DNA from: Aquabacterium sp.
Lineage (GTDB): Bacteria; Pseudomonadota; Gammaproteobacteria; Burkholderiales; Burkholderiaceae_C
Assembly: GCF_049274795.1 (NCBI RefSeq)
Contig: NZ_JBASTH010000100.1
Coordinates: 31,719 to 95,718 of the forward strand
Length of the DNA: 64,000 bases
Direction of reading: 5' to 3'
In this document: one piece after another, positions 1-64,000 of the stretch
Position numbering within the stretch: position 1 is the stretch's first letter
How the letters are laid out: every line of letters starts with the position of its first letter
Translations under genes and position numbers: made by a program
The notes under the pieces: generated by a model
The model's input: only the letters and a program-made list of their open reading frames with translations
Database searches by the model: none
Told to the model about the DNA's origin: nothing

Positions 1-361
1 ACTCCTTGATGGCGACCTTGGTGTTGAGGTTGACGTCGGTGGCCAGGTAGGTGATGCCGAAGCCGCCCTGCCCCAGCACGCGGTCGATGCGGTATTCGTG
101 CAGGCGAAAGCCGGGCGGCAAGGCCAGGGCCGTGCCGGTCTTGGGCTTGAAGGGGCGCAGCGCGGTGGGCGGCGGCACGGGCACGGTACGTACTGGCGCC
201 TGTGCAGCTGGTATTGGTGGCCGAGGGATCGTCGGGGCCTTGACCACCGTTTTCTCGGGGTCGTCCTCAGGCGCGCGCTCCGGCACACGCGGCGTGCCGA
301 TCACGCGCGTGATGTCATCGTCCAGCGCAGGGCTTGTGCCCTGCCCGCCAGACGCGCTCAT
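1..361 (-). CDS. Ser/Thr protein kinase, N-terminal part (gene continues past the window start)
   Basis: Reverse-strand translation from the ATG at 361..359 reads MSASGGQGTSPALDDDITRVIGTP...FRLHEYRIDRVLGQGGFGITYLATDVNLNTKVAIKE. It contains the kinase glycine loop (GQGGFG) and the VAIK lysine motif. It is absent from the ORF track because it is open at the window edge. Confidence 0.7.
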   Translation of the reverse strand, partial: MSASGGQGTSPALDDDITRVIGTPRVPERAPEDDPEKTVVKAPTIPRPPIPAAQAPVRTVPVPPPTALRPFKPKTGTALALPPGFRLHEYRIDRVLGQGGFGITYLATDVNLNTKVAIKE

Positions 362-462
362 CTCTCACCGAGCCCGAAGGTGCTTGCCATGAGGGCACAG
401 TATGCAGACTGCGCCCCTCGCGCAAGCGCAGAAACGCCCGGTAATTCCGGGAAAAATCCCGC

Positions 463-1596
463 TCAGGCGGCCTCGGCTGCCGTCCCCGTGGGGCTGAGCG
501 TTGGACCGCTGTCACAGGCAGCGCCGCAGCCGGTCTGGACGCCTTCACGGCTCAGCATGATCTTCGCGCCGGGCAGGCCACGGTGCACCTCGGCCTCGCC
601 GTGCTGGGCCAGCAGCGCCATCAGCTTCTTGCGGATCAGCATGCCGGGGCGGTCGCTGTCCATCGAGAACTCGATGCCGCGGCGGCGCACGTCCACCAGC
701 GCATCGGGGTCGGTGGATTCGAGGATGTCCTTGTCCTCGCGCGTGATCACTTCGTCGAAGTCGATCAGCAGTTGGGCCGGGCAGTTTTCTTCCGTGTCGT
801 TGCGGAACAGCCATTGGCACAGTTGGATCGAGCCATCGTCAATGGGCGTGAAGCAGTTGATGATGATGTGGCGCACGCCACCGGGGTACTCGATGTCCAG
901 CCGGCGCGAGAAGGGCTGGAAGTAGGCATTGCGCATGTGGCGCGTGGTGATCGGGTCGGTCACGCCGCTGACGCGCTGGTACTGGGGCGGGTTGGCCGCG
1001 TCGATCACGGTTTCCGCATAGAAGCCGGTGTCGTTCTCGACCAGCTCGTACTTGCTGGGCTTGGGCTGGGCGGCCACGCCGAAGGTAGCGCGGTGCACGA
1101 AGCTGAAGTGCGAGTTGTCGAAGGAGTTTTCCAAAGCGCGCAGCGGGCTGGTCTCCCAGCGCTCGTAGAACTGGAAGATGGTGCGCCAGCCAGGCGCTTC
1201 GAACTCCGGGATCTCGGGGATGTCGGTGACGGGATCCTCCAGCGCCACCCAGGCGTAGCCATAGCGAGCGACGCAGTGGTAGGCCGTGGTCTTGAAGTCA
1301 GGCAGGATACGGCGGCCTTCCTCGTACTGGGGGATCTCGACGACGCGGCCGGTGCGGTCGTAGACCCAGCCGTGGTAGCCGCACTGCAGGCGCCCCTTGT
1401 TGCACCAGCCCTTGGAGAGCTTGGCCGTGCGATGGCAGCAGCGATCCCTGAGGGCGGCGGGCTGGCCGTGCTCGTCCAGGAACAGGACGATGTTCTCACC
1501 AAGCAGGGTGAAGGGCTGGGGCCTGTCGGCCAGTTGGCTGAGCGGGATCACGGCGTGCCAGAAACGCCGGAAGATGGGCTGTTGGGTGGTGAGCAT
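463..1596 (-). CDS. Rieske [2Fe-2S] non-haem-iron oxygenase (alpha-subunit-like)
   Basis: The ORF 463..1683 contains the Rieske motif CCHRTAKLSKGWCNKGRLQCGYHGW (C-x-H ... C-x-x-H). I prefer the ATG at 1596 (MLTTQQPIFRRFWH) because GAGGAG lies about 6 nt upstream. Confidence 0.8.
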   Translation of the reverse strand: MLTTQQPIFRRFWHAVIPLSQLADRPQPFTLLGENIVLFLDEHGQPAALRDRCCHRTAKLSKGWCNKGRLQCGYHGWVYDRTGRVVEIPQYEEGRRILPDFKTTAYHCVARYGYAWVALEDPVTDIPEIPEFEAPGWRTIFQFYERWETSPLRALENSFDNSHFSFVHRATFGVAAQPKPSKYELVENDTGFYAETVIDAANPPQYQRVSGVTDPITTRHMRNAYFQPFSRRLDIEYPGGVRHIIINCFTPIDDGSIQLCQWLFRNDTEENCPAQLLIDFDEVITREDKDILESTDPDALVDVRRRGIEFSMDSDRPGMLIRKKLMALLAQHGEAEVHRGLPGAKIMLSREGVQTGCGAACDSGPTLSPTGTAAEAA

Positions 1597-1880
1597 GAGC
1601 AGGCTCCTCGTTGAAGCGCCTTGGGGCTGGGCGCCGCGGTTGAACACGAGGGAGCAATTTCCTGGCCGGGCCCTGCCGATCATGGATGGCTGGGGGCTGC
1701 TTGAACGCTTCTACTCCGCGCCAGCATTGTCGCAAGCTTCATGCCGACTGTCCAGATGACGCGCGGCATGGCAGAGCACCATGCTGGGGCATGACGCGCC
1801 CTCAACCCGCCCGCAGCCCACCCTTACACTGGCGCCTTGCAGTTCCACCACAACCGCGTCCACTTGACGCCTAGGCCCCG

Positions 1881-2732
1881 ATGAGCTGGCACGGCCACCT
1901 GACCCTGGACTACCGCCGCGACGGCGAACGCACCACCGCCCATGACCGCCACGACGGCCCCCTTCGGGTGCTGCAACGGCTGTACCCGGAAGGCCCGGGC
2001 ATCTGCCACCACGTGCTGGTGCACCCGCCCGGCGGCATCGTGGGCGGCGACGTGCTGGATGTGCAGGCCACGCTGGAGGCCGGCAGCCATGCCCTGATCA
2101 CCACCCCGGGCGCCACGCGCTTCTACAAGAGCGCCGGCCCCGAGGCCCTGCAATCCGTGACGGCGCGGGTGGCCGACGGTGCCCGGCTGGAGTGGCTGCC
2201 GCTGGAAACCATCGCCTACCGCACCTGCCGCGCACGCAACGAGATGCGCTTCGAGCTGGCGCCCGGCGCGGAAATGATGGGCTGGGACGTGCTGGCGCTG
2301 GGGCTGCCCGCGGCCGGCGAAGCCTTCGACAATGACCCGGGCGGCACGGGCTTCTACACCCAGCGCATCGATTTGCCCGGCGTGTGGCTGGAACAGGGCA
2401 CCGTGCGCAGCACCGACCGCCTGCTGCTGGACAGCCCGCTGGGCTGGGCCGGGCACCGGGTGATGGGCACGCTGTGGTTTGCAGCGGGGCAGGCATTGCC
2501 ACGTGAACGACGCGAGGCCTTGCTGGACACGGCCCGCGCCCTGATCGACGGCATCGATCCATCGTTGGGCACGGTACGCGCTGGCGCCACCAGCCCGCAT
2601 GAGCCCGTGGTGGTGCGCGCGCTGGCGGATCGGGTCGAGCCCTTGATGCGCCTGCTGTCGGGCATCTGGGCCGCATGGCGACCACTGGCCTGGGATCTGC
2701 CGCCCGCCACGCCCCGCATCTGGCGAACCTGA
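1881..2732 (+). CDS. ureD: urease accessory protein UreD
   Basis: The 283-aa product (MSWHGHLTLDYRRDGERTTAHDRHDGPLRVLQRLYPEG...HHVLVHPPGGIVGGD...ITTPGATRFYKS) matches the UreD/UreH family pattern. Confidence 0.8.
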   Translation: MSWHGHLTLDYRRDGERTTAHDRHDGPLRVLQRLYPEGPGICHHVLVHPPGGIVGGDVLDVQATLEAGSHALITTPGATRFYKSAGPEALQSVTARVADGARLEWLPLETIAYRTCRARNEMRFELAPGAEMMGWDVLALGLPAAGEAFDNDPGGTGFYTQRIDLPGVWLEQGTVRSTDRLLLDSPLGWAGHRVMGTLWFAAGQALPRERREALLDTARALIDGIDPSLGTVRAGATSPHEPVVVRALADRVEPLMRLLSGIWAAWRPLAWDLPPATPRIWRT

Positions 2733-2760
2733 CGGGGCTATCGCCAGGCTGGCAGCCGGC

Positions 2761-4311
2761 TCAGGCCATGCTGTGCAGCACCTTCCAGTCCAGCGACTGC
2801 ACCTGGTTGCGGCCGGCCTCCTTGGCGGCGTACAGGCCCTGGTCGGCACGCTCGATGAGCTGCAGCAGGTTCTGGGTATCACCCAGCCCAAGCTGCGATA
2901 CCCCGAAGCTGGAGGTGATGCGCAGATTGGGCACGGTGTCGATGGAGGATCCGGCCTCCATCTCGATGGCGTAGCGGATGGCCTCGGCCACGTCGGCCGC
3001 CTGCTCCAGGTTGAAGCCGGGCAGCAGCACGCAGAACTCCTCGCCCCCGAAGCGGCACAGCACATCCTGCGTGCGCATGGCGCGCTTGAGCAGGCGCGAG
3101 ACCTGCTGGATCACCAGATCACCCACGGCGTGGCCATAGGTGTCGTTGAAGTTCTTGAACTTGTCGATGTCGGTCATCAGGCAGGTCAGCGGCTCACCAC
3201 TGGACTGCGCATGCGCCATCAGGCCCTCAGCCCGCGCGAAGAAGGCGCGGCGGTTGAAGCAACCCGTCATCGGATCGCAGTTGGCCAGCATGGTCAGCTC
3301 TTCATTCTGCTTCTGGATCTGGTCACGCGAGGTTTCCAGCTCGGCCAGGGCCGCGCGCAGCTTGGCATTGGCGCGGTCCAGCGCAGTGATGTCGTCCAGG
3401 GTGACCAGGCAGCCGCGCGCGTTGCCGGTGGCATCGCGGATGGCGGCGCAGTTGAGCAAGGCGCGGCGCGGCTCGCCGATGGTGTCGGTCAGGTCCACAT
3501 GCACGCCCAGGATGGGCTCGCTCATGTTGAGCACGCGCTTCCAGGGCGGGATGTCGGATTCGTCGCGCAGGCCCTGGATCAGCCATTCCATCTGGTCGAT
3601 GGAACGCCCCAGCAGCACGGCGCTGGCCTGCGGGTGGAAGCTGCGGAAGGCTGAGTTGGCCAACAGGATCTGACCATCCAGATCGAGCACCAGCAGGCCT
3701 TCTGTCAAGGTGTCGAAGGCCACCCGCACGCGCTCTGGGATGGCCTTGGAGGGATCCAGGTGCTGCAGTACCCGCCGCAGGTACAGGTAGAAGGCGATGA
3801 AGCTGACGGTGCTCAGGATGGCAACGAGCTGAACCGTAGGCTGCATCAGCCAGCCGGTCACCGTCTTGGGCCAGGGGGAGTCAAAGCCCACTTCGAGCTG
3901 GCCCCAGCGGCCATTGTTGGTGTTGAGCGGCACCACCACGCTGGTGATGGTCGACAGCCCCATGGAGGGTGGCTGCCAGTGCTGCTCATGCTGAGGCGTG
4001 GCCACGACCAGGGTGCCGTCTTCCCGGCGGATGGCCACGGTCTGCACGTCGGCAGAGTGCTCGACCAGATCGGTGAACATTGGCTGGATCAGCGGCAGCG
4101 ACTGCGGCTCGCGCAGCATGCGCTTGACTTGCAGCGCCAGGTGCACAGCCACCTGCTCGCGCACCGTCTGCGTCATGGTGCGCTGATCGGGCAGCAGCTT
4201 GAACACCAGGTCCAGCACCATCAGCAGGCCCACCAGCAACGACACCAGCCCCATGCTGATGCGCGCCGTCGGGCTGAGCGACCAGCGCCGGAGCTTGTCC
4301 TTGAGCTTCAT
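2761..4311 (-). CDS. membrane-anchored PAS / GGDEF diguanylate cyclase
   Basis: It has two hydrophobic segments (LVSLLVGLLMVLDLVF and VQLVAILSTVSFIAFYLYL), a PAS-like middle region and a C-terminal GGDEF domain with an intact RFGGEEF active-site motif. Its ATG overlaps the stop of the upstream giant gene (ATGA at 4308-4311). Confidence 0.85.
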   Translation of the reverse strand: MKLKDKLRRWSLSPTARISMGLVSLLVGLLMVLDLVFKLLPDQRTMTQTVREQVAVHLALQVKRMLREPQSLPLIQPMFTDLVEHSADVQTVAIRREDGTLVVATPQHEQHWQPPSMGLSTITSVVVPLNTNNGRWGQLEVGFDSPWPKTVTGWLMQPTVQLVAILSTVSFIAFYLYLRRVLQHLDPSKAIPERVRVAFDTLTEGLLVLDLDGQILLANSAFRSFHPQASAVLLGRSIDQMEWLIQGLRDESDIPPWKRVLNMSEPILGVHVDLTDTIGEPRRALLNCAAIRDATGNARGCLVTLDDITALDRANAKLRAALAELETSRDQIQKQNEELTMLANCDPMTGCFNRRAFFARAEGLMAHAQSSGEPLTCLMTDIDKFKNFNDTYGHAVGDLVIQQVSRLLKRAMRTQDVLCRFGGEEFCVLLPGFNLEQAADVAEAIRYAIEMEAGSSIDTVPNLRITSSFGVSQLGLGDTQNLLQLIERADQGLYAAKEAGRNQVQSLDWKVLHSMA

Positions 4312-7300
4312 CCAATCCCTTCCGTCTCACCCTTCAACACATCGACGGAGCTGAACAAATCGGCCGCCTGTGCTTCCATGACGCTTTGCTCGTCGGTGAC
4401 CTGGCCTCTGTCAAGTCCATTGCTCCCATCGCCATCGCCGTCGGCGTCGGGCGGCACCGGCCCACCCATCACCGGCATCGGGTCGATGGTGCGCCAGGCA
4501 GGCACGGTGACCATCATGCTGGTCATCAGGCCGGCCGCCCGGGCAGTCCACCACACCGCGCCCACCGACAATGCCACACTCGAGCCCTGCATGACCGGAG
4601 AATCAAGCACCACCAAACGGGATTCCTCCACGGATTGCGCATTGAACGGAATCCGTGTAGGGAAAGTGCCCCCCTGCATACCCGGAATGGGCTGCAGCTG
4701 CAGGGTAAGGCGCCCCCTGTCCTTTAGGTCCAGGTTCAGGCGCTCGAGCAACTGCAACAGCGTCGAGCCGTTGGTGGGAGCATCGAAGGGCGGGCGCATG
4801 TTCAGCCCGATCTGGAAATCCAGGGCGGGGGCTGCGGGCAGGCCATCTGCGGCGAACGGCCCGGCCGCCGCAGGCAGCATCAGCCCCAAACCCGTGGGAA
4901 GGGCCGAAGGCAAGGCGGCCGGCAATGGCGACAGCGCCTCGCTGGCCAGGGCTGTGGCCACATCGCTCTCTCCGTCGGTGGGTGCATCGCCCGTCCCGCC
5001 CTCCCGCGCTTGGCCGGTTGATGTCGGCACACGCTCCGTAGCGCTCAACAGTGCGGAAACGGTGTCGGCCGCCATAGGAGGCGACAGCAGGCTGAAGGTG
5101 GCCACCGTAGGCGTTAATGGAGTCAATGGAGTCAATGGAGCCAGCCCTGACGAGGCTGCCGGAAGAACAGGCAAAAACCCCGGGGCGGGTGAAGGGGCCT
5201 GAGGCACGGGCTCTTCAGGTTCTGGCTGGGGCCCTGGCTGGCTCACGCTCAGGGCCACCAGCTTCTGTGCGCTGTCGCTCTGGCCATCGCTGACGACATA
5301 GGCCCAGTCATCCTGACCGGAGAAGCCTGCATCGGCCTGGTAGCGCAGCACGCCGGCCTGGTCCAGGCTGAGCTGGCCGTGGCGCGGCCCCTGCACGACA
5401 CGGATGCTCAAGGTGTCGCCTTCAACGTCTGCAGCCTGGGCGGTCAGCTCGCTCAAGGTCCACTGCGCCTGTGGGCCTATCGCCAGGTTCAGAACGCCAG
5501 CGGTCATCGCAGGCGCGTCGTTGACTGCGTTGATCTGCAGTTGCACCGTGGCGGCCTGGCTGTCGAGCAGGCCGTCACTGGCCACGTAGGTGAAGGCGTC
5601 GTTGCCATGGTAGTCGGCATCAGGCCGGTAGCTCCAGCTGCCATCGACCTCGATGTTCAAGGTGCCATGGGCCGGCCCTTGCAGCAGCCTCATCGACAGC
5701 GCGGGGCTGTCCACATCCACGTCATTGCCCAGCAGATCCAGGCGGGTGCCGAAGAGCGTGGCGTCCTCGTCCAGCACGAAGCGGTCATTCACGGCCACGG
5801 GGGCTTCGTTGACGTTGTCCACGCGCACCACCAGGTCACGCCAGGTGCTCAACTGCCCGTCGCTCACCTGGACACGCACCTCGTAGAGGTTATCGCCATC
5901 GGCATCCATCGGCGTTTCATGGTCAGGCGCACTGGCAAAGGACAGCACGCCGGTATCGGCATCAATGCGCAGCCACGAGGCATCCGCGCCACCGGTGAGG
6001 CTGAAGCTCAAGGCCCCGCCCGGGGGCAGATCCGGATCGGTTGCGGTGATTTGGCCCACCAGCGTGCTGTTCTCGTTCACGCTGAACAGCGCCCCGCCCG
6101 TGAACACCGGCGCGGTGTCGTTGAGATCGCTCACACGCACAGACAGTTGCCGCAAGGTCGTGAAAACGCCATCGCTCACCTGCACGGTCAGCTCATAGAC
6201 ATTGTCTGCATCGGCGTCGAGCGGCGCCTCGTGGTCCGGCGCAGAGGCAAAGCGCAAGGCGCCCGTGGCAGCATCGACCATGAAACTGGCCGCATCCTGC
6301 CCCGCCACCAGGCCGTAGACCAAGCCACCCACCGGAGGCGTGGCATCAGCATCGACTGCACTGAGCACGGTCACGGCCTGGGTGTTCTCTGCCACGACAA
6401 AGGCGGCGCCCCCTGTGAACACTGGGGCCTGGTCATTGGCATCCAGCACCCGCAACAGCAGGTTTTGCTGGGTGCTCAGCAGGCCATCGCTCACCAGCAC
6501 GCTCACTTCATAGAGGTTGTCCTGGTCGGCATCCAGGGGCTGCTCATGGTCCGGCGCCTGCAGGAAACGCAGTTCACCCGTGTCCGTGTCGATCGAGAAC
6601 AGCGCAGCATCGGCACCGCCCTGCAGGCTGAAGCTCAGTCGCTGCACCGGCACATCCAGATCCTGCGCCGTGACCTGCAGCACCGTGGCGCTGTTCTCGG
6701 TCACGTCCACCGCGCTGGCGCTGGTGATGCTGGGGGCATGCAGGTTGCTGGGCAGCACGGCCACGGACAGAAGCTGGCTGTCGGTGAATTGCCCGTCCGA
6801 CACGCTCACCTGCACCTGGTAGATGTTGTCGCCATTGCTGTCCAACGGCACGGCCCACACGGGTGGGGCCAGGAAGCGCAAGGCACCAGTGCCTGCGTCG
6901 ATGGTGAAGAGCAGCGCGTCATCACCACCGGAGATGCTGTAGTTCAAGACCGCAGCGGGCCGATCGGCATCCACCGCTGTCACCGTGGTCACGTCCAGTC
7001 CCAGTTGCACGACATTGACATGGCCCGTGGCACCGCCGCCCTGGCTGGTGATCACAGGCGCGTATTCATTGACACCCAGCACCGTGATGCTCAGTTGCTG
7101 AGCATCTGCCCCACCCACGCCATCACTGACACCGACGATGACCTCGTACACCGCATCCGCGTCAGCATCCGTCGGGTTCTCCCGATCCGGCGGGGCGACG
7201 AAGCGCAGCACGCCCGTGGTGGCGTCGATCGTGAAGCGAGCCGCATCGGCGCCACCGGTGATGGCATAGCTCAGTGTCTGCAAGGGTTCGTCCGCGTCCT

Positions 7301-10300
7301 GCGCCGTGACGGCGGTGACCACGCTGCTGCCTTCGGCCACCGACAGGCTGGCCGTGGCACCTCCACCACCAGACGTGATCTGCGGCTGCGCGTTGGTGAA
7401 GGACACCTGCAAGGCATTGGAAAACTCGCTGGTGCCGAGGAAATCACCGGCCAGGGTGACCGTGGCCGTGACCCATTCGCCGTCCAGCACGCCGGCCAGG
7501 TTGTTCACATTGAAACTGGCCGTACCCGCCACCGGGGTGACCAGGGTCGAGCCCAGGTAGCGCTGCCCTTGCCCGCCCGTGCCACCGCTGGCATAGAACT
7601 CCACCCGGGCCACACCCAGGACCAGGGCCGACACCTGCACCTGCCCGCTCACCACGGTGACCGTGCCGTTGCTCACAGCGGTGAGCAGCATCGGTGTGTT
7701 GTTGAGAAAGTTGGGGCCGCTGTCCAGATCGCCCGCGTCATTGGCCGTGGGGCCATCCAGCCCCAGATCGATGCCCGGGGCCCCATTGCCGTACAGGCTG
7801 TTGCCCAGGAAACTGCCCCCCACACCGCTGAGCATGCCGATGCCCGCACCGCCATTGCCTGCGATGACATTGCCTTCGCCCGGGTTGACACCGCCCACCA
7901 TCACGTTCGATGCGGCCACCAGCACACCCTGCGTGCCGTTGCCGCGCAGCACGGCACCGCTGCGGTCGGTGCCGATCAGATTGCCCTGCACCACATGCTG
8001 AGCCAGCGACACCGCCGACACATAGAAGGCCACGCCAGCCCCGGCATTGCCTGACAGCACATTGCCGGCACCTACGTCGCCGCCACCGACCAGCGATGCC
8101 CCCAGTGTGCGGATCTCCACGCCGTTACCGCCGTTGGCCAGCGCTGCACTGCCTGAAGCATCCAGCCCCGCCACATTGCCCTGCAGCACCGTGCGCTGGT
8201 TGGCGGCCAGCACACCACCCAGCGTGTTGCCGGAGATCAGATTGCCCTCGCCCACGCCTGTTCCACCGATCGTGGCCGTGCCCAGCCCCGCCAGGGCCAC
8301 CCCCCAGCCATTGGCCACGCTCACCATGCCGGCGGCATCCGTCCCGATGTAGTTGCCCAGCACGCGCGTCCCTGCGGTCAACCCATCGAGGTAGATGCCG
8401 CGCTCCGCGTTGCCACCGATCAGATTGCGCTCGGACAGCGTCGCGCCGCCGATGCGCACCTGGTTGCCCCAGGACTCGATGCCGTCGGACAGGTTGCGCT
8501 TGCCTGCGCCCGCATCACTGCCATCCGCATTGAACGAGCCGAGGTAGTTGCCTGTGATGACGTGGTTGTCCGAGCCCGCGTCGATGTGGATCGCATCGCC
8601 ATTGAAGCCCCTGATCACCAAACCACGCACCGTGCTGCCATCGGCCGTGGCGCCCAGCGTGATGCCGTTGCCCGTGACGCCGTTGCCATCCAGAACGATC
8701 AAGGGGTGGCTGCCGGTTCCAGGCTGGCTCAGGCCATCGATCACCACGGCCTGCGTGATGGTCGGCAGTGCACTGCCCAGCACGATCGTGTATTCACCCA
8801 GGCTGCCGGCCGTCCCGGTGAAGGCGAAGCGGATCGTGTCCACACCCGGCGTGTTGTTCGCCGCGATCAGGGCTTCGCGCAGCGATACCGCACCATCCGT
8901 ACCCATCTGTGCATTGAGTTGTTCGATCGTGAAACTGTTACCCAGGCCGGTGTCATTGGTGTCGGCCGTGGTGCTCACCACGAGTTGCGACGAGGCATCG
9001 AGCACCCGCACCGTGATGGCCTGCTCGTCATGCCAGGTGCCATCGCTGACACGGACGATCAGTTCATAGGCATTGTCGCCATCGGCATCGACTGGCAACT
9101 CGTAATCCGGTGGGAGCACAAAGCGCACGGCGCCCGTCGCCGCATCGATCACGAAACGGGCAGAATCGACACCGCCGCTGATGCTGTAGACCAGCGGGGT
9201 TGAGGGCAGATCGGCATCGACCGCCGTGACCGTGGTCACCGTGGTGAGCGTCTCCATGATGCTCACGGTGGCCGCGGCCCCGCCGCCCAGGCTGGTGATG
9301 CGCGGCACCTCGTCGTTCACGCCCGTCACCGTGACGGCAATGGCCTGCGTGTCGATGGCCGATCCATCGCTGACCTGAACGATCACGTCATAGACGTTGT
9401 CCGCGCCCACATCCTGCGGGGCATCATGGTCCGGCGGCACCAGAAATCGCAGCACACCCGTAACGGCATCGATGGCAAAACGCGCGGCATCTGCCCCACC
9501 GGCCAGGCTGTAGCTCAACTGGCCAGCGCCCAGATCGGCGTCCGTGGCGGTGATGGTGATGACCTGGGTGTTGTTCTCGGCCATGGACACGACCGCGCTG
9601 GCGCCGCCCCCCAGGCTGGTGATGATGGGCGCTTGGTTGCCCGCCAGGATCTGGCGCTGGAAGAACACGCCGGTGGAGATGCCCGTGTCCGTGCCCGTCC
9701 ACACCACGACGGCCTGGGCGCCCTGGCTGGCCACGCTGGGCCGCACCTGATCGCCGGCCGTGGTGGTGTTGACGCGTACCTCGGGATCGCCCAAGGTGCC
9801 ATCGGTCAGGATCTCGCGCCAGTAGATGCCGGCCCCTGAGCCGTCCTGCCCCTGGCTCTGCCAGGCCACGACCGCCCGCCCGCTGCTGTCCATCGACACG
9901 CTAGGCGCCGTCTGTGCATCGGCCGTGGTGGTGTTGAGCTTGAACTCGGCACCCAGCGCTGCACCACTGCCCACGGAGAACCAGCGCCCGAAGATGTCGC
10001 TGCTGCCATCCTGCGTGCTGGTCCATGCCAGCAAGGCGCGGCCATTGCCGTCCACGGCCAGGCTCGATTCCGATTGCGTGCCCACGCTGCCTTGCGGCAC
10101 CGTGACCGGGCTGCCGATCGCCGCACGGCTGCTGTCGTAGAACTGCGCGAACACCCCGTCGCCACCACCCGTCCAGCTCAGCACCGTGCCGGAAGGACTC
10201 ATGGCCACGGCCACCTGGCTGGCCACAGCGCCCGCATTGATCACCTGCGAACCCAGCAGCGTGCCGGCACTGTCCAGCCAGGCCAGCACCACGTTGTTGC

Positions 10301-11561
10301 CGATGTTCCAGGCCACCGCCGTATTGCCGCTGGCATCCATGGCGACCGCGGGTGTGACCTGCGGGTTGCCGGTGAGCACGCTGCCCAGCAGCCCTTCCAG
10401 CAGGTTGGCACCCGCCACGGTAATGCTCGCCGTGCGGGTGCCGGACGCATCGAACACGTCGAGCTTGACATGGGCATCGGCCAGCACCAGGCCCAGCACG
10501 CCTGGGTAGTACTCGAAATAGGCCACGGCGGTACGCCCACCCGCATTGCCCGCCACGGCCGAGCCGTAAGCGGTGTACATGTTGTTCACCGTCCCTGACA
10601 TGGTGGCATCGACACTGCCATCGGCGTTGTAGCGCTGGTAGGCCACGTCGCCACCGGTGTTCCAGATCGCCGTGAACCGCCCTTGCCCATCCATGGCCAC
10701 GCTGCGCGGCCCGGTGGTGTTCTCGGCCACCAGCGCAGTGGCCGTGTGGGCGGCGGTCTGGCCGCCATTGGCTTGCACCAGCAACTGCCCTGTCCATGTC
10801 TCCACGCCGCCCACGCCCATCAGGCCGGCCGCCTCGATGGGGCCGGTGTGGTGCTCGAGCACCCAGTCACCACCCAGTGCGGCATTGGCGCTGAGGTCAT
10901 CACTGGCCGCGACATCGGCCCCTGTCAGCAAGGCCATGTCGGCCACCAGGGCACGGCCGGCCGGCGTGGCAGCCAGGTCGCAGCCATAGAGCAGCAGGTC
11001 GGCATGCTCGCTCAGCGCCGTGCTCCATGAGGTGAGCGCCTGGGCTTGCCCGGCCAGGGTGGAAGCGTCGATCCGGGTGGTGCCAAGTTGCAGCCCCTGT
11101 GCATCCGCATGCGCCAGGATGTGCACGGCATCCATCTGGTGCATCGAAGCCAGCGTCGCGGTGATGAAGGCCAGGCCATCCTCACCCGCCGGGATCGCCA
11201 CGACCTGCAGGTCGCGCCCCGAGTCTTGCCGTGCAACCTGGCGCAGCGCATCCAGCAAGTCTCCGGCACCGTCCATGCTCATGTCCACAAAGGCCACTTC
11301 ATGGCGCACGGGCGAAGCAGCCGTGTCGGCTGGCGCTTCGGGCTGGGCGACATACCCCGCCGCATGGCCCCCGCTCAAAGGCGCCAGCATGTACTGCAGG
11401 CTCAGCGATGCCGCAGCAGAGGCGTGATCAGGCGGCTGTCCCGTGCTCAGCGCAGGGCAAGGCAAGCCCACGGCCTGGGCCAGGTCCGCGGAATAGAGCA
11501 ACCGTGCCTCGAGTTCTTCGAACACGAAGCGCGGGCCTCGACATCCAGTCGTTGCCGACAT
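4308..11561 (-). CDS. giant (2417 aa) cadherin-repeat surface protein with a DUF4347-like N-terminus and a CSLREA/right-handed beta-helix module
   Basis: The N-terminus has the EELEARLLYSADL motif plus GADLLLYGCDLAATPAG...GADVAASDDL..GGDWVLE, a DUF4347-type pattern. This is followed by W-rich repeats (AVAW/LLAW/VVAW...GS.GIF.R). There are about 10 cadherin-like ~100-aa repeats (V.V.DVNDxAPxITS...AxDADxP...YS..GGxDAAxFxID..TG.L.F). A VSLREALIAANNTPGVDTIRF segment is followed by PbH1-like G-N-x-I-G repeats, and two VNDAP Ig-like modules follow those. No Sec signal peptide and no GGxGxD RTX nonapeptides were seen. Confidence 0.85.
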   Translation of the reverse strand: MSATTGCRGPRFVFEELEARLLYSADLAQAVGLPCPALSTGQPPDHASAAASLSLQYMLAPLSGGHAAGYVAQPEAPADTAASPVRHEVAFVDMSMDGAGDLLDALRQVARQDSGRDLQVVAIPAGEDGLAFITATLASMHQMDAVHILAHADAQGLQLGTTRIDASTLAGQAQALTSWSTALSEHADLLLYGCDLAATPAGRALVADMALLTGADVAASDDLSANAALGGDWVLEHHTGPIEAAGLMGVGGVETWTGQLLVQANGGQTAAHTATALVAENTTGPRSVAMDGQGRFTAIWNTGGDVAYQRYNADGSVDATMSGTVNNMYTAYGSAVAGNAGGRTAVAYFEYYPGVLGLVLADAHVKLDVFDASGTRTASITVAGANLLEGLLGSVLTGNPQVTPAVAMDASGNTAVAWNIGNNVVLAWLDSAGTLLGSQVINAGAVASQVAVAMSPSGTVLSWTGGGDGVFAQFYDSSRAAIGSPVTVPQGSVGTQSESSLAVDGNGRALLAWTSTQDGSSDIFGRWFSVGSGAALGAEFKLNTTTADAQTAPSVSMDSSGRAVVAWQSQGQDGSGAGIYWREILTDGTLGDPEVRVNTTTAGDQVRPSVASQGAQAVVVWTGTDTGISTGVFFQRQILAGNQAPIITSLGGGASAVVSMAENNTQVITITATDADLGAGQLSYSLAGGADAARFAIDAVTGVLRFLVPPDHDAPQDVGADNVYDVIVQVSDGSAIDTQAIAVTVTGVNDEVPRITSLGGGAAATVSIMETLTTVTTVTAVDADLPSTPLVYSISGGVDSARFVIDAATGAVRFVLPPDYELPVDADGDNAYELIVRVSDGTWHDEQAITVRVLDASSQLVVSTTADTNDTGLGNSFTIEQLNAQMGTDGAVSLREALIAANNTPGVDTIRFAFTGTAGSLGEYTIVLGSALPTITQAVVIDGLSQPGTGSHPLIVLDGNGVTGNGITLGATADGSTVRGLVIRGFNGDAIHIDAGSDNHVITGNYLGSFNADGSDAGAGKRNLSDGIESWGNQVRIGGATLSERNLIGGNAERGIYLDGLTAGTRVLGNYIGTDAAGMVSVANGWGVALAGLGTATIGGTGVGEGNLISGNTLGGVLAANQRTVLQGNVAGLDASGSAALANGGNGVEIRTLGASLVGGGDVGAGNVLSGNAGAGVAFYVSAVSLAQHVVQGNLIGTDRSGAVLRGNGTQGVLVAASNVMVGGVNPGEGNVIAGNGGAGIGMLSGVGGSFLGNSLYGNGAPGIDLGLDGPTANDAGDLDSGPNFLNNTPMLLTAVSNGTVTVVSGQVQVSALVLGVARVEFYASGGTGGQGQRYLGSTLVTPVAGTASFNVNNLAGVLDGEWVTATVTLAGDFLGTSEFSNALQVSFTNAQPQITSGGGGATASLSVAEGSSVVTAVTAQDADEPLQTLSYAITGGADAARFTIDATTGVLRFVAPPDRENPTDADADAVYEVIVGVSDGVGGADAQQLSITVLGVNEYAPVITSQGGGATGHVNVVQLGLDVTTVTAVDADRPAAVLNYSISGGDDALLFTIDAGTGALRFLAPPVWAVPLDSNGDNIYQVQVSVSDGQFTDSQLLSVAVLPSNLHAPSITSASAVDVTENSATVLQVTAQDLDVPVQRLSFSLQGGADAALFSIDTDTGELRFLQAPDHEQPLDADQDNLYEVSVLVSDGLLSTQQNLLLRVLDANDQAPVFTGGAAFVVAENTQAVTVLSAVDADATPPVGGLVYGLVAGQDAASFMVDAATGALRFASAPDHEAPLDADADNVYELTVQVSDGVFTTLRQLSVRVSDLNDTAPVFTGGALFSVNENSTLVGQITATDPDLPPGGALSFSLTGGADASWLRIDADTGVLSFASAPDHETPMDADGDNLYEVRVQVSDGQLSTWRDLVVRVDNVNEAPVAVNDRFVLDEDATLFGTRLDLLGNDVDVDSPALSMRLLQGPAHGTLNIEVDGSWSYRPDADYHGNDAFTYVASDGLLDSQAATVQLQINAVNDAPAMTAGVLNLAIGPQAQWTLSELTAQAADVEGDTLSIRVVQGPRHGQLSLDQAGVLRYQADAGFSGQDDWAYVVSDGQSDSAQKLVALSVSQPGPQPEPEEPVPQAPSPAPGFLPVLPAASSGLAPLTPLTPLTPTVATFSLLSPPMAADTVSALLSATERVPTSTGQAREGGTGDAPTDGESDVATALASEALSPLPAALPSALPTGLGLMLPAAAGPFAADGLPAAPALDFQIGLNMRPPFDAPTNGSTLLQLLERLNLDLKDRGRLTLQLQPIPGMQGGTFPTRIPFNAQSVEESRLVVLDSPVMQGSSVALSVGAVWWTARAAGLMTSMMVTVPAWRTIDPMPVMGGPVPPDADGDGDGSNGLDRGQVTDEQSVMEAQAADLFSSVDVLKGETEGIG

Positions 11562-11588
11562 GTCGACGACTCCCAGAACATAGGAACC

Positions 11589-12728
11589 TCATCGCAAGGA
11601 CAGCAAGGGGCGATCAGTATCCAGTGACGACAAACGTGGCACGGACAACTGGGACGACATGGAGAGCCGGGGCTCCTTCGACGTCAGGTATTGCTTGACC
11701 AGCATCCGCTCGGGGGCCTGTGAGGCCGTGGCCAGGCGTGTGGACAGCTGAGAGACGGGCCGCGCCTGGTCTGGCACCGTCTGAGGGGAAACAGCTTGCT
11801 GCACCCGCGTCGGCTGCGTGGCGGCGACGGGTGTCGGGAGTGTCTTGGGCGGCTTGGCGGGCAGTGGCGCCTTGGTGGGCGTGACCGCGCCGGGTTGCGC
11901 GGGCGCAGAAGGCGCAGCCGGCGGCAACGATGAAGCGAAATCCACCCGGCAACGCAAGCCCGAGGGGATGCGGTTGTCGGGATTGGGCAGTGTCAGCCGC
12001 ACGCGGAAACTGTTGGAGGCTGGGTCGATCACCCGGTCCACCAGCACCACCTTGGCGGACAGCGCGTTGAAGTTGGGCAGATCGGTGCGGATCGTCGCCA
12101 CCTGGCCCATGGCGATGCTGCCGAACTGCGAGGCCGGCACGATGGCCTCGACACGCAAGGGATCGATGCGGGCCACCCGCACCACCGGTTCACGCTCGAT
12201 GCGCTCACCTTCGGTGCGGTAGCGTTCGATGACGATGCCATCGAAAGGGCTGCGCACATCGCGCTGGCCCAATTGCGCGGCCGACAAGCGGTATTCGCGC
12301 TGGGCCACCTTCTGGGATTCACGGGCCTGCGACACCCGTTGTTCGGCCACACGGTACTCGGCATCGGCCTGGTCAACGGCCTGGTCGGAGACGAACTCCT
12401 GCTTGAGCAGATCCTTGGCGCGCTGCCATTTGCGCTGCGCCAGTTCCGCCGCGGCGATGGCCTGGCGCAGTTCGGCGTCCGCCTCGGAGCGTGCCTCGGC
12501 AATCGACACCGATGCCCGTTCGACCTGGGCAGACAGGCGTGCCAGCACCTGCCCGGACACCACCTGATCCCCTCGCTCGACCAGCATGCGTTCAAGCACG
12601 CCGATGAACTGGCTGCCGACATCGGCCACGCGGTCGGGCTCGACCAGGCAGCCCATCACCTCGGCATGCGCCGATGCCAGCACCGAGGCACTGGCCATCA
12701 ACGTCATCAGGGGTTTGAGGAAGGACAT
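11589..12728 (-). CDS. periplasmic adaptor subunit (membrane-fusion protein, RND/HlyD_D23-like) with a Pro-rich C-terminal tail
   Basis: It has a signal peptide (MSFLKPLMTLMASASVLASAHA), a lipoyl/coiled-coil/beta-barrel pattern (VSGQVLARL...coiled coil...VRSPFDGIVIERY...VDRVIDPASNSFRVRL) and a ~110-aa P/T/Q-rich tail. No cognate inner-membrane transporter gene lies next to it. Confidence 0.75.
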   Translation of the reverse strand: MSFLKPLMTLMASASVLASAHAEVMGCLVEPDRVADVGSQFIGVLERMLVERGDQVVSGQVLARLSAQVERASVSIAEARSEADAELRQAIAAAELAQRKWQRAKDLLKQEFVSDQAVDQADAEYRVAEQRVSQARESQKVAQREYRLSAAQLGQRDVRSPFDGIVIERYRTEGERIEREPVVRVARIDPLRVEAIVPASQFGSIAMGQVATIRTDLPNFNALSAKVVLVDRVIDPASNSFRVRLTLPNPDNRIPSGLRCRVDFASSLPPAAPSAPAQPGAVTPTKAPLPAKPPKTLPTPVAATQPTRVQQAVSPQTVPDQARPVSQLSTRLATASQAPERMLVKQYLTSKEPRLSMSSQLSVPRLSSLDTDRPLLSLR

Positions 12729-12908
12729 GTTCAGGCTTGGCTCACGTAGGCAATGCCCGCTTGAAAGCGAATCTGGTTTTCATCTCATGGTACTGATCGG
12801 CATGCCACGGCAAAACTTGAGCCCTTCTCAAAAAGACCTGGGCGCCAAGGCTTACCGCACAATTTGATGTTGTACCTTTATCGCGCTCCGTAACGCGGGA
12901 TAAAAGGC

Positions 12909-12944
12909 GAAAAACCCTGCTGAGCGCGCCAAAGGTGCAGGGTT
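12909..12944 (-). terminator. Rho-independent terminator downstream of the SecA-like gene
   Basis: On the minus strand an 8-bp stem (AACCCTGC ... GCAGGGTT, plus-strand arms at 12913-12920 and 12937-12944) is followed by TTTTTCGCCTTTT. Confidence 0.6.
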
Positions 12945-14980
12945 CAGACCCCGCCGTCGCGCCCTGCCCACGCCAACTGGCGCCGCATGGCCCACTGCAT
13001 CTGTAGTAAATGCCAGCGGCGCCAGAAGGCGCGGCGCCCTTCCTGGTGCTGGATCAAGCCGCACAGCGCCCTGGCCAAGGCACCCGCCTCCGCCTGATCG
13101 CCTGCGGCCACGCGCAACAGCCAGGCTTTCCAGCCCTGCGTTGCCCAGGCGTGGATCGCGTCGTCAGAACGGGCCAGGACGCATTCGAACGATCCTGGCT
13201 GCCCTTGCCGTGCCGACCGCCCGTACAGCTGTCGATCGATGCGGCGCGAGGCATTGAGGTGCGTGTTCACCACGTGCAGCCCGCCTTGCGCCAGCACGGG
13301 CGGCGTGACGTGGATGTCGGTGCCGCGCCCCGCCATGTGCGTGGCCACGGTGATCGCGCCAGCCAAGCCTGCCTGCTCGATCACATCGCGCTCGGCTTCA
13401 CCTTCCTGCCCGTCATGGCGCGCATTGAGCACCCGGTGCGCCAGCCCCTGCGCCTGCAGCACGGCAGACAGGCGCTCGGAATCGGCCACGGTGTCGGTGC
13501 CCACCAGCACGGCACGGCCTTGCGCCACCTGCCGCGCCACACGCTGCGCCACCAGCGCCCATTTGGCGCGGGCATCCGCGCACAGCGCCATGCCCAGATC
13601 CTGCCGGCGGCCAGGCTGCTTGAGCGGCACCTGCAGCACCGGCAGGCCATAGATGGCCAGCAGCTCGCGCCGCTCTTCCCACAGGGTGCCGCTCAGCCCG
13701 CACACGTGGTGGTAGCGGGGAAAGAACTCCTGGTAGGTGGTCTGCGACACGGTTTCCGTCTCCGGCGTGGCCACCAGCCCCTCCTTGATGCAGACCATCT
13801 GGTGCAGCCCGCGCGACCAGGCCCGGCCGATGGCCAGGCGCCCCGTGGGGCCATCGATGATGTGCACTTCGCCATCGCGCAGCAGGTAGTGCGCGTCTCG
13901 CTGCAGCACGTGCAACGCCGTGAGCGCCAGGCTCACCTGCTCTTCGCGGTAGCGCTTGAGCTTCCAGGCGCCTTGCAGATTGGCCGACAGTGAGGCCAGG
14001 CGCTCCTGGCCCGACTCATGCCATGTCAGCTCGTGCTGTGCCCTCCACTCGAAATCCCGCCCCGCCTGCATCTGGCGCGCCAGGAACAGCGAGAGCCGGT
14101 GCTGCTGCTCGGTCTGGCGGGATGGCAGAGCCTGCGACAGCACCAGGGGCGTGCAGGCCTCGTCGATCAGGATGCTGTCGGCCTCGTCGATCACGGTCAT
14201 GCACAAGCCGCGCAACACCACGTCCCCCTCCTGGCCCTGTGCACGCGCGGCACGATCACGCAGGTGGTCAAAGGCCACTTCCTTGGCCGTCACGTAGAGC
14301 ACGTCGTGCTCATAGGCCAGGCGGCGCTCGGCGGCGGTGCTGGCTGCGGTGATCCAACTCACCCTCAGCCCCAGCGCGACATACAGTGCAGCCCACTGCT
14401 CCGCATCGCGCCGTGCCAGGTAATCGTTGGCCGTCATCACGTGCACGGGTACACCGGCCAGCGCGGCCACGCCCGCCGCCAGCACCACGGTCAGGGACTT
14501 GCCCTCCCCCGTGGCCATCTCGATCAGCCGGCGCCCCAGCATCCACCAGGCGCCCGAGAGCTGGACATCGTGCACCTGCCAGTTGCGCTGCTGTGCCACG
14601 CGCAGGCACACCAGGCCCATCGCCCGTGCGGCCAGGGCATCGGTGAAGCCTTGCACCGACAGCGCGGCCCTCAGGCGGTCCACGTGCTCATCCAGTTCAG
14701 CCGGCGCCAAGGCTGTCCACCGGGCCTGCGCCTCGCGCACGCTCTGGACGAAGCGTCGCGTGCGCCCCGCCGACGGACGGCCAGGCATGCGCCACCGCGC
14801 CTGCAGCCAGGCCCAGGTCGGGCTGGCCGACAACGCGGGCACCTCGCGCTCCGGATAGGCCCCCAGCACGGAGCCAGGCACGGGCAGGTGCGCCCCCAGG
14901 GCGATGCGCTCGGACCAGATCGCGTGAGGCGTGAGGTGCCCAGCGCGAGGCGACTCGGCCTTGGCAGGCAGCGGTGTCAT
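12944..14980 (-). CDS. SecA-like DEAD-motor ATPase, truncated (678 aa, no helical-scaffold/wing C-terminus)
   Basis: It carries SecA hallmark motifs: Walker A EMATGEGKSLTVVLAAGVAALAGVPVHVMTANDYLARRDAE, Walker B/DEAD VIDEADSILIDEACTPLVLS, and NBD2 VLVGTDTVADSERLS...RVLNARHDGQEGEAERDVIEQAGLAGAITVATHMAGRGTDI...RIDRQLYGRSARQG. The protein ends about 90 aa after the second nucleotide-binding fold. Its start overlaps the upstream stop (ATGA at 14977-14980). Confidence 0.8.
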   Translation of the reverse strand: MTPLPAKAESPRAGHLTPHAIWSERIALGAHLPVPGSVLGAYPEREVPALSASPTWAWLQARWRMPGRPSAGRTRRFVQSVREAQARWTALAPAELDEHVDRLRAALSVQGFTDALAARAMGLVCLRVAQQRNWQVHDVQLSGAWWMLGRRLIEMATGEGKSLTVVLAAGVAALAGVPVHVMTANDYLARRDAEQWAALYVALGLRVSWITAASTAAERRLAYEHDVLYVTAKEVAFDHLRDRAARAQGQEGDVVLRGLCMTVIDEADSILIDEACTPLVLSQALPSRQTEQQHRLSLFLARQMQAGRDFEWRAQHELTWHESGQERLASLSANLQGAWKLKRYREEQVSLALTALHVLQRDAHYLLRDGEVHIIDGPTGRLAIGRAWSRGLHQMVCIKEGLVATPETETVSQTTYQEFFPRYHHVCGLSGTLWEERRELLAIYGLPVLQVPLKQPGRRQDLGMALCADARAKWALVAQRVARQVAQGRAVLVGTDTVADSERLSAVLQAQGLAHRVLNARHDGQEGEAERDVIEQAGLAGAITVATHMAGRGTDIHVTPPVLAQGGLHVVNTHLNASRRIDRQLYGRSARQGQPGSFECVLARSDDAIHAWATQGWKAWLLRVAAGDQAEAGALARALCGLIQHQEGRRAFWRRWHLLQMQWAMRRQLAWAGRDGGV

Positions 14981-17145
14981 GCCCTCACATCCGAGAAGTG
15001 CTTGAGCAGCAATTGCCGCAGGCGCTGCAGCACGGTGTCCAGCAGGCTTTGCGGCGCCAGATCCAGCCGCACACGCGCCAGCCCACCCGCGCGTGCCAGC
15101 CCGTGGTTGAGCTGCACGTCCACCACATAGGTGGGCTCCATGGGGCGCAACCCTTCCTCGTCGGACGGATCGGTGGGCACACGTCCGCCCTTGCGGTCAC
15201 CCATGGTGGCCTGGGGCAGGCGGTCGGTGGCCGCTGGCACCTCGCGCAGCAGGTGCGCCGGCATCGCATGGCCCGGGGATTCGTCGAGCATCACCTGCAC
15301 CGTGCGCAAGCGGTGGCGCACGCTGTCGATGTCACGTTGGGGCACCACGGCACGGATCACCGCCGGCCGGTCGTTGAGCACATGGGCCAGCACCTGGCCG
15401 CGGTTCACCTGCAGGCCTTCGAGATCCTCCTGGCGGGACATCACGAACCTGCCGGATGTGCCCGCACGCAGCACATTGGCTGCCAGATCCCGGTCGACCT
15501 GGGCCAGCGTCGCCCGATCACGCGCCAGGGCTTCCTGGGCATTGCGCATCTTCAAGGGCTCGCTGCCGAACGAGGCGTTGAACTCGGCTTCGGAGCGTTC
15601 GATTTGCGCCTGCAGCACTTCGCGCTGGGCACTGAGCGTGGGGGATTTCAGCGACACCAGCTTGGCGCCCTCTTCCACCGGCGTATCGCTGCGCGCCCAC
15701 ACCGTTTCGACCTCGCCATCGGCGGCGGCCCGCACCAGGGCATCGTCAGGCAACCAGACCATGCCCTCCACCACCATCGACGAAGGCAACGGCACCAGCA
15801 TCGCGGCAGCCCCGCCCAGCACCACCGCCCCGCCCACGGCCGTGACCAGCCGCCCACGCAGCGCCGTGACGCTGGGCTGGGATGCCAGCGCCTGCGTCCA
15901 CGCCCAGATGGGCTGGGCGAACAGGGTCCAGAAGGACCACGCCGCCACGCCCACGCCCAGCCAGGTGGCCTTGTCGGCCGCCCAGCTCACGATCAGCGCA
16001 CTGACCGCGACGCGGTACACCCACGAGGCCGGCGCATACAGCCACAAGGCCCAGCGCTCGAACGCGTCGGCCGCGGTGACGTTGTTGTCGAACGCATCGC
16101 GCCGCACGCCCAACAGCCCCATGAACAGCATCCGCCAAACCTGTCCCATCGTGCGGCCGCTTCGGCCCGCAAGGTTGGGCAGGTCCAGCGTGTCGCACAG
16201 CACATAGTAGCCGTCGAGCTTCATCAAGGGGTTGCCGTTGAACAGCAGCGTGGACAGGCCACCCAGGCTCATCACCACGAAGCTGGCTTGGCGAACCCAG
16301 CCGTCTTCGACATTCAGCCACACGATGGCTGCCAAGGCCGCCAGGGCCAGCTCGACCCCGATGCCCGCCACGCTGATGCGCGCCCGCTGCCAGCGGTTGA
16401 CCAGCCGGTTCGACGAACTGGCATCCACATAAGGCATGGGCACGAACATGAAGAAGTTCACCCCCACCTCGGGCACCTCGCAGCCATAACGCCGCAGCGC
16501 CAGTGCATGCCCCAGTTCGTGCAGGGCCTTCATCAGCGGGTAGATCACCCAGGCCGCGGCCAGATAGCCCGGCGACATGAAGTAATGGCGACCATAGGCC
16601 AGCACTTCGGACAGGTTCACCAGCACGGCCCAGGTGGCCCCGATCACCAGCAGGAACCAGAAGGCCGTGGCCCAGCTGTTCCAGAACAGCCTGCCCAGCG
16701 GCACCAGGCGCTCGAGCATGGCCGAAGGGTTGAACAGTCCCAGCCTGAACGACAAGGGGTTGAGGCGGGCGCGCTTTTCCTTGCGATGGCGCTCGTGGCC
16801 ATCCTTGACCAGTTGCCGCACATCGGGCGCCACCTCGGCCTGGATCAGGCCAGCATCGGTCATCTGGCCGAGGATGCGGATCACGTCGTGCTGCGAAGGG
16901 ACCTCGTCGCCCAACTGATCGAGCAACACACTCCAGACCTCATCCACGCTGTGCCGGCCATCGAGCCGGCCGACCAGCTCATACGCCTGGGCATTGACGC
17001 GGTGATAACGCCCGGTGGCCTGGTTGAACATCACGTACCAGGCCTGGCCGCGCGTGGTCTGCATGCGCACCGACACGTGCGGCTTGAGCCGCGGGTGCAG
17101 CGCCGAGATGCGGTACCAGTAGGGAGACAGGAGGGTGTCCTGCAT
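14977..17145 (-). CDS. fusion protein: PqqD-like (RRE) N-domain + M50/site-2-protease-like polytopic membrane metalloprotease + HlyD-like periplasmic adaptor
   Basis: Residues ~15-105 (HPRLKPHVSVRMQTTRGQAWYVMFNQATGRYHRVNAQAYELVGRLDGRHSVDEVWSVLLDQLGDEVPSQHDVIRILGQMTDAGLI) fit the PqqD pattern. An HELGH zinc motif (KALHELGHALALRRYGCEVPEVGVNFF) lies within multiple hydrophobic helices. The C-terminal ~270 aa have a coiled-coil/barrel adaptor pattern (LVSLKSPTLSAQREVLQAQIERSEAEF...RAGTSGRFVM). Confidence 0.7.
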   Translation of the reverse strand: MQDTLLSPYWYRISALHPRLKPHVSVRMQTTRGQAWYVMFNQATGRYHRVNAQAYELVGRLDGRHSVDEVWSVLLDQLGDEVPSQHDVIRILGQMTDAGLIQAEVAPDVRQLVKDGHERHRKEKRARLNPLSFRLGLFNPSAMLERLVPLGRLFWNSWATAFWFLLVIGATWAVLVNLSEVLAYGRHYFMSPGYLAAAWVIYPLMKALHELGHALALRRYGCEVPEVGVNFFMFVPMPYVDASSSNRLVNRWQRARISVAGIGVELALAALAAIVWLNVEDGWVRQASFVVMSLGGLSTLLFNGNPLMKLDGYYVLCDTLDLPNLAGRSGRTMGQVWRMLFMGLLGVRRDAFDNNVTAADAFERWALWLYAPASWVYRVAVSALIVSWAADKATWLGVGVAAWSFWTLFAQPIWAWTQALASQPSVTALRGRLVTAVGGAVVLGGAAAMLVPLPSSMVVEGMVWLPDDALVRAAADGEVETVWARSDTPVEEGAKLVSLKSPTLSAQREVLQAQIERSEAEFNASFGSEPLKMRNAQEALARDRATLAQVDRDLAANVLRAGTSGRFVMSRQEDLEGLQVNRGQVLAHVLNDRPAVIRAVVPQRDIDSVRHRLRTVQVMLDESPGHAMPAHLLREVPAATDRLPQATMGDRKGGRVPTDPSDEEGLRPMEPTYVVDVQLNHGLARAGGLARVRLDLAPQSLLDTVLQRLRQLLLKHFSDVRA

Positions 17146-17160
17146 GATGCGCCCCGCGGC

Positions 17161-18696
17161 TTAGAACCACGACCAGGTCAGCATGCCCAGCCAATCCCAG
17201 GCGCGCATGAACCAGCGGGTGAGCAAAGGCCGCGCAGGCAGCTCGACCTTGGCCACCCCTTCCAGGCCGGGCCGCAGCCCCGCCAGGCCAGCGCCCTTGC
17301 CTGCCGGCCAGGCCTCGACCTCGTAGCGCACGCCATCGGCGGTGCTGTGGGCCACGGGTGTGACACGGGCCAGCACCAGCGCGATGGGCTGCCCTGGCAT
17401 GGCCGCCAGGCGCAGCGACGCGGGCTGGCCTCGCTCGAGCTGCGCCACGTCGGATTCGCTCACCTCCAGAATCACGCGCCAATCCAGACCAGGGGCCAGC
17501 GTGAGCAGGGTCTCGCCGCGCTTGACGGGGCCACCCAGTTGCTGGCGCAGATCCCCCTGGATCACGACACCATCGAACGGCGCCGCCAGGCGCACGCGCG
17601 CCAGTTGCTGCTCGACCAGTCCCAACTGCGCCTTGGCTTCGGCCAGCTTGGCCTGGGCCTGGGCCGCCTGGGCGCGGTCACCACGCGCGAAAGCCTCCGC
17701 AAAGGAGTTCTCCTGCTGCGCCACCTCGGCCTGCCGTGCTCGGCGGGAGGTCTGCAACTCATCGTCGGACAGTTCGGCCAGCACCTGGCCCGCCTTGACC
17801 ACATCCCCCGGGCGCACGTGCACCTCACGCAGGTAGCCATCCTGGGCGGCACTGAGCACGCGCTGCACAGCGCCTTCCAGGCGGGCCGTCGCGCTCACGT
17901 GATAAGGCATGGGCCACAGCAGCCCGACCGTCAACAAAAAGATGGCCGACAGCATCGACCAGCGCAGGCGGCGCTCGGACGGATCCTTCAGGCGATAGCT
18001 CAACACGATGGCCTTGGCGCGCACACGCTCCGACAAGGGCCGATCCAGCTTGTAGCGCAAGTACAGCAAGGGCGCCAGGCCTTCGGCCAGTTGCTCCAGC
18101 CAGCGGACTTCCTGCGGCTCGAAGGCCACCCGCACCACCTCGTCGATCACCCGCACCGCGAGCGGATCGGACGTGACGGAACGCTCGCAGGTGATCACCC
18201 CGATCACACGGCCCTTGTGTGCCAGCGGCACGCTGACCACGCCACCCAGGCCCTGCAACTTGAACAGGCTCTGGTGGGCCAGGGTGATGCGCACGGCATT
18301 ACGCGTGGCCTGGGGCCACGACAGCGTGGTGTGCTGGTGCACAGCCTCCAGCATGGCCTGGTTCAGTTCGGGAATGGCCTGCCCTTCGGCCAGCACCACC
18401 CCATCGGACAAAGCAACGATGCGCAACTGCCCCGCCGCCACCCAGCCGATCGACACCCGCAGGCATTTCAGCCGCTGCCCGATCTCGGACACCACTTCTG
18501 CCGCGCTGCCTTGCCAATCCTTTGCGTCCAGCGCCGTGCGCAGGCAGCCCAGCACCGCCGCCACGGACTCCGCATTGAGCGACGCACTGGCAGCGGCCGT
18601 CTGAGCCGTAGGCTGCGCTGCCATGGTGGTGGCGCCGCTCAACGGTCGGGGGGTCGGGATGGGCATTTCGTCAGGCAAAAGAAAATCGACCTTCAA
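17161..18696 (-). CDS. fusion protein: cytoplasmic GAF-like domain + single TM + HlyD-family adaptor
   Basis: The N-terminal ~200 aa look GAF-like (RVSIGWVAAGQLRIVALSDG...GGVVSVPLAHKGRVIGVITCERS). A TM helix follows (MLSAIFLLTVGLLWPM). The rest is HlyD-like (VHVRPGDVVKAGQVLAELSDDELQ...coiled coil...LAAPFDGVVIQG). The ORF-track start at 18696 is a TTG, so the true start is uncertain (in-frame ATG options downstream). Confidence 0.7.
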   Translation of the reverse strand: MKVDFLLPDEMPIPTPRPLSGATTMAAQPTAQTAAASASLNAESVAAVLGCLRTALDAKDWQGSAAEVVSEIGQRLKCLRVSIGWVAAGQLRIVALSDGVVLAEGQAIPELNQAMLEAVHQHTTLSWPQATRNAVRITLAHQSLFKLQGLGGVVSVPLAHKGRVIGVITCERSVTSDPLAVRVIDEVVRVAFEPQEVRWLEQLAEGLAPLLYLRYKLDRPLSERVRAKAIVLSYRLKDPSERRLRWSMLSAIFLLTVGLLWPMPYHVSATARLEGAVQRVLSAAQDGYLREVHVRPGDVVKAGQVLAELSDDELQTSRRARQAEVAQQENSFAEAFARGDRAQAAQAQAKLAEAKAQLGLVEQQLARVRLAAPFDGVVIQGDLRQQLGGPVKRGETLLTLAPGLDWRVILEVSESDVAQLERGQPASLRLAAMPGQPIALVLARVTPVAHSTADGVRYEVEAWPAGKGAGLAGLRPGLEGVAKVELPARPLLTRWFMRAWDWLGMLTWSWF

Positions 18697-18814
18697 TCAT
18701 TGATCCCGCAGCGCGTTACATACAGGGGGACTGCCCTATCATCAACACTGTACGGGCGCCCAAGCGTCAAATAAGCACGGAAAACCCCCCGGTATAGACA
18801 ATCTAGGAGCTGTG

Positions 18815-19531
18815 ATGAAGGTTTTGCTGATCGACGACCACCCTCTGATCCTGGCGGCCCTGCAATCCGTCATCCAGGGGCTGGGTGATGATGTCGAGGT
18901 TGCGGCGGCCGCCAGCGGTGCCAGCGCGCGGGCCATGCTCCAGGCCGACAGCACGTTCGATCTGGTCCTGCTGGACCTGCACCTGGGCGATGCCGACGGC
19001 TTCGATCTGCTGACTGAGTTCCGCGGCGCTTACCCGGGTCTGCCAGTGGTCGTGGTGTCGGCCTCGGACCGCACGTCTGACGTCATCCGCGCGATCGACC
19101 TGGGCGCGATGGGCTTCGTGCCCAAGCGTGCCAGCAACGAAACCCTGGTGGACGCACTGCGGCAGGTGATTTCCGGAGGCGTGTACGTGCCCCCGTTGAG
19201 CATGGGCACCACGCTGGCTGGCGCCGCGGGCTCGGTGCAGCAAGAGGCCAATGCCGCGGGCTTCCAGACCGCATCGCTGGCCCAGTTGGGCCTCACGCAA
19301 CGCCAGACGCAGGTGCTGGCGCTGCTGCTGCAAGGCCAGCCCAACAAGCTGATCGCCCGCGAGCTGGAGCTGTCGGTCGAGACCATCAAGGACCACGTCG
19401 CCTCGGTGCTGCGCATCCTGCGCGTGAGCTCGCGCACCCAGGCCGTGATCGCCGTCAGCCAGATGCTGCAGGCGCAGGATCAGCGGGCCGCCAACCGATT
19501 CTCGGCATGGCGGGCCTCCGGCCGACGTTGA
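18815..19531 (+). CDS. NarL/LuxR-family response regulator (REC + HTH_LuxR)
   Basis: The REC domain shows KVLLIDDHPLI, DLVLLDLHLGDADG and FVPKRAS. The LuxR HTH is LTQRQTQVLALLLQGQPNKLIARELELSVETIKDHV. AGGAG lies 5 nt upstream of the ATG at 18815; the ORF-track start at 18812 is a GTG. Confidence 0.85.
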   Translation: MKVLLIDDHPLILAALQSVIQGLGDDVEVAAAASGASARAMLQADSTFDLVLLDLHLGDADGFDLLTEFRGAYPGLPVVVVSASDRTSDVIRAIDLGAMGFVPKRASNETLVDALRQVISGGVYVPPLSMGTTLAGAAGSVQQEANAAGFQTASLAQLGLTQRQTQVLALLLQGQPNKLIARELELSVETIKDHVASVLRILRVSSRTQAVIAVSQMLQAQDQRAANRFSAWRASGRR

Positions 19532-19540
19532 GCCTGGGGC

Positions 19541-20488
19541 TCAGAGGCTGGCGCGCGCCTCGGCGTATTCGGCCTTCAGGCGGGCCACCAGTTCGGCCGT
19601 GGGCACGATCTTCTTGATCGCGCCAATGCCCTGGCCGCTGCCCCAGATGTCCTTCCAGGCCTTGGCGCTGCTCTCGCCGCTGCCGAAGCTCATCTGGCTC
19701 GGATCACCGTTGCCCAGCGCTTCCGGATCCAGCCCGGCCGCCACGATGGAACCACGCAGGTAGTTGCCCGGCACGCCGGTGAACTTGCTGCTGTAGACGA
19801 TGTCGGCGCTGTTGCTGTCGACGATCATCTGCTTGTAGGCCTCGGCGGCACGCGCTTCTTCGGTGGCGATGAAAGCCGAGCCGATGTAGGCGAAATCAGC
19901 CCCCATGGCGCGCGCGGCCAGAATGGCGCGGCCCGTGGCGATCGAACCGGACAGGGCCAGCGGCCCCGTGAACCACTCGCGAATCTCCTGGATCAGCGCG
20001 AAGGGGCTGGTGGTGCCGGCATGGCCGCCTGCACCGGCCGCCACGGCGATCAGGCCATCGGCGCCCTTCTCGATCGCCTTCTGCGCGAACTTGTTGTTGA
20101 TCACGTCGTGCAGCACCACGCCGCCGTAGCTGTGCACCGCTTCGTTCACGTCGGTGCGGGCACCCAGCGAGGTGATGATCACCGGCACCTTGTACTTCAC
20201 GCACAGGGCCAGGTCGTGCTCCAGACGGTCATTGCTCTTGTGCACGATCTGGTTAATCGCAAACGGCGCGGCCGGCTTGTCCGGGTTGGCGGCGTTGTAG
20301 GCGGCCAGCGTCTCGGTGATCTCGGCCAGCCAGTCCTCGAACAAGGCCGCGGGGCGGGCGTTCAGCGCGGGCATGGAGCCCACCACGCCGGCCTTGCACT
20401 GCTCGATCACCAGCTTGGGGTTGCTGAGGATGAACATGGGCGAGGCGATCACCGGGAAGGGAACGTTCTGCAAAACGGGAGGCAACAT
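19541..20488 (-). CDS. nitronate monooxygenase (NMO / 2-nitropropane dioxygenase family)
   Basis: The family pattern is present: FPVIASPMF...GVVGSMPALN...VITSLG...GADGLIAVAAGAGGHAG. I prefer the start at MLPPVLQ (20488), because the longer 20581 start would include an intergenic perfect hairpin. Confidence 0.75.
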   Translation of the reverse strand: MLPPVLQNVPFPVIASPMFILSNPKLVIEQCKAGVVGSMPALNARPAALFEDWLAEITETLAAYNAANPDKPAAPFAINQIVHKSNDRLEHDLALCVKYKVPVIITSLGARTDVNEAVHSYGGVVLHDVINNKFAQKAIEKGADGLIAVAAGAGGHAGTTSPFALIQEIREWFTGPLALSGSIATGRAILAARAMGADFAYIGSAFIATEEARAAEAYKQMIVDSNSADIVYSSKFTGVPGNYLRGSIVAAGLDPEALGNGDPSQMSFGSGESSAKAWKDIWGSGQGIGAIKKIVPTAELVARLKAEYAEARASL

Positions 20489-20569
20489 GACTTCGTAACC
20501 TTTGCTTCTCTTGAAAACAGCCGGTGAAGTTGCGTCAACCGGCATGACGGGTGTGAGGGGCTGACGAAC

Positions 20570-20594
20570 GATCGGCCGCATGAAGCGGCCGATC
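20570..20594 (-). terminator. perfect 10-bp hairpin downstream of the acyl-CoA dehydrogenase gene (possible terminator, weak U-tract)
   Basis: The sequence is GATCGGCCGC-atgaa-GCGGCCGATC. It lies between the ACAD stop (20638) and the NMO start. Confidence 0.4.
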
Positions 20595-20637
20595 TCGGTG
20601 TGTCGTCAGGCGGTCATCGCGAAGACGATGACGCGGA

Positions 20638-22443
20638 TCAGAACAGATCCGCCGGCAGGGCCGTCACGCTGTCGGCTCCTTCCAGCACGGCAGCACGCAG
20701 GGCGCTGGTGCGCGTCAGGATGTGGTCGCCGAAGAAGCGGGCCGTGGCTACCTTGGCGGTGAAGAACTCGGTGTCTTCGCCGGCCTTGAGCTTGTCTTCG
20801 GCCACGATCAGGGCGCGGGCCATTTGCCAGCCGCCGACCAGGTGGCTGGCCAGGAACAGGTAGGGCACCGAGCCAGCGAAGGCGGCGTTCGGGTTGGCCT
20901 TGAAGTTGGCGACCACGAAATCCACCACGGCCAGGAAATCTTCGCGGGCTGCCTTCAGGCGCTTGGCCAGGGTCTTGCCGGCGGCGCTGTCGCGGCCGTT
21001 CAGCACGCCTTCCAGATCGGCGATCTGCGCAGCGATGTTCTTGGCCACGGCGCCACCGTCACGGGCGGTCTTGCGGCCGACCAGGTCGTTGGCCTGAATG
21101 GCGGTCGTGCCTTCGTAGATCGGCAGGATGCGGGCGTCGCGGTAGTACTGGGCCGCGCCGGTTTCTTCGATGAAGCCCATGCCGCCGTGCACCTGCACGC
21201 CCAGCGAGGCCACTTCCACGCTGTTCTCGGTGCCGTAGCCCTTGATCAGGGGCACCAGGTACTCGTAGAAGGCCTTGTTCTGCTTGGCCACTTCAGCGTC
21301 CGGGCTGTTGTGCGAGAAGTCGTAGGCGGCGGCGCCCACCATGGCCATGGCACGACCGGCTTCGGTCAGCGCGCGCATCGTCAGCAGCATGCGCTTCACA
21401 TCGGGGTGATGGATGATGGCGACAGAGCCAGGCTGCGAGCCGTCCACAGGGCGCGACTGCACGCGGTCACGCGCGTAGGCCACGGCCTTCTGGTAGGCGC
21501 GCTCGGACAGGCCGATGCCCTGCAAGCCCACGTCGTAGCGGGCGGCGTTCATCATCACGAACATGTATTCCAGGCCGCGGTTCTCTTCACCGACGATGTA
21601 GCCGATGGCGCCCTCGCCGACTTCACCCTTGCCGTCGCCGAAGACCAGCACGGCCGTGGGCGAACCATGGATACCCAGCTTGTGCTCCAGCGAGGCGCAG
21701 AACACGTCGTTGCGCTTGCCGACGGAGCCGTCGTCATTGACCAGGAACTTGGGCACCACGAACAGGCTGATGCCCTTGACGCCTTCGGGCGCGTCGGGCG
21801 TGCGGGCCAGCACCAGGTGCACGATGTTCTCGGACATGTCGTGCTCACCGTAGGTGATGAAGATCTTCTGGCCGCTGATGCGGTAGGTGCCATCGTTTTG
21901 CTTGACGGCCTTGGAGCGCACCAGGGCCAGGTCCGAACCGGCCTGCGGCTCGGTCAGGTTCATCGTGCCCGTCCAGGTGCCGTCGATCATCTTGGGCAGG
22001 TAGCGCTGTTGCAGTTCCTCGCTGCCAGCGGTGATCAGTGCTTCGGCGGCGCCGCCGGTCAGCATGGCGCACAGCGAGAAGCTCAGGTTCGAGCCGACCA
22101 GCATTTCGATACAGGCCGCGCCGATGGTCTTGGGCAAGCCCTGGCCGCCGAAATCGACGGGCTGGTGCACGCCCAGCCAGCCACCTTCGGCCAGCGACTT
22201 GTAGGCTTCCTTGAAGCCAGGCGTGGTCGTGACCACGCCGTTGTTCCACTTGGCCGGGGTCTGGTCACCGGCCCAGTTCAGGGGGGCCACCACGCCATCG
22301 TTGAACTTGCCGGATTCTTCGATCACGGCCTGGGCAGTTTCGAAGCCGGCATCTTCGAAGCCGGGCAGTTGGGCAACGTGGTCGATGCCAGCCAGTTCCT
22401 TGACGCAGAACAGCAGGTCTTTGACGGGGGCGCGGTAAGTCAT
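20638..22443 (-). CDS. long-form acyl-CoA dehydrogenase (~600 aa, FadE-type)
   Basis: The product begins MTYRAPVKDLLFCVKELAG and contains TGTMNLTEPQAGSDL, GEENRGLEYMFVMMNAARY and YEGTTAIQANDLVGRK, as expected for ~600-aa ACADs with an extra C-terminal domain. It lies next to etfBA. Confidence 0.85.
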   Translation of the reverse strand: MTYRAPVKDLLFCVKELAGIDHVAQLPGFEDAGFETAQAVIEESGKFNDGVVAPLNWAGDQTPAKWNNGVVTTTPGFKEAYKSLAEGGWLGVHQPVDFGGQGLPKTIGAACIEMLVGSNLSFSLCAMLTGGAAEALITAGSEELQQRYLPKMIDGTWTGTMNLTEPQAGSDLALVRSKAVKQNDGTYRISGQKIFITYGEHDMSENIVHLVLARTPDAPEGVKGISLFVVPKFLVNDDGSVGKRNDVFCASLEHKLGIHGSPTAVLVFGDGKGEVGEGAIGYIVGEENRGLEYMFVMMNAARYDVGLQGIGLSERAYQKAVAYARDRVQSRPVDGSQPGSVAIIHHPDVKRMLLTMRALTEAGRAMAMVGAAAYDFSHNSPDAEVAKQNKAFYEYLVPLIKGYGTENSVEVASLGVQVHGGMGFIEETGAAQYYRDARILPIYEGTTAIQANDLVGRKTARDGGAVAKNIAAQIADLEGVLNGRDSAAGKTLAKRLKAAREDFLAVVDFVVANFKANPNAAFAGSVPYLFLASHLVGGWQMARALIVAEDKLKAGEDTEFFTAKVATARFFGDHILTRTSALRAAVLEGADSVTALPADLF

Positions 22444-22465
22444 GAATATCTCCGGGAAACGACAA

Positions 22466-22489
22466 GGGGGCGTCTCGAAAGACGCCCCC
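22466..22489 (-). terminator. hairpin terminator after etfA
   Basis: A perfect 10-bp stem (GGGGGCGTCT-cgaa-AGACGCCCCC) lies between the etfA stop and the ACAD start. On the minus strand it is followed by the moderately T-rich TTGTCGTTT. Confidence 0.5.
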
Positions 22490-22544
22490 GGAAGTGATTT
22501 CAGTCAGACATCAGAGGTCTGCATGAAATGTTTTTCTTCTCAAA

Positions 22545-23477
22545 TCACAGTGCCTTGACCAGTTCCGGCACGGCCGTGAACAGGTCGGCTTCCAGGCCGT
22601 AGTCAGCCACTTGGAAGATCGGGGCTTCGGGATCCTTGTTGATGGCCACGATGACCTTCGAATCCTTCATGCCGGCCAAGTGCTGGATCGCGCCGGAGAT
22701 GCCGGCAGCGATGTACAGCTGGGGCGCGACGATCTTGCCGGTCTGGCCGACCTGCAGGTCGTTCGGGGCGTAGCCAGCGTCCACGGCGGCGCGCGAGGCG
22801 CCCAGAGCGGCACCCAGCTTGTCGGCCAGGGGCGACATGACTTCGTTGAACTTCTCGGCGGAACCCAGGGCGCGGCCACCCGACACCACGATCTTGGCGG
22901 CGGTCAGCTCAGGACGCTCGGACTTGGTCACTTCACGGCCCACGAACGACGAGGAACCGGAGTCGGCCACGGCAGCCAGCGTTTCAACAGCGGCGGAACC
23001 ACCGGTGGTGGCAGCAGTGTCGAAAGCGGTACCGCGAACGGTCAGCACCTTCACGGCATCAGCCGATTGCACGGTGGCGATGGCGTTGCCGGCGTAGATG
23101 GGGCGCTCGAACGTGTCGGGCGAGACCACCTTGGTGATTTCCGAAACCTGGGCCACGTCCAGCTTGGCGGCGACGCGCGGAGCGACGTTCTTGCCGGCGG
23201 CTGTGGCAGGGAACACGAGGTGGCTGTAGCTGGAAGCGATGGCCAGCACTTGGGCAGCCACGTTCTCGGCCAGGCCTTCGGCCAGTTGGGCGCCGTCGGC
23301 GTGCAGCACCTTGGCCACACCAGCGATTTGAGCAGCAGCGCTTGCTGCGGCACCGGCGTTGGCGCCAGCGACCAGCACGTGCACATCGCCACCGAGGGCC
23401 TTGGCGGCCGTCACGGTGTTGAGGGTGGCCGACTTGATGCTGTTGTTGTCGTGTTCAGCAATGACGAGAGCGGTCAT
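22545..23477 (-). CDS. etfA: electron transfer flavoprotein, alpha subunit
   Basis: The 310-aa product ([25 protein letters not shown]...[33 protein letters not shown]) shows the canonical EtfA FAD-binding motif. Confidence 0.9.
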
Positions 23478-23491
23478 GATTCGTTGTCTCC

Positions 23492-24241
23492 TCAGATCAC
23501 TTTGGCGTCGTTCTTCAGCTTAGCTACCAGGGTGGCCACATCGGGCACCTTGATACCAGCGGAACGCTTGGGCGGCTCAGAGACCTTCAGGGTCTTGATG
23601 CGGGGGGCCACATCCACACCCAGGTCGGCAGGCTTGACCGTTTCCAGGGGCTTCTTCTTGGCCTTCATGATGTTGGGCAGCGTGACGTAGCGCGGCTCGT
23701 TCAGGCGCAGGTCGGTCGTGATCACGGCCGGCAGGCTCAGCGACACGGTTTCCAGACCACCGTCGACTTCACGCGTGACGTTGACCTTGCCACCAGCGAC
23801 TTCCACCTTCGAGGCGAACGTGCCCTGGGGCAGGTTGGCCAGGGCGGCGACCATCTGGCCGGTCTGGTTGCTGTCGTCATCGATGGCTTGCTTGCCCAGG
23901 ATGACCAGATCAGGCTTTTCCTTGTCGATCAGGGCCTTGAGCACCTTGGCCACGGCCAGGGGCTGCACCTCATCGGCGGTTTCCACCAGGATGCCACGGT
24001 CGGCACCGATGGCCATGGCCGTGCGCAGGGTTTCCTGGGCTTGGGTGGGGCCGACGGAGACAGCGATGATCTCGGTGACCACGCCCTTTTCCTTCAGGCG
24101 GGTGGCCTCTTCGACGGCGATTTCGTCGAAGGGATTCATGCTCATCTTGACGTTGGCGATGTCGACACCAGAGCCGTCGGACTTCACGCGAACCTTCACG
24201 TTGTAGTCCACAACCCGCTTGACCGGAACCAGAACCTTCAT
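23492..24241 (-). CDS. etfB: electron transfer flavoprotein, beta subunit
   Basis: The 249-aa product ([27 protein letters not shown]...[14 protein letters not shown]) shows the canonical EtfB pattern. It lies 14 nt upstream of etfA. Confidence 0.9.
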
Positions 24242-24389
24242 GCGATGTTCTCCTGCGTCATGAGGAAGAGTTGATTAAAGAGTGCGCGCCTAAAAAAGCA
24301 CGATCGTTCGATTCTAGCGCGACTTCGTGCGCCACCCTACAACAATCCACCTGCCTTGAGGAGAAAATATTGTTTTCCCTGGTGGTGAC

Positions 24390-25283
24390 ATGCCTGTTCA
24401 AGCCGATTTGCCCTCCCCCACACCCATGAGCGTTCCACACAGCGGCGCCGGTGGCGCTGATGCCACAGGTGCCGAAGGGCGTGGCGCCGTCATCGGTGTC
24501 TTCGATTCGGGGCTGGGCGGGCTGTCGGTGCTGCGCGCCATCCGCAGCCATCTGCCGCAGGCGGATCTGCTGTACGTGGCCGATTCCGGACATGCGCCCT
24601 ATGGCGAGAAATCCGATGAGTTCATCGGCGAGCGCTCGGAGCACATCTGCCGCTTTTTGATGTCGCAGGGGGCCGAGGTGGTCGTGGTGGCCTGCAACAC
24701 GGCCACGGCGGCGGCCGTGCACCACCTGCGCCAACGCTGGCCAGAGCTGCCAGTGGTGGGCGTGGAGCCCGGCGTGAAACCCGCGGTGGCGCAATCGCAC
24801 AACCAGCGCATCGGCGTGCTGGCCACGCCCTTCACCCTGCAGAGCGAGAAGTTCCGCACCTTGCTCGAACGGCATGGCGGGCAGGCCCACATCGTGCTGC
24901 AGCCCTGCCCCGGGCTGGCGCGGGAGATCGAGCAGGGCGAGCTGGATTCAGCTGCGCTGCGTGAACTGGTTCGTCAATTCAGCCAGCCGCTCACCGACGC
25001 GGGCGTGGACACCGCCGTGCTGGGCTGCACGCACTACCCCTTCGTGGCCCCGCTGTTCCAGCAGGCCCTGGGCGATGGGGTGCGCATCATCGACACCGCC
25101 GAGGCCGTGGCGCGGCAGACCGTGCGCCTGGTGCGGGACCTGCCCGCCAACCACCCCGCGCGTACAGGGGCCAGCACCGGCGGCGTGCGGCTGTGGTCCA
25201 GCGCCGATCCAGCACACCTGGCCCAGGTGGCCCACGCGTGGCTGGGCCTGAAAACACAAGCGGGCGCTCTCCCGAAGGAGTAG
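24390..25283 (+). CDS. murI: glutamate racemase
   Basis: The motifs IGVFDSGLGGLSVL, VVVACNTATA and LGCTHYPF supply both catalytic Cys motifs. The N-terminal start is uncertain. Confidence 0.85.
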   Translation: MPVQADLPSPTPMSVPHSGAGGADATGAEGRGAVIGVFDSGLGGLSVLRAIRSHLPQADLLYVADSGHAPYGEKSDEFIGERSEHICRFLMSQGAEVVVVACNTATAAAVHHLRQRWPELPVVGVEPGVKPAVAQSHNQRIGVLATPFTLQSEKFRTLLERHGGQAHIVLQPCPGLAREIEQGELDSAALRELVRQFSQPLTDAGVDTAVLGCTHYPFVAPLFQQALGDGVRIIDTAEAVARQTVRLVRDLPANHPARTGASTGGVRLWSSADPAHLAQVAHAWLGLKTQAGALPKE

Positions 25284-25355
25284 CGCCCGCCTGCCAGCCC
25301 CCTGCCCCGCTGGCGCGAGGCACGGAGGGCCGGCCGGTGTGAACCGGCCGCAGAC

Positions 25356-28300
25356 TCAGATCAGCAGATTGTTCTGGTTGTTGTCATCCAGCAATCCCTT
25401 GGTCGGATCCACCGCCAGCGACACGTTGACCGAGGATGCCTCCGTGGTCGTCGTGCTCGCTGCCGCCGTCGTCGTGGTGTCGGCTGCATGCGAGGGCTCT
25501 GCCGTGCCGCCCGCTGTGGATGTGGTCGTGTTCGCCTGCGCCGCCGTACCTGTGGCCGCACCGGAGGTGGCCGTGGTACTCGGCACGGACGATGACAAGG
25601 CATCCAGTGCCGCCGATTGACCCGGCCCGGCCAGCACATCTTCTGTGCTCAGGCCCGCCAAGCCATCCTGCGACACGGTGGTGTCACGGTGGAACCAGAC
25701 GTCGGCCATCGCGTAGGTGGAGCCGTCGACCTTGGTGTAGCTCGACACCAGGCCCAGCAGGTTGCCGTTGTCCATGTCCGTGCCGGTCTTCGCGTTGAGG
25801 TCCAGCGACAGGATGCCCAGCTCGGCCAGCGACCGCAGTTCGCCTGCACCGCTGATGCCGTCCTGGTTGGCATCGATCCAGACCTGCAGTTTGCTGAAAT
25901 CCAGATCGGCGGCATTGATGATGCCATCGCGGTTGCTGTCCAAGGCCGCGAGGGCGGCGTAGCCATTGCCGGCTCGCTGGCCTTCGGCATTGAGTGTGGA
26001 GCCACCGAAGAGTTCACTGCCGTTGCCGATCAGGCCGTCACCATTGCGGTCCATCACCAGCAGGCCATCCTGTGCCGATGCCCAGCCCACACGTGCACTG
26101 GTGTTGCCCGTGGCATTGAGGTCGAAGTACACGCCGTTGGCGCTCGAGATGGTTCTCACGCCGTCGCCGTTGAGGTCCAGCACGATCGGCGTAGCGGCCT
26201 GGTAGGCATCCAGTTGCACACCGGTCATGACCCCGATGTCGGTTGTCTCGAAGGACTGCAATTGCGTCATGGACATCGCGCGGATGTCATCGGTCTGCAG
26301 GGCCACGACCTGATCGGTCGTGAAGGCCTGGATCTGCTCCGTGGTCAGGGCCGCCGCCTGGGCGGTGGTCAGGGCCATGATCGACTGGGTCGTCAGGGCC
26401 TCGAACTGCTCTGTCGTCAGCGAGCGGATCTGGGTCGTCGTCAGGGCAGCGAACTGCGCCGTGGTCAGCACCTCGATGTCCGTCGTCTCGATGGCCTGGA
26501 TCTGCGCCGTCGTCAGTGCCGCGATCTGCGCCGTGCCGAACATGTGGATCTGGTCCGTCGTCAAGGCGGCGATGCTGTCGGTGCTCAGACCGGCGATGGC
26601 CGCCGTCGTCAGCACCACCAGATCGGTCGTCTCGATGGCCTGGATCTGCTCGGTGGTCAGGGCTGCGGCCTGTGCGCTGGTCATGGCGCGGAACTGGGCG
26701 GTTCCCAGCGCCGCGATGTCCTGCGTCTCGAAGGCATGGATCTGCTCGGTGCTCAGTGCCACCATCTGGGCCGTCGTCAGAGCGCCCACATGGTCCGTGG
26801 TCAGGGCCTGGATCTGGTCGGTTTCCAGTGCGCGGATCTGGGCTGTCGTCAGCGACTTGATCTGGGCCGTGGTCATGGCCGCCAGGTCACCCGTCTCGAT
26901 CGCCTGGATCTGGGCGGTCGACAGGGCAGCCACCTGGGCCGTGATCAGCGCCGCCACCTGTTCGCTGCTCAGTGCCGCGATGCCGTCCGTGGTCAGGCCG
27001 CGCACAGCGGCTGTCGTCAGGGCGGCCAGGTCCGTGCTTTCCAGCGCGGCCACCTGCTCGGTGGTCAGTGCGGCGACCTGGGCACTGCTCAGGGCGCGGG
27101 CCTGCAGCGTCGTCAGCGCGGCGACATCGGTCGTCTCCATCGCCTGCAGTTGCGTGGTGCTCAAGGACGCCACTTGCGCGGTCGTGAGACCGGCCACCTG
27201 CTCGGTGGTCAGGGCCTGGATCTGGTCTGTGTTCAGCGAGCGGATCTGCGCGGTGCTCAGCGATGCGATCTGTGCGGTCGTCATCGCGGCCAGGTCACCC
27301 GTCTCGATGGCGGCCACCTGCGTGGTCAACAGCGAGGCGACCTGGGCCGTGCCCAGCGCAGCCACCTGCTCGGAGCTCAGCGCAGCGATGCCGTCCGTGG
27401 TCAGGCCACGCACCGCAGCCGTCGTCAGGGCAGCCACGTCCGTGCTTTCCAGCGCAGCCACCTGCTCGGTGCTCAGCGCAGCCGTCTGGGCGCTGGTCAG
27501 TGTGCGGACCTGGGCCGTGCTCAGGGCGGCGATGTCACCCGTCTCGATCGCCCGGATCTGAGCGGTCGACAAGGCAGCCACCTGAGCGGTGGACAGCATG
27601 GCGATCTGATCAGAACTCAGCGCCGCGATGCCATCCGTGGTCAGGGCACGCACAGCGGCCGTGGTCAGCGAAGAGATGTCACCGGTTTCCAGCGCGGCCA
27701 CCTGTTCGGTGGTCAGCGCGGCGGCCTGGGCACTGGTCAGGGCACGCACCTGCGTGGTCGTCAAGGCGGCGATGTCGCCGGTCTCGACAGCCTGCAGCTG
27801 GGTGGTGGTCAGTGCGGCCACCTGGGCCGTGGTGAGCGATGCAATCTGGTCGGTTGTGAGCGACTGGATCTGATCGGTCTCCAGCGCACGGACCTGGGCC
27901 GTGGTCAGGGACTTGATCTGCGCGGTCGTCATCGCGGCCAGGTCACCCGTCTCGATGGCGGCCACCTGCGTGGTCAACAGCGAGGCGACCTGGGCCGTGC
28001 CCAGCGCAGCCACCTGCTCGGAGCTCAGCGCAGCGATACCGTCCGTGGTCAAGCCACGCACCGCGGCCGTCGTCAGGGCCGCCACGTCCGTGCTTTCCAG
28101 CGCGGCCACCTGTTCGGTGGTCAGCGCGGCGGTCTGGGCGCTGGTCAGCGTGCGGACCTGGGCCGTGGTCAGGGCAGCGATGTCACCGGTCTCGATCGCC
28201 TGGATCTGGCTGGTCGACAGGGCGGCCACCTGGGCGGTGGACAGCGACGCGATCTGGTCGGAGTTCAGTGCGGCGATGCCATCCGTGGTCAGGCCACGCA

Positions 28301-31300
28301 CCGCGGCCGTCGTCAGCGCCGCGATGTCGGTCGTCTCGATCGCGGCCACCTGTTCGGTGGTCAGCGCGGCGGCCTGGGCGCTGCTCAGGGCGGCGATCTG
28401 CGACGTGCGCAGGGCAGCGATGTCGCTGGTCTCGATCGCCTGCAACTGCGTGGTGGTCAGGGCCGCGACTTGCGCGCTGGTGAGTTCACCCACCTGCTCG
28501 GTGGTCAGCGCCTGGATCTGGTCGGTTTCCAGGGCACGGATCTGGGCCGTGGTCAGGGACTTGATCTGCGCGGTGGTCATCGCGGCCAGGTCACCCGTCT
28601 CGATGGCGGCCACCTGCGCGGTCGACAGCGACGAGATCAAGGCCGTGCCCATGGCTGCGATCTGCTCGGAGCTCAGGGCGGCGATGCCGTCCGTGGTCAG
28701 GCCACGCACTGCGGCCGTCGTCAGGGCCGCCACGTCCGTGCTTTCCAGCGCGGCCACCTGCTCGGTGGTCAGCGCGGCGGTCTGGGCGCTGGTCAGCGTA
28801 CGGACCTGGGCCGTGGTCAGGGCAGCAATGTCACCCGTCTCGATGGCCTGGATCTGGCTGGTCGACAGGGCAGCCACCTGGGCCGTCGACAGCATGGCGA
28901 TTTGATCGGAGTTCAGCGCCGCGATGCCGTCGGTGGTCAGGCCACGCACAGCGGCGGTGGTCAGCGAGGAGATGTCGCCGGTTTCCAGCGCAGCCACCTG
29001 TTCGGTGGTCAGCGCGGCGGCCTGGGCACTGCTCAGGGCACGCACCTGCGTGGTCGTCAGGGCGGCGATGTCGCCGGTCTCGACGGCCTGCAACTGCGTG
29101 GTGCTCAGCGCGGCCACCTGGGCCGTCGTGAGAGATGCGATCTGGTCGGTTGTGAGCGACTGGATCTGGTCGGTGTCCAACGCGCGGATCTGGGCCGTGG
29201 TCAGGGACTTGATCTGCGCGGTCGTCAACGCGGCCAGGTCACCCGTCTCGATCACAGCCACCTGGTTGGTCGACAGCGACGAGAGCTGCGCCGTGCCCAT
29301 GGCAGCGATCTGCTCGGAGTTCAGGGCTGCGATCGCATCCGTGGTCAGACCGCGCACCGCAGCCGTCGTCAGGGCAGCCACGTCCGTGCTTTCCAGCGCG
29401 GCCACCTGTTCGGTGGTCAGGGCGGCCGTCTGGGCGCTTGTCAGGTTGCGGACCTGCGTCGTCGTCAGGGCAGCAATGTCACCCGTCTCGATCGCCTGGA
29501 TCTGAGAGGTCGACAGCGCGGTGATCTGGGCCGTCGACAGGGATGCGATCTGGTCAGAGTTCAGTGCGGCGATACCGTCCGTGGTCAGGCCACGCACGGC
29601 GGCCGTGGTCAGTGCCGCAATGTCGGTCGTCTCGATCGCGGCCACCTGTTCGGTGGTCAGGGCGGCGGCCTGGGCGCTGCTCAGGGCACGCACCTGCGTG
29701 GTGGTCAGCGCGGCGATGTCGGTCGTCTCGACGGCCTGCAACTGGGTGGTGCTCAGGGCGGCCACCTGGGCCGTCGTGAGGGCGGCCACCTGATCCGTGG
29801 TCAGGGCCTGGATCTGGTCGGTTTCCAGTGCACGGACCTGGGCTGTGCTCAGGGACTTGATCTGCGTGGTCGTCATCGCGGCCAGGTCACCCGTCTCGAT
29901 GGCGGCCACCTGCGTGGTCGACAGCGACGAGACCTGGGCCGTGCCCAGTGCCGCGATCTGGTCGGTGTTCAGGGCTTCGATCGCATTCGTGGTCAGGCCA
30001 CGCACCGCAGCGGTGCTCAGGGCCGCCACGTCGGTGCTTTCCATCGCAGCGACCTGTTCGGTGGTCAGCGCGGCCGCTTGGGCACTGGTCAGGGCACGCA
30101 CCTGCGTCGTCGTCAGGGCGACGATGTCGTCCGTGGCGATCGACTGGATCTGCGTGGTCGTGAGGCTCACCACCTGCGCGGTGGTCAGGCTGGCGACCTG
30201 CTCGGTGATCAGGGCCACCAGTTGGTCCGTGTTCAGGGCGCGGATCTGGGCCGTGCTCATGGCCTTGATCTGCGTCGTGGTCAGGGCCGAGATGTCACCG
30301 GTTTCGATGGCCGCCACCTGCGTGGTCGACAGGCTGGCCACCTGCGCGGTGGTCAGCGATGCGATCTGCTCGGAGTTCAGCGCAGCGATGGCATCCGTGC
30401 TCAGGCCGCGGATCGCCGCTGTGGTCAGCGCCGCCAGGTCGTTGCTTTCCATCGCAGCCACCTGCTCGGTGGTCAGCGCGGCCGTCTGGGCACTGGTCAG
30501 ATTGCGGACCTGGGCGGTGGTCAGCGCAGCGATGTCACCGGTCTCGATGGCCTGGATCTGGCTGGTCGACAGGGCGGCCACCTGGGCGGTGGACAGCGAC
30601 GCGATCTGGTCGGAGTTCAGTGCGGCGATGCCATCCGTGGTCAGGCCACGAACAGCCGCCGTGCTCAGCGCGGCGATGTCGGTGGTTTCGATCGCGGCCA
30701 CCTGTTCGGTGGTCAGGGCTGCCGCCTGGGCGCTGCTCAGGGCCGCGATCTGCGCGGTTCGCAGGGCAGCGATGTCGCTGGTCTCGATGGCCTGCAGTTG
30801 GGTGGTGCTCAGGGCGGCCACCTGGGCGCTGGTGAGTTCACCCACCTGCTCGGTGGTCAGGGCCTGGATTTGATCGGTGTTCAGCGCGCGGATCTGCGCG
30901 GTGCTCAAGGACTTGATCTGGGCGGTCGTCAGCGCTGCCAGGTCACCCGTTTCTATGGCAGCCACCTGCGTGGTCGACAGCGAGGCGAGCTGGGCCGTGC
31001 CCATGGCGCCGATCTGCTCGGAACTCAGGGCTGCGATGGCATCCGTGCTCAGGCCACGCACCGCAGCCGTGGTCAGGGCGGCCACATCCGTGCTTTCCAG
31101 CGCGGCCACCTGCTCGGTCGTCAGGGCCGCTGTCTGGGCGCTGGTCAGCGTACGGACCTGGGCCGTGCTCAGGGCCGCGATGTCGCCGGTCTCGATCGCC
31201 TGGATCTGGCTGGTCGATAGGGCGGCCACCTGGGCCGTGGACAGCATGGCGATCTGGTCGGAGCTCAGGGCCGCGATGCCGTCGGTGGTCAGGCCACGCA

Positions 31301-34300
31301 CGGCTGCCGTGCTCAAGGCCGCAATGTCGCCGGTTTCCAGCGCCGCCACCTGCTCAGTGGTCAGGGCAGCCGTCTGGGCGCTGCTCAGGGCCGCGATCTG
31401 CGCGGTGCGCAGGGCAGCGATGTCGCTGGTTTCGATGGCCTGCAACTGGGTGGTGCTCAGTGCCGCGATCTGTGCGCTGGTGAGCTCACCCACCTGCTCG
31501 GTCGTCAGGGCCTGGATCTGGTCCGTGTTCAGCGCGCGGATCTGCGCGGTGCTCAGCGATTTGATCTGGGCGGTCGTCAGCGCGGCCAGGTCACCTGTTT
31601 CGATGGCGGCCACCTGGGCGGTCGACAGCGAGGCGAGCTGGGCCGTGCCCATGGCGCCGATCTGCTCGGAGCTCAGGGCTGCAATGGCATCCGTGCTCAG
31701 GCCACGCACCGCGGCCGTCGTCAGGGCGGCCACGTCCGTGCTTTCCAGCGCAGCCACCTGCTCGGTGGTCAGGGCGGCGGTCTGGGCGCTTGTCAGGTTG
31801 CGGACTTGGGCCGTGGTCAGGGCAGCGATGTCACCCGTCTCGATCGCCTGGATCTGGCTGCTCGACAGGGCGGCCACCTGGGCCGTGGACAGCGCAGCGA
31901 TCTGGTCAGAGCTCAGGGCGGCGATGGCCTCGGTGCTCAGACCGCGCACAGCGGCGGTGGTCAGCGAAGAGATGTCGCCGGTCTCCAGCGCAGCCACCTG
32001 TTCCGTGGTCAGGGCTGCAGCCTGGGCGCTGCTCAGGGCACGTACTTGCGTGGTCGTCAGCGCGGCGATGTCGCCGGTTTCGACGGCCTGCAACTGGGTG
32101 GTGCTCAGCGCGGCCACCTGGGCCGTCGTGAGGGATGCGATCTGGTCGGTTGTGAGCGACTGGATCTGGTCGGTGTCCAGCGCGCGGATCTGGGCCGTGC
32201 TCAGGGACTTGATCTGCGTGGTCGTCAGCGCGGCCAGGTCACCCGTTTCGATGGCGGCCACCTGCGCGGTCGACAGCGAGGCGAGCTGGGCCGTGCCCAT
32301 GGCGCCGATCTGCTCGGAGCTCAGGGCCGCGATCGCATCCGTGGTCAGACCGCGCACCGCAGCCGTGGTCAGGGCGGCCACGTCCGTGCTTTCCAGCGCG
32401 GCCACCTGCTCGGTGGTCAGGGCGGCCGTCTGGGCGCTGGTCAGGGTGCGAACCTGGCTGGTGGTCAGCGCAGCGATGTCACCTGTCTCGATGGCCTGGA
32501 TTTGAGCCGTCGTGAGCGCCCCAACCTGTGCCGTCGACAACGTGGCGATCTGGTCGGAGTTCAAGGCCGCAATGGCGTCGGTGCTCAGACCGCGCATGGC
32601 GGCGGTGGTCAGCGAGGAGATGTCGCCAGTCTCCAGCGCGGCTACCTGCTCTGTGGTCAGGGCTGCTACCTGGGCGCTGCTCAGCGCGCGCACCTGGGTG
32701 GTCGTCAAGGCGGCGATGTCGCCGGTTTCAACGGCCTGGAGCTGGGTGGTGCTCAACGCGGCCACCTGGGCGGTCGTGAGAGAGGCAACCTGCTCGGTGC
32801 TCAACGACTGAATCTGGTCGGTCTCCAGCGCACGGACCTGGGCCGTGGTCAGGGCCTTGACCTGGTTGGTCGTCAGCGCGGCCAGATCACCTGTCTCGAT
32901 GGCGGCCACCTGCGTGGTCGACAGCGAGGCGAGCTGAGCCGTGCCCAGCGCGGCGATCTGCTCGGTGCTCAGCGCGGCGATGGCATCTGTGGTCAAGCCA
33001 CGCACTGCGGCCGTGCTCATCGAGGACAGCGCGCTCGTGCTGATGGCGGCGACCTGATCGGTGGTCAGGGCAGCCGCCTGCGCGCTGGTCAGCGCCCTCA
33101 CCTGTGTGGTGGTCAGGGCGGCAATGTCTTCCGTCTGGATGGCCTGAACCTGGTCGGTCTTGAAGGCCGTGGCCTGCGCCGTGGTCAGCGCACCCACCTG
33201 CTGCGTGCTGAAGGCCTGGACCTGGTCCGTGGTCAAGGACTGGATCTGGGCGGTGGTGAGCGCCTTGACCTGGTCCGTCGTCAGGGCAGAGAAATCACCG
33301 GTTTCGATGGCCTTGACCTGACTGGTCGTGAGGGCCGCCACCTGGCTGGTGGCCAAGGCGGCCACCTGTTCGGAGCTGAGTGCGGCGATGCCGTCGGTGG
33401 TCAGGCCACGAACAGCGGCTGTCGTCAGCGCGGCCACGTCCGTGCTTTCCAGCGCGGCGACTTGGTCGGTGGTCAGGGCGGCCGTCTGGGCGCTGGTCAG
33501 CGTACGGACCTGCGCGGTGGTCAGGGCAGCGATGTCACCGGTCTCGATGGCCTGCACCTGGCTGGTCGACAGGGCCGCCACCTGGGCGGTGGCGAGTGCA
33601 GCGATCTGGTCGGAGCTGAGGGCTGCCATGCCGTCGGTCGTCAGGCCGCGCACGGCGGCCGTGGTCAGCGCGGAAATGTCGCCCGTTTCGATCGCAGCCA
33701 CCTGTTCGGTGGTCAATGCGGCCGTCTGGGCGCTGCTCAGGGCACGCACCTGGGTGGTCGTCAGGGCCGCGATGTCGCTGGTCTCGATGGCCTGGACCTG
33801 CGTGGTCGTCAGGGCCGCCACCTGCGAGCTGGTCAGCACGCCGACCTGCTCGGTCGTCAGCGCCTGGATCTGATCCGTCTCCAGGGCACGTACCTGTGTG
33901 GAAGACAACGACTTGACCTGGTTGGTCGTCATCGCGGCCAGGTCACCCGTCTCGATGGCGGCCACCTGGGCCGTCGACAAGGCCACGACCTGGCTGGTGC
34001 CCAGCACCGCGATCTGTTCAGAGGTCAGGGCCGCAATGCCGTCGGTGCTGATCGCACGCACGGCTGCCGTGGTCAGGGCGGCGATGCCGCTCGTTTCGAT
34101 CGCAGCCACCTGCTCGGTGGTCAGGGCTGCGGCCTGGGCGCTGCTCAGGGCGCGCACCTGGGCCGTGGTCAGCACCGCGATGTCTTCGGTCTGGATCGCC
34201 TGCACCTGCGTGGTGGAGAAGGCTGCCACCTGGGTGCTGCTCAGGGCGGCCACCTGGTCGGTGCTCAGCGCCTCGACGGATGCGGTCGTCAGCGCCCTCA

Positions 34301-34529
34301 CCTGCGCCGTGTTCAGCACCCGGATGTGCTCGACCTGGAAGGCCTGGATCTGGTCCGTGGCCAGAATGGCCAGATCCGTGGTTTCAATGGCTTTGACCTG
34401 GGTGGTCGTCAAGGCCGCAATCTGCTCCGTACTGAACGCTTGCCAGTCTTCGGTCGTCAACCTGGCAATGGTAGTGGTCGACAGCGAAGCGATCTGTGTC
34501 GTTGACAGCGAATCGATGATTGAAGCCAT
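25356..34529 (-). CDS. giant (~3057 aa) octapeptide-repeat protein with a C-terminal Ca-binding/T1SS-type secretion region; predicted type I secretion substrate
   Basis: About 2770 aa consist of the 8-residue repeat L-[TS]-[TS]-x-Q-[VI]-x-[AS], starting within about 10 residues of the N-terminus (MASIIDSLSTTQIASLSTTTIARL). The last 276 aa are non-repetitive, with D-x-[ND]-x-D-G motifs (DLNGDG, DRNGDGLI, SNRDGII, DANQDGI), a Thr-rich tract and an acidic/polar C-terminal end (...LLDDNNQNNLLI). No Sec signal is present. T1SS genes lie nearby. I prefer the ATG at 34529. Confidence 0.85.
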   Translation of the reverse strand: MASIIDSLSTTQIASLSTTTIARLTTEDWQAFSTEQIAALTTTQVKAIETTDLAILATDQIQAFQVEHIRVLNTAQVRALTTASVEALSTDQVAALSSTQVAAFSTTQVQAIQTEDIAVLTTAQVRALSSAQAAALTTEQVAAIETSGIAALTTAAVRAISTDGIAALTSEQIAVLGTSQVVALSTAQVAAIETGDLAAMTTNQVKSLSSTQVRALETDQIQALTTEQVGVLTSSQVAALTTTQVQAIETSDIAALTTTQVRALSSAQTAALTTEQVAAIETGDISALTTAAVRGLTTDGMAALSSDQIAALATAQVAALSTSQVQAIETGDIAALTTAQVRTLTSAQTAALTTDQVAALESTDVAALTTAAVRGLTTDGIAALSSEQVAALATSQVAALTTSQVKAIETGDFSALTTDQVKALTTAQIQSLTTDQVQAFSTQQVGALTTAQATAFKTDQVQAIQTEDIAALTTTQVRALTSAQAAALTTDQVAAISTSALSSMSTAAVRGLTTDAIAALSTEQIAALGTAQLASLSTTQVAAIETGDLAALTTNQVKALTTAQVRALETDQIQSLSTEQVASLTTAQVAALSTTQLQAVETGDIAALTTTQVRALSSAQVAALTTEQVAALETGDISSLTTAAMRGLSTDAIAALNSDQIATLSTAQVGALTTAQIQAIETGDIAALTTSQVRTLTSAQTAALTTEQVAALESTDVAALTTAAVRGLTTDAIAALSSEQIGAMGTAQLASLSTAQVAAIETGDLAALTTTQIKSLSTAQIRALDTDQIQSLTTDQIASLTTAQVAALSTTQLQAVETGDIAALTTTQVRALSSAQAAALTTEQVAALETGDISSLTTAAVRGLSTEAIAALSSDQIAALSTAQVAALSSSQIQAIETGDIAALTTAQVRNLTSAQTAALTTEQVAALESTDVAALTTAAVRGLSTDAIAALSSEQIGAMGTAQLASLSTAQVAAIETGDLAALTTAQIKSLSTAQIRALNTDQIQALTTEQVGELTSAQIAALSTTQLQAIETSDIAALRTAQIAALSSAQTAALTTEQVAALETGDIAALSTAAVRGLTTDGIAALSSDQIAMLSTAQVAALSTSQIQAIETGDIAALSTAQVRTLTSAQTAALTTEQVAALESTDVAALTTAAVRGLSTDAIAALSSEQIGAMGTAQLASLSTTQVAAIETGDLAALTTAQIKSLSTAQIRALNTDQIQALTTEQVGELTSAQVAALSTTQLQAIETSDIAALRTAQIAALSSAQAAALTTEQVAAIETTDIAALSTAAVRGLTTDGIAALNSDQIASLSTAQVAALSTSQIQAIETGDIAALTTAQVRNLTSAQTAALTTEQVAAMESNDLAALTTAAIRGLSTDAIAALNSEQIASLTTAQVASLSTTQVAAIETGDISALTTTQIKAMSTAQIRALNTDQLVALITEQVASLTTAQVVSLTTTQIQSIATDDIVALTTTQVRALTSAQAAALTTEQVAAMESTDVAALSTAAVRGLTTNAIEALNTDQIAALGTAQVSSLSTTQVAAIETGDLAAMTTTQIKSLSTAQVRALETDQIQALTTDQVAALTTAQVAALSTTQLQAVETTDIAALTTTQVRALSSAQAAALTTEQVAAIETTDIAALTTAAVRGLTTDGIAALNSDQIASLSTAQITALSTSQIQAIETGDIAALTTTQVRNLTSAQTAALTTEQVAALESTDVAALTTAAVRGLTTDAIAALNSEQIAAMGTAQLSSLSTNQVAVIETGDLAALTTAQIKSLTTAQIRALDTDQIQSLTTDQIASLTTAQVAALSTTQLQAVETGDIAALTTTQVRALSSAQAAALTTEQVAALETGDISSLTTAAVRGLTTDGIAALNSDQIAMLSTAQVAALSTSQIQAIETGDIAALTTAQVRTLTSAQTAALTTEQVAALESTDVAALTTAAVRGLTTDGIAALSSEQIAAMGTALISSLSTAQVAAIETGDLAAMTTAQIKSLTTAQIRALETDQIQALTTEQVGELTSAQVAALTTTQLQAIETSDIAALRTSQIAALSSAQAAALTTEQVAAIETTDIAALTTAAVRGLTTDGIAALNSDQIASLSTAQVAALSTSQIQAIETGDIAALTTAQVRTLTSAQTAALTTEQVAALESTDVAALTTAAVRGLTTDGIAALSSEQVAALGTAQVASLLTTQVAAIETGDLAAMTTAQIKSLTTAQVRALETDQIQSLTTDQIASLTTAQVAALTTTQLQAVETGDIAALTTTQVRALTSAQAAALTTEQVAALETGDISSLTTAAVRALTTDGIAALSSDQIAMLSTAQVAALSTAQIRAIETGDIAALSTAQVRTLTSAQTAALSTEQVAALESTDVAALTTAAVRGLTTDGIAALSSEQVAALGTAQVASLLTTQVAAIETGDLAAMTTAQIASLSTAQIRSLNTDQIQALTTEQVAGLTTAQVASLSTTQLQAMETTDVAALTTLQARALSSAQVAALTTEQVAALESTDLAALTTAAVRGLTTDGIAALSSEQVAALITAQVAALSTAQIQAIETGDLAAMTTAQIKSLTTAQIRALETDQIQALTTDHVGALTTAQMVALSTEQIHAFETQDIAALGTAQFRAMTSAQAAALTTEQIQAIETTDLVVLTTAAIAGLSTDSIAALTTDQIHMFGTAQIAALTTAQIQAIETTDIEVLTTAQFAALTTTQIRSLTTEQFEALTTQSIMALTTAQAAALTTEQIQAFTTDQVVALQTDDIRAMSMTQLQSFETTDIGVMTGVQLDAYQAATPIVLDLNGDGVRTISSANGVYFDLNATGNTSARVGWASAQDGLLVMDRNGDGLIGNGSELFGGSTLNAEGQRAGNGYAALAALDSNRDGIINAADLDFSKLQVWIDANQDGISGAGELRSLAELGILSLDLNAKTGTDMDNGNLLGLVSSYTKVDGSTYAMADVWFHRDTTVSQDGLAGLSTEDVLAGPGQSAALDALSSSVPSTTATSGAATGTAAQANTTTSTAGGTAEPSHAADTTTTAAASTTTTEASSVNVSLAVDPTKGLLDDNNQNNLLI
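26215..34510 (-). repeat. coding tandem repeat array: 24-nt unit nested in 648-nt super-repeats
   Basis: The 24-nt (8-codon) periodicity runs throughout. The string TCA[TA]CGCGGCCAGGTCACCCGTCTCGAT recurs at 27281, 27929, 28577, 29225 and 29873, which is exactly 648 bp (27 octads) apart. Flanking super-repeats vary in length, for example a 408-bp (17-octad) step to 30281. Confidence 0.9.
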
Positions 34530-34784
34530 GGGAAACCCCGGTAAAACTTGATGAGGCATGAACCGGGACGCTGAGAGCGTGAGCACCGGTCCATGCGGAT
34601 GACTGGCCGTTATGAACAGTGATGGACGGTGATGAGCTTAGAAAGCCCTGCAAGGAGCAAGACCGGAAATACCGCCCTCAATCCCTGCCATCTCCGTCAC
34701 CGCCCAAAAAATGAGCTACGGACGTCTTATCGGTTGGGAAAACCATGTCTTTAGTAACGTTCTTCAAACGAGCACGGCATCACG

Positions 34785-36782
34785 ATGCGCGGCACCATGT
34801 ACTGGTCCCGTCATTTCGGCCACTTCATGACTTCCATCACGACCATGCCTGCGACCCCAGACACGCCGCACGACATCAGCGGGCACCCCGCCCCCTCGGA
34901 GCTGCCTCCCGTCCTGGACCAGTCATTCCTGATGAAGGCCATCGAACTGCAGGGCGCTGGCCAGGAAGCCGAGGCCGAGCGCCGTTTCAGGCAGTACCTG
35001 GAGGCCAACCCGCTCGATCCGATCGCCGTGTATTCGCTGGCGGTGATCTTGCTCAAGCGGGGCGAAGTGGGCGTGGCCCTGCCCCTGCTGGCCCAGGCCA
35101 CCCAGCGCACGCCCGGGTTCGCGCCCCTGTGGGCGGCCTACGCATCGGCCCAGCAATCGCTCGGGTTGCGTGACGAAGCCCTGGCCAGCTACGACCAGGC
35201 CCTGGCCGCCAAGCCCGACTACATCGAGGCGCTGGTCAACAGCGGCGCGCTGCTGCGCGAAACCCATCAGCACCTGGCCGCTCTGGAGCGCTTCAACAAG
35301 GTGCTCACGATCAACCCCAACTACGAGAGCGCCCTGGGCAACTGTGCAATCTTGCTCACGGAGTTCAAGCGCAGCGAACAGGCCATCGCCATGTTCCAGC
35401 GCCTGCTGGCCATCAACCCCCGCTACGACTACGGCCAGGGCCTGCTTTCCTACGAACGCCTGCACGCCTGCGACTGGACCGATTTCGATGCCAGCTCCGC
35501 CCGCATCATCGAAGGCGTGCGCAACGGAGAGCGCGTCTGCAAGTCGCTGGGTTTCATGGCCCTGTCCGATTCGGCCGAAGACCATCAAAGCTGCGCCCGC
35601 ATCTTCGCCGCGCACCGCTTTCCGCCCGCCGCCCCCCTGTGGAAGGGCGAGCGCTACAAGCACGACCGCATCCGCATCGCCTATGTGTCACCCGACCTGC
35701 GCGAGCACCCCGTCGGCCATTTGATGGCGGGCATCTTCGAGCACCACGACAAGCGCCGCTTCGAGACCATCGCCATCTCGCTGGGCATTGACGACAACAG
35801 CCGCCTGCGCACGCGCATGCTCAATGCCTTCGACCACTTCGTCGACGCCCGGCAGATGAACACCCGCCAGATCGCGCAGGTGATGCGCGACATGGAAGTG
35901 GACGTGGCCATCGACCTGGCCGGCTACACCTCGGATTCGCGCACCGATGTGTTCTCGCACCGCCCGGCCCCCGTGCAGGCGAACTACCTGGGCTACCCCG
36001 GCACGCTCGGCCTGGACTGCATGGACTACATCATCGCGGACCGCCATGTGATCCCGCCGGAGCACCAGGCCTTCTACGACGAGAAGGTGGTCTACCTGCC
36101 CGATGCCTACCTGCCGACCGACAGCGGCCTGCAGATCGCCGAGCACACGCCCACCCGCGCCGAATGCGGCCTGCCCGACGAGGGCGTCGTGTTCTGCTCG
36201 TTCAACCACGACTACAAGATCTCCCCGCACATCTTCGAGGTGTGGATGAGACTGCTGCGCCAGGTGCCGGGCAGTGTGCTGTGGCTGATGTCACGCAACG
36301 AGCTGTCGCAGAAGAACCTGCGCCAACATGCCGAGCGCCTGGGTGTGAGCCCTGAGCGCCTGATATTCGCCCAGCGCGTCCCCCGGGTCGAGGATCACCT
36401 CGCGCGCTACCGCCAGGCCGACATGTTCCTGGACACGCACCCCTACAACGCCCACACCACCGCCGCCGATGCCCTGATGGCCGGCCTGCCCATCGTGACC
36501 TGCATGGGCCAGGCCTTCCCGGCCCGCGTGGCCGGCAGCCTGCTGCACGCCATGGGCATGCCCGAACTGATCACCCAGAGCCTGGCCGGCTACGAAGCCC
36601 TGGCCCTGGCCCTGGCCAAGGATCCGGCCCGGCTGGCCGACGTCAAGGCGCGGCTGGCCCAGAAGAGGGCCAACACGCCCCTGTTCGACACCCCCAACTT
36701 CTGCCGCAACCTGGAAGCCATCTACACCGCCATGTGGCGCAAGGCCCAGCTCGCAGGCGCCACGGACGAACTGGCAGGCTGA
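34785..36782 (+). CDS. TPR-repeat + GT41 (OGT/SPINDLY-like) protein glycosyltransferase
   Basis: The N-terminal half has TPR repeats (AVYSLAVILLKRGEVGVALPLLAQA..., YIEALVNSGALL, YESALGNCAIL). The C-terminal half fits the GT41 pattern (RIRIAYVSPDLREHPVGHL...VQANYLGYPGTLG...VVFCSFNHDYKISPHIFEVWMRLLRQVPGSVLWL...DTHPYNAHTTAADALMAGLPIVT). It is divergent from the giant repeat gene. The start is uncertain (34785, 34827 or 34845). Confidence 0.8.
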   Translation: MRGTMYWSRHFGHFMTSITTMPATPDTPHDISGHPAPSELPPVLDQSFLMKAIELQGAGQEAEAERRFRQYLEANPLDPIAVYSLAVILLKRGEVGVALPLLAQATQRTPGFAPLWAAYASAQQSLGLRDEALASYDQALAAKPDYIEALVNSGALLRETHQHLAALERFNKVLTINPNYESALGNCAILLTEFKRSEQAIAMFQRLLAINPRYDYGQGLLSYERLHACDWTDFDASSARIIEGVRNGERVCKSLGFMALSDSAEDHQSCARIFAAHRFPPAAPLWKGERYKHDRIRIAYVSPDLREHPVGHLMAGIFEHHDKRRFETIAISLGIDDNSRLRTRMLNAFDHFVDARQMNTRQIAQVMRDMEVDVAIDLAGYTSDSRTDVFSHRPAPVQANYLGYPGTLGLDCMDYIIADRHVIPPEHQAFYDEKVVYLPDAYLPTDSGLQIAEHTPTRAECGLPDEGVVFCSFNHDYKISPHIFEVWMRLLRQVPGSVLWLMSRNELSQKNLRQHAERLGVSPERLIFAQRVPRVEDHLARYRQADMFLDTHPYNAHTTAADALMAGLPIVTCMGQAFPARVAGSLLHAMGMPELITQSLAGYEALALALAKDPARLADVKARLAQKRANTPLFDTPNFCRNLEAIYTAMWRKAQLAGATDELAG

Positions 36783-36785
36783 CCC

Positions 36786-38021
36786 ATGTCCACCACCACC
36801 CTCGACAACCCCGCCATCGCCGCTGCCATGCAGATGGCCTACGACGCCATCAGGAAGGGCAACCTCCAGAAGGCCGATCTGCTGTGCCGGCAGGCCCTGG
36901 CGCAGGACTCAGGCCTGGGCGTGGCGTGGCAACTGCTCGCGGTGATCGCCCACCGTGTCGGCGCCAACGACCTGGCGCTGCAGTACGACACCGCGGCGCG
37001 CCAGCATTTGTCCGGCTCCGAGAGCGTGCTGCCGCTGCCGCTGCCACCGCGTGCGCAGCCCACCACACCCCGCTACCTGCTCATCAAGGCCTGGGGGTTC
37101 GGCTTCTGGGCTGATCTGGACCATGTCTATGGCGCACTGCTGCTGGCCGAACTCACCGGCCGCATCCCGCTCGTGCACTGGGGGCGCAACAGCCTGTTCC
37201 GGGGCCCTGACACCGTCAACGCCTTCGAATGCTTCTTCGAGCCCGTGTCGGGCCTGAAGTGGGCTGACCTGATCGAACCCGAGATCAGCTACTTTCCCGC
37301 CAAGTGGAACGCTGAGAACCTGTCGCGCGAGGATCACCAGAAGTGGAGCGGGCAGGGCTCGCGCCTCACGGGGTTGTACGGCCTGGAGCGCCCCGAGAAC
37401 GTCGTCGTCAGCGACTTCCACATCAAGTTGAACGACCTGATGCCCTGGATCCCGGCATCAAGCCCCCTGTACGGCCTGGACCGCAACAGCCTCTACCGCT
37501 ACCTGAGCCAGAAGTACATCCGCCTGCGATCGGAGCAGGTCGCCAAGGTGGATGCCTGGTGGCAGGCCCGCATGGCCGGGCGCCCCTGGCTGGCCGTGCA
37601 CGTGCGCGGCACCGACAAGACGCAGGAAGTCGCCCACCTGGCAGAGCTCAACGCGGCCTACGCCACGCGCATCGACCAGATCCTGAGCGTCCACCCCAGC
37701 CTGTCCATCTTCCTGATGACCGACAGCGAGCAGATCCTCCAGGAATACAAGGCGCGTTACGGCAACAAGGTCGCGTTCACCGACTGCCAGCGCGGCAAAG
37801 GCCAGACCGGCGTCCACCTGGAGGGACACCCCGGCATCCTGATGGGCGAGCAGGTGATCCTGGACGCCTACCTGGCCACGCGCTGCGATTTCTTCCTGGG
37901 CAATGGCAGCTCCAACGTGTCCACCGGGATCCGGCACCTGAAGAACTGGCGTAAAGGCACCTTCTTCGTCGTCGGCCCGGATTTTCTGGGCGAGACTGAC
38001 CTGTCCCTGCACGAATGGTGA
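36786..38021 (+). CDS. putative fucosyltransferase-like (GT11/23/65-superfamily-like) glycosyltransferase
   Basis: The 411-aa product has WLAVHVRGTDK, which resembles the H-x-R-R-G-D fucosyltransferase motif, and a C-terminal CDFFLGNGSSNVS that resembles the S/T-F-S motif. It starts 3 nt after the GT41 gene. The family assignment comes from motif resemblance only. Confidence 0.45.
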   Translation: MSTTTLDNPAIAAAMQMAYDAIRKGNLQKADLLCRQALAQDSGLGVAWQLLAVIAHRVGANDLALQYDTAARQHLSGSESVLPLPLPPRAQPTTPRYLLIKAWGFGFWADLDHVYGALLLAELTGRIPLVHWGRNSLFRGPDTVNAFECFFEPVSGLKWADLIEPEISYFPAKWNAENLSREDHQKWSGQGSRLTGLYGLERPENVVVSDFHIKLNDLMPWIPASSPLYGLDRNSLYRYLSQKYIRLRSEQVAKVDAWWQARMAGRPWLAVHVRGTDKTQEVAHLAELNAAYATRIDQILSVHPSLSIFLMTDSEQILQEYKARYGNKVAFTDCQRGKGQTGVHLEGHPGILMGEQVILDAYLATRCDFFLGNGSSNVSTGIRHLKNWRKGTFFVVGPDFLGETDLSLHEW

Positions 38022-40042
38022 CCGCCTCCATGCACGCTACCGCCATGCCCCGCGTCCTGATCGACGGCGTCTTCTTCCAGATCGGCCGCTCGGGCATTGC
38101 CCGGGTGTGGACCAAGCTGCTGACCGAATGGGCGCGCAGTGGCGTGGCCGCACAGGTGAGCGTGCTGGACCGTGCCGGCACCTTCCCCCCGGTGCCGGGT
38201 ATCCAGGTGGTGGCGGGCCCCGCCTTCAGCTACCAAGACATGGACGGCGACCGACAACGCCTGCAGCAGATCTGCGATGAGCTGCGGATCGAGGTGTTCA
38301 TCTCCACCTACTACACCAGCCCCATCAGCACCCCCACGCTGATGATGGTGCACGACATGATCCCCGAGGTGCTGGGCTGGCCGCTGGACGAACCCATGTG
38401 GCGCCAGAAGCAGGCCGCGATGGCCAGTGCGAACCAGTTCGTGTGCGTGTCCCACAACACCGCGGCTGATCTGAAGCGCCATCTGGCACACATGGGCGGC
38501 AGCGAGCGCCCGGTGAGCGTGGCCCCCAACGGCTGCGACTTCATACCGCCCGACGCCGCCACGCTCGACCACTTCCGCCAACGCCATGGCCTGCAGCGCC
38601 CCTACTTCCTGCTGTCGGGCAGCCGTGGCGACTACAAGAACGGCAAGCTCTTCTTCGAGGCTTTCTCCCTGCTGGGGGAAGAACGCAGCCGCTACACCAT
38701 CCTGTGCACGGGCGGCGGCACCGTCGAGCCTGAACTCCTGGCCCTGGCCGAAGGCGCGGAGGTCAAGGTCGGCATCCTGGGCGAAGCCGACATGGCCTGC
38801 GCCTACGCCGGCGCAATCGGCCTGGCCTATCCCTCGCTGTACGAAGGCTTCGGCCTGCCCGTGCTGGAGGCGATGGCCTGCGGCTGCCCTGTCGTCACGA
38901 CCAATGTGGCCTCCTTGCCCGAAGTGGGCGGCGACGCGGTGCTGTACGTCACGCCCGGGCCGGATGCAGCACGGCAGATGCGCGATGGCCTGCTGAAGAT
39001 CCAGGAGCCCGCCACGCGCGACGCACTCATCCAGCGCGGCCTGGTCCAGGCGAGCCGGTACCGCTGGGACACGATGGCCGTGCAGGTGGCGCAGGCACTG
39101 CAGGCCGTGGCTACTGCAGCAGCCACGGCCCAGGCCGCCCATTCGACGCCAGCAGCCATGCCCACCAAGCTTCATCCAAGCGACCAGTTGATCGAACACC
39201 CCGGCTACCGCATCGCCCTGCCCGCCGATCACCTTCTGCCCCAGTACCAGCAGCAACACCGTCTGTACGACCGCTTCCTGCCAGTGCTCGCGCAAGCCCT
39301 GTCACCCGGAAGTGCGGCCATCGACGTCGGCGCGAACTGCGGCGACACCGTGGCGGCGATGTTCGCGGCCAACCCTGCCCTCACCTACCTGTGCGTTGAG
39401 CCCGACTCGGGTTTCTTCAGCTACCTGCAGCACAACGCACAGCTCATCCGCACTCGGCATCCGCAAGCCCGCATCCACAACGTGCAGGCTCTGGTCGGCC
39501 GGCCAGGCGCCAGCGCCGTGCTCGATGGTGGTGGGGGCAGCAAACATGCCCGCCCGCTGAACCAGGCAGCCGCGTCCGAACCCGCCACTGGTGAGGTGCA
39601 CCACACCATCACCATGGACGACATTGCCCTGGCCGCCTTGCAAGGCGAGCTCTCACAGATCCGCCTGCTCAAGTCGGACGTCGATGGCTTCGACCACGAC
39701 GTGCTGGGCTCGGCATCTCAGATCATCGCCAGCAGCCAGCCGCTGCTGTTCTTCGAATGCCAGGCCGTGGACGAACAGCAACTGGCGTCCTACAAGCGCT
39801 GCATCGACGCCCTGGCGGCTCAGGGCTACGAGCAGTTCTGGCTGATCGACAACTATGGCAACCCCATGCTGAGCACCCGAGAGCCGAAGGCCGTGCAGCA
39901 GATGTTCGACTACATCTGGCGCCAGGGTCGCCACAATGCCACGCGGTCGATCTACTACGTCGACATCCTCGCCTCTTCAGCGCGTGACACGGCGCTGGCC
40001 GATGAGACAGTGCGCCACTTCGTGGCACAGACCTGCCGTTGA
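38015..40042 (+). CDS. bifunctional GT4-family glycosyltransferase / FkbM-family methyltransferase
   Basis: The N-terminal half has the GT4 E-x7-E region (PSLYEGFGLPVLEAMACGCPVVTTNVASLPEV). The C-terminal half looks FkbM-like (AIDVGANCGDTVAAMF...IRLLKSDVDGFDHDVL). Its start overlaps the upstream stop (ATGGTGA). Confidence 0.75.
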   Translation: MVTASMHATAMPRVLIDGVFFQIGRSGIARVWTKLLTEWARSGVAAQVSVLDRAGTFPPVPGIQVVAGPAFSYQDMDGDRQRLQQICDELRIEVFISTYYTSPISTPTLMMVHDMIPEVLGWPLDEPMWRQKQAAMASANQFVCVSHNTAADLKRHLAHMGGSERPVSVAPNGCDFIPPDAATLDHFRQRHGLQRPYFLLSGSRGDYKNGKLFFEAFSLLGEERSRYTILCTGGGTVEPELLALAEGAEVKVGILGEADMACAYAGAIGLAYPSLYEGFGLPVLEAMACGCPVVTTNVASLPEVGGDAVLYVTPGPDAARQMRDGLLKIQEPATRDALIQRGLVQASRYRWDTMAVQVAQALQAVATAAATAQAAHSTPAAMPTKLHPSDQLIEHPGYRIALPADHLLPQYQQQHRLYDRFLPVLAQALSPGSAAIDVGANCGDTVAAMFAANPALTYLCVEPDSGFFSYLQHNAQLIRTRHPQARIHNVQALVGRPGASAVLDGGGGSKHARPLNQAAASEPATGEVHHTITMDDIALAALQGELSQIRLLKSDVDGFDHDVLGSASQIIASSQPLLFFECQAVDEQQLASYKRCIDALAAQGYEQFWLIDNYGNPMLSTREPKAVQQMFDYIWRQGRHNATRSIYYVDILASSARDTALADETVRHFVAQTCR

Positions 40043-40125
40043 GCGGCAACGGGCAGTGACAGGCCCAGGGCGACCACGCTCAGCCGCTTCAGAGGGGCCA
40101 GCCCCTCCCCTCCAGGCTCAGCCTG

Positions 40126-40944
40126 TCAGGTCGGCAGCTCCAGCCGCCCCAGATTGCGCGGCAGCCCACCGATGTCCACCTTGCGTGGTGGCGCCTCCGG
40201 CAGCAGCACAGGAGGCTCTCGCCGCAGCAAGGGCACCCAGAAGGGCATGTTGTAGCGCCACCAGGCATGCCCGCCCATCGGCAGTTGCCCACCATTGGAT
40301 GCCAGGTACTCGTTCGGCTTGAGCTCCAGCGAGAAGCGCGAAGCGGTCAGCTCATCGGGCAGCGTGAACCGTTCCGAGAGCGGTCCCATCAGCGAGAAGA
40401 ACAGGTCTTCGCTCGACCCGGTTTCCGAGAAGAACCACAGCGCCTCCGGGAACTCATCGAGCAGCTCGATACAGCGCGCCGAGCGGCGCAGGCTGAAGCC
40501 GCCATTGCCGACCTTCGTGCTCACCAGCCGTCCCGCGTCCCCGCGGAATCTGTCCACGCGAACATCCAGCTCGATCCCGTTGGGCCAGGGCGCCCCCACA
40601 TAGTCATACGGCTGGGCGCACCAGTGATCCAGATCGTCCCGCAGCACGATGACATCGGTCTGCAGGATCAACATGAACTCGTGCGATGCGTAGCGCTCAT
40701 AGAAGCCACGGCTCATCAGCAGACGGCTGTAATCCCGCACCGAGGTGAAGCTGGTGTCAGCAAAGCGGTCCACCGCGATATGGGGATGGCGGGCCAGGTG
40801 GGCGGACATGTCCAGGCTGTCGGGCGCAATGAAACGTACCTCGCGCGCCGCAAGGGTTTCGAGCGAATAGCCCAGGGAGAACTGCTCCAGCTCACTGAGC
40901 TCCGCCTTGTAGATCGGCACCAGCACGATGACTTTGCTGTTCAC
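40126..40944 (-). CDS. DUF5672-like protein (putative glycosyltransferase-associated)
   Basis: The pattern VLVPIYKAELSELEQFSL...FMLILQTDVIVLRDDLDHWCAQPYDYVGAPW...VGNGGFSLRR resembles DUF5672. I prefer the GTG at 40944, which is preceded by GGAGA; the longer ORF reaches 41007. Confidence 0.55.
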   Translation of the reverse strand: MNSKVIVLVPIYKAELSELEQFSLGYSLETLAAREVRFIAPDSLDMSAHLARHPHIAVDRFADTSFTSVRDYSRLLMSRGFYERYASHEFMLILQTDVIVLRDDLDHWCAQPYDYVGAPWPNGIELDVRVDRFRGDAGRLVSTKVGNGGFSLRRSARCIELLDEFPEALWFFSETGSSEDLFFSLMGPLSERFTLPDELTASRFSLELKPNEYLASNGGQLPMGGHAWWRYNMPFWVPLLRREPPVLLPEAPPRKVDIGGLPRNLGRLELPT

Positions 40945-40982
40945 AGTCTCTCCATCAGATATTGTTTCGGTCTGCCAGGCAC

Positions 40983-42389
40983 TCACAAGCCCTGGATACC
41001 CAGCCACGTGGACAGGCTCTCACCCATCGACCGCAATTGTGCATTCGCCTGGTAGCCATCGTGCAGCGCATTGACGTACGCAATGCGCAGGTTGAAGTGA
41101 TCGCCTTCCGCGGACATCACATCGAACAGTGAGCGACGCCCCAACTGCGACCATTGCTGGAAGGTCGCGGCACGCACCTTGTCGCTGTCCTTCAGGATGT
41201 CCACGAAGCGCCGGGCACGATCGAATGAGGCCACGGCGGCTTCATGCACCTCCGACACCCGCGCGGCCCGGCTGGCCAGCAGTTCCGCATATTGCTGACG
41301 GGCTGACTCGGCACGGCGGCTAGCGGCGGCAGCCGCAGCCTGATCGGAGCCCCCCCTAAAAACCGAGTAGGTCACCGACAGGCCTGCCTGGGCACTCGCC
41401 GTCTTGGTCTCGCCGCGCAGCCCCGCTGTGGACGACACCACCCAGTTGACCTGAGGCTTGAGCGCCGCAGACATGGCATCGGCGTAGCGCTCCGAGGCCT
41501 CGCTTTGGGCGCGCATCTGGCGCAGTTCACTGCCCTGCTCCATCAGGCGCAACACTTCGCCGGTGTCCAGAGTCTGGCCCAGGGCGGCAGAGATGCCATC
41601 ACCCGCGCCGATCTGCTCGCCAATCAGCTTGCGCAGCCGGATCTCCGTCTGCCGCATCTGCGTCAGCGCGGCATCACGCGCCATCTCGGCCTGGGCCTGG
41701 GTCTTGCGCACCTGCACCAGTTCACTGGCGCGGCCACGGTCTTCCGCCACGATCTGCTGCAAGGCATCCACGAGGCAAGCCATCTTGCGCGTGTACTGCT
41801 GGTACACCTGCGCCTGCTGCCGATACCGGTTGCGCTCCAGCGCCGTGCTGATCGTCTCCAGCACCACCTGCTCGCGAGTAGACTGTGCTGTGAAGGTCGC
41901 CGCCTTGGCCAGTTCACGCCGCCACTGGGTGAGCTGGCTCAAGCGCCCACCGTCATAGATCAGCCCACTCACATTGAGCGTGGCGCCGGCATACGTGCCC
42001 GACGCCCACGGAATGCCCGTGCTGCGGGAAGCCCCCGGCCCCACCGTGCCTGTGACGGACACCTGGGGCAAGGCAGCCCCTCGCGTTTCATCGACATCGT
42101 AGGCAGCCGCATCGGCCAGCAGTTTCACCGCCCCTACCTGCGCACTGCGGCGAGAGGCTTCGCGGGCAATGTTCTGCAATTGCGCCATAGGGTTCAAGGC
42201 CGCATCAGCGGGCACAGCAAGATCCTGAGCCGTGGCGACCGGTGCCAGCGCCTTGGCGGCCCCTTTGCCATTGGATTTCGTGACCTGGTTGGCCAGCTCC
42301 TCGCTGCACAGCGCGGCCTGGGCGGCCACGGCCGACAGGCTCATGGCCGAAACCACCACCCATCGGGTCAACATGAAAGCTTGCTTCAT
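40983..42389 (-). CDS. TolC-family outer-membrane factor of the type I secretion system (LapE-like)
   Basis: It has a signal peptide (MKQAFMLTRWVVVSAMSLSAVAAQA) and two TolC-type repeat halves. It starts 4 nt downstream of the HlyD-family gene. Confidence 0.85.
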   Translation of the reverse strand: MKQAFMLTRWVVVSAMSLSAVAAQAALCSEELANQVTKSNGKGAAKALAPVATAQDLAVPADAALNPMAQLQNIAREASRRSAQVGAVKLLADAAAYDVDETRGAALPQVSVTGTVGPGASRSTGIPWASGTYAGATLNVSGLIYDGGRLSQLTQWRRELAKAATFTAQSTREQVVLETISTALERNRYRQQAQVYQQYTRKMACLVDALQQIVAEDRGRASELVQVRKTQAQAEMARDAALTQMRQTEIRLRKLIGEQIGAGDGISAALGQTLDTGEVLRLMEQGSELRQMRAQSEASERYADAMSAALKPQVNWVVSSTAGLRGETKTASAQAGLSVTYSVFRGGSDQAAAAAASRRAESARQQYAELLASRAARVSEVHEAAVASFDRARRFVDILKDSDKVRAATFQQWSQLGRRSLFDVMSAEGDHFNLRIAYVNALHDGYQANAQLRSMGESLSTWLGIQGL

Positions 42390-42393
42390 GGCG

Positions 42394-43626
42394 TCATCTC
42401 TCACTGAATGCTTCCTGCGCCCGCAACACTGGCTTGAGCAGGAACTGCAGCACCGAACGCTCGCCGGTGCGGATTTCAACCGTCGCGGTCATGCCCGGCA
42501 TGACCGACAGCGACTTGCCCTTCGCCTTGAGGGTCGACACCTCCGAGCGGATCAGGGCCCGGTAGTAGGTGGTGTCGGTGTTGGCCGCATTCTTCGGGTC
42601 CTCGCCCAGCGCATCGGGGCTCAGGTACTCCACCGTGCCGCTCAGGCCGCCGTAGGTGTAAAAGTCGTACGCCGTGAGCTTGACCGTTGCCGGCGAGCCA
42701 ACCCGCACAAAGCCCACGTCCTTGGGCCGGATGCGTGCCTCGACCAGCACCCGCGGACCAATGGGCACGATCTCCATGATGGTGGCCCCGGCCGGCACCA
42801 CCCCGCCCAAGGTGCCCAGCTTGATGCTCTTGACCAAGCCACGCACAGGTGAGTAAAGCGTGGTCCGCCGCATCACGTCCTGCTTGACGACCATCTGCTC
42901 GTCGAGTTGAGCCAGCTCCGACCGCACCCGCACCAGCTCCGAACTGGCATCCTGGCGAAAGCGGTTGGTGCGCTCCTGGATCTGCAGGAACAACTCGTTG
43001 GCCTGGCGGCGCAGGCGCATCACCTCCACCTCGGACATCAACCCCTTGTCCGCCATGCGCTCGGACATGCCGAGCTCACGCCGGATCAGCCCCAGGCTGC
43101 GCTGGATCACGCCCACGGATTCATCCAGCGCCATGCGCCGAGCCTGGAAGGCTTCGGTTTCGGCCTGGAGCACGTCGGCATGCTCCTTCAAATCGGCCGC
43201 AAAGCGCAGGGGGCGCCCTGAAGCCTCCGCCTCCAGGCGTGTCAAGGTGGCCCTGAGGGCAATCCGCTTGGCCTGACCTTCGTTCTGCGCCGCTTCCACG
43301 CGGGTGGGATCGAGCTGCAGCAGGGCCTGCCCCTGCTCGACCAGCGCACCTTCGCGCACCATCAGCTTGCCCAGGATGCCCCCTTCCAGGCTGGCGATGA
43401 TCTGCTCGCGCCCATCGGGCACCACCCGGCCGTCGGCACGGGTGACCTCATCGACGCGCGCCACGCCTGCCCACACCAGCGCTCCCACCACCACGACCAA
43501 CATCAGGTAAAGCGCCCAGGTCGCGCCCGGGGTGGATTCGGCCAGTTCAGCCTCCTTCACCCCCGAGAGGAAGTCTTCGTCCCCCCGGTAATAGCGCCCA
43601 CTGTTGCGCTCCTCACGCCGTGCCAT
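42394..43626 (-). CDS. type I secretion membrane-fusion protein (HlyD/LapC family)
   Basis: It has an N-terminal cytoplasmic stretch, a TM helix (WALYLMLVVVVGALVWAGV), a long coiled coil and the C-terminal motif MPGMTATVEIRTGERSVLQFLLKP, which is typical of T1SS HlyD proteins. Confidence 0.9.
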   Translation of the reverse strand: MARREERNSGRYYRGDEDFLSGVKEAELAESTPGATWALYLMLVVVVGALVWAGVARVDEVTRADGRVVPDGREQIIASLEGGILGKLMVREGALVEQGQALLQLDPTRVEAAQNEGQAKRIALRATLTRLEAEASGRPLRFAADLKEHADVLQAETEAFQARRMALDESVGVIQRSLGLIRRELGMSERMADKGLMSEVEVMRLRRQANELFLQIQERTNRFRQDASSELVRVRSELAQLDEQMVVKQDVMRRTTLYSPVRGLVKSIKLGTLGGVVPAGATIMEIVPIGPRVLVEARIRPKDVGFVRVGSPATVKLTAYDFYTYGGLSGTVEYLSPDALGEDPKNAANTDTTYYRALIRSEVSTLKAKGKSLSVMPGMTATVEIRTGERSVLQFLLKPVLRAQEAFSER

Positions 43627-43629
43627 GGC

Positions 43630-46011
43630 TCAAGCTCCCGACGCCATCAGGTGCCCGTCTGCATCAGCGGGGCCTGGAGCAGCCCCCGCCTGGGGAGCCG
43701 CCGCGGGAGCCGGGCGTTTACCGGCCAGCGCCGCCAGCACCTGGGCCTTGGGACCATCGGCCAGGATGCGTCCCCCATCGACCACGACCACCCGCTCGAC
43801 CACGTCCAGCAAGGCGGGGCGGTGCGTCACCACCACCAGCGTGCGCTCGCCGATCGATGTCTTGAGATGGCGGATGAAGTTCATCTCGGCCTGCGCATCC
43901 ATGGAACTGGTCGGCTCGTCCAGCAGCAGGATCTGCGGGTGCGTCACGAGGCAACGCGCCAGGGCCACCAGTTGTCGCTGCCCACCGGACAGCAGCCCTC
44001 CGGCCTCACCCACCGGCAGGTCGTAACCCAGCGGGTGCGACGCGGCGATCTTGTCCAGCCCCGTCAGCCTTGCCACCGAGAGAAAGTGCTCCACATCGGC
44101 ATTGCGGCGCCCCAGCAGCACGTTGTCCTTCAGCGTGCCGGCAAAAAGGCGTGGCTCCTGTGACACGAAGCCCATGTGCGCCCGGAAATCGGAAGGGTCG
44201 ATCTGCCGCAGGTCAATGCCATCGACCTCCACGAAGCCATCCGAAGGGCTGTAGAGCCCGCCCAGCATCCGCAGGATGGTGGACTTGCCGCTGCCGATCT
44301 TGCCCAGCAAGGCCACACGTTCACCCGGCTGGATATTGAGCGAAACCCCTTTGAGCACCGTGGGCGCATGCTGCCTGGTGCCTTGGGGATACGCGAAGCG
44401 CACCTCGTGCATGCCCAGTTGCCCCTGCAGCGCCGGGCGCGACAGATAACGCTTGCCTGGATCGCGCTCGGTGGGCATGGCCATCAACTGATCGAGCGAC
44501 TTGAGCGCAGCCTTGGCACCCTGGTAACGCGATGCCAGGTTGACCACCATGCCCAGCGGCGCGATCGCCCGCCCGCCAAACATGACGGCGGCGATCAGGG
44601 CCCCGCCCGTCAACTGCCCTGCATCGATCAGGTGCACTCCCCACAGCAGCATGGCGACCGTGATCAGCTGTTGCGCCACCATCGCGAAGTTGTTGACCCA
44701 GCTCGACAGCAAGCGGGCCTTCAGCGACGACACCGCGGCTGCGGCGTTGGCATCCTCGTAGCGCTGGATGAAGTGGCCCTGCGCACCGGCTGCGCGCACA
44801 TCCTCCATGCCTTCCACCGTCTCGATCAGCACGCCATGCAGATCGGCCTGCTGCCCCATGTTGGCCCGCATGTGGCGGCGCAGCAGGCTCTGGATGCCCA
44901 GCGTCATGCCCAGGATCAGAGGGATGGCCACCAGCAGCACCACCACCATCGGGCCGGCCACCAGCCAGGTCACCAGTACGAACAGGAAGATGAACGGCAG
45001 GTCCGTCACCGCCGAGATCGTCGCGGAAGTAGAGAAATCGCGCACCAGCTCGATCTGGGCCAGCCGGTGGGCAAAGGCACCCGCCGACTCGGGGCGGTGC
45101 TCCAGCCGGATGCCCATGGCCTGGCGGAAAATGGCATTGCCCAGGGCCAGGTCAGCCTTCTTGCCGGCCATGTCGATCAGGTAGCTGCGCAGTTGCCGCG
45201 CCACCAGATCGAAGGCAATGGCGACCAGCACGCCAGCCCCCATGGACCACAGCGTCACGAAAGCCTTGTTGGGGATCACGCGGTCGTATACCACGGACGT
45301 GAACAGGCCCGTCAGGATCATCAGCACATTGCTGAGCAAGGCGGCCAGCATGGCCGAGCGGTAGTAAGGGATGTAGCGCTTGATCGTCTGCCACAGCCAG
45401 TGCGAGCCCTCGCCTTCATCCTCGTCCGAGGGACGCGCACTGCGCGCTCCTGGCTTGAGTGCTGCGATCAGGGTGTAGCCGGAGTACTCCGCCAGCAGTT
45501 CTTCTTCAGTGGCGGTGCACAGCTCTTCTTCCGCGCCAGGCAACAGCACTTCGTAGCGATCGCCGCCTGACCGCTTGGAACGGCCACCGCTCAGGCGACG
45601 CGTCACGATGCAGGCATCGCCGTTCTTGAGCAGCATCACCACCGGCATCAGCAAGGACAGGATCTTGCTCGGAGGGCGCCGCACCACCGAGGCGCTGAAC
45701 CCCGCGTGGCGCAGCAGGCTGACGGCCTGCTGGGGCGTCATCGGCCCCTCAAGCGCCAAGCCATCGAGCAAGGACTGCTCGGAACGCTCGATGCCATGGT
45801 GACGGCACAACCACAAGAGCGCTTCGAGCAAGGGATCACCGCCGGCTCGCACGCTGCCGCCCACCTCGGGGGCGCCCGCTATGGGCTGCTCCTCGAAGTG
45901 CTCCGACGTGGAAGGATCGTGCGGATGGTCCAAAACCTTGACTCCCGCCCTGGCTGGATTGAATGGGCGTTCCCCGATGCTAGGCAAAGCCGGCGTTTTC
46001 TTTAGGGCCAT
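43630..46011 (-). CDS. type I secretion ABC transporter permease/ATPase with an N-terminal C39-like domain (LapB/HlyB family)
   Basis: The Walker A is LLGKIGSGKSTIL, the signature is LSGGQRQLVALARC and the Walker B is ILLLDEPTS. Six TM segments are present, and the N-terminal C39-like region is LLEALLWLCRHHGIERS. The start is uncertain (ATG at 46011, GTG at 46089). Confidence 0.85.
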   Translation of the reverse strand: MALKKTPALPSIGERPFNPARAGVKVLDHPHDPSTSEHFEEQPIAGAPEVGGSVRAGGDPLLEALLWLCRHHGIERSEQSLLDGLALEGPMTPQQAVSLLRHAGFSASVVRRPPSKILSLLMPVVMLLKNGDACIVTRRLSGGRSKRSGGDRYEVLLPGAEEELCTATEEELLAEYSGYTLIAALKPGARSARPSDEDEGEGSHWLWQTIKRYIPYYRSAMLAALLSNVLMILTGLFTSVVYDRVIPNKAFVTLWSMGAGVLVAIAFDLVARQLRSYLIDMAGKKADLALGNAIFRQAMGIRLEHRPESAGAFAHRLAQIELVRDFSTSATISAVTDLPFIFLFVLVTWLVAGPMVVVLLVAIPLILGMTLGIQSLLRRHMRANMGQQADLHGVLIETVEGMEDVRAAGAQGHFIQRYEDANAAAAVSSLKARLLSSWVNNFAMVAQQLITVAMLLWGVHLIDAGQLTGGALIAAVMFGGRAIAPLGMVVNLASRYQGAKAALKSLDQLMAMPTERDPGKRYLSRPALQGQLGMHEVRFAYPQGTRQHAPTVLKGVSLNIQPGERVALLGKIGSGKSTILRMLGGLYSPSDGFVEVDGIDLRQIDPSDFRAHMGFVSQEPRLFAGTLKDNVLLGRRNADVEHFLSVARLTGLDKIAASHPLGYDLPVGEAGGLLSGGQRQLVALARCLVTHPQILLLDEPTSSMDAQAEMNFIRHLKTSIGERTLVVVTHRPALLDVVERVVVVDGGRILADGPKAQVLAALAGKRPAPAAAPQAGAAPGPADADGHLMASGA

Positions 46012-46175
46012 AAGGGATGGCAACACCAGCCTTTTCCCTCTTGAGCACGGCCAGCGCTGTCGCCACGCACCAAACCGGGAACTGCACACGATTTCCGGGC
46101 CTATTGCCCCGGATGTCCGGCGCTCGCAGAACTAAGCTGTCGAGCAACATCGGCCCACGGCCCCACGAGACAGAC

Positions 46176-46922
46176 ATGAGCGACAACCCCAGGCAGATCC
46201 ACATCTTCTATCGCCATGTGCACGTGAAGGCCAATGCCCGCAGCCGCGACCCCAACAAGACGCGGCCAGAGTGGTTTTCGCACGAAATCTGCTTTCGCAA
46301 CCTGCTCGACACCGTGACCCGCGACCCGCTGGGCCACCGGGTGACGATCACCGTGATGTACGACGGCCCGCTGGAGGATCTCCAGACTGACTTCATCGCA
46401 CCCTACGTCGCCAGCAAAGACGCCCGCGTGCGGCTGCAACTGCTGCAAGCCGGTTCTGACCGCAACTCCTTTCTGATCACCCTCGGCCACGCCAACGGCC
46501 TGCCGTTGCCGGACACCGACCTGCTGTACTTCCTGGAAAACGACTACCTGCACCAGCATGGCTGGGTAAGCAAGGTATTCGAGCTGTACGACAGCGGCCA
46601 GGCCTTCGACATGGTCTCCCTGTACGACCACAAGGACAAGTACATGCTCCCGATGTATGCCTCACTGACTGCCCGACTCTGCCTCAGCCGCTCGCACCAC
46701 TGGCGCACCACGCCATCCACCTGCGCGTCCTTCCTGTTGTCCAAGGCAGCACTGGCGCGCGACCATGATGCGCTGACCAGTGGCCAGACTGACTACTACT
46801 TCTTCCGCGAAGTGGTCGAGAACCGCGGCCGCGTGCTGCTCTCGCCCATCCCGGGCCTGTCGACCCACGCCATGGAGGGCTACCTCAGCCCCAACGTGGA
46901 CTGGGCCGCGCTGGCTCAGTGA
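46176..46922 (+). CDS. hypothetical protein, possibly a GT-A-fold glycosyltransferase
   Basis: The 248-aa product begins MSDNPRQIHIFYRHVHVKANARSRDPNKTRPEWFSHEICFRNLL and contains LLYFLENDYL, a D-x-D-like motif. It lies directly upstream of the DegT aminotransferase. Its function is not established. Confidence 0.4.
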   Translation: MSDNPRQIHIFYRHVHVKANARSRDPNKTRPEWFSHEICFRNLLDTVTRDPLGHRVTITVMYDGPLEDLQTDFIAPYVASKDARVRLQLLQAGSDRNSFLITLGHANGLPLPDTDLLYFLENDYLHQHGWVSKVFELYDSGQAFDMVSLYDHKDKYMLPMYASLTARLCLSRSHHWRTTPSTCASFLLSKAALARDHDALTSGQTDYYFFREVVENRGRVLLSPIPGLSTHAMEGYLSPNVDWAALAQ

Positions 46923-46965
46923 CATGTCCCGTACCGCTCGCCCCGTCTGCTTTCCGGAGTCCGCC

Positions 46966-48132
46966 ATGAGCGACAAGCCGATCTACGTCACCCAGCCCTT
47001 CCTGCCGCCACTGGCAGAGTTTGCCCCCTATCTGGAACAGATCTGGAACAGCAAGGTGCTGACCAATGGCGGCCCGTTCCACCAGCAACTTGAAAAGGCC
47101 CTGTGCGAGTACCTGGGGGTCGATCACATCGCCCTGTTCAGCAACGGCACCCTCGCCCTGGTTACGGCGCTGCAGTCCCTGCGCATCACCGGGGAGGTGA
47201 TCACCACGCCCTACTCTTTCGTCGCCACGGCGCACTCGCTGCTGTGGAATGGCATCAAGCCTGTCTTTGTCGACATTGATCCACGCACACTCAATCTCGA
47301 CCCGCGCCAAATCGAGGCCGCGATCACGCCGCAGACCACCGCCATCATGCCGGTGCACTGCTATGGCCATCCCTGCGATGTCGATGCCATCCAGCGCATC
47401 GCGGACAACTACAACCTGCGCGTGATCTATGACGCCGCCCATGCCTTCGGCGTGGAGCATGGCGGCAGCAGCATCCTGCGCACGGGCGACCTGTCGGTGC
47501 TGAGTTTTCACGCCACCAAGGTGTTCAACACCTTCGAAGGCGGCGCCATCATCTGCCCCGATGCCAAGACCAAGCAACGCATCGACCACCTCAAGAACTT
47601 CGGCTTCGTCGACGAACTGACTGTGGTGGCGCCCGGCATCAACGGCAAGATGAGCGAACTCAATGCCAGCCTGGGGCTGCTGCAGCTCAAGCACATCGAC
47701 CGCGCCATCGAGCGCCGCAAGGAGATCGATGCCATCTACCGCTCGCAACTTGACGGCATCAAGGGCCTGAAGTGCGTGCAGGACACGGGTGAGAGCCGGC
47801 AGAACCACTCCTACTTCCCGATCCTGATCGACAGCGAATTCCCGATCAGCCGCGACGACCTCTATGACGTGCTCAAGAAGCACAACATCTACGCACGCCG
47901 CTACTTCTACCCGCTGATCTCGGAGTTCCCGATGTACCGAGGCCTTCCCTCGGCCCACGCGAGCAACCTGCCGCACGCCACGGCCGCATCACGCCAGGTA
48001 CTGTGCCTGCCGATCTACCCGGACCTGACCGGCGCCGACCAGGCCCGCGTGATCAAGCTGGTCAAGGCGGCGGCACGCCGCTCGGCGGCCAAGGCAGGCA
48101 AAGCCCCCACCTCACCACCCGTTGCGGCTTAA
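46966..48132 (+). CDS. DegT/DnrJ/EryC1/StrS-family sugar aminotransferase
   Basis: The product begins MSDKPIYVTQPFLPPLAEFAPYLEQIWNSKVLTNGGPFHQQLEKAL and contains DAAHAFG and SFHATKVFNTFEGG (the PLP lysine). The ATG at 46966 fits the family N-terminus. Confidence 0.85.
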   Translation: MSDKPIYVTQPFLPPLAEFAPYLEQIWNSKVLTNGGPFHQQLEKALCEYLGVDHIALFSNGTLALVTALQSLRITGEVITTPYSFVATAHSLLWNGIKPVFVDIDPRTLNLDPRQIEAAITPQTTAIMPVHCYGHPCDVDAIQRIADNYNLRVIYDAAHAFGVEHGGSSILRTGDLSVLSFHATKVFNTFEGGAIICPDAKTKQRIDHLKNFGFVDELTVVAPGINGKMSELNASLGLLQLKHIDRAIERRKEIDAIYRSQLDGIKGLKCVQDTGESRQNHSYFPILIDSEFPISRDDLYDVLKKHNIYARRYFYPLISEFPMYRGLPSAHASNLPHATAASRQVLCLPIYPDLTGADQARVIKLVKAAARRSAAKAGKAPTSPPVAA

Positions 48133-48154
48133 GCCCAGACAACCCCAAAAACAA

Positions 48155-48184
48155 AACCCCACAGCCCAGAAAGGCTGCGGGGTT
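48155..48184 (+). terminator. imperfect hairpin after the aminotransferase gene (possible terminator, no clear U-tract)
   Basis: The sequence AACCCCACAGCC-cagaaa-GGCTGCGGGGTT pairs at 11 of 12 positions. Confidence 0.3.
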
Positions 48185-48191
48185 GGATGCT

Positions 48192-48265
48192 TGGAGGCGC
48201 GGCCCGGAGTCGAACCGGGCTAGACGGATTTGCAATCCGGTGCATAACCGCTTTGCTACCGCGCC
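48192..48265 (-). tRNA. tRNA-Cys (anticodon GCA)
   Basis: The reverse complement is GGCGCGGTAGCAAAGCGGTTATGCACCGGATTGCAAATCCGTCTAGCCCGGTTCGACTCCGGGCCGCGCCTCCA. It has a 7-bp acceptor stem (GGCGCGG/CCGCGCC), a T-arm (CCCGG-TTCGACT-CCGGG), the anticodon loop TTGCAAA and an encoded CCA. Confidence 0.9.
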
Positions 48266-48280
48266 GAAAAAAAGGGAAGC

Positions 48281-48306
48281 TGGAGCGGGATAAGAGACTC
48301 GAACCC
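48281..48306 (-). other. truncated 3' end of a tRNA-Gly-like gene (att-type remnant at the island boundary)
   Basis: The reverse complement GGGTTCGAGTCTCTTATCCCGCTCCA comprises a T-loop, the 3' T-stem, the 3' acceptor strand, a discriminator and CCA. No matching 5' acceptor strand (GCGGGAT) or 5' T-stem (AAGAG) lies upstream, so the gene is incomplete. The Gly identity is inferred from resemblance of the acceptor/T-arm to bacterial tRNA-Gly. Confidence 0.55.
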
Positions 48307-48596
48307 ACCCCGTAACTCCTTGTCAGCACACACTTTTCAGTGCGGGGCGTGCTGATCATGGGCCACATTATGTGCCATTTTTTCCGCTTTGTGCTTGGCA
48401 TTGCTGGTCGCCTGCGCTCTCGGCTGACATGCCTCCAGCCATATGAAACTGAGGATAACATCTGAAGCAGTCGTTTACAGGGAGGGTCGGGACAGTAGCC
48501 GAGCATCGAAAGCTGCAGTCATGCGTATTCCCCCATGTTTCGATGACGTTCATTTCAACGAAATCCAACACGCATCTTTAGCGGAAAGGGACTCAC

Positions 48597-49310
48597 ATGC
48601 GCGTGCTCATGTCAACGCTGATCGCTCTAGCAATTACCTCAACACCGTGTTTCGCTCAGGAGCCCGAATGGCAACCGACGAAGGTGGAAGATGGTGTCCA
48701 ACTCTTTGCAAAAAAAGAGGTCGATGAAGGGAAGACACCACTGAAGACCTTCAAGGGAGTGGTCAAAGTCAAAGCGTCGATGAAGCAAGTGTTAGCCCTT
48801 GTATTGGTGCGAGAAACCTTTTCGAACTGGGTCTACAACATGCTCGAAGATCGGACCCTTGCCGAAGACAATACAGATCAGTCTTATTGCTACATGGTCA
48901 TCAAAGGTCAATGGCCTACAAGCGACAGAGATACCGTGGCCAGGGTCACCGTAAAGCAAGACCCCAAGTCGTTGGACGTAACCGTGTTTGCAGATTCCCG
49001 AGGCGTCGATCAGAAGCGCGTCCCGGAACAAGAAGGGCGCGTTCGCATGACCAACATGTACTCGGGCTTCACAGTCAAGCCAATTTCCGCCAACGAAACA
49101 ATCGTGGAACTTGAGGGCTTTGCCGATCCGGCAGGGAGCATTCCGCCATTCCTGACGAATAAGGTCGCGTCCACTTTGCCCGCTAAGACACTTAGCGCGT
49201 TGAAAGCCAAGGTTGAATCAGGGCAATTCGATGTTAAGGCATTGGAGACAGTCCCTTTTGCACAAATCTCAATGAAGAAAATCGTTCTGCCTCAACAAAC
49301 CACGCCATAA
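48597..49310 (+). CDS. secreted START/SRPBCC-like lipid-binding domain protein
   Basis: It has a signal peptide (MRVLMSTLIALAITSTPCFAQ). The body has a START-like pattern (WQPTKVEDGVQLFAKK...FKGVVKVKASMKQVLALVLVRETFSNWVYNM...YCYMVIKGQWPTSDRDTV...GSIPPFLTNKVAS). Confidence 0.6.
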   Translation: MRVLMSTLIALAITSTPCFAQEPEWQPTKVEDGVQLFAKKEVDEGKTPLKTFKGVVKVKASMKQVLALVLVRETFSNWVYNMLEDRTLAEDNTDQSYCYMVIKGQWPTSDRDTVARVTVKQDPKSLDVTVFADSRGVDQKRVPEQEGRVRMTNMYSGFTVKPISANETIVELEGFADPAGSIPPFLTNKVASTLPAKTLSALKAKVESGQFDVKALETVPFAQISMKKIVLPQQTTP

Positions 49311-49404
49311 CCATTTTGATAATGAAGGCTTTGGCGCGCATGAACGCCAAATTCGTATCATCCAATGCCTGCCATCTTTGCATTGGCAGGCCGCAGTAGA
49401 AGCA

Positions 49405-49445
49405 AGAAACCCGCTGGCAGGGCCGCCAGCGGGTTTCTTTTCTTG
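49405..49445 (+). terminator. strong Rho-independent terminator (bidirectional position between convergent genes)
   Basis: A perfect 14-bp stem (AGAAACCCGCTGGC-agggcc-GCCAGCGGGTTTCT) is followed by TTTCTT. Confidence 0.8.
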
Positions 49446-49472
49446 CTCAAGATCTATTGCCACGCATAATTC

Positions 49473-50915
49473 TCATGCGACTTCAATTTTCTGTACAGCA
49501 CTAAGAGGGGCAAGCGAAATAATTACCTTAAAACATGAACCACGCCCTACTTCACTGTCAACAAGCAGCAAGGCACTCATGCTGCCTGCCAACTGCTGAC
49601 ATATTGCCAAACCCAGGCCATTGCCGCCAAATCGGCGAGACAGGCTGGACTCGACCTGATAAAAAGGTTGAAAAATATTCTCCAATTCTTCGGCAGCAAT
49701 ACCTATTCCCGTATCAGAAACAGAGAATTCAACTCTCTCCTCTAATGCCATTGTCTCCACCAAATTGATTGAAACAGCAACACCCCCCTTGCTGGTGAAT
49801 TTGACTGCATTTGCCATGAGATTAGAAAGCACTCGACGCAATGCTGACGCCGGCCCCATATAACATGAATGCTGCAAATTGCGATCAATATTCACCACAA
49901 GAGAAAGCCCTTTTTCAACGGCGTACTCCTCAATCAACTGCACGCATTGAGCAACAAGATCAACCAAATTAAATTCAGTTACAGCAGGCCGCTTAATTTG
50001 TTCGCTCATCGCGCCCAAATCAAGCAAGTCGTCAAATGTGCGTAGAAGCTGCTGGCACCGACCATCTACTTTGCGAAGCATCTCCATTCGCTTTTCAGTG
50101 AGTTCACCCTTCATGTCCAATCTGACTACTTCCATTGCATGAACTACCGCGTTGACTGGTGTACGCATTTCATGGCTTAGCATTGCAATGAATTTCATCT
50201 TGGCTTGCATACCTATCGCCTGAGCCTCGATCAATCTTGCCTGTATCGATGTCATTTCACGCAATCTCTTTTGTCGCACAAAGAGATAACGCTGCCTCCT
50301 ATCCGAGATTTGCCGCATTAACATTCCTGTCATGTTGGCCACAATGATGTAAGTGATCATCCGATAAGTGGATGAGTCGTGACCAACATCAGACAAATTG
50401 ATGACCGTCAAGCTCATTGCCAGAAAGATGACACTCATCACGCCGGCCACCGGCACGGACAGATGCATGAAGTAATAACAAGATACTGTCAGCAAGAGGC
50501 ACATGGCAGTGACTGACAGATAGAAGAATTCTGGATGACCGGGTATTTGCGCTGCAAACTCAAACCACAGAATGAAGGCCGAATACACTACAAGCCAGAC
50601 GCATACAATGGGTTGGAAAAAGCGCCGGTAGAGTTCAATTCTGTACTTGAAAGTCAGCCCCCCGATCACAAAGGCCAAAGCCACGAGCGGACGCACCCAT
50701 TGGATTCTTTCAGTCAACGGACGCCCATATCCAAAAACCTCCACAGCCGAGAATCCAAAGAAACTCAATCCGGCCATGTAGAAAAAGATGGGCACCATTT
50801 CTACCCCATCCTCTTGGTATTTAGCACGAAACAAGCGCTCAGTATCTGAATTCTTAAAAGATCGCCCAGCGAAAAGAAAATATATTCTCTGAAGCCGTCT
50901 AATCACCTTACTCAC
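49473..50915 (-). CDS. membrane sensor histidine kinase (HisKA + HATPase_c)
   Basis: The H-box is FIAMLSHEMRTPVNAV, the N-box is NLMANAVKFT, G1 is DTGIGI and G2 is GGNGLGLAICQQL. About six N-terminal hydrophobic helices are present. I prefer the GTG at 50915, which overlaps the upstream stop (GTGA); an ATG at 50798 is the alternative. Confidence 0.8.
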   Translation of the reverse strand: MSKVIRRLQRIYFLFAGRSFKNSDTERLFRAKYQEDGVEMVPIFFYMAGLSFFGFSAVEVFGYGRPLTERIQWVRPLVALAFVIGGLTFKYRIELYRRFFQPIVCVWLVVYSAFILWFEFAAQIPGHPEFFYLSVTAMCLLLTVSCYYFMHLSVPVAGVMSVIFLAMSLTVINLSDVGHDSSTYRMITYIIVANMTGMLMRQISDRRQRYLFVRQKRLREMTSIQARLIEAQAIGMQAKMKFIAMLSHEMRTPVNAVVHAMEVVRLDMKGELTEKRMEMLRKVDGRCQQLLRTFDDLLDLGAMSEQIKRPAVTEFNLVDLVAQCVQLIEEYAVEKGLSLVVNIDRNLQHSCYMGPASALRRVLSNLMANAVKFTSKGGVAVSINLVETMALEERVEFSVSDTGIGIAAEELENIFQPFYQVESSLSRRFGGNGLGLAICQQLAGSMSALLLVDSEVGRGSCFKVIISLAPLSAVQKIEVA

Positions 50916-51859
50916 CCCTCGCTGATCAGAATATTGGCAATCAACTCTGATTTTTTGCTGTTCGGATCTACAGCAGATGCAGCACAACATGGCACCGCGC
51001 CCGCATATGCACCCGGGAATTGGGGAAAGCTCCATCCTTCCACCCCACGCAGATGAAAGTAACGAACACCAACGAGCTTCATTTTTTGCAAAGCAAAGCC
51101 GGAGCACTCTGGATAAACCTCATTCAACACAATCAATCCTGGCCAAAACAAATCTATATAGCTCTCAATCGCACCCGCCCTTGAAATATTTACCAATATA
51201 GTTTCCGATCCATGCAATTGCTGCACTGGCAACGTACCCCGGCAAACTGCATCCTCGTGCTCAGGATCCACTTCAATAACGTGAAATTGAGTTGTCTGCG
51301 TCAATTGGCTCACCACCCGTTTACCTACGAAGCCAGCGGCACCAAGGACCACCACATTACACTTACGGGCCAAAGCAGCACGCTGCCTCAATAATTCAAT
51401 AGCTCCAACAATCCATTGAACTGTCCTCATCACCTCAATTGGCGCCCGCTGAATACCGGCCTTAGACATGAGACTTGGTAGCACACCGGAATAAGCCACG
51501 AAATCAATGCCGAGTATGGCTGCTATGCCTTGCATTTCTTCATACAATTGCCGAAGGTTATTATCAGCAGAGGGATGAGACATTTCATCCTCACAAGCAC
51601 CCATATAAAAAACGAGCCCCCCGCCGTCTCCGTGGCGAAAAATTCCCGCGAACCTCGGATGCCACTTCACTTTGGCGGCATACCAGGGAAACGTCACCGA
51701 CTCCAAATAACGTCTATTCGCTGGATAAAACAATGCCACGGTGTTGATTTTTCCGCGAAACGCGATCTTGATGATTGCCCCAAAAATATAAAGGGTAAAT
51801 TTCGCAGTCAATATTTCTGCCAAAACAATACGGATTCCCGCAATCAGGTTATTTCGCAT
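50912..51859 (-). CDS. NAD(P)-binding oxidoreductase resembling the acyl-ACP reductase / shikimate-dehydrogenase-like family
   Basis: It has a Rossmann motif (VVVLGAAGFVGKRV). The overall layout aligns by eye with cyanobacterial acyl-ACP reductase (...LGIDFVAYSG..., NVVVLGAAG.VG..V, LIVLNEVYPE, VPCCAAS with a conserved Cys). It also has an N-terminal hydrophobic helix. The function is inferred only. Confidence 0.45.
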   Translation of the reverse strand: MRNNLIAGIRIVLAEILTAKFTLYIFGAIIKIAFRGKINTVALFYPANRRYLESVTFPWYAAKVKWHPRFAGIFRHGDGGGLVFYMGACEDEMSHPSADNNLRQLYEEMQGIAAILGIDFVAYSGVLPSLMSKAGIQRAPIEVMRTVQWIVGAIELLRQRAALARKCNVVVLGAAGFVGKRVVSQLTQTTQFHVIEVDPEHEDAVCRGTLPVQQLHGSETILVNISRAGAIESYIDLFWPGLIVLNEVYPECSGFALQKMKLVGVRYFHLRGVEGWSFPQFPGAYAGAVPCCAASAVDPNSKKSELIANILISEG

Positions 51860-52140
51860 ATCATTTTGATGGACAATCCATCACTCTCCTTGTTGAATAT
51901 TTTCACCCTATTGACAAGACCATAGCGCACACCTCGTCGCCCTTTGGACTAAGGTTTACCCCCGGAAAGAGTTGAGGGCGACAATCAATTTGTTTCAATG
52001 TATGCAAATTGAAACAAATCCGCAATGGATCAAGCTGCGTTGACAGTTTGTCAGCTCTACGCTTGGCTGCGTGGAATCGAAAGAGATGTATAAAATGGGA
52101 CGCTTGAAGAGCCCGCTGATAGGCGGCCATAGATAACTGG

Positions 52141-52737
52141 GTGGGGATGGAGATGGCCTTTCTATTCCGAAAGAGTAGGACAACAAGTAGTCTTCGCGCA
52201 CCGAGCAATGAACCAGATGAGGCATCGCAGGGGAAAAGACCTCCGGCAACTGCTTCCCCCGCCTCAATCGACCTGAGGTGTCTAGAAAACTCCCAGTCCG
52301 TTGCCTGGCAGCTATCGTCGTCGTCAAATGAATCACGCGACGATATTTTTAAGGGTCTCCATATCCTTTTAGCAGAGGATGATGAAGTCGTGGGCGAATT
52401 GTTTTGCGACAACCTGATTTCAAGAGGCGCGTTGATTCAGCACGTACTGGACGGCAATTCAGCTTGTTCTGCCGCGCTGGAGCAAAACCGACCATCCGTC
52501 ATATTGATGGACTGCCAAATGCCCGTCATGGATGGGTTTGCAGCAGCCCAACATATACGAACCGAAGAGGCAAGTAGGGGACTCAGGGCTGTACCCATTA
52601 TTGCTTTAACCGCACTTGCCCGCGAGTTTGACCAGCACCATTCTCAAGCGGCGGGAATCAATGCTTACTTGGTCAAGCCTGTCACAATGTTTGAATTGGG
52701 CTATGCAATAGAGCAAGTCTTGAAGGCAAAGGATTAA
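52141..52737 (+). CDS. stand-alone response-regulator receiver protein with a ~70-aa Ser-rich N-terminal extension
   Basis: The REC domain shows ILLAEDDEVVGELF, VILMDCQMPVMDG, IIALTA and YLVKPV. No ATG lies close to the REC domain, so the start is uncertain. Confidence 0.65.
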   Translation: MGMEMAFLFRKSRTTSSLRAPSNEPDEASQGKRPPATASPASIDLRCLENSQSVAWQLSSSSNESRDDIFKGLHILLAEDDEVVGELFCDNLISRGALIQHVLDGNSACSAALEQNRPSVILMDCQMPVMDGFAAAQHIRTEEASRGLRAVPIIALTALAREFDQHHSQAAGINAYLVKPVTMFELGYAIEQVLKAKD

Positions 52738-54011
52738 GGTTCCAACAGAGGCATCCACACAGTAAATATTGTTCCTTTGCCTGGAGTCGATTCAACAGTA
52801 ATTTTGCCGCCGAGCATTTCCACCAGCAACCGAACCACCGACAGACCCAAACCGCTCCCTTCATTCAATGCCACGTTCGGGTCATTGGTAATGCGCACAT
52901 AGGGTTCCCAGATGCGTTCGATTTGATCTGCATCTATACCAATACCAGAATCCTCGACGACAAAATACGTCCCATGCTTCCCATCCTTTGGATGCCGACT
53001 GACCTTGACCAGCACCACACCAGAATTGGTATATTTAACCGCATTACCAATTAAGTTGCTTAGTATTTGGTGCATCCGATTCATATCCCCGCGAATATCC
53101 AAGCAATCTACTGAAACTTCACTCTTGAGTTCATTGCCTTTTTCGGTGGCAGCGGCCTGATGCTCTTCAAAGAGGACGTTGATGAGCCTGGGCACGTTGA
53201 ACGGTTCCATGACTGCAGGACTCAAGCCAGAGGCATGCTTAGTGATGACGATAAGGTCACGCAACCTGGCATTGAGTTTTGCTGTTGAACTGCGGATTCG
53301 GTTCAAGAATTTTTGATTCAAGGAAGAAAGCTGCGCGCCATTGGCACCCTTTGCCAAGCCTTCAGCGGCTACCGATATCACTTGGAGAGGCGTTCTCAAT
53401 TCATGGGTGATCATTGCCAGCATGGTCATGCGAGAACCCAGGGCTTCGTATTGCACGGCGATTCTCCTGCGACGCTGCCTGTCGATCCAGATGAGCATGA
53501 TCAAATACATCGGCTGGATCAGCGCCAATCTCGCCACAGCAATAACCTCTTCAGAATCCTCCCCTTGCCAGTGACTTTGAGCAAGACTAGCGGCACAAAG
53601 ACCTATCGTCACGATGGCGACCAAGACAGGAAAAACTCGTCCCCGTCGAATCAACAACGCAAACGATGCAACATATAGAAGCGGCAAAGCAGCGGCGATC
53701 AGGCCAACCCATTTCAGATCAACGCGTTCCTGAACAAATAAGGCGAGCGCCAGTGTTACCTCAAAATACAGAAATAAAACGCTCAGAACAACCACCCGCA
53801 TCGCGTTCAATCGACCAGGCATCCACCACGTCGCCCCCGCTGATACGACAAAAAACACGCAAAGCCAAGGAAGACCCACGCGTGCAATCAACGATGGAGC
53901 ACGCGTGTACAGATCCAAGCTCCAATAGGCCAAGATCAACACAGAGGCGCAAATTTGAATCAGTGCTGCAAGAAACGCATCTTGCTTCTGTGGCGACAGA
54001 TCCCTCATCAT
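52734..54011 (-). CDS. membrane sensor histidine kinase
   Basis: The H-box is MITHELRTPLQV, the N-box is NLIGNAVKYT, G1 is DSGIGI and G2 is GSGLGLSVV. Several N-terminal TM helices are present. The ATG at 54011 overlaps the upstream TAA (TAATG); the ORF-track start at 54038 is a GTG. Confidence 0.8.
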   Translation of the reverse strand: MMRDLSPQKQDAFLAALIQICASVLILAYWSLDLYTRAPSLIARVGLPWLCVFFVVSAGATWWMPGRLNAMRVVVLSVLFLYFEVTLALALFVQERVDLKWVGLIAAALPLLYVASFALLIRRGRVFPVLVAIVTIGLCAASLAQSHWQGEDSEEVIAVARLALIQPMYLIMLIWIDRQRRRRIAVQYEALGSRMTMLAMITHELRTPLQVISVAAEGLAKGANGAQLSSLNQKFLNRIRSSTAKLNARLRDLIVITKHASGLSPAVMEPFNVPRLINVLFEEHQAAATEKGNELKSEVSVDCLDIRGDMNRMHQILSNLIGNAVKYTNSGVVLVKVSRHPKDGKHGTYFVVEDSGIGIDADQIERIWEPYVRITNDPNVALNEGSGLGLSVVRLLVEMLGGKITVESTPGKGTIFTVWMPLLEP

Positions 54012-54889
54012 TATCTGGCGCGCTGCTTGTTCATCCACCGTTGAATGGCAGAAGCCAAAATAGAAATGCGCACCGGCTTTTCGTGAAGCTCCGAATCATG
54101 CAAGTGCATTAATCGGGCAATGTCAGCATCAAGGTTTTCTTTCGCTTGTCCGGTAAGCAGTAAGATGAGCGCATGAGGCTTATTTGCTCTGATTCTTGCG
54201 ATCAATTGAGCAGCGGTTTGATGAGGACCGAGCTTGTAGTCCACGATGAAGGCATCATGCCTATCGATACTTTCCGACAATTGGTTCTCTGACGAAAATG
54301 GATCAGCGAGATAGCCCAGGTCTTGCAGCGCATCCGCAATCATCCCGGCCACATCCTCGTCATCGTCCAACACTGCCACCTTCAATTTCTCGGGGTTGGT
54401 GACGAGTTCGACCTCTTTTACCTCGAACAAGTCATCTTGCTCGGCATCCCCTTCCTTGAAAAGAATCAGTTGCCAGGGGTTTCCGCGGCGAGCGGCTAGT
54501 TGGCCGTTGCCAGGCGCGTCTATGCGCTTGCCGATGTCAGCCCTGGCCTGAATCCGTTCGCCTGCGATTTCCAACTCACATGTGTGCCACTGGATGTTGA
54601 AGATGGCCGACGGCGGGTCATCGAAATGTGAGGCAATCAAGGCAACTTCTTCTACAGCGAAAGAAGTTTCTCCCTTGAGCTTGCGGCGGTTCTGCAACGC
54701 AGAGATGCCGGTGATAGATCCGATTTTGGCCGCGTGATTGCGTTCGGCAACCCCTTTGGCTGTCAGGTACATCGCCACCCGATCGACAACACTCATTCGG
54801 TATTGCTGAAGCCGATCATTAAGTTGAATGCGCTCGTTCAGCGCAAAAGCACCTTGCTCGCCATCTGGGCCAGTGTCTTGATTGTTCAT
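54011..54889 (-). CDS. response regulator with an N-terminal HTH (BetR-like) domain and a C-terminal receiver
   Basis: The C-terminal REC shows KVAVLDDDEDVAGMI, AFIVDYKLG, LLLTGQ and HEKPV. The N-terminal ~100 aa have an HTH-like segment (AKIGSITGISALQNRRKL). It is translationally coupled to the kinase downstream. Confidence 0.6.
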   Translation of the reverse strand: MNNQDTGPDGEQGAFALNERIQLNDRLQQYRMSVVDRVAMYLTAKGVAERNHAAKIGSITGISALQNRRKLKGETSFAVEEVALIASHFDDPPSAIFNIQWHTCELEIAGERIQARADIGKRIDAPGNGQLAARRGNPWQLILFKEGDAEQDDLFEVKEVELVTNPEKLKVAVLDDDEDVAGMIADALQDLGYLADPFSSENQLSESIDRHDAFIVDYKLGPHQTAAQLIARIRANKPHALILLLTGQAKENLDADIARLMHLHDSELHEKPVRISILASAIQRWMNKQRAR

Positions 54890-55462
54890 CTCTTGTTATG
54901 CAGGTAAAAGCGCGCGACCAATACCGAAACATTGGCAACGTGCAGATGACATTCACCCCAATTTCAAAAAGCCACAAAAGACACATTCAGTTTCAAAAAA
55001 AGCGAGGAGCACTCGTTTGCGTGCGTCACCTCATTGACACAAGCGCGAAAGTACACGAAACTTTTTGAACGCCTCAAGTGCGATGCGCTCCTATCTGAAC
55101 GAATTGATGGCTAGTGGGGCTGTTGACGGTTCTACCAGAGTTCACATTCTAGAAAACTCTTACCGCAGGGACTGTACCGCCAGATTTGTGTGAAGCACAG
55201 GGCAGCGGCGCATCCGCCTCATAACGTGACGTACCGAGTAGACAACCTTTTCAATCACAAGAGTTCCTCTCCCGCGAAGCCTGCTGTCAAAGGCGGTTCG
55301 ATCCTCTCCCCTGCTTTCAGACCCATACGGTTTAGCCTTCACGTCCTCCAAACCGGCACAGACACCAGCGAAGTCCGTGTTGTTGGCCGCATGGGTGGGG
55401 AGAGGATTTTTTTCCAATTCCAATCGATTAACAACGGTCGCCACATGCTGAAGGAGCCTCCC

Positions 55463-56224
55463 ATGATCGACCACTGGCGTCAGTTTTCCGACGATTGGGA
55501 CTCCCCCGCGCCGTCACCCACTGATGGACTGCATCAGGCCTCGTCACAAAGAGACCGCAATCAGTATCAGACCATGATGGCCGTTCTGACAGCCCAGCAA
55601 AAAGTCGGCGACGCAGTGAAGGCCCAAGGGGATGGCTATTCATGTCATCAATTCATGGCAGACATCAGAACCAGTTCCTGGCATGACGATGCCACACAGG
55701 TGAAGGTGATCGACAACGGTGCGGGTTTCAATTACGAATACTTGGCACACAGCCGCGTGTGCTTCAAGGGTAGCTTGAACACATTGAGGTCACTGCCGTC
55801 CCCCAGCGTCATCTCGACTGCCCGATACGAGCTGGACTTGGAAATCGTCTTCAAGAAGCTCACGCAGTTGAAGGACATGTTCCCAAATTGGACGCATCTT
55901 TGGGTCATCCTGAATGCGTTCGTCACAGCGCACTACCTTCATCACGCCTGTCCTATCGACGACACAGAGCTTCGGCGTGTGGAGCCCTTGATCAAGAACT
56001 ACAAGGTTCAGTTCGATCAGGTTGCCCTTCATACCTCTTTCTATCCATTCATCTCGAAGCTCGCCTACACGGTCCACAAGGTGGCCGTGGGCCAGTATGC
56101 CTCCCACACCCTTTCGGTGACGGCTGACGACTTGCTATTGATGAACATTGCCTTGGGCATGTACCAGAGCGTCAAGTTCACGTTGCCGAATCGCACCAAC
56201 GAAGTAGATGTCCTGATCGGATGA
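55463..56224 (+). CDS. hypothetical protein (no recognisable domain)
   Basis: The ATG at 55463 is preceded by AAGGAG at a 6-nt spacing. The 253-aa product begins MIDHWRQFSDDWDSPAPSP. The longer ORF-track start at 55190 lacks an RBS. Confidence 0.55.
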   Translation: MIDHWRQFSDDWDSPAPSPTDGLHQASSQRDRNQYQTMMAVLTAQQKVGDAVKAQGDGYSCHQFMADIRTSSWHDDATQVKVIDNGAGFNYEYLAHSRVCFKGSLNTLRSLPSPSVISTARYELDLEIVFKKLTQLKDMFPNWTHLWVILNAFVTAHYLHHACPIDDTELRRVEPLIKNYKVQFDQVALHTSFYPFISKLAYTVHKVAVGQYASHTLSVTADDLLLMNIALGMYQSVKFTLPNRTNEVDVLIG

Positions 56225-56227
56225 GTC

Positions 56228-56551
56228 ATGGTGTCCTTCGACCAATTCCTCGGTGTCCTGCGAGACCGCCTACTTGAAACCCAAGGCGCAGAGATGATGA
56301 TCGGCCCCTACATGCTCACTGCATGCTTGGTCATGAGCGACACCGACTGGCAACACTTTGCCCAGGCAGTGTTTGACACGCTGCACTTCGACATCGATCT
56401 ACATGCCTTGTCAGGGTCAAGCACGATTCTGGATCTGTACTTTGCGTCGGTAGATCGATTTCAACTGACCTCCATTCTCGCCATGGACAACCCATGCATC
56501 AAGGTCGAGCACGCGAACGACCAATCCAGTCACCCTGCGTACTTCCATTGA
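56228..56551 (+). CDS. hypothetical small protein (107 aa)
   Basis: It starts 3 nt after the upstream stop and follows the same codon usage as its neighbours. No motif was recognised. Confidence 0.45.
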   Translation: MVSFDQFLGVLRDRLLETQGAEMMIGPYMLTACLVMSDTDWQHFAQAVFDTLHFDIDLHALSGSSTILDLYFASVDRFQLTSILAMDNPCIKVEHANDQSSHPAYFH

Positions 56552-56619
56552 TCCGACATGGACTCACTCACTTCATCTCTGCATCAATCGTCGGGGGCCA
56601 CGGCACCGATGCGACAGCA

Positions 56620-57006
56620 ATGAGGCAGACACTGCATTTCATTGCGATGGATCTCGGAATGGGCGCCATCCTCACTTCCGGATTGGCTGCTTTCTGGCTG
56701 CTGTGCATGGATGCAGCGAACGACGATGTTGCCGCGCTGGCTCAACGCGCATCGAGGGATCAACGAGCCAGTGAATATGTTGAATCCGTCACCAGGGAAG
56801 CCGGCTGGCCAAGTCACGGTCAACTGATCGTGGCCCAGGTCACCGTGTCGGAGATTTTGAACCATGCGCCGGGAGTCGCCCAAGGATTACCTGCCAAGTA
56901 CAGCGCGTCATGGCGAGCCTACATCCCATTGGTTTTGGCCTACCTCTTCTGGACTCTCTTGACTGCTTTGTTCATTCGGCTTCTCAGACGCAATAGAAAC
57001 GAATGA
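56620..57006 (+). CDS. hypothetical membrane protein
   Basis: It has hydrophobic segments (GMGAILTSGLAAFWLLCM and YIPLVLAYLFWTLLTALFIRLL). The start is uncertain within ORF 56494..57006. Confidence 0.4.
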   Translation: MRQTLHFIAMDLGMGAILTSGLAAFWLLCMDAANDDVAALAQRASRDQRASEYVESVTREAGWPSHGQLIVAQVTVSEILNHAPGVAQGLPAKYSASWRAYIPLVLAYLFWTLLTALFIRLLRRNRNE

Positions 57007-57054
57007 TCGGCGCCTCAGGTGCACAGCCCTAACCATTCACACAGGAAATTCAGA

Positions 57055-57858
57055 GTGAACGAGACACTTCAGCGAAGGCAGATTCTCAAAGCGGCTTCGG
57101 CACAGCTTGGCTTGCTCGCAATAGCCGGCTGCGCACCCTCAATGAACTTGAGGCCGGACAACCAGCGAGAGGTCAGCGGCGTCATACGCGACGCCAACGA
57201 ACTGGCGCTGGTTAAGCCGCTGGAACTCATGCCCCTTCCCTTCAGCGAATCCGCGCTGGCACCCGTCATTTCGGCGAACACGATGAAGTTGCATCATGGC
57301 AAGCACCACAAGGCTTACGTCGATGCACTAAGGCGCATCGAGGCCGCTCATCCGGGATCGATCAGCAGATACAGCCTACGCGAATTGGTCGTTCTGATGT
57401 GGACGGCTGACGCAGACGCTCGCGTGGCTTTCCAGAATGCAGCCCAGCACTACAACCATTGCATTCAATGGCTCAGTCTTTCTCCCAATGGTGGTGGGCA
57501 GCCGCCTCAAACCGTTGAGGAAGCATTGACACAGAGCTTTGGTGGTGTGCCGCAGTTCCAGCAAGCATGGCTGGACAAGGCCATGAGCGTGTTCGGAAGT
57601 GGTTGGGTTTGGCTGGTTCATAGCGTCCGTTCCGGCCAGCTTGAAATCCTGCCCACCTCCAATGCGGACACCCCTATAACCAAGCCCGGATTGACGGTCC
57701 TTGGCAACCTCGACGTTTGGGAGCATTCGCATCAACCCGACTATCCAGGTGACAGGAAATCCTATGTCAAATCCGTGATGGACAAGGTATTTGACTGGCA
57801 CTTCGTGGAGTCGCAATTGATTCGTGCACGACAGCTTGAAAAGCTGAGCAATGCCTAG
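57055..57858 (+). CDS. Fe/Mn-family superoxide dismutase with a Tat signal and lipobox (predicted exported lipoprotein)
   Basis: The twin-arginine signal is ETLQRRQILKAASAQLGLLAIAGC, with lipobox LAIAGC. The SOD motifs are LHHGKHHKAYV, FQNAAQHYNH, FGSGWVWLV and DVWEHSH, so all four metal-ligand positions (H, H, D, H) are retained. The GTG at 57055 is preceded by AGGAA; the in-frame alternative is the GTG at 57019. Confidence 0.75.
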   Translation: MNETLQRRQILKAASAQLGLLAIAGCAPSMNLRPDNQREVSGVIRDANELALVKPLELMPLPFSESALAPVISANTMKLHHGKHHKAYVDALRRIEAAHPGSISRYSLRELVVLMWTADADARVAFQNAAQHYNHCIQWLSLSPNGGGQPPQTVEEALTQSFGGVPQFQQAWLDKAMSVFGSGWVWLVHSVRSGQLEILPTSNADTPITKPGLTVLGNLDVWEHSHQPDYPGDRKSYVKSVMDKVFDWHFVESQLIRARQLEKLSNA

Positions 57859-57879
57859 TTTCACTACGAGCAGGCGTGT

Positions 57880-58515
57880 ATGCAAGTAATGAGGTTGTCG
57901 CTGATCGAGGGACCGGCTGTGAGCATGACTGAACCAGCAGTGATTGTCTCGGCACAAGCGGACAGGTTCGGCAGTTTGCCGACCGGGGTCACCCTCGCTC
58001 AATCGATGGTGGAAGCCATAGGCTTGCTCACACAGAACTACCACCGGGTGATTTTCCTCGATGCCGTCTTGCCCGGCAATCAGAGCGCTTACCGGGCCGT
58101 CAATCAAATATTGAAGCACTACCGTGAGCGCGTCGGGCGCATCTTCATCATGAGGGATGAGGTACGCCCGGCCGACGTTCAATTCGCGCGGACATGCGGC
58201 GCTGATGGCGTCATCACCAAAGATGGCAAATCGGTTCTAAGGGTGCTTCAGTCATACCAAGTTTTGACAGAAGCAAGCAATACAAGCATGGAACCGGCCT
58301 GGCTAGTTCCTTTGACGAAGGTGGCAAGTCAGTTTCTCGCCTCCGAAGCGGAACGCGCCGTCCGCAAGAGCTTTCTTCTGGCCCGTCAGCAGAACGAGGG
58401 CACAACACCACAACTGGCAGGCACGATTCGCGCGCTCGGATCCTACTTCGATGAAGAAGAAGATTTCCTCGCCTTCACGCGTGAAGCCGTCAACGCACTC
58501 AAGAACATTCGATGA
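57880..58515 (+). CDS. hypothetical protein with a divergent receiver-like N-domain
   Basis: An alternating beta/alpha pattern is present, with VIFLDAVLPG (a candidate Asp) and GADGVITKD (a Lys). The usual N-terminal acidic pair is missing. The C-terminal ~90 aa are unknown. Confidence 0.4.
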   Translation: MQVMRLSLIEGPAVSMTEPAVIVSAQADRFGSLPTGVTLAQSMVEAIGLLTQNYHRVIFLDAVLPGNQSAYRAVNQILKHYRERVGRIFIMRDEVRPADVQFARTCGADGVITKDGKSVLRVLQSYQVLTEASNTSMEPAWLVPLTKVASQFLASEAERAVRKSFLLARQQNEGTTPQLAGTIRALGSYFDEEEDFLAFTREAVNALKNIR

Positions 58516-59594
58516 TCCGCGCCTTCAACCGCCTTCCCACGCTAGGTCAATTTCTTGCGCTTCTGTCATCCATCTTTGTGGTGGGTGCAATCCTTTTCAC
58601 GCAGCTGCAAGAAACCGTGGTCCAAAGCCAAGCCTTGCATCGAGCGGAGGACATGGCCAACTATGTTGAGGCAGTAGGTGATCTGGCCAGTGCTTACAAC
58701 GGCTTCTGGGCATACAGCGATCCCGCGAAGCCGATCAAAGCTGGTGACTTTCTTGATGCCAAGGTGCTCGATCATGGAGTGGTGGCACCAGATACCGCAT
58801 TCCCGGCAGGGAGCATCAGGCCAGCAGTCTATGCAACAGGCGACCGCACTGGAAGCACAAGCCCAGACCCGAAACCGAAGGGCTCGCCATTCGACATCAT
58901 CAATGCCGAAGACCTGAAGCAGGTCACCGCATACATCCGGAAGAATCCGGCGCTGGTCCAGCGGGAATTAAGTGACATCGTGGAAGCCAGCCCCATGCGG
59001 GTCAAGTTCAAGCTCACCAGCCACCGCAATTTCAACCCCAACAACGCTCCCAACGAATTTGAAGGCACGGCCCTCGACGCCTTTCGACGGGACGGGTCCG
59101 TGGCCACGGAGTATTGGCAGTTCAAGAAAGGCACGCTGCTTTATGCCCGAAGGCTCACGGCAAAGAAGGCTTGCATGAGCTGTCATGGCACACCAGAGGG
59201 CGCCCCCGAGGTCATCAAGGCCAAGTACCTGAACAGCAATGGCTTCGGATACGAAGAAGGTGGTGTCGCAGGCATCATCAGCGTGACGGTCCCCATGGAC
59301 AACAACAGCGCAGTGGATCTGTTTCGGACGATGAGCCCAATGGGCTGGATGGCCTTCACCATGCTGATTGGCTTGACTGTCATCGCCGTGGTGTGGTTCA
59401 CCAACATATCTTCATCCGCGAAAGCGATGTCGGTCTTCATGCGGCAGATTTTGCACAGCAAACCAGGCGAACGCCTGGAGCGCTTTGCGCTCGAGGCGGA
59501 CGAAGCATCTTCCCGCAATGAACTGCATCGCGTTTCGCTGGGAATCAAAGCCTTGCACCGCGCGTTGCGGATCGCCCAGAAACCTAAGGACTAG
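58512..59594 (+). CDS. c-type-haem DUF3365 (Tll0287-like) domain protein with a C-terminal TM helix
   Basis: It has an N-terminal TM helix (LALLSSIFVVGAILF). The CxxCH motif sits in the characteristic context YARRLTAKKACMSCHGTPEGAPEVIKAKY...GYEEGGVAGIISVTVPM. A second TM helix follows (WMAFTMLIGLTVIAVVWF). There is an ATGA overlap with the upstream gene. Confidence 0.65.
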   Translation: MIRAFNRLPTLGQFLALLSSIFVVGAILFTQLQETVVQSQALHRAEDMANYVEAVGDLASAYNGFWAYSDPAKPIKAGDFLDAKVLDHGVVAPDTAFPAGSIRPAVYATGDRTGSTSPDPKPKGSPFDIINAEDLKQVTAYIRKNPALVQRELSDIVEASPMRVKFKLTSHRNFNPNNAPNEFEGTALDAFRRDGSVATEYWQFKKGTLLYARRLTAKKACMSCHGTPEGAPEVIKAKYLNSNGFGYEEGGVAGIISVTVPMDNNSAVDLFRTMSPMGWMAFTMLIGLTVIAVVWFTNISSSAKAMSVFMRQILHSKPGERLERFALEADEASSRNELHRVSLGIKALHRALRIAQKPKD

Positions 59595-59605
59595 CGCGAA
59601 TCGAT

Positions 59606-60637
59606 ATGAACCACACACCGTACCTGCATGATTCATTCATGAGCGCGCTCAGCCCTTCTCATTCTCATCGCCTCCATGCCTATATGGATTTGGAGTGGCC
59701 TCTCGTCTTCAATCGCCTGGGATGCCTGTTTCGAGCACGCAAGGACATCGAGGGAGAGAAAACGTATATCCCGATCAGCGGTGCAACGCTGTCCCACGTT
59801 CATACACTGCTGAGGAAGTCCGATGAGCGCCCGCTGGAAGTGCGAACTGCGATCCCATGGGATCTAGGCATCAACCGTGATCGTCCCGCCAAAGCCCTGT
59901 CGCAGCTTTGGCTGTATGGCACGCCATTTCACGAACTTCTGAGTCCGCAGCAGCGCATCGACATGTCGTGGTTGGAGATTGCACGGGACGCGTCCTGGCT
60001 CATCAAGCTCAAGGAGCGCATGGCTTCGCTCCATACCAGCTACCCGAATCGATATCGCCGCTCGATCCCCTCAGCGGTCCAAGAATATCTGCTTGTCCAA
60101 TCCAAGGAAGATATCGTCCATGTGTTGATGCTCAATCGATATATGCGCATGGCCGGTCTGCCGACCTTCAAGCACTTCCCGGCCTTTGAACGCATCTCAG
60201 CTTTGCTCCCTGAAATGCATCCTTGCATTGCCATGGCTTGCAATCTTGTTCTGACATGGCTCATCGATGCCAGCATCATGTATGCGACGGAAGGCTCGGA
60301 CATTGATGTTCTTACACGGGAAATGTTCAAGCTGCATCATGCGGAAAAGGTGCGACACCTCGATTTCTCCCGCCGCCTGATCGAAGACTACTTCTCCGAG
60401 AACAATAAAGACGACAGGCAACGCGTTCGGCAGATCCTGGGGTGGATCATTCCTGAGATGTTTTCCTCATACCGTTTCAGCCCCGAGATCGCCGCGCACA
60501 CCTCATTCGAGTTTCCTGTCAACACGCGCAAAGAGGAAATGGTCAAAGCCATCCACCAATCGGGGCACAACGAGCTGCTTGACCGGGAGCGTTTCAAAGA
60601 ACTGGACAGTTGGCTCTGGACCATGGATTTGATCTGA
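59606..60637 (+). CDS. ferritin-like di-iron-carboxylate protein (AurF / di-iron oxygenase-like)
   Basis: Two E...ExxH pairs are spaced as in di-iron oxygenases: LEIARDAS ... SKEDIVHV, and YATEGS ... HHAEKVRH. The assignment comes from motif pattern only. Confidence 0.45.
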   Translation: MNHTPYLHDSFMSALSPSHSHRLHAYMDLEWPLVFNRLGCLFRARKDIEGEKTYIPISGATLSHVHTLLRKSDERPLEVRTAIPWDLGINRDRPAKALSQLWLYGTPFHELLSPQQRIDMSWLEIARDASWLIKLKERMASLHTSYPNRYRRSIPSAVQEYLLVQSKEDIVHVLMLNRYMRMAGLPTFKHFPAFERISALLPEMHPCIAMACNLVLTWLIDASIMYATEGSDIDVLTREMFKLHHAEKVRHLDFSRRLIEDYFSENNKDDRQRVRQILGWIIPEMFSSYRFSPEIAAHTSFEFPVNTRKEEMVKAIHQSGHNELLDRERFKELDSWLWTMDLI

Positions 60638-60640
60638 AAA

Positions 60641-60964
60641 ATGAATCAGCCAAATCATTCCACCTCAGGCGCTCCATCCATGACGCCCCAGGAGGCCCTG
60701 CGCAAAGCGGTAAGCATTGTCGGCTCACAGTCCAAACTGGCGAAAGACATCGGGAAGGGCTTGACGCAGGCCCACATCTCCCATTGGCTCACGAAATCCA
60801 AGGTTGTACCGGCGCAGCATTGCCCCGACATCGAACAGATCGTGAATCGGGCAGTCATGTGCGAAGAACTCAATCCAACGGTCAATTGGGGATTCATTCG
60901 CAACAGCCCACCCTATCAACCCCTCTCAATCACGCAGTTTCAGAATCAAACACAGCGGTGGTAA
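60641..60964 (+). CDS. Cro/YdaS-like helix-turn-helix DNA-binding protein
   Basis: The segment ALRKAVSIVGSQSKLAKDIGKGLTQAHISHWLTKSKVVPAQHCPDIEQI matches the YdaS/Cro-type HTH pattern that is common in prophages and islands. Confidence 0.6.
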   Translation: MNQPNHSTSGAPSMTPQEALRKAVSIVGSQSKLAKDIGKGLTQAHISHWLTKSKVVPAQHCPDIEQIVNRAVMCEELNPTVNWGFIRNSPPYQPLSITQFQNQTQRW

Positions 60965-61171
60965 GTGAACGCCTCACTCTGCATCAACCAGTTTTCTTGT
61001 AGAGATAACGCAACTGCTGATCGGCACCACAAACATAGAATTCGCGCCTCGCTTCGGTGAGGCACAAGCGGCCACCTCACGACGCAGCAAACAATAATTT
61101 TGTAGGTTGAGATGTTGATACAAAACCATGGAGGCCCATCGGGCGCAAAGCCTGTTGATGGTGTTCAAGGC

Positions 61172-62896
61172 ATGAACGCGTGCCTTATCGCGGCACTGGC
61201 TGCTTTGGCTTGCTTCGTGCCATCACATGGCTTCGCAGCCACTCCCCTCGATACCGGCGTACAGGAGCAGCAGCGGCAGCAACAACGCGATGAGTTGCTT
61301 CGCAAGCAGCAACAGCCCAGCCCTGACGTGCGGTTGCAAACGCCCGAACAGCCCAAGGCTTCTGATCGCATTCCGGCCAGTGAGACACCGTGCTTTCCGA
61401 TCCAGAGGATCGAACTGCAAGGCGACGAGGGGGGCCGCTTCCATTGGGCATTGGAGGCAGCAGGCCACGCCTCTGCGCACGATGCCGACCCCGTGATGGG
61501 CCGATGCCTGGGCGCCCAAGGCATCAACATTGTCATTGGCCGTGTTCAGAACGCCATCATCCAGCGCGGCTATGTCACCACACGCGTCATGGCGCCGCCG
61601 CAGAACCTGGCCGAAGGCACGCTGAAGCTCTCGGTGCTGCCGGGCCGCATCCGTGCCATTCGCCTCACGGCCGACTCGACCACGCAACGTGCCCGCCTGT
61701 GGAATGCCCTGCCCGTCCGTGCAGGCGATGTACTCAACCTGCGCGACGTCGAGCAGGGTCTAGAAAACTTCGAGCGCCTGCCTACCGCGCAAGCCAACAT
61801 CCAGATCGAGCCTGCCGATGGCCCCGATGCCAAGCCGGGCGAAAGCGATCTGGTCATCCGCTGGACGCAAGAGCGGTTCTTCCGCGTCACGGCTTCTGTG
61901 GACGACAGTGGCAGCAAAGCGACTGGCAAGTACCAGGGCAATTTCACCTTGTCTTACGACAACTGGTGGACGCTCAATGACCTGTTCTATGCCAGCGTGG
62001 GCCACGACCTGGGCGGCGGCGATCCCGGCAGCCGTGGCACCGACAGCCAGACCCTCCACTACTCCCTACCCTTCGGCTACTGGCTTCTGAGCTGGAACAC
62101 CAGCGACTCGTCCTACCATCAGGAAGTCGCGGGCACCAACCAGACGTACACCTACAGCGGCAAGACGAGCAACAGCGACATCCAACTTTCTCGCCTGTTC
62201 TACCGTGATGCCGTGAACAAGGCCACGCTTTCCATCGGAGGCTGGTTGCGCTCATCGAGCAACTACGTCGATGACACGGAAGTTTTGGTCCAGCGCCGCC
62301 AGATGGCGGGCTGGCAATTGGGCCTGTCGCATCGGGCCGCATGGCCCACGCTGACCCTCGATGCCAAAATGGCCTACCGGCACGGCACGGGTGCCATGGG
62401 AGCCATGCCCGCACCCGAGGAAGCAACCAGCGAAGGTACATCTCGCCCGAGGCTGGTGACAGCCAACCTGCAACTGGCCCGTCCCTTCAAGCTCAGAGAC
62501 ACAGCCTGGCGGTTCACGACCGCCCTGCGCGGGCAGTGGAACCAGACGCCGCTGGTGCCGCAAGACCGCTTTGCCATCGGTGGCCGCTACACCGTTCGCG
62601 GCTTCGATGGCGAATTGACCCTGGCCGCAGACCGAGGCTGGCTTATCCGCAATGACCTGGCCCTTGCCTTGGGCCGCAGCGCGAACGAGATGTACGTGGC
62701 CCTCGACCACGGACAGGTTGCGGGGCAGTCCGCCCAATACCTGTTGGGCAACAAGCTCACGGGTGCGGCCATCGGCCTGCGCGGCACCGTCCAGCGCGTC
62801 GGCTACGACCTGTTCTGGGGCTGGCCGCTCTACATGCCGCAGGGCTTCCAGACCGCGTCGTCCAGCGGCGGCTTCAGTCTGACTTGGTTTTATTGA
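61172..62896 (+). CDS. two-partner-secretion outer-membrane transporter (ShlB/FhaC/HecB family, TpsB/CdiB-like)
   Basis: It has a signal peptide (MNACLIAALAALACFVPSHGFA), a POTRA region (FPIQRIELQGDE...) and the conserved C-terminal barrel motifs FAIGGRYTVRGFDGE and GFSLTWFY. Confidence 0.85.
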   Translation: MNACLIAALAALACFVPSHGFAATPLDTGVQEQQRQQQRDELLRKQQQPSPDVRLQTPEQPKASDRIPASETPCFPIQRIELQGDEGGRFHWALEAAGHASAHDADPVMGRCLGAQGINIVIGRVQNAIIQRGYVTTRVMAPPQNLAEGTLKLSVLPGRIRAIRLTADSTTQRARLWNALPVRAGDVLNLRDVEQGLENFERLPTAQANIQIEPADGPDAKPGESDLVIRWTQERFFRVTASVDDSGSKATGKYQGNFTLSYDNWWTLNDLFYASVGHDLGGGDPGSRGTDSQTLHYSLPFGYWLLSWNTSDSSYHQEVAGTNQTYTYSGKTSNSDIQLSRLFYRDAVNKATLSIGGWLRSSSNYVDDTEVLVQRRQMAGWQLGLSHRAAWPTLTLDAKMAYRHGTGAMGAMPAPEEATSEGTSRPRLVTANLQLARPFKLRDTAWRFTTALRGQWNQTPLVPQDRFAIGGRYTVRGFDGELTLAADRGWLIRNDLALALGRSANEMYVALDHGQVAGQSAQYLLGNKLTGAAIGLRGTVQRVGYDLFWGWPLYMPQGFQTASSSGGFSLTWFY

Positions 62897-62910
62897 TAGG
62901 TAGTGGATCG

Positions 62911-62934
62911 GCATTGCCTTGAACAAGGCAATGC
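62911..62934. promoter_or_regulatory. perfect 10-bp palindrome between tpsB and tpsA
   Basis: The sequence is GCATTGCCTT-gaac-AAGGCAATGC. It lies 15 nt after the tpsB stop and about 50 nt before the tpsA ATG. No U-tract follows. It could be an RNA hairpin or a dimeric-protein operator. Confidence 0.4.
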
Positions 62935-62985
62935 GTGTGCTCGCGGGCACGTCATCAAGCAACACGTTCTCAAAGAGGTAGGGCA

Positions 62986-64000
62986 ATGAACAAGCATCGT
63001 CATCGCATCGTTTTCAACAAGGCCCGGGGCCTGTTCATCGCCGTCGCCGAATGTGCCAGCACAGTCCAACGGGGGCAAGCCGCCCAGGCCGCAGCGCCGG
63101 TTCAGTTGGCGCAAGACAGCAATCAAGGGCTGTCACATTCGAGTGACTTCAAGGCCTTGACCATTGGGCTGATGATGGCCTGGGGAGCGGTCGTGATCAT
63201 GGCGGCACCCCCTGCTCTGGCCCAAGTCGTGGCCGACCGCAATGCGCCATCCACGCAAAAGCCCACCGTGCTGAACGCGGCCAATGGCGTGACGCTGGTC
63301 AACATCCAGACCCCCAGCACGGCGGGCGTCTCGCGCAACACGTACAGCCAGTTCGATGTACCCAACACAGGAGTCATCCTCAACAACTCCGCAGGCAACT
63401 CGCAAACACAGTTGGGCGGCTGGGTCCAAGGCAATCCATGGCTGGCAGGCGGCAGCGCACGGGTCCTCCTCAACGAGGTCACCTCGGGCTCGCCCAGCCA
63501 GTTGAAGGGCTACATGGAAGTGGCCGGGCAGCGGGCCCAGGTGGTGGTGGCCAATCCTGCGGGCATTGCCTGTGACGGCTGCGGCTTCATCAATGCGAAC
63601 CGAGGCACCCTCACGACAGGCACGCCCATCATCAACAACGGCAATCTGGACGGTTACAGGGTCACGGGCGGCACCATCACGGTCCAGGGGGCGGGGCTGC
63701 AAGGCCAGACCACCGACTACACCGACCTCATCAGCCGGGCGCTCAAGGTCAATGCGGGCATTTGGGCCAATCAATTGCTGGTGACGACCGGCGTCAACCA
63801 GGTCAGCGCAGATCAATCCGCCATCACACCTTTGGGCGCGTCGCAGGTCACCGATGCCATGCCCGCATTTGCCATCGACACCGCTCAATTGGGCGGGATG
63901 TACGCGGGCAAGATCGTGCTGGTGGGCAGCGAGGCGGGCGTGGGCGTGAGAAACGTCGGGCAGATCAGCGCCACCTCGGGATCGCTCACGCTCACCAGCG
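62986..64000 (+). CDS. TpsA exoprotein (filamentous-haemagglutinin/CdiA-like), N-terminal part; continues past the window end
   Basis: It has an extended signal peptide region (MNKHRHRIVFNKARGLFIAVAE). The TPS domain shows VLNAANGVTLVNIQTPSTAGVSRNTYSQFDV, GVILNNS, ARVLLNEVTS and VVVANPAGIACDGCGFIN. It is absent from the ORF track because it is open at the window edge. Confidence 0.85.
   Translation, partial: MNKHRHRIVFNKARGLFIAVAECASTVQRGQAAQAAAPVQLAQDSNQGLSHSSDFKALTIGLMMAWGAVVIMAAPPALAQVVADRNAPSTQKPTVLNAANGVTLVNIQTPSTAGVSRNTYSQFDVPNTGVILNNSAGNSQTQLGGWVQGNPWLAGGSARVLLNEVTSGSPSQLKGYMEVAGQRAQVVVANPAGIACDGCGFINANRGTLTTGTPIINNGNLDGYRVTGGTITVQGAGLQGQTTDYTDLISRALKVNAGIWANQLLVTTGVNQVSADQSAITPLGASQVTDAMPAFAIDTAQLGGMYAGKIVLVGSEAGVGVRNVGQISATSGSLTLTS

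Follow-up and report, generated by a model that had tools for sequence, protein, structure and literature searches.

A widespread gene cassette as a probable export and processing machine for neighbouring LEPR-XLL giant proteins

What a bacterium does with three adjoining genes that combine periplasmic adaptors, an intramembrane protease and a truncated SecA-like ATPase is the question raised by a locus of Aquabacterium sp., analysed here within a stretch of 64,000 nucleotides (the window). The initial annotation had read these genes as a candidate non-canonical, envelope-spanning export or processing machine. All three are co-directional:

17161..18696, minus strand: GAF-HlyD fusion (Pfam GAF, HlyD_3, HlyD_D23)
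14977..17145, minus strand: PqqD-M50-HlyD fusion (Pfam PqqD, Peptidase_M50, HlyD_3)
12944..14980, minus strand: SecA-like ATPase, 678 aa (SecA_DEAD E 6e-74; SecA_PP_bind 5e-17; P-loop_SecA 1e-37)

These open reading frames and their junctions were confirmed: a 15-nt gap separates the GAF-HlyD gene from the M50-fusion gene, whose stop codon overlaps the SecA-like start as ATGA. Pfam and NCBIfam profile searches also bore out every earlier domain assignment (GAF, HlyD, PqqD, M50 and SecA). The GAF-HlyD fusion, whose start codon is uncertain (TTG 18696, ATG 18666 or ATG 18624), consists of a cytoplasmic GAF domain (about nt 18082-18504; PF01590, 25.4 bits against a cut-off of 22.4), a single hydrophobic segment (about nt 17899-17961) and an adaptor part in the periplasm (about nt 17287-17874); it scores 97.3 against NCBIfam TIGR01730 (cut-off 94.9), and five distant homologues keep the GAF domain. 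The M50 fusion begins with a PqqD-like (RRE) domain (nt 16840-17094), continues with a polytopic M50/site-2-protease-like membrane domain (nt 15799-16725) and ends in a periplasmic adaptor (nt 14983-15792) that has an alpha-hairpin. Its Pfam scores exceed the cut-offs for PqqD (33.4 vs 23.4), Peptidase_M50 (30.1 vs 27.2) and HlyD_3 (23.9 vs 22.2), and it carries the motifs HELGH (16507-16521) and NGNPLMKLDG (16210-16239); among homologues, HExxH is conserved at 79/80 loci and NPxxxxD at 78/80. In its AlphaFold model (pLDDT 77), residues 24-97, near the N-terminus, form three strands and three helices in an RRE-like fold, followed by the membrane domain (141-449) and the adaptor with its alpha-hairpin (452-700), and Foldseek matched MexA, AcrA and MacA with E values down to 5.6e-12. 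The family comprises 5,501 clusters (50% identity, E<=1e-30). The SecA-like ATPase has NBD1 with the preprotein cross-linking domain (nt 13661-14767; PPXD 13793-14083), NBD2 (13145-13606), a single scaffold helix (12968-13093) and the motifs TGEGKS, DEAD and AGRGTDI, with Walker A retained by 72/72 homologues. That it is truncated at the C-terminus, as annotated, is supported by a profile alignment confined to residues 19-610 of B. subtilis SecA and by the AlphaFold model (pLDDT 85.6), which ends with one long helix (630-671), so that the helical wing domain, the two-helix finger and the C-terminal tail are absent. Its score against the SecA equivalog is 429.7 (cut-off 814), and the cut-offs of the SecA2 family HMMs were not reached.

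The operon had been thought to end at a hairpin and T-run behind the SecA-like gene, and its cargo had been sought in a small RiPP-type precursor; neither idea is supported by the surrounding genes:

12912..12945, minus strand: hairpin and T-rich stretch 3' of the SecA-like stop codon (MFE -24.1 kcal/mol)
11589..12728, minus strand: third HlyD-type periplasmic adaptor, 379 aa (TIGR01730 132.2 vs cut-off 94.9; HlyD_D23, HlyD_3)
4308..11561, minus strand: giant protein, 2417 aa, presumed cargo (Pfam DUF4347, Cadherin, Cadherin_4/5, Big_9)
11478..11528, minus strand: LEPR-XLL motif (RFVFEELEARLLYSADL), giant residues 12-28 (NCBIfam NF012209, 21.5 bits vs cut-off 17)
10788..11297, minus strand: DUF4347 domain, giant residues 89-258 (Pfam E 1.3e-40)
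4461..4583, minus strand: C-terminal hydrophobic segment and PAWRxIDP(L/M)P motif, with an acidic tail after it, giant residues 2327-2367
2761..4311, minus strand: PAS-GGDEF diguanylate cyclase (Pfam GGDEF E 2.9e-44), translationally coupled to the giant gene by ATGA
18812..19531, plus strand: LuxR/NarL-type response regulator, divergent from the cassette (Pfam Response_reg and GerE)

The hairpin does not exceed shuffled sequence in stability (z -1.15) and would terminate transcription weakly or in part at best; it does not close the functional unit, since the conserved cassette runs on downstream. The adaptor gene, which starts 215 nt beyond the SecA-like gene, raises the number of HlyD-type modules from the two first counted to three, and its product starts with a signal peptide (MSFLKPLMTLMASASVLASAHA) and is rich in Pro and Ala in its C-terminal region. 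A gap of 27 nt leads to the giant gene, which had not been connected with the operon earlier and whose product is the likely substrate of the cassette; the tight coupling seen in this gap and in the ATGA overlaps counts in favour of export. From its N-terminus, the giant consists of the LEPR-XLL region, DUF4347, at least seven cadherin-like repeats and the C-terminal hydrophobic motif. NF012209 also matched four homologous giant N-termini (18.2-36.2 bits), and a Sec- or Tat-like hydrophobic core was not found in the LEPR-XLL N-terminus of the window's protein. In the DUF4347 alignment, His, His and Cys are invariant. The hydrophobic segment with PAWRxIDP(L/M)P is common to the complete cargo C-termini of L007, L008, L018, L032 and L060, and an NCBIfam search with the segment gave no match. 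In betaproteobacteria, several loci (L003, L004, L007 and L033 among them) have an orthologue of the PAS-GGDEF cyclase 3' of the cassette, and the response regulator keeps its position in L001 and L003-L005.

The gene order was surveyed at 80 loci from at least four phyla, with hosts among the Alpha-, Beta-, Gamma- and Delta-proteobacteria, Nitrospira and Omnitrophota; denominators below 80 refer to informative loci. The synteny of the three genes, which had been predicted, goes far beyond chance, with GAF-HlyD immediately upstream of the M50 fusion at 70/70 loci and the SecA-like gene downstream of it at 65/68. The small third adaptor is present at 53/63 loci; among five annotated plasmid operons in which the M50 fusion was matched over its full length, it was found in four (Methylosinus, Pseudosulfitobacter, Mesorhizobium and Thalassospira) and is absent from that of Rhodobacteraceae M382. 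A giant gene is adjacent at 46/80 loci (33 LEPR-type and 13 truncated by the edge of the locus), and DUF4347 was detected at 32/80. Four complete plasmid operons carry LEPR-XLL giants of 8,847, 12,737, 10,518 and 4,033 aa. Conversely, a metagenome search starting from DUF4347 covered 47 loci with 3 kb or more of sequence upstream and found cassette genes on that side at 30 of them, so the linkage between the cassette and LEPR-XLL/DUF4347 giants is two-way, and it holds across phyla for either arrangement of the genes. At some loci whose flanks are complete, such as L050, L067 and L076, a giant gene is lacking, an observation that counts against export of such proteins as the role of the cassette.

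No conserved ABC, RND or MFS transporter was found beside the cassette at the 80 loci, where a complete ABC exporter occurs only three times. That an ABC transporter is lacking, as stated earlier, is true of the cassette and fails for the window, which contains a classical type I secretion system about 22 kb away, beside a different giant gene:

43630-46089: ABC gene of the type I system
42394-43626: HlyD gene of the type I system
40983..42479, minus strand: TolC-like outer-membrane factor of the type I system (Pfam OEP E 2.4e-21)

The cassette of this window includes no TolC gene, and by inference the TolC-like factor is a candidate for a shared outer-membrane duct. That most cassettes are without TolC counts against export. 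The operon encodes TolC at 7/80 loci, and two of the four complete plasmid operons also do so, which fits the envelope-spanning machine originally envisaged.

On these data, the cassette is probably a biogenesis machine dedicated to the adjacent LEPR-XLL giant adhesin, one that spans the envelope, exports the protein and acts as its leader peptidase. RiPP recognition elements capture leader peptides; likewise, the M50 fusion may use its cytoplasmic PqqD-like domain to bind the giant's N-terminal LEPR-XLL leader, which the intramembrane metalloprotease would then cut off or otherwise process. In this clade, the truncated SecA paralogue, with its ATPase motor and polypeptide clamp retained and its SecY-docking parts lost, would use ATP to feed the unfolded giant, N-terminus first, into a conduit. 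This conduit would be formed across the periplasm by the three membrane-fusion-type adaptors (GAF-fused, M50-fused and small soluble) and lead to a TolC-type outer-membrane duct. Export or release is probably under second-messenger control by way of the GAF domain, the PAS-GGDEF cyclase that is coupled to the giant gene, and the response regulator transcribed divergently. C39 peptidase-ABC bacteriocin exporters follow a similar logic, in which a leader at the N-terminus is recognised and removed in connection with export; here, by contrast, protease and ATPase are unrelated to theirs (M50 rather than C39, SecA-like rather than ABC), and the cargo is giant. The SecA-like gene is lacking in L014, L036, L053, Thalassospira, Azospirillum and eight metagenomic loci. 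A distant Azospirillum variant of this kind still has TolC, two adaptors and the M50 fusion alongside a LEPR/DUF4347 giant, which speaks for export. ATP-driven pushing by the SecA-like protein is therefore not universally required, and other energisers are possible for such systems. This absence from a minority of otherwise complete cassettes counts against an exporter, as does the lack of an obvious encoded inner-membrane channel; we know of no protein-conducting channel role for M50/site-2 proteases.

The closest parallels are type I systems for giant RTX or Lap adhesins (HlyBD-TolC, LapBCE), which share with the cassette membrane-fusion adaptors, a TolC-type duct, a giant repetitive surface adhesin encoded alongside and a link to c-di-GMP signalling. 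Some cassettes further contain accessory SapC and DUF3467 genes, which count in favour of export; SapC has its name from a gene in the operon for type I secretion of the S-layer in Campylobacter fetus. Type I systems are nevertheless defined by an ABC transporter and use a C-terminal signal, whereas the cassette has no ABC gene, a cargo marked apparently by its N-terminal LEPR-XLL motif, three different adaptors, two of them fused to other modules, and in addition a SecA-like ATPase and an M50 protease. The giant could also leave the cell by another route, for example an ABC-type type I system, with the cassette holding its N-terminus at the envelope in a Lap-like manner; M50 cleavage would free it under GAF or c-di-GMP control, and the SecA-like protein would unfold or position its N-terminal region. 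RTX-like repeats are typical of ABC-dependent type I substrates, and their presence in many alpha- and gammaproteobacterial giants speaks for such retention, as does the type I system of the window; both count against export by the cassette. The GGDEF cyclase coupled to the giant gene and the variants that dispense with the SecA-like gene point the same way. However, an ABC exporter is rarely linked, the cargo in this window has no RTX repeats, LapG- or LapD-like genes are not conserved nearby, and the several operons that encode TolC without any ABC gene are hard to explain by a pure tether, so that retention and release appears unlikely.

A two-step route, in which the SecA-like ATPase and the housekeeping SecYEG would deliver the giant to the periplasm and the adaptors and TolC would take it outside, with M50 as leader peptidase, is distinctly unlikely. 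The protein is clearly SecA-derived, with motor and clamp intact, and housekeeping SecA could serve the variants without it, but the two-helix finger and helical wing domain that contact SecY in solved complexes are missing, the LEPR-XLL N-terminus lacks the hydrophobic core of a signal peptide, and no SecY paralogue is conserved nearby. Accessory Sec (SecA2/SecY2) of Gram-positive bacteria likewise places a dedicated SecA paralogue beside a giant, serine-rich adhesin; the cassette differs in its diderm hosts, its adaptors and TolC, the lack of SecY2 or Asp proteins, and a paralogue that is truncated after the scaffold helix and falls short of the SecA2 models. PqqD-M50 proteins act as leader peptidases in daptide and YydF-type systems (daptide NF041824; YydH/LiaK NF058609), with the same N-terminal PqqD-like domain and HExxH intramembrane metalloprotease, and the M50 fusion matches daptide_HExxH (E 7.5e-46, residues 18-398) and YydH/LiaK (E 1.4e-07). 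It is still very improbable that an unannotated short precursor is bound by PqqD, cut by M50 and exported: both matches lie far under the family cut-offs (157 vs 300; 31 vs 225), the fusion adds a C-terminal periplasmic adaptor, and neither RiPP-modifying enzymes nor, in line with the initial annotation, a conserved small ORF was found beside the cassettes, except DUF3467 in some loci. The conserved neighbour is instead the LEPR-XLL gene, for a presumed substrate of 2,400-12,700 aa. Scarcely credible is a small-molecule efflux pump or site-2-protease signalling module lying beside giant genes by chance; the PGAP label of the adaptors ('efflux RND transporter periplasmic adaptor subunit') would suit the former, but the two-way linkage to giants speaks against both, and neither an RND, MFS or ABC pump nor a sigma/anti-sigma pair is conserved near the cassettes.

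Export and leader processing of the giant by the cassette thus remains our preferred reading. No literature on the system was found, and the cassette is apparently both widespread and undescribed. Its occurrence beside LEPR-XLL giants across such different bacteria suggests a machine of a probably new kind, one that would export and trim giant proteins.

Three co-directional genes on the minus strand form the core of the cassette, with exactly the coordinates given in the initial annotation, and are joined by the 15-nt gap and the ATGA overlap described there. Every domain that had been assigned to them was recovered in profile searches. The hairpin and T-run after the SecA-like gene, proposed as the terminator of the unit, do exist, but the hairpin is not unusual compared with shuffled sequence (z -1.15) and more genes follow, so that its role as an operon-ending terminator was dropped. 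The gene order in the window is as follows:

18812-19531, divergently transcribed: LuxR-type response regulator
17161-18696 (-): gene 1, GAF-HlyD (profiles GAF and HlyD_3/HlyD_D23)
14977-17145 (-): gene 2, PqqD-M50-HlyD, here called the M50 fusion (profiles PqqD, Peptidase_M50 and HlyD_3)
12944-14980 (-): gene 3, SecA-like ATPase (profiles SecA_DEAD, SecA_PP_bind and P-loop_SecA)
11589-12728 (-): third, small HlyD/RND-type adaptor with a signal peptide, 215-nt gap from the preceding gene
4308-11561 (-): 2417-aa giant protein with DUF4347 and cadherin-like repeats, 27-nt gap from the preceding gene
2761-4311 (-): PAS-GGDEF cyclase, ATGA overlap with the preceding gene

The cassette genes are faced by long antisense ORFs at 14974-18774 (+), 13010-13993 (+) and 14018-15130 (+), the longest of 1266 aa, and comparable ones are found opposite homologues at other loci; they are shadow ORFs, typical for high-GC DNA. 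At 1824-3065 (-), a 413-aa ORF that fits no Pfam family overlaps with the 3' portion of the PAS-GGDEF gene region; it may not be a real gene.

Relatives of the M50 fusion were found in at least 594 genomes when a single genome was scanned for each species, and 80 loci from Alpha-, Beta-, Gamma- and Delta-proteobacteria, Nitrospira, Omnitrophota and others were analyzed. The GAF-HlyD gene stands immediately upstream of the M50 fusion in all 70 informative loci and the SecA-like gene immediately downstream in 65 of 68, so the synteny of the three genes holds in other genomes; the small adaptor is found in 53/63 loci. A conventional ABC transporter, which might have been a constant neighbor lost or relocated in the window, is not one: a complete ABC exporter lies nearby in 3/80 loci. 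A TolC-like gene is nearby in 7/80 loci, with none in the cassette of the window. Genes for SapC-family proteins (about 290 aa) and for DUF3467 proteins (about 100-128 aa) are inserted in some cassettes (7/80 and 5/80 loci, respectively), DUF3467 lying between the giant and GAF-HlyD, for example in the plasmid loci of Methylosinus (L082), Pseudosulfitobacter (L085), Mesorhizobium (L087) and Thalassospira (L089); other example loci for these accessory genes include L028, L041 and L069. Both are absent from the window, and an NCBIfam search with them gave no informative match; DUF3467 could serve the cargo as a chaperone. Beyond these, the 80 neighborhoods showed no conserved gene family. In two other Aquabacterium loci (L003, L004), the PAS-GGDEF gene directly follows the small adaptor without a giant between them, and therefore the cyclase travels with the cassette while the cargo has been lost or moved.

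The M50 fusion has a constant length of about 715 aa across its family (5,501 clusters at 50% identity, E<=1e-30). Its PqqD domain scores 33.4 bits against a threshold of 23.4 (Pfam PF05402), and its peptidase domain passes marginally, with 30.1 bits against a gathering score of 27.2 (PF02163). H209, E210, H213, N305, P306 and D311 are invariant in the alignment; across the loci, HExxH is kept in 79/80 and NPxxxxD in 78/80, with the Walker A motif of the SecA-like protein kept in 72/72. The AlphaFold model (pLDDT 77) comprises an RRE-like N-terminal fold (residues 24-97), a polytopic membrane domain (141-449) bearing HELGH and NGNPLMKLDG, and a C-terminal adaptor (452-700) with a 50-residue alpha-hairpin, plus a terminal helix. 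The RRE-like part, predicted with a pLDDT of only 55-75, consists of three strands (24-31, 34-41, 46-51) and three helices (52-60, 67-81, 85-97). In Foldseek, the adaptor part resembled MexA, AcrA and MacA (best E 5.6e-12). Adaptor matches took up the list for the whole model, with no solved site-2 protease (S2P) among them, so structural comparison does not confirm an S2P fold. Among curated families, residues 18-398 fit the daptide HExxH intramembrane leader peptidase NF041824 best (E 7.5e-46), at 157 bits against an equivalog cut-off of 300 bits. Homologues are publicly named 'PqqD family peptide modification chaperone' or 'biotin/lipoyl-binding protein'.

The SecA-like protein retains a DEAD-type motor (NBD1 and NBD2) and the preprotein cross-linking domain (Pfam SecA_DEAD, P-loop_SecA and SecA_PP_bind), together with the TGEGKS, DEAD and AGRGTDI motifs; the Walker A (GEGKS), DEAD and arginine-finger (GRGTD) positions are invariant in the alignment of SecA-like proteins. 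It scores below the canonical SecA HMMs (429.7 bits against a cut-off of 814 for NF009538, 425.7 against 800 for TIGR00963) and below those of SecA2 (TIGR04397, TIGR04221, TIGR03714 and NF012136; 295-375 bits against cut-offs of 725-1100), that is, at about half of the curated cut-offs or less. The family profile covers only residues 19-610 of B. subtilis SecA, and the AlphaFold model (pLDDT 85.6, pTM 0.83) ends in one long helix, residues 630-671 of 678. From these limits it follows that the motor, the polypeptide clamp and the scaffold helix are kept, and that the helical wing domain, the two-helix finger (IRA1) and the C-terminal tail are absent. In SecA, these last three elements engage SecY, SecB or lipids. 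The closest solved structures are SecA chains, with the substrate-engaged SecA-SecY state 6itc at the top (Foldseek TM 0.79). Residues 1-70 form an N-terminal extension missing in SecA, predicted to be disordered (pLDDT <50) and carrying invariant P35, G36, G40, Y42 and P43 (LPxPGxxxGxYP); it may act as a docking peptide that binds a partner. Public names of homologues range from 'DEAD/DEAH box helicase', 'prepilin peptidase', 'translocase' and 'hypothetical protein' to 'preprotein translocase subunit SecA'.

Giant proteins and their motifs were located by six-frame motif and HMM searches. Aligned N-termini of the neighboring giants share a sharp motif after a basic stretch, (R/K)n-x-[LIV]-E-E-L-E-P-R-[ILV]-L-[FY]-S-A-D, which reads RFVFEELEARLLYSAD in the giant of the window and corresponds to the LEPR-XLL domain (NCBIfam NF012209); the giant of the window reaches 21.5 bits, where the cut-off is 17, and 18.2-36.2 bits are obtained for four homologous N-termini. 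No Sec- or Tat-like hydrophobic core was seen in the LEPR-XLL N-terminus. LEPR-XLL giants adjoin the cassette in 33/80 loci, and DUF4347 is present in 32 of these; in 13 more loci, the adjacent giant ORF runs past the end of the fetched flank before its N-terminus is reached. The Methylobacterium cassettes L067 and L076 have no giant beside them. A homologue search with a Neptuniibacter giant fragment, aimed at N-termini of giants upstream of the cassette, was uninformative, yielding partial proteins for the most part. In a reverse test, in which DUF4347 domains in metagenome contigs were the starting point and the genes upstream were inspected, cassette genes lay directly upstream in 30/47 loci with at least 3 kb of upstream sequence and the M50 fusion in 15/28 with at least 8 kb; the linkage therefore holds both ways. 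Eight of the cassettes found in this way were without a SecA-like gene.

Within the giant, DUF4347 (window 10788-11297) has two invariant histidines (H63, H67 in the alignment of DUF4347 domains), a cysteine in a conserved YGC (C110) and a conserved TGADVAAS. These residues are reminiscent of His/Cys protease dyads, an analogy by which DUF4347 may be an autoprocessing or plug domain; its profile found only weak matches in the PDB, including a DUF4347 chain from an unrelated context (9qpe_G, E 0.077). Betaproteobacterial giants also share a previously undescribed C-terminal element, made of a hydrophobic segment, PAWRxIDPLPxLG and an acidic tail (window 4461-4583; also in the giants of L007, L008, L018, L032 and L060). 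This element, for which NCBIfam gave no match, could serve for anchoring, or as a second signal for sorting or cleavage. The window's giant shows neither a HemolysinCabind match nor GGxGxDxUx repeats, whereas many alpha- and gammaproteobacterial counterparts carry RTX-like repeats. Complete operons on plasmids are listed below; TolC belongs to the operon in Methylosinus, Thalassospira and Azospirillum.

Complete plasmid operons: giant, N-terminal motif and genes after the giant
Methylosinus sp. C49 pMSC49a: 8,847 aa; IIFDTLEPRVLLNAD; DUF3467, GAF-HlyD, M50 fusion, SecA-like ('prepilin peptidase'), small adaptor, TolC
Pseudosulfitobacter: 12,737 aa; LETFEPRVLLSAD; DUF3467, GAF-HlyD, M50 fusion, SecA-like; small adaptor divergent upstream
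Mesorhizobium ciceri: 10,518 aa; FEALEPRLLLSAD; DUF3467, small adaptor, GAF-HlyD, M50 fusion, SecA-like
Thalassospira marina: 4,033 aa (PGAP name 'LEPR-XLL domain-containing protein'); VEPIEPRILLSAD; DUF3467, GAF-HlyD, M50 fusion, small adaptor, TolC; without SecA-like
Azospirillum (25-31% identity): LEPR/DUF4347 giant, 3,489 aa; AMALEPRFMFDAAG; TolC, two adaptors, M50 fusion; without SecA-like

Among known systems, type I secretion has adaptors, TolC and a giant adhesin in common with the cassette, which contains three adaptor modules and, in some operons, TolC as the membrane-fusion and outer-membrane parts. The cassette is not a type I system, because it is without an ABC transporter and the cargo in the window is without a C-terminal signal. 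Accessory Sec systems likewise dedicate a SecA paralogue to a giant adhesin, but they have SecY2 and Asp proteins, both missing from the cassette, and the SecA-like protein is without SecY-binding elements. The PqqD-M50 leader peptidases of RiPP pathways come nearest to the putative recognition and cleavage module, but the M50 fusion scores below their family cut-offs and their genomic context is not that of the cassette. In the literature searched, no work on the cassette or on a LEPR-XLL function was found, and DUF4347 and LEPR-XLL are mentioned only incidentally. The system reuses known modules such as adaptors and TolC.

A classical type I system is present elsewhere in the window, 22 kb away and unrelated to the cassette. 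It comprises TolC-like (40983-42479), HlyD (42394-43626) and 819-aa ABC (43630-46089) genes, all (-). A second giant gene (25356-34586 (-), 3076 aa, 79 ALTTAQ repeats) adjoins three glycosyltransferase genes (34785-40042 (+)), and the stretch 25356-46089 is probably a separate export locus for a glycosylated surface protein. Between 48000 and 62000, G+C falls from about 0.67 to 0.47-0.57; this stretch, which encodes two histidine kinases (49473-51107 and 52734-54038 (-)), a Tll0287-like protein (58512-59594) and a two-partner secretion transporter of the ShlB/FhaC type (61112-62896), may be an acquired island.

The earlier proposal of a non-canonical export or processing machine stands in its composition and synteny, is extended substantially by the cargo and the added genes, and fails where it ended the unit at the hairpin. 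In the best-supported interpretation, the cassette is an envelope-spanning machine dedicated to giant adhesins of the LEPR-XLL type. Its composition, the conservation of its motifs and its genomic linkage to the giants in both directions are established, and we infer the identity of the substrate, the binding and cleavage of its leader, the direction of transport, the passage through the inner membrane and the regulation. The cytoplasmic PqqD-like domain would read the LEPR-XLL leader and the M50 protease would process it; in most lineages, the truncated SecA paralogue would push the chain by ATP through a conduit formed by the three adaptors and a TolC-type duct, and control could be exerted via GAF, GGDEF and the response regulator. 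All of these functions are proposed from genome comparison and predicted structures only. In its strongest form, this would be a previously unrecognized Gram-negative secretion class, in which an RRE-like domain reads LEPR-XLL in the cytoplasm, an adaptor-fused intramembrane M50 protease cuts, and a SecYEG-independent SecA paralogue drives N-to-C export, possibly during translation, through a three-adaptor/TolC conduit without ABC, RND or MFS transporter, for megadalton adhesins of up to 12,737 aa. We put this forward tentatively, at somewhat less than an even chance.

Two other accounts are kept live because the SecA-like gene is missing from a minority of complete cassettes, because M50 proteases are not known to act as channels, and because classical type I systems could export the RTX-bearing giants. 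A Lap-like model of retention and release, to which this last point lends weight, appears doubtful. Its partners would be a periplasmic cysteine protease of the LapG type and a LapD c-di-GMP receptor; a comparison of gene families in the 80 neighborhoods showed no further conserved family. A two-step model dependent on SecYEG seems rather improbable; the SecA-SecY state is the closest structural match of the motor, and the elements by which SecA engages SecY are predicted to be missing. That the cassette handles small RiPP peptides is suggested by the daptide peptidase match of the M50 fusion, and is nonetheless distinctly unlikely, with no RiPP enzymes conserved beside the cassette in 80 neighborhoods. 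Coincidental adjacency is very unlikely given the linkage found from both ends.

LEPR-XLL has been an annotation without explanation, an N-terminal tag borne by some of the largest proteins of bacteria, which have no known exit route. This tag is now tied to one conserved machine, in at least 594 species-representative genomes. The analysis also corrects a systematic misannotation, of the SecA-like protein as 'DEAD/DEAH box helicase', 'prepilin peptidase' or 'SecA' and of the M50 fusion as 'PqqD family chaperone', and culturable carriers (Piscinibacter sakaiensis, Neptuniibacter, Methylosinus, Mesorhizobium, Thalassospira, Azospirillum) make the question testable. If the dedicated-machine interpretation is true, a SecA-like motor with a site-2-protease/adaptor fusion would join ABC, RND and MFS transporters as an inner-membrane and energizer solution for tripartite systems, a SecA motor would act apart from SecYEG, and RiPP-style leader recognition would reach giant proteins.

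Follow-up and report, generated by a model that had tools for sequence, protein, structure and literature searches.

A giant ALTTAQ-repeat protein, probably O-glycosylated and exported by type I secretion, with a predicted alpha-helical screw fold

The RTX adhesins and S-layer proteins LapA, MpIBP, RsaA and SwmA are giant, repetitive and acidic; they have no signal peptide, are encoded adjacent to ABC/MFP/OMP genes and possess a Ca2+-binding C-terminal region as well as RTX nonapeptides. Ig-like or cadherin extenders are a further feature of such proteins, and those of the LapA type carry an N-terminal retention module. A GT41 glycosyltransferase encoded beside its secreted substrate is known from HMW1C, which is paired with the HMW1 adhesin, while little is known, to our knowledge, of the proteins that bacterial OGT homologues naturally modify. 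A self-processing module (SPM) is employed in the protein ligation method "NeissLock".

In the SPM of FrpC, the side-chain carboxylate of Asp414 attacks its own carbonyl to give an anhydride, and the mutation D478A reduces processing, D478 helping to form a proposed fifth Ca2+ site (PMC7078468). A further relevant system is the HeliScrew fold, described with one short helix per repeat; the alpha-helical screw has been styled structural "dark matter" that is nearly absent from nature, with a single natural example in the PDB, 7QLR (bioRxiv 10.64898/2025.12.04.691947).

In this study, a window of 64,000 nucleotides (the whole stretch of DNA that was analysed) from a freshwater-type Burkholderiales bacterium was found to encode a giant protein that, together with its gene neighbours, shares some features with these systems. 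On balance, and with some reserve, we consider the protein to be a type-I-secreted, probably O-glycosylated, alpha-helical-screw fibre, a reading based on sequence comparison and structure prediction.

The giant gene and its octad array

The following features make up the giant gene and its repeats:
25356..34586, minus strand: gene of the giant ALTTAQ-repeat protein (ORF and translation; Pfam ALTTAQ_rpt, 2560.8 bits)
26205..34508, minus strand: array of 346 octads, aa 27-2794, L-[TS]-[TS]-x-Q-[VI]-x-A (register counts, octad table)
30045..32636, minus strand: super-repeat phase block A, aa 651-1514, four 648-bp units with 78-89% DNA identity (identity matrix, lag profile)
26805..30044, minus strand: super-repeat phase block B, aa 1515-2594, five 648-bp units with 79-89% DNA identity (identity matrix)

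Counted from the GTG at 34586, the ORF comprises 3076 codons and a stop. The probable start is the ATG at 34529 (MASIIDS..., 3057 aa), which is also the JGI gene call (3057-aa product) and is supported by the N-termini of orthologs, reading MA(T)SII.SL. The encoded protein is very acidic overall. The gene lies on the minus strand; the first-pass annotation had given no strand.

That annotation could not place the octads in a named repeat family, but the Pfam search assigned 102 stretches of the protein to PF20080 (ALTTAQ_rpt) at 2560.8 bits (cutoff 26.4). By this profile match the protein is an additional member of a known, uncharacterised family, whose repeats are found in more than 2000 protein clusters and are elsewhere joined to extracellular modules (Ig-like domains, CBM60, RTX repeats). 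The combination of PF20080 with PF26745 ("SPM") is an architecture common to hundreds of Burkholderiales proteins, from which the present one does not differ in kind; it is a large member, with 346 octads. No NCBIfam profile was informative for the giant protein, and literature searches found no paper mentioning ALTTAQ or PF20080 and nothing relevant on octapeptide or solenoid repeats. The idea of a novel fibre was to fail if the octads fell into a described family with a known structure; since the family is described and no natural member has been solved, this objection applies by half. Pfam matches of the repeats to HTH_25, CAAP1 and LRR_EndoS (0 significant stretches) were rejected as low-complexity noise, and LRR/VLR matches in the PDB were dismissed likewise.

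The octad repeat, put at about 340 copies in the first-pass annotation, is real and extends over nearly the whole gene: its register is unbroken across all 346 repeats (0 phase slips in 2768 residues). Every repeat (346/346) has L, I, M, F or V at position 1, and 343 of the 346 have T or S at position 3. Position 5 is occupied by Q in 230 octads and by D in 62; a V, I or L stands at position 6 in 314, and an A, S or G at position 8 in 319. At the DNA level, self-identity reaches 0.77 at a lag of 648, versus 0.22 at lags 647 and 649, giving a super-period of 648 bp, or 27 octads. Punctuating octads of the type I/V-E-T-x-D recur at the 10, 7, 10 spacing proposed earlier, and the five anchors at 27281, 27929, 28577, 29225 and 29873 are all the same ~48-mer and fall in phase block B. 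The super-repeats had been called exact and near-identical; the period is indeed exact, but the units share only 78-89% of their DNA, the longest exact repeat within the gene is 116 bp, the two phase blocks are offset from each other by a partial unit, and the three N-terminal units are just 50-66% identical to the remaining ones.

Repeats of this kind raise the question of whether the array is an assembly artefact, a collapsed or expanded repeat, or non-coding on the minus strand. Short-read contigs do often terminate within the giant gene: at 34 of 80 reference-genome loci the contig ends inside it, and Logan short-read contigs break there too, which bears out the earlier warning that short-read assemblies are unreliable here. 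Giant genes of the ALTTAQ type are frequent short-read assembly breakpoints in freshwater Burkholderiales. Against an artefact stands an ortholog from an independent MAG with 95.1% nucleotide identity, equal length and 0 indels over 2799 aa, its codon differences being 303 synonymous versus 77 non-synonymous (dN/dS 0.10); the shortness of the longest exact repeat points the same way, as does a second ortholog of 3036 aa in a complete genome. Most orthologs keep a single octad register over 2000-3400 aa. As for the coding strand, long mirror ORFs are present on the plus strand, but they were rejected as coding because they read as G/R/L/Q-rich junk, and Pfam and homologue matches are confined to the minus-strand frame. 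An artefactual or non-coding array is hence hardly credible. The equal length, the lack of indels and the low dN/dS argue that the array is stable and selected; judged from these comparisons, it is not an assembly artefact, nor does it show the hypervariable copy number that had been anticipated.

The predicted fold agrees with the long, regular, solenoid-like fibre suggested at first. Given input alignments of little depth, assembled from the repeats of the protein itself, AlphaFold2 returned models of a 432-aa fragment (pLDDT 94.1, pTM 0.79) and a 120-aa fragment (pLDDT 93.8, pTM 0.85), the five models ranging in pLDDT from 94 down to 42; according to DSSP, each octad is modelled as a helix of 5-6 residues followed by a linker of 2-3 residues. 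The octads align gap-free with HeliScrew4 (PDB 9ZEM), with 43% identity over 111 residues (E 1e-17 and 8e-27). HeliScrew4, a designed and crystallised protein of 120 aa, is their only solved relative, and its consensus LTPEQIAA is nearly the same as the natural LTTEQVAA. Both have an 8-residue period and one short helix per repeat (predicted on the natural side), and they differ at position 3, which is Pro in the design and Thr/Ser in the natural repeat. The natural array is 23 times as long, and acidic x-E-T-x-D octads interrupt it at intervals. Screw geometry was defined as right-handed with 2.5-4 units per turn; the octad logo, the 9ZEM alignment and the description of the screw show that the repeat has a period of 8 residues, apolar residues at the core positions and Ser/Thr as N-cap. 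Foldseek searches of the PDB with the 432-aa and 120-aa models gave no significant match, 9ZEM and 7QLR being absent and the hits limited to weak mesothelin or ARM-like ones (best: mesothelin, TM 0.34, E 0.18).

Taken from the alignment and the models, ALTTAQ repeats appear to be naturally occurring forms of the alpha-helical screw. Each of the 346 octads forming the body of the protein would fold as a short helix and wind into one continuous screw (solenoid) rod, positions 1, 6 and 8 facing the apolar core and positions 2 and 5 supplying the helix N-cap and capping box. The first-pass annotation had the fibre presenting rows of Thr/Ser hydroxyls. Since the HeliScrew comparison makes position 2 a helix N-cap, its role would be structural, and only position 3 is left as a candidate for a displayed or modified hydroxyl. 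If the screw reading is true, a single screw keeps its phase over 2768 residues, and the ALTTAQ repeats of more than 2000 clusters would be an abundant natural counterpart of a fold with a single natural PDB entry.

The C-terminal region and type I secretion genes

Beyond the array, the giant protein carries three C-terminal features, and a complete T1SS gene set (ABC, membrane-fusion and outer-membrane genes, 40983-46089) lies nearby:
26187..26192, minus strand: Thr2799-Pro2800, the equivalent of the scissile Asp414-Pro415 of FrpC (the 6SJW alignment starts at Pro2800)
25662..26189, minus strand: SPM-like domain, predicted to bind Ca2+, aa 2800-2975 (phmmer against PDB 6SJW/6SJX)
25359..25661, minus strand: Ser/Thr/Ala-rich tail (33% S+T) with an acidic patch and a hydrophobic end (...LLDDNNQNNLLI) (sequence; conserved end)
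40983..42479, minus strand: TolC-family outer-membrane factor of the T1SS (Pfam OEP; TIGR01844 below cutoff)
42394..43626, minus strand: HlyD/AprE-type periplasmic adaptor of the T1SS (TIGR01843, 321 bits, cutoff 208.65; Beta-barrel_AprE)
43630..46089, minus strand: T1SS ABC permease/ATPase of the LssB type (TIGR03375, 787 bits, cutoff 693.1)

The ORF of the ABC permease/ATPase has 819 codons (767 aa in the JGI call).

Residues 2800-2969 are homologous to the self-processing module of FrpC (phmmer, E 1e-44 to 2e-44 against 6SJW/6SJX), and homologues of the giant protein carry Pfam PF26745. Some 170 residues align with the FrpC/ApxIVA SPM, with which the EF-hand-like Ca2+ ligands and the W451/W519 pair appear to be shared. 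In the pairwise alignment to 6SJW, read by eye, W451, W519 and D579 of FrpC are conserved, and an Asp is present at the position mapped to D419. An alignment of 36 SPM sequences has 34 invariant columns (D42 and 33 others), among which, by hand mapping, are D419, G424, W451, D456, D462, N464, E474, G477, W519, D521, E532 and D579 of FrpC.

This homology raises the possibility of canonical clip-and-link processing as in FrpC/ApxIVA, whereby Ca2+ would trigger a cut before Pro2800 and free a 2799-residue rod with a reactive C-terminus for cross-linking. The strong match (E 2e-44), the Ca2+ ligands and the two Trp residues favour it, and so does the residue before the Pro, which is Thr in 59 and Ser in 42 of 101 homologues; so tight a constraint argues that the junction is functional. 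However, the FrpC chemistry needs Asp414 (PMC7078468), and the giant protein has Thr there. It also has Gly in place of D478 (ELFGGST versus ELFGDNT), a position that is variable in the ALTTAQ class. Asp-Pro occurs in 0/101 ALTTAQ-class sequences, and conversely ALTTAQ octads precede none of the 66 Asp-Pro SPMs taken from metagenomes; in most of those proteins the SPM is located some hundreds of residues after the N-terminus, and a long segment often follows it, whereas the domain of the giant protein follows the ALTTAQ rod and lies 277 residues from the C-terminus. With both Asp414 and Asp478 replaced, canonical Asp-Pro cleavage is unlikely, and any cleavage would need a different chemistry. 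The SPM has a large natural subclass in which Ser or Thr invariably replaces the catalytic Asp, so that the domain is either inactive or of different chemistry, which is a testable lead. The strictness of the Ser/Thr suggests a function outside the explanation preferred here.

The tail, with its acidic and hydrophobic end, is a probable type I secretion signal. Acidic-plus-hydrophobic ends typify protease-type T1SS substrates, which the end of the giant protein resembles, and an acidic stretch followed by PLI/LLI is conserved at the C-terminal end across homologous loci. At the other end, MASIIDS passes straight into octads, as read from the sequence; Pfam gave no N-terminal domain, the octads beginning at ORF residue 27 (~residue 8 of the likely protein).

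Like the RTX adhesins, the protein is giant, repetitive and acidic, is encoded adjacent to ABC/MFP/OMP genes and has a predicted Ca2+-binding C-terminal region, and could on these grounds be a cell-anchored adhesin of the LapA or ice-binding type whose Thr rows bind ice, mineral or a surface directly. Its Thr/Ala-rich composition is also reminiscent of Thr-based ice-binding faces. In contrast to those proteins, however, it has no RTX nonapeptides (GGxGxDxUx; no HemolysinCabind match at E<=1), no ligand-binding module and no visible anchoring or retention module. The octads start so close to the N-terminus that there is no room for a retention module with a LapG site, and in place of Ig-like or cadherin extenders or a beta-solenoid an alpha-helical octad screw is predicted. 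An anchored adhesin is therefore very improbable.

For a type-I-secreted fibre, by comparison, the gene context suggests that the protein would have no N-terminal signal peptide and would leave the cell C-terminus first through the adjacent LssB/HlyD/TolC system, by means of its acidic-plus-hydrophobic end. The SPM-like domain would probably then fold on extracellular Ca2+ and act as a folding nucleus or ratchet, replacing the missing RTX repeats.

Glycosyltransferase neighbours and conservation of the cluster

Between the giant gene and the T1SS genes lie an intergenic region and four further genes, that of GT41 and three others taken to modify sugars:
34587..34784, no strand: divergent intergenic region that separates the giant gene from the glycosyltransferase operon (sequence)
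34785..36782, plus strand: TPR and GT41 glycosyltransferase of the OGT type (Pfam Glyco_transf_41, 293.8 bits, and TPRs)
36786..38021, plus strand: NodZ/FUT8-like (fucosyltransferase-fold) glycosyltransferase (Pfam NodZ below cutoff; PDB 2HHC NodZ, E 2e-10)
38015..40042, plus strand: GT4 glycosyltransferase fused to an FkbM methyltransferase (profile matches)
40126..41007, minus strand: DUF5672 protein, cluster-conserved (Pfam, 151.9 bits; adjoins GT41 in loci L206, L207 and L208)

No sigma-70 consensus was found in the intergenic region 34587..34784; a scan of 25000-35000 gave 0 promoter-like sites and 1 terminator-like site, below the shuffled-sequence count.

The GT41 protein is of the same kind as eukaryotic OGT/SPINDLY, XcOGT and HMW1C, and is very similar to human OGT (E 4.5e-106) and XcOGT (1e-93). 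Fusions of GT41 with the NodZ-like protein (1017-1073 aa) exist among its homologues. In contrast to a single O-GlcNAc of the OGT type, the NodZ-like, GT4-FkbM and DUF5672 partners in this cluster suggest a glycan that is longer, methylated or contains a deoxy-sugar. Literature searches yielded nothing relevant linking GT41 with type I secretion, and on bacterial OGT they returned general OGT papers, with no native substrate named and no link to proteins like this one or to the T1SS.

The cluster was followed in other genomes from both sides. Around the SPM, homologues of GT41, TolC, ABC and HlyD genes were present at 14, 18, 12 and 10 of 81 other loci, respectively, as seen within +-10 kb. 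From the GT41 side, all three homologues examined, picked solely for how long their contigs were, adjoin an ALTTAQ-SPM giant gene, DUF5672, methyltransferase and T1SS genes; an epimerase gene was also present at two of these three loci. One Ideonella MAG holds the whole gene set, rearranged. By homology, the same cluster, rearranged, recurs in many Burkholderiales genera.

As the GT41 gene is conserved beside a Ser/Thr-rich protein, this gene neighbourhood nominates the ALTTAQ protein as the GT41 substrate. A rival view, which we hold to be rather unlikely, is that the glycosyltransferases modify something else (a polysaccharide, LPS or another protein) and that the ALTTAQ protein leaves the cell without sugars. 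Chains exported by a T1SS are as a rule unmodified and unfolded, glycosylated ones being unusual in the T1SS duct; moreover, helix N-capping can explain the conservation of Thr/Ser at position 2 structurally, and GT41 is absent from the visible flanks at most of the 81 loci. Yet those flanks span only 10 kb, much of which the giant gene itself fills, TPR-GT41 enzymes such as human OGT and SPINDLY are protein O-glycosyltransferases, and the GT41 gene stays beside the ALTTAQ gene through rearrangements and in several genera (3/3 from the GT41 side). With the ALTTAQ protein as substrate, GT41, together with the NodZ-like, GT4-FkbM and DUF5672 proteins, would probably O-glycosylate Ser/Thr of the unfolded protein in the cytoplasm, candidate sites being the near-invariant Thr/Ser at position 3 and the S/T-rich tail. 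The GT41-ALTTAQ pairing offers a testable substrate for a bacterial OGT homologue.

A bolder proposal, which we put forward as a speculation with little weight, is an undescribed glycosylation-secretion system, in which GT41 and its NodZ-like, GT4-FkbM and DUF5672 partners decorate the Thr/Ser at position 3 in hundreds of octads ahead of export, the rod being an abundant natural alpha-helical screw. The Ser/Thr-Pro SPM would there clip or anchor the fibre by a hydroxyl nucleophile (e.g. through a strain-driven N-to-O acyl shift), unlike the Asp anhydride of FrpC.

A literature search gave no support for a link to the sheath nanofibrils of Leptothrix/Sphaerotilus. From its predicted features, the protein likely serves as a fibre or spacer, at the surface or in the matrix, in those Burkholderiales of the Rubrivivax-Roseateles-Aquabacterium-Sphaerotilus group that form biofilms. 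The name that ALTTAQ-SPM proteins often bear at NCBI, "heme utilization protein", is a mislabel.

Octad array and repeat family

The giant gene and its repeat array lie on the minus strand:

25356-34586 (-): giant gene, an ORF of 3076 codons from GTG (ORF list, translation)
26205-34508 (-): octad array, residues 27-2794, 346 octads in tandem with the register unbroken

The JGI gene call on the source contig (Ga0654478_0000039, 84 kb, metagenome 3300079876) places the start at ATG 34529, for a protein of 3057 aa with the N-terminus MASIIDS; orthologs show the same kind of N-terminal start. As the first-pass annotation had noticed from the sequence, tandem octads cover nearly the whole gene. Position 1 is L/I/M/F/V in 346/346 octads, position 2 is T (151), S (88) or E (64), position 3 is T/S in 343 (99%), position 5 is Q (230) or D (62), position 6 is V/I/L in 314 and position 8 is A/S/G in 319. 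Cys, Pro and Tyr are absent from the array (residues 27-2794), and its charge is acidic (244 Asp+Glu versus 78 Lys+Arg). A class of its own within it is made up of acidic octads (x-E-[TS]-x-D): position-2 Glu and position-5 Asp occur together 57 times (Glu alone 7, Asp alone 5), at spacings of 4, 6 or 7 octads. They might serve as Ca2+ sites at periodic intervals or mark the surface of the rod. Mirror ORFs as long as 1867 aa (e.g. 25617-31220 (+)) cover the gene on the plus strand; they were rejected as genes, their translations being G/R/L/Q-rich by-products of the GC-rich repeat.

The previously reported anchor strings recur at exactly the positions given for them, and the I/V-E-T-x-D octads follow the proposed 10-7-10 spacing. 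The 648-bp period is also real, with a DNA self-identity peak of 0.77 at lag 648 versus 0.22 at lags 647 and 649, but "exact" and "near-identical" overstated an observation that was right in substance: the units share 78-89% DNA identity and no exact repeat exceeds 116 bp. They are arranged in two phase blocks (aa 651-1514 and aa 1515-2594), and for the N-terminal units the identity to the rest drops to only 50-66%.

The first-pass annotation could not place the repeat in a named family. It is in fact already catalogued, since Pfam PF20080 ("ALTTAQ repeat", ALTTAQ_rpt) matches the giant protein at 2560.8 bits in 102 stretches. The protein adds a new and large member to a family that is catalogued but uncharacterised; it is not a new kind of repeat. 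The papers found in literature searches made no mention of this family. One super-repeat, searched against 1.84 billion representative proteins, matched 2125 clusters at E<=1e-3, of which 199 reached E<=1e-30. Most top matches lack the C-terminal domain of the giant protein and couple ALTTAQ repeats to modules of the Ig-like, CBM60, RTX, FlgD-Ig or beta-propeller type, an architecture consistent with an extracellular stalk or spacer. Many family members are labelled "heme utilization protein" by NCBI and some "trimeric autotransporter adhesin" by JGI; analysis of the giant gene and its relatives found no support for either label.

Predicted rod and C-terminal domain

AlphaFold2 predicted each octad as one 5-6-residue helix plus a short linker, both for 120 aa (pLDDT 93.8, pTM 0.85) and for 432 aa, where the protein's own repeats supplied the alignment (best model pLDDT 94.1, pTM 0.79; the five models span 94 to 42). 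The sole solved sequence relative of the octads is the designed HeliScrew4 (PDB 9ZEM), whose LTPEQIAA-type 8-mers align with the octads gap-free at 43% identity (E 1e-17 in phmmer, 8e-27 in BLASTP). A Foldseek search of the octad models against the PDB gave no significant match, and 9ZEM was not among the results. The HeliScrew4 preprint (bioRxiv 10.64898/2025.12.04.691947) presents the alpha-helical screw as a fold with one natural PDB example only, and places Ser/Thr at the helix N-cap and Pro at N1. By analogy, octad position 2 would be the N-cap, position 5 (Q/D) would complete the capping box, and positions 1, 6 and 8 would form the core.

Residues 2800-2969 are homologous to FrpC's self-processing module (SPM; 6SJW, 6SJX; E 2e-44), and Pfam PF26745 ("SPM") is present in homologues of this domain. 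The EF-hand-like ligand positions, both Trp and D579 of FrpC are kept in the alignment, whereas FrpC D478 is Gly and the residue preceding the first Pro is Thr (Thr2799-Pro2800) instead of Asp. Judged by its residues, this SPM-fold domain thus lacks the defining Asp-Pro. As the SPM mechanism requires the Asp carboxylate (PMC7078468), canonical clip-and-link is unlikely here. The strictness of Ser/Thr before the Pro is the most intriguing detail: the best homologues have Thr (59) or Ser (42) and never Asp (0). A metagenome scan found 66 SPM-like domains of the Asp-Pro form, mostly a few hundred residues from the N-terminus and many with a long part downstream; ALTTAQ octads preceded 0/66. The domain is followed by a 101-residue tail with 33% Ser+Thr that ends in ...LLDDNNQNNLLI; an acidic patch and then PLI or LLI at the extreme C-terminus are common to the family.

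Glycosyltransferase and secretion genes

Three plus-strand genes are divergent from the giant gene, in the order TPR-GT41 (34785-36782), NodZ-like glycosyltransferase and GT4-FkbM fusion. The TPR-GT41 enzyme matches human OGT (E 4.5e-106) and XcOGT (1e-93). Beyond the trio, the minus strand carries a DUF5672 gene and a complete type I secretion system (T1SS), with an ABC protein (TIGR03375, LssB type; 787 bits, cutoff 693.1), an HlyD adaptor (TIGR01843; 321 bits, cutoff 208.65) and a TolC-family protein scoring under its NCBIfam cutoff. Just past the ABC gene lie two further ORFs:

46017-46922 (+): unannotated ORF of 301 aa
46780-48132 (+): DegT/DesI-type sugar aminotransferase

Both may contribute an amino sugar or a deoxy sugar to the same glycan.

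The cluster is conserved. Within +-10 kb of the SPM, the flanks of 81 other loci held 14 GT41, 18 TolC, 12 ABC and 10 HlyD homologues; an Ideonella MAG among them has the whole set, rearranged, downstream of its ALTTAQ gene. From the GT41 side, three homologues picked solely for long contigs, from Sphaerotilus microaerophilus (complete genome, giant protein 3036 aa), an Aquabacterium MAG (3923 aa) and a Polaromonas MAG, all adjoin an ALTTAQ-SPM giant gene, DUF5672, methyltransferases and a T1SS, with an epimerase in the first two. GT41-NodZ-like fusions of 1017-1073 aa (NodZ-like domain PF05830; proteins P0273, P0279, P0282, P0283 and P0285) link the two neighbouring window genes functionally.

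A Pfam search found no RTX repeats in the giant protein, which leaves no space for a signal or retention module at its N-terminus and is neither an RTX protein nor a LapA-type adhesin. It is best read as a type-I-secreted, probably O-glycosylated, acidic alpha-helical-screw fibre, whose SPM-like domain would fold in the presence of extracellular Ca2+ and fill the role of RTX repeats in other systems. Direct results stand behind family membership, the domain homologies, the conservation of the cluster and purifying selection; export, glycosylation, folding driven by Ca2+ and a role as fibre are inferred. The interest of the gene lies in its links to a designed helical screw, a Ser/Thr-Pro SPM subclass and a nominated bacterial OGT substrate.

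Stability of the array and a second giant gene

Copy number had been expected to be hypervariable. A MAG that was assembled independently (L006, JBMOQM010000042) contains an ortholog of equal length, with zero indels over 2799 residues and 97.2% protein and 95.1% DNA identity. The codon differences are 303 synonymous and 77 non-synonymous (dS 0.15, dN/dS 0.10); the gene is under purifying selection, with every octad conserved in place. The array is thus no artefact, nor is it hypervariable at this distance. The accompanying warning about short-read assemblies is fair in general, because contigs end inside the ALTTAQ gene in 34/80 reference-genome loci and short-read Logan contigs of the window's own locus likewise end within it. 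Among species the length of the repeat part varies between about 400 and >3300 aa (median 2463 aa in loci with a visible 5' end), and in most orthologs the register is unbroken over 2000-3400 aa.

Tandem pairs of ALTTAQ-SPM genes occur in several reference genomes (loci L079, L028, L067, L021 and L022); the two of Paucibacter sp. DJ2R-2 have repeat parts of 2969 and 2811 aa. On a metagenome contig (L005, 3507-11266) such a gene is called as five successive same-strand pieces (531, 291, 988, 267 and 421 aa), near two GT41 genes and methyltransferases.

The window also holds a second giant gene:

4308-11561 (-): second giant gene, 2417 aa, DUF4347 and many cadherin/Big_9 domains
11589-18696 and 2761-4311 (-): its neighbours

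No RTX or SPM motif was found in it. Beside it stands an odd export set, comprising an HlyD protein, a SecA-like protein of 678 aa that combines SecA_DEAD with a preprotein-binding domain, a fusion of PqqD, Peptidase_M50 and HlyD, and a protein joining GAF to HlyD. A PAS-GGDEF cyclase flanks the gene on the opposite side.

Follow-up and report, generated by a model that had tools for sequence, protein, structure and literature searches.

Enzymes of the HMW1C type carry no TPRs, N-glycosylate asparagine in NX(S/T) sequons, and belong to a route in which export proceeds by Sec and TpsB. HMW1 of Haemophilus influenzae is reported to be glycosylated at many sites in the cytoplasm and then exported (PMC3012730). 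The TPR-glycosyltransferase FlmG of Caulobacter likewise acts on flagellins in the cytoplasm (PMC7591256), and in Enterobacteriaceae flagellin glycosylation islands combine GT41 with FkbM or SAM methyltransferases and with aminotransferases of the DegT/FdtB kind (PMC4875605). Structures have been solved for XcOGT and TtOGT, two bacterial homologues of OGT, and both were inactive on bacterial lysates and proteomes (PMC9715652). The cyanobacterial SwmA and oscillin, Ca-binding RTX (type I secreted) surface or fibril proteins, have been reported to be glycosylated (PMC3034196); neither the glycosylation enzymes nor a GT41 link is given in that paper.

Here, we analyzed a 64-kb stretch of DNA (the window) from Aquabacterium sp., a freshwater betaproteobacterium, in which the genes for a threonine-rich repeat fibre, for a dedicated type I export pump and for a protein glycosyltransferase resembling OGT stand side by side. 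This trio recurs in dozens of bacteria, which points to an undescribed route to a glycosylated secreted fibre. Neither ALTTAQ proteins nor a GT41-T1SS module turned up in a search of the literature, in agreement with a preliminary description of this DNA, which knew of no such module; its claim of novelty is narrowed by the precedents of SwmA, oscillin and the pairing of HMW1C with its adhesin.

Gene content of the locus

The features of the locus are as follows (window positions, strand).

25356..34529, minus: ALTTAQ-repeat gene for the candidate secreted protein (the cargo), 3057 aa (Pfam PF20080, ALTTAQ_rpt, E=0)
26205..34529, minus: cargo repeat region, aa 1-2775, 345 octads in a single phase; predicted solenoid of 5-6-residue helices
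25692..26192, minus: C-terminal domain of ~167 aa; four EF-hand/dockerin-like loops (DxNxDG) and a terminal ADVWF (alignment)
25356..25691, minus: S/T-rich linker (40% Ser/Thr) and extreme C-terminal tail ...GLLDDNNQNNLLI, then stop; putative type I secretion signal
34530..34784, no strand: 255-bp intergenic region between the divergent cargo gene and GT41 operon
34785..36782, plus: TPR + GT41 (OGT/XcOGT-like) protein glycosyltransferase, 665 aa (PF13844, 294 bits)
36786..38021, plus: TPR + GT23-like (NodZ/FUT8-like) putative fucosyltransferase, 411 aa (weak Pfam match)
38015..40042, plus: fusion of GT4 glycosyltransferase and FkbM-family methyltransferase, 675 aa (TIGR01444, 44.8 bits, cut-off 37.7)
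40126..40944, minus: DUF5672 protein, 272 aa, terminal gene of the T1SS operon (Pfam)
40983..42389, minus: TolC-family outer-membrane protein, 468 aa (Pfam OEP, 2.4e-21)
42394..43626, minus: HlyD-family T1SS periplasmic adaptor, 410 aa (TIGR01843, 321 bits, cut-off 208.65)
43630..45933, minus: LssB-type T1SS ABC permease/ATPase with N-terminal accessory domain, 767 aa by the contig gene call, start uncertain (TIGR03375, 787 bits, cut-off 693.1)
46176..46922, plus: orf248, conserved DegT partner (no Pfam match)
46966..48132, plus: DegT/DnrJ-family sugar aminotransferase (PF01041, 2.9e-106)

All genes named in the preliminary description were recovered, with coordinates equal to those proposed there or shifted by a few codons. 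For the ends of TolC and ABC it had used the longest open reading frames, and the contig gene calls are shorter. The secretion genes form an operon in the order LssB-type ABC-HlyD-TolC-DUF5672 beside the cargo/GT41 unit. The TolC-family protein scored below the cut-off of TIGR01844.

The GT41 protein matched human OGT (E=4.5e-106) and XcOGT (E=1.4e-93), and retains the OGT/XcOGT catalytic motifs EHPVGHLM, FNHDYKISP and HPYNAHTT. The last of these is identical in XcOGT, including the Tyr (Tyr554 in the window enzyme) that aligns with hOGT C917. With the NCBIfam model for NGTferases (NF049992), which has a cut-off of 1000, it scored 24 bits. Signal peptides and transmembrane segments were absent from each glycosyltransferase in the window, which fits a cytoplasmic reaction. 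From its sequence, the GT41 enzyme looks competent and cytoplasmic.

The NodZ-like gene starts 3 nt after GT41 and is overlapped by the GT4-FkbM gene by 7 nt. A profile of the NodZ-like protein matched NodZ (E=1.4e-14), FUT8 (~5e-6) and, at its N-terminus, TPR structures (9e-21) in the PDB, and the HVRGTDK motif is present. In relatives this gene is frequently fused to GT41, and the NodZ-like protein has a TPR of its own; both features link the accessory enzymes to a process directed at proteins. The AlphaFold model of the DUF5672 protein (pLDDT 87) had its best Foldseek matches in glycogenin (GT8), UGGT (GT24) and Lgt1 (E ~1e-6, TM ~0.5), and the protein is predicted to be a GT-A-fold glycosyltransferase. 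It is a better GT-A candidate than orf248, for which the earlier label "GT-A-like" found weak support: homologues of orf248 yielded weak GT2 matches, and it is possibly a GT2-like enzyme. In 9 of 79 related loci orf248 adjoins DegT, close to GT41. The nearest NCBIfam model for the DegT protein is DesI-like, below cut-off.

Architecture of the repeat protein

The cargo has a mass of 307 kDa, a pI of 4.05 and 799 Ser/Thr residues, and PF20080 matches it in ~90 stretches. All 147 matches to a strict octad motif in the 2775-aa repeat region share one modulo-8 frame, with the consensus L-[T/S/E]-[T/S]-x-[Q/D]-[V/I]-[A/R/Q]-A, and a super-repeat of 216 aa recurs at 75% identity. This regularity is far above chance. 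Cys, Pro and Tyr are absent from the repeats, and Asn makes up 0.8% of their residues. Position 3 is Thr or Ser in 100% of octads, and Ser plus Thr come to 2.13 per octad over the 345 octads, bearing out the earlier estimate of about two.

AlphaFold2 modeled 272 aa of repeats with a pLDDT of 94.4 as 34 helices for its 34 octads, and a PDB search with this model returned no close fold (top match mesothelin, TM 0.2-0.34). In the model, every short helix begins with the invariant Thr/Ser, and position 2 together with the Q/D at position 5 is compatible with helix capping. The invariant residue could thus be structural, and glycosylation is not required to explain its conservation. As an alternative to the octad Thr/Ser, the S/T-rich linker close to the C-terminus is a candidate acceptor.

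The ~167-aa C-terminal domain was found in every ALTTAQ protein examined, with 49 invariant columns (alignment A2). No RTX GGxGxD motif was found in the cargo, and there is no hydrophobic segment at its N-terminus. When loci were compared, tails of the class seen in the window cargo (...DD/E..N/Q..[PL]L[IL]) accompanied T1SS of the LssB type and tails of other classes accompanied other ABC types, so that tail class appears to go with T1SS type. Its missing N-terminal hydrophobic segment, its conserved C-terminal domain and tail, and the correspondence of tail class and ABC type in these loci give the cargo the look of a T1SS substrate.

Conservation of the neighbourhood and possible targets

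A total of 79 loci from other species were retrieved by GT41 homology alone (61-76% identity). An ALTTAQ gene was located within 10 kb of the GT41 orthologue in 52 of these (24/33 of those with full flanks), at a median gap of ~1.2 kb (P ~3e-68, taking a 2% chance expectation). The hosts belong to five orders (Burkholderiales, Nitrosomonadales, Neisseriales, Rhodocyclales and Chromatiales), and at least three gene orders occur: divergent in Aquabacterium (the window locus), tandem cargo-GT41-DUF5672-ABC-HlyD-TolC in Sphaerotilus (L032/36/38/41/66), and convergent in L017-L037 and others. Some genomes have all the genes in one co-directional string, as in Iodobacter L080: cargo-ABC-HlyD-GT41-MT-MT-x-FdtA-acetyltransferase-DegT-DUF5672, with ~10 nt between HlyD and GT41. 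The linkage of GT41 and cargo outlasts gene rearrangement. GT41 is not always next to the cargo gene, however (L087, L088 and L116).

The preliminary description had suggested that octad-repeat proteins might co-occur with GT41 and FkbM genes; this holds for GT41, whereas FkbM was present in 4/79 loci. NodZ-like genes were found in 18, GT4 in 17 and DUF5672 in 39. The conserved core is cargo, GT41 and T1SS, often with DUF5672, and does not extend to FkbM, NodZ-like or GT4 genes. Other genomes have other accessory sets (FdtA/FdtB/acetyltransferase, GDP-mannose dehydratase, SAM methyltransferases).

A second TPR-GT41 clade (37-46% identity) directly follows ALTTAQ genes. In the two such loci that were annotated (L130 and L166), its neighbours are T1SS genes of other types, and no further glycosyltransferase was found in the part with annotation. 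The association covers three kinds of T1SS ABC transporter and both clades, and synteny is therefore conserved in relatives, where its lack had been named as grounds for abandoning the idea. The link looked weaker from the cargo side. Among 80 metagenome loci chosen by the cargo C-terminal domain, 31 had 8 kb or more of downstream flank, and GT41 was visible there in 7; of the eight whose upstream flank was usable, one showed GT41. Giant and tandem cargo genes fill the flanks and limit what these counts can show.

We considered whether the GT41 toolkit could instead be an island for the glycosylation of flagellin, next to ALTTAQ and T1SS genes through clustering of surface-structure genes and sharing no pathway with them. 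The SPINDLY-type GT41, FkbM, SAM-methyltransferase and DegT/FdtB genes are typical of such islands in Enterobacteriaceae (PMC4875605). An Azospira GT41 orthologue (70% identical) follows fliE inside the fliE-L cluster, and in some Rhodoferax GT41 is also directly after fliE, in both cases with no ALTTAQ gene in view. Flagellar genes adjoin GT41 in 8/79 loci and ALTTAQ genes in 5/80; these 13/159 (~8%), together with the match in toolkit, make flagellin a live alternative or additional target. The 64-kb window, however, matched none of eleven flagellar proteins, and the 8/79 compare with 52/79 for ALTTAQ. L050 and L062 have flagellin genes 4-6 kb from GT41, but a TolC-family gene lies between the flagellar genes and GT41. 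In L080 and Sphaerotilus, GT41 lies between cargo and T1SS genes or inside their string, and the second clade sits directly behind ALTTAQ genes. We regard flagellin as the real target in place of the cargo as unlikely.

Slightly less likely again is that the products of the glycosyltransferases and sugar-modifying enzymes are surface polysaccharides or glycans of the LPS type, for example an anchor or coat for an unglycosylated fibre. RsaA of Caulobacter is anchored by O-antigen, and O-antigen and EPS clusters are just as typical a setting for GT4, GT2-like, DegT, FdtA and methyltransferase genes. The accessory genes differ by lineage, as O-antigen loci do, and a Verrucomicrobiota DUF5672 gene lies in a generic sugar cluster without GT41, ALTTAQ or T1SS genes. 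The conserved partner of the cargo, however, is GT41, even where it is the sole glycosyltransferase found (L130 and L166), and all characterized GT41 members known to us act on proteins. The NodZ-like enzyme, with its own TPR and frequent GT41 fusion, also argues against a polysaccharide role. In the window cluster and in L080, no flippase, polymerase, chain-length regulator, polysaccharide exporter or priming transferase was matched (Wzx, Wzy, Wzm/Wzt, Wza and an initiating phosphoglycosyltransferase were absent among the cluster Pfam matches).

Least probable of all is that TPR-GT41 is mainly a chaperone or regulator that holds unfolded cargo or gates the T1SS, or modifies other cytoplasmic proteins, leaving the cargo unglycosylated. 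In favour of this are the frequency of TPR domains among secretion chaperones, weak NCBIfam matches to T3SS chaperone models, the lack of known bacterial substrates for XcOGT and TtOGT (PMC9715652) and the reported modification of multiple cellular proteins by the Yersinia pestis GT41 enzyme HmwC (PMC11329713). Against it, catalytic and nucleotide-binding motifs are invariant throughout the GT41 clade, as would be expected if selection maintains an active enzyme, genes for sugar-nucleotide biosynthesis and additional glycosyltransferases accompany GT41, and the XcOGT gene has a quite different context, a housekeeping hemA-prfA-OGT string with no cargo or T1SS near.

Proposed mechanism and comparison with known systems

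Given the linkage of GT41, ALTTAQ and T1SS genes, its recurrence in the second clade, and the apparent correspondence of tail class and T1SS type, cytoplasmic O-glycosylation of the fibre ahead of type I export is the best explanation, and we consider it probable from gene neighbourhood and homology. The glycosylated T1SS fibre of the preliminary description is partly supported, by the synteny, catalytic motifs and cytoplasmic enzymes, and qualified by the varying modification enzymes and the rival flagellin target. The locus would contain all that is needed to make, glycosylate and export a single giant extracellular fibre, presumably an adhesive or structural one at the cell surface. The cargo has no signal peptide; its 345 octads, each predicted to fold into a short capped helix of a long α-solenoid rod, are followed by a domain of the Ca-binding type and, at the C-terminus, by a putative tail for type I secretion. 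The TPR domain of GT41 may bind the still unfolded cargo before or during its threading into the LssB-type ABC/HlyD/TolC channel, and the enzyme would O-glycosylate Ser/Thr, most likely in the octads, in the S/T-rich linker towards the C-terminus, or in both. Because Tyr occupies the place of hOGT C917, the donor is probably smaller than GlcNAc, for example a hexose or a deoxyhexose. Accessory enzymes that differ between lineages (in the window, the TPR-NodZ-like transferase, GT4-FkbM, DUF5672 and orf248/DegT) may extend or decorate the glycan afterwards. The process would resemble cytoplasmic flagellin glycosylation preceding export through the flagellar channel. We know of no demonstration that a heavily glycosylated 3000-residue chain passes through a T1SS.

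As in the HMW1 two-partner-secretion system of Haemophilus influenzae and relatives, where a GT41 gene (HMW1C/NGT) stands beside the giant exported adhesin that it modifies and that adhesin's dedicated transporter, enzyme, cargo and exporter are neighbours here. Unlike HMW1C, the window enzyme is of the TPR/OGT type, the cargo repeats are poor in Asn, and export would be by T1SS. With the flagellin islands and FlmG the proposed system shares a TPR-bearing cytoplasmic enzyme, O-glycosylation of Ser/Thr in a filament protein, and unfolded export, but the adjacent substrate is an ALTTAQ repeat protein, the exporter is an ABC/HlyD/TolC T1SS, and the window has no flagellar genes. Like XcOGT (Xanthomonas campestris XCC0866) and TtOGT, the enzyme combines TPR and GT41 without the metazoan intervening domain; in contrast to XcOGT, the natural substrate of which is not known (PMC9715652), the window clade has a candidate substrate next door. 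SwmA and oscillin have RTX nonapeptides and the cargo has none. The design also resembles that of adhesins of the LapA/SiiE/RtxA type, exported by ABC transporters of the LapB/LssB type, which are likewise very large, repetitive, acidic proteins with a dedicated LssB-family ABC/MFP/TolC trio and a Ca-binding C-terminal region. Unlike these, the cargo lacks Ig-like, BIg and cadherin repeats, begins directly with its repeats, so that no N-terminal retention module is apparent, is built from 8-residue predicted helix units with no close PDB fold, and has a protein glycosyltransferase as its conserved neighbour.

Layout and surroundings of the module

Contig gene calls and Pfam/NCBIfam scans agreed on eleven genes in the module, the stretch 25356-48132 of the window, which has a G+C content of ≈0.62–0.69. 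The window belongs to a metagenome contig of 84 kb, and it has a near-identical counterpart in a MAG. The nearest named relatives are Aquabacterium (Burkholderiales).

Genes of the module (window coordinates, strand, description)
25356-34529, minus, cargo (ALTTAQ octad-repeat protein)
34785-36782, plus, TPR-GT41 glycosyltransferase
36786-38021, plus, NodZ/FUT8-like protein
38015-40042, plus, GT4-FkbM fusion
40126-40944, minus, DUF5672 protein
40983-42389, minus, TolC-like protein
42394-43626, minus, HlyD protein
43630-45933, minus, LssB-type ABC transporter
45980-46150, minus, 56-codon ORF directly upstream of the ABC gene (contig gene call), without a family match
46176-46922, plus, orf248
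46966-48132, plus, DegT aminotransferase

The close packing of the three glycosyltransferase genes in the preliminary description was confirmed by the gene coordinates, with a 3-nt gap between the GT41 and NodZ-like genes and a 7-nt overlap between the NodZ-like and GT4-FkbM genes. The ABC, HlyD, TolC-like and DUF5672 genes all run in one direction and are separated by 3, 4 and 38 nt, so that DUF5672 looks like the last gene of the type I secretion system (T1SS) operon.

To the left of the module lie housekeeping genes (nitronate monooxygenase, acyl-CoA dehydrogenase, ETF alpha/beta and a racemase), and to its right a low-GC block begins near 48.1 kb. Directly after DegT, the G+C content drops from ≈0.67 to 0.47–0.56 (window ≈48100-62000), and the block starts with a START-domain protein (48597-49310) followed by a histidine kinase (49473-51107). 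The block probably stems from horizontal transfer and delimits the module on its right side. The window also holds another, different giant-protein export cluster (4308-18696, minus strand), in which a 2417-aa cadherin/DUF4347/Big_9 protein (4308-11561) is followed at higher coordinates by an HlyD-family protein (11589-12728), a SecA-like DEAD/preprotein-binding protein (12944-14980), a fusion of PqqD, peptidase M50 and HlyD (14977-17145) and a GAF + HlyD protein (17161-18696). At 2761-4311 lies a gene for a PAS-GGDEF cyclase.

The cargo, its putative exporter and the candidate glycosylation enzymes

The cargo has 3057 residues (307 kDa, pI 4.05, 799 Ser/Thr) and belongs to the ALTTAQ_rpt family (Pfam PF20080; E = 0, 2561.7 bits, 90 stretches). 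The repeats run from the very N-terminus, which has no hydrophobic segment, and residues 1-2775 comprise 345 octads in one unbroken phase with the consensus L-[T/S/E]-[T/S]-x-[Q/D]-[V/I]-[A/R/Q]-A. Every one of these octads has Thr or Ser at position 3, each octad carries 2.13 Ser + Thr on average, and Cys, Pro and Tyr are absent from the repeat region. A super-repeat of 27 octads (216 aa) has a self-identity of 75%. Among eight remoter ALTTAQ proteins, position 3 was Thr/Ser in 92–100% of octads in six, in 75% in a Gallionella MAG protein and in 53% in a Thiobaca protein.

A 272-aa stretch of repeats was modeled with AlphaFold2 using the cargo's own super-repeats as the alignment. The model (pLDDT 94.4) has one helix of 5–6 residues per octad, joined by linkers of 2–3 residues, and when the sequence is laid over it, each helix is predicted to begin at octad position 3. 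Positions 2 (T/S/E/N/G) and 5 (Q/D) presumably fit a helix N-cap/capping-box pattern. Foldseek found no close or convincing counterpart of the repeat model in the PDB, the best match being the mesothelin superhelix (TM 0.2–0.34). Pfam matches of the repeats to HTH_25, CAAP1, LRR_EndoS and Gp5_trimer_C were set aside as compositional and spurious.

The repeats are followed by a domain of 167 residues that contains four DxNxDG EF-hand/dockerin-like loops and was kept in every ALTTAQ protein examined, and then by an S/T-rich linker and the tail ...GLLDDNNQNNLLI. The cargo contained no GG.G.D match and no GGxGxDxUx nonapeptide, the marks of an RTX protein. ALTTAQ genes often occur as tandem paralogues, such as those of 2701 + 963 aa at 2603-13666 of locus L087 and of 3164 + 1513 aa at 1241-15420 of L093; others lie at 1-10684 of L088, at 15056-21870 of L033 and in L061/L084. 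An EF-hand-like C-terminal region was present in each tandem copy examined (L087, L093, L033, L088).

The ABC protein is a T1SS-class permease/ATPase (TIGR03375, LssB; 787 bits, cut-off 693.1), and the HlyD protein is a T1SS membrane-fusion protein (TIGR01843; 321.1 bits, cut-off 208.65). The TolC-like protein, with an N-terminus resembling a signal peptide, matched Pfam OEP above threshold (2.4e-21) and stayed under the cut-off of TIGR01844 (76.9 bits, cut-off 225). The cargo tail is conserved and falls into classes that, across the set of loci compared, correspond to the type of ABC protein. Tails ending in ...DD/E..N/Q..[PL]L[IL] occur with LssB-type transporters 55–84% identical to that in the window, and those ending in ...KQFDANG...GILAxK with an ABC protein that has a C39-like domain and is ≈27% identical. 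A third tail class was found in L166, where the ABC protein has no N-terminal accessory domain. The apparent match between tail class and pump type is the best support found here for ALTTAQ proteins as putative T1SS substrates.

The GT41 protein scored 293.8 bits against PF13844 (cut-off 25), which places it in the OGT-SPINDLY family (CAZy GT41), with E-values of 4.5e-106 to human OGT (hOGT), 1.4e-93 to the bacterial homologue XcOGT and 6.6e-74 to SPINDLY; more than 7000 homologues were found at E ≤ 1e-30 in this search. Multiple TPR families cover residues 48-221 and align with the hOGT TPRs, and the alignment shows that the metazoan intervening domain is absent, as it is in XcOGT. The active-site and nucleotide-binding motifs EHPVGHLM, FNHDYKISP and HPYNAHTTAAD, located by alignment with hOGT, were invariant in 15 homologues and 77 locus copies, and we take their key residues to be the equivalents of hOGT H498, K842 and H920/T921/T922. 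Judged by its sequence, this protein is a true OGT-type enzyme. The NGT (HMW1C-like) model NF049992 gave 24.1 bits against a cut-off of 1000, and with its TPRs the enzyme falls outside that class, whose members have an all-alpha domain instead.

Tyr554 occupies the position of hOGT C917, which is also Tyr in XcOGT, TtOGT (a second bacterial homologue) and SPINDLY. From the SPINDLY structure, it has been argued that a bulky residue at this position selects a donor smaller than GlcNAc, and XcOGT and TtOGT showed no O-GlcNAc activity on bacterial material (PMC9715652). Tyr554 thus suggests a donor other than GlcNAc, and the term “OGT-like” should therefore not be taken to imply “adds GlcNAc”.

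As a single sequence, the NodZ-like protein fell under the Pfam threshold for NodZ (25.5 bits vs. 28.3); a profile of seven homologues matched NodZ (2hhc) at 1.4e-14, FUT8 at ≈5e-6 and an N-terminal TPR at 9e-21. Its HVRGTDK sequence is presumably the HxRxxDK nucleotide-binding motif of NodZ/FUT8. In many species, the NodZ-like and GT41 parts are joined in one protein. Such fusions were seen in seven loci (L014, L015, L016, L018, L039, L044 and L048; ORFs of ≈1070–1100 aa), the GT41 database proteins P0012, P0018, P0021, P0022 and P0024 carry a NodZ Pfam domain, and a 1666-aa ORF in L064 is among the fusion candidates. L062 has a fusion of NodZ-like, methyltransferase and GT4 parts (11902-14973) beside a separate GT41. 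The GT4-FkbM call is solid by profile match, the C-terminal half of 38015-40042 scoring 44.8 bits against TIGR01444 (cut-off 37.7) and 46.3 against PF05050 (cut-off 22.7).

The AlphaFold2 model of DUF5672 (pLDDT 87.2) retrieved mostly GT8 glycogenin, GT24 UGGT and Legionella Lgt1 among the top 50 Foldseek matches (E ≈ 1e-6, probability 1.0, TM 0.43–0.53). Sequence profiles of DUF5672 and orf248 found no relatives in the PDB. DUF5672 has invariant QTD and SSED motifs, and is likely a GT-A-type transferase according to the model. Its use as a module-specific marker was rejected, since a homologue in Verrucomicrobiota (L167/L168, JBAXNG010000005.1; 53% identical) closes a generic sugar-nucleotide/glycan cluster in which GT41, ALTTAQ and T1SS genes are absent, which argues that DUF5672 is a general glycan-assembly enzyme. 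That cluster encodes an NTP-transferase, a CMP-sugar synthetase-like CTP_transf_3 protein, a C-methyltransferase, an epimerase and a Glyco_trans_1_2 protein. For orf248, weak GT2 matches were seen in homologues only. No signal peptide or transmembrane segment was found in GT41, the NodZ-like protein, GT4-FkbM, DUF5672 or orf248.

Conservation of the GT41–cargo pairing and the link with flagellin glycosylation

With an alignment of GT41 homologues, 80 loci with 10-kb flanks were fetched from one-genome-per-species contigs; one was from the same organism, and the GT41 proteins of the other 79 were 61–76% identical. The hosts include Burkholderiales (Aquabacterium, Sphaerotilus, Leptothrix, Ideonella, Rubrivivax, Polaromonas, Rhodoferax, Pseudorhodoferax, Janthinobacterium), Nitrosomonadales (Gallionella, Sideroxydans, Methylobacillus), Rhodocyclales (Azospira, Sterolibacterium), Neisseriales (Iodobacter) and Chromatiales (Thiobaca). 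Cultured carriers include Sphaerotilus natans ATCC 13338 (L032), S. sulfidivorans D-501 (L036), Leptothrix discophora CCM 2812 (L058), Iodobacter arcticus CCUG 62945 (L061) and Aquabacterium soli SJQ9 (L014). Of the 79 loci, 52 had an ALTTAQ gene inside the flank, and so did 24 of the 33 loci whose flanks were complete; the median distance was ≈1.2 kb. At a generous chance expectation of 2%, this corresponds to P ≈ 3e-68, a figure that overstates independence because the species are related. More telling is that the pairing has persisted through rearrangement. The two genes are divergent in this window, tandem in Sphaerotilus (cargo-GT41-DUF5672-ABC-HlyD-TolC) and convergent in many Aquabacterium and Leptothrix. 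In Iodobacter sp. BJB302 (L080), they form one co-directional string, cargo-ABC(C39-like)-HlyD-GT41-MT-MT-x-FdtA-hexapeptide acetyltransferase-DegT-DUF5672, with only ≈10 nt between HlyD and GT41.

Other partners among the 79 loci were DUF5672 (39), the LssB-type ABC protein (35), NodZ-like (18), GT4 (17), orf248 (9), DegT (8) and FkbM (4). A GDP-mannose 4,6-dehydratase was present in L062. NodZ-like, GT4 and FkbM were rejected as conserved partners, being found in a subset of loci only. The co-occurrence of octad-repeat proteins with GT41 and FkbM genes, considered in the preliminary description, thus held for GT41 (52/79) and failed for FkbM (4/79). The conserved core is cargo, GT41 and T1SS, and the remainder behaves as a variable glycan-decoration set.

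The converse comparison used 80 metagenome loci chosen by the C-terminal domain of the cargo. ALTTAQ repeats were found in the same ORF in 64 of them; the C-terminal domain is therefore nearly specific to the ALTTAQ family. GT41 was found downstream of the cargo in 7 of the 31 loci whose downstream flank reached 8 kb or more, and upstream in one of eight with usable upstream sequence. The link appears weaker from the cargo side than from the enzyme side, but this comparison is compromised, and its outcome is not read as evidence against the pairing. The cargo genes are 8–11 kb long and often tandem (L087, L088, L093), which uses up the 10-kb flanks, and in the arrangement of the window GT41 lies past the 5' end of the cargo. 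Most of the GT41 genes found in this way belong to a second clade, 37–46% identical to that of the window and with the motif FPFNAGTT, and lie directly after the cargo stop codon. In both annotated loci, the second-clade gene adjoins T1SS genes (L130, cargo-GT41-Sel1-ABC-HlyD; L166, cargo-GT41 / TolC-HlyD-ABC), and no other glycosyltransferase was found in their annotation. Loci without a visible GT41 still had sugar genes nearby (GT2, DegT and FdtA/acetyltransferase in L087; GT4 in L093). A Sel1-repeat protein, which lies between GT41 and ABC in L130 (4772-6661) and directly after the cargo in L136 (10889-12160), may be a further conserved accessory part of some ALTTAQ modules.

Flagellin glycosylation islands of Enterobacteriaceae contain SPINDLY-type GT41, FkbM/SAM methyltransferases and DegT/FdtB aminotransferases (PMC4875605), and FlmG, a TPR-glycosyltransferase, is reported to modify Caulobacter flagellins in the cytoplasm (PMC7591256). 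The gene content of the window matches that of such an island, with a protein-directed glycosyltransferase, a sugar aminotransferase and a methyltransferase. Its location does not, since no flagellar protein match was found across the 64-kb window. Flagellar neighbours were present in 8 of the 79 related GT41 loci. GT41 follows fliE inside the flagellar cluster of Azospira, several loci of the Rhodoferax type (L051, L057, L063) have tblastn matches to FliE that stop immediately upstream of GT41, and flagellin genes lie 4–6 kb from GT41 in L050 and L062, where a TolC-family gene stands between the flagellar genes and GT41. On the cargo side, an ALTTAQ gene adjoins YcgR-FliK-FliS-FliD-FliC in L136 and YcgR, FliK, FliD and FliC in L141. 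Altogether, flagellar genes border 13 of the 159 loci (8%), a share that is perhaps three times what would roughly be expected but is not robust to relatedness. (The flagella-adjoining loci include L019/L170, L050, L051, L056, L057, L062 and L063 on the GT41 side and L107, L110, L123, L136 and L141 on the cargo side.) This repeated adjacency points to a common ancestry, or to co-regulation, with flagellin glycosylation or motility, and we read the module as a relative of flagellin glycosylation islands in evolution and perhaps also in function. In some lineages, flagellin might be targeted as well. The ALTTAQ/T1SS pair is read from these neighbourhoods as the dominant and most intimate partner of GT41.

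Proposed mechanism and comparison with known systems

We propose that TPR-GT41 would O-glycosylate the unfolded cargo in the cytoplasm, after which the accessory enzymes would lengthen the glycan or decorate it. The chain would then leave through the LssB-type T1SS, C-terminus first, and once outside, the solenoid of short helices would fold together with the Ca-binding domain into a long acidic rod. Candidate acceptor sites are octad Thr3 or Thr2, as opposed to the S/T-rich linker. Flagellin provides a precedent for a glycosylated, unfolded filament protein passing a narrow export channel. We consider it rather probable that the cargo is a substrate of GT41; dense glycosylation along the whole repeat is doubtful. 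Equally tentative is the full picture, in which ALTTAQ proteins would be widespread surface rods of ≈0.3 MDa, built from hundreds of 8-residue capped helices, with the invariant Thr of each helix O-glycosylated in the cytoplasm by a dedicated TPR-GT41, at hundreds of sites per molecule and before type I secretion, by machinery shared or exchanged with flagellin islands. If true, ALTTAQ proteins would be mucin-like type I secreted glycoproteins and the first natural substrate class for orphan bacterial OGT/SPINDLY-like enzymes.

XcOGT and TtOGT have been structurally characterised and are still without a known bacterial substrate (PMC9715652). The module has good prospects of giving such orphan enzymes a natural one, the ALTTAQ cargo being a concrete candidate whose gene neighbours that of the enzyme in dozens of genera. 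Should this be confirmed, T1SS would join the flagellar T3SS, two-partner secretion and autotransporters as a route for cytoplasmically glycosylated cargo, with a bearing on the degree of decoration that its channel can accommodate. A function would be defined for two uncharacterised families, ALTTAQ repeats and DUF5672, and a new short-helix solenoid fibre would be added, probably important for flocs, sheaths or biofilms of Betaproteobacteria that live in freshwater or oxidise iron (Aquabacterium, Sphaerotilus, Leptothrix, Gallionella, Rhodoferax). The modular cargo–GT41 pair could also serve glyco-engineering of repeat proteins.

No description of a GT41–T1SS–cargo module or of ALTTAQ proteins was found in the searchable, incomplete literature. 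No paper mentioning ALTTAQ or PF20080 was found, the matches to PF20080 being unrelated catalogue numbers, and the literature on DUF5672, glycosylated RTX adhesins and Leptothrix sheath glycosyltransferases held nothing on such a module.

Closest in enzyme is XcOGT, whose neighbours, in contrast, are a hemA-prfA housekeeping string without a cargo. That all XcOGT-like enzymes serve T1SS fibres was rejected, since XcOGT itself has no adjoining T1SS cargo. In Xanthomonas campestris (L169 10001-11707, JANTYW010000001.1), it is the third gene of hemA-prfA-XcOGT, with a 4-nt overlap between the prfA stop and its own start. The matching position in E. coli is occupied by prmC, which hints at a translation-factor target for XcOGT. 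Closest in cargo class are the giant adhesins of T1SS, together with SwmA and oscillin, two RTX proteins reported to be glycosylated (PMC3034196), and closest in logic are HMW1C with HMW1 (GT41 and a TPS adhesin) and the flagellin glycosylation islands. The module fits neither the NGT nor the RTX class nor, in this window, a flagellin island; it does have the features of GT41, of ALTTAQ and, by its ABC and HlyD proteins, of T1SS, and our verdict is that it probably represents an island for cytoplasmic protein glycosylation that is linked with an exporter of its own.
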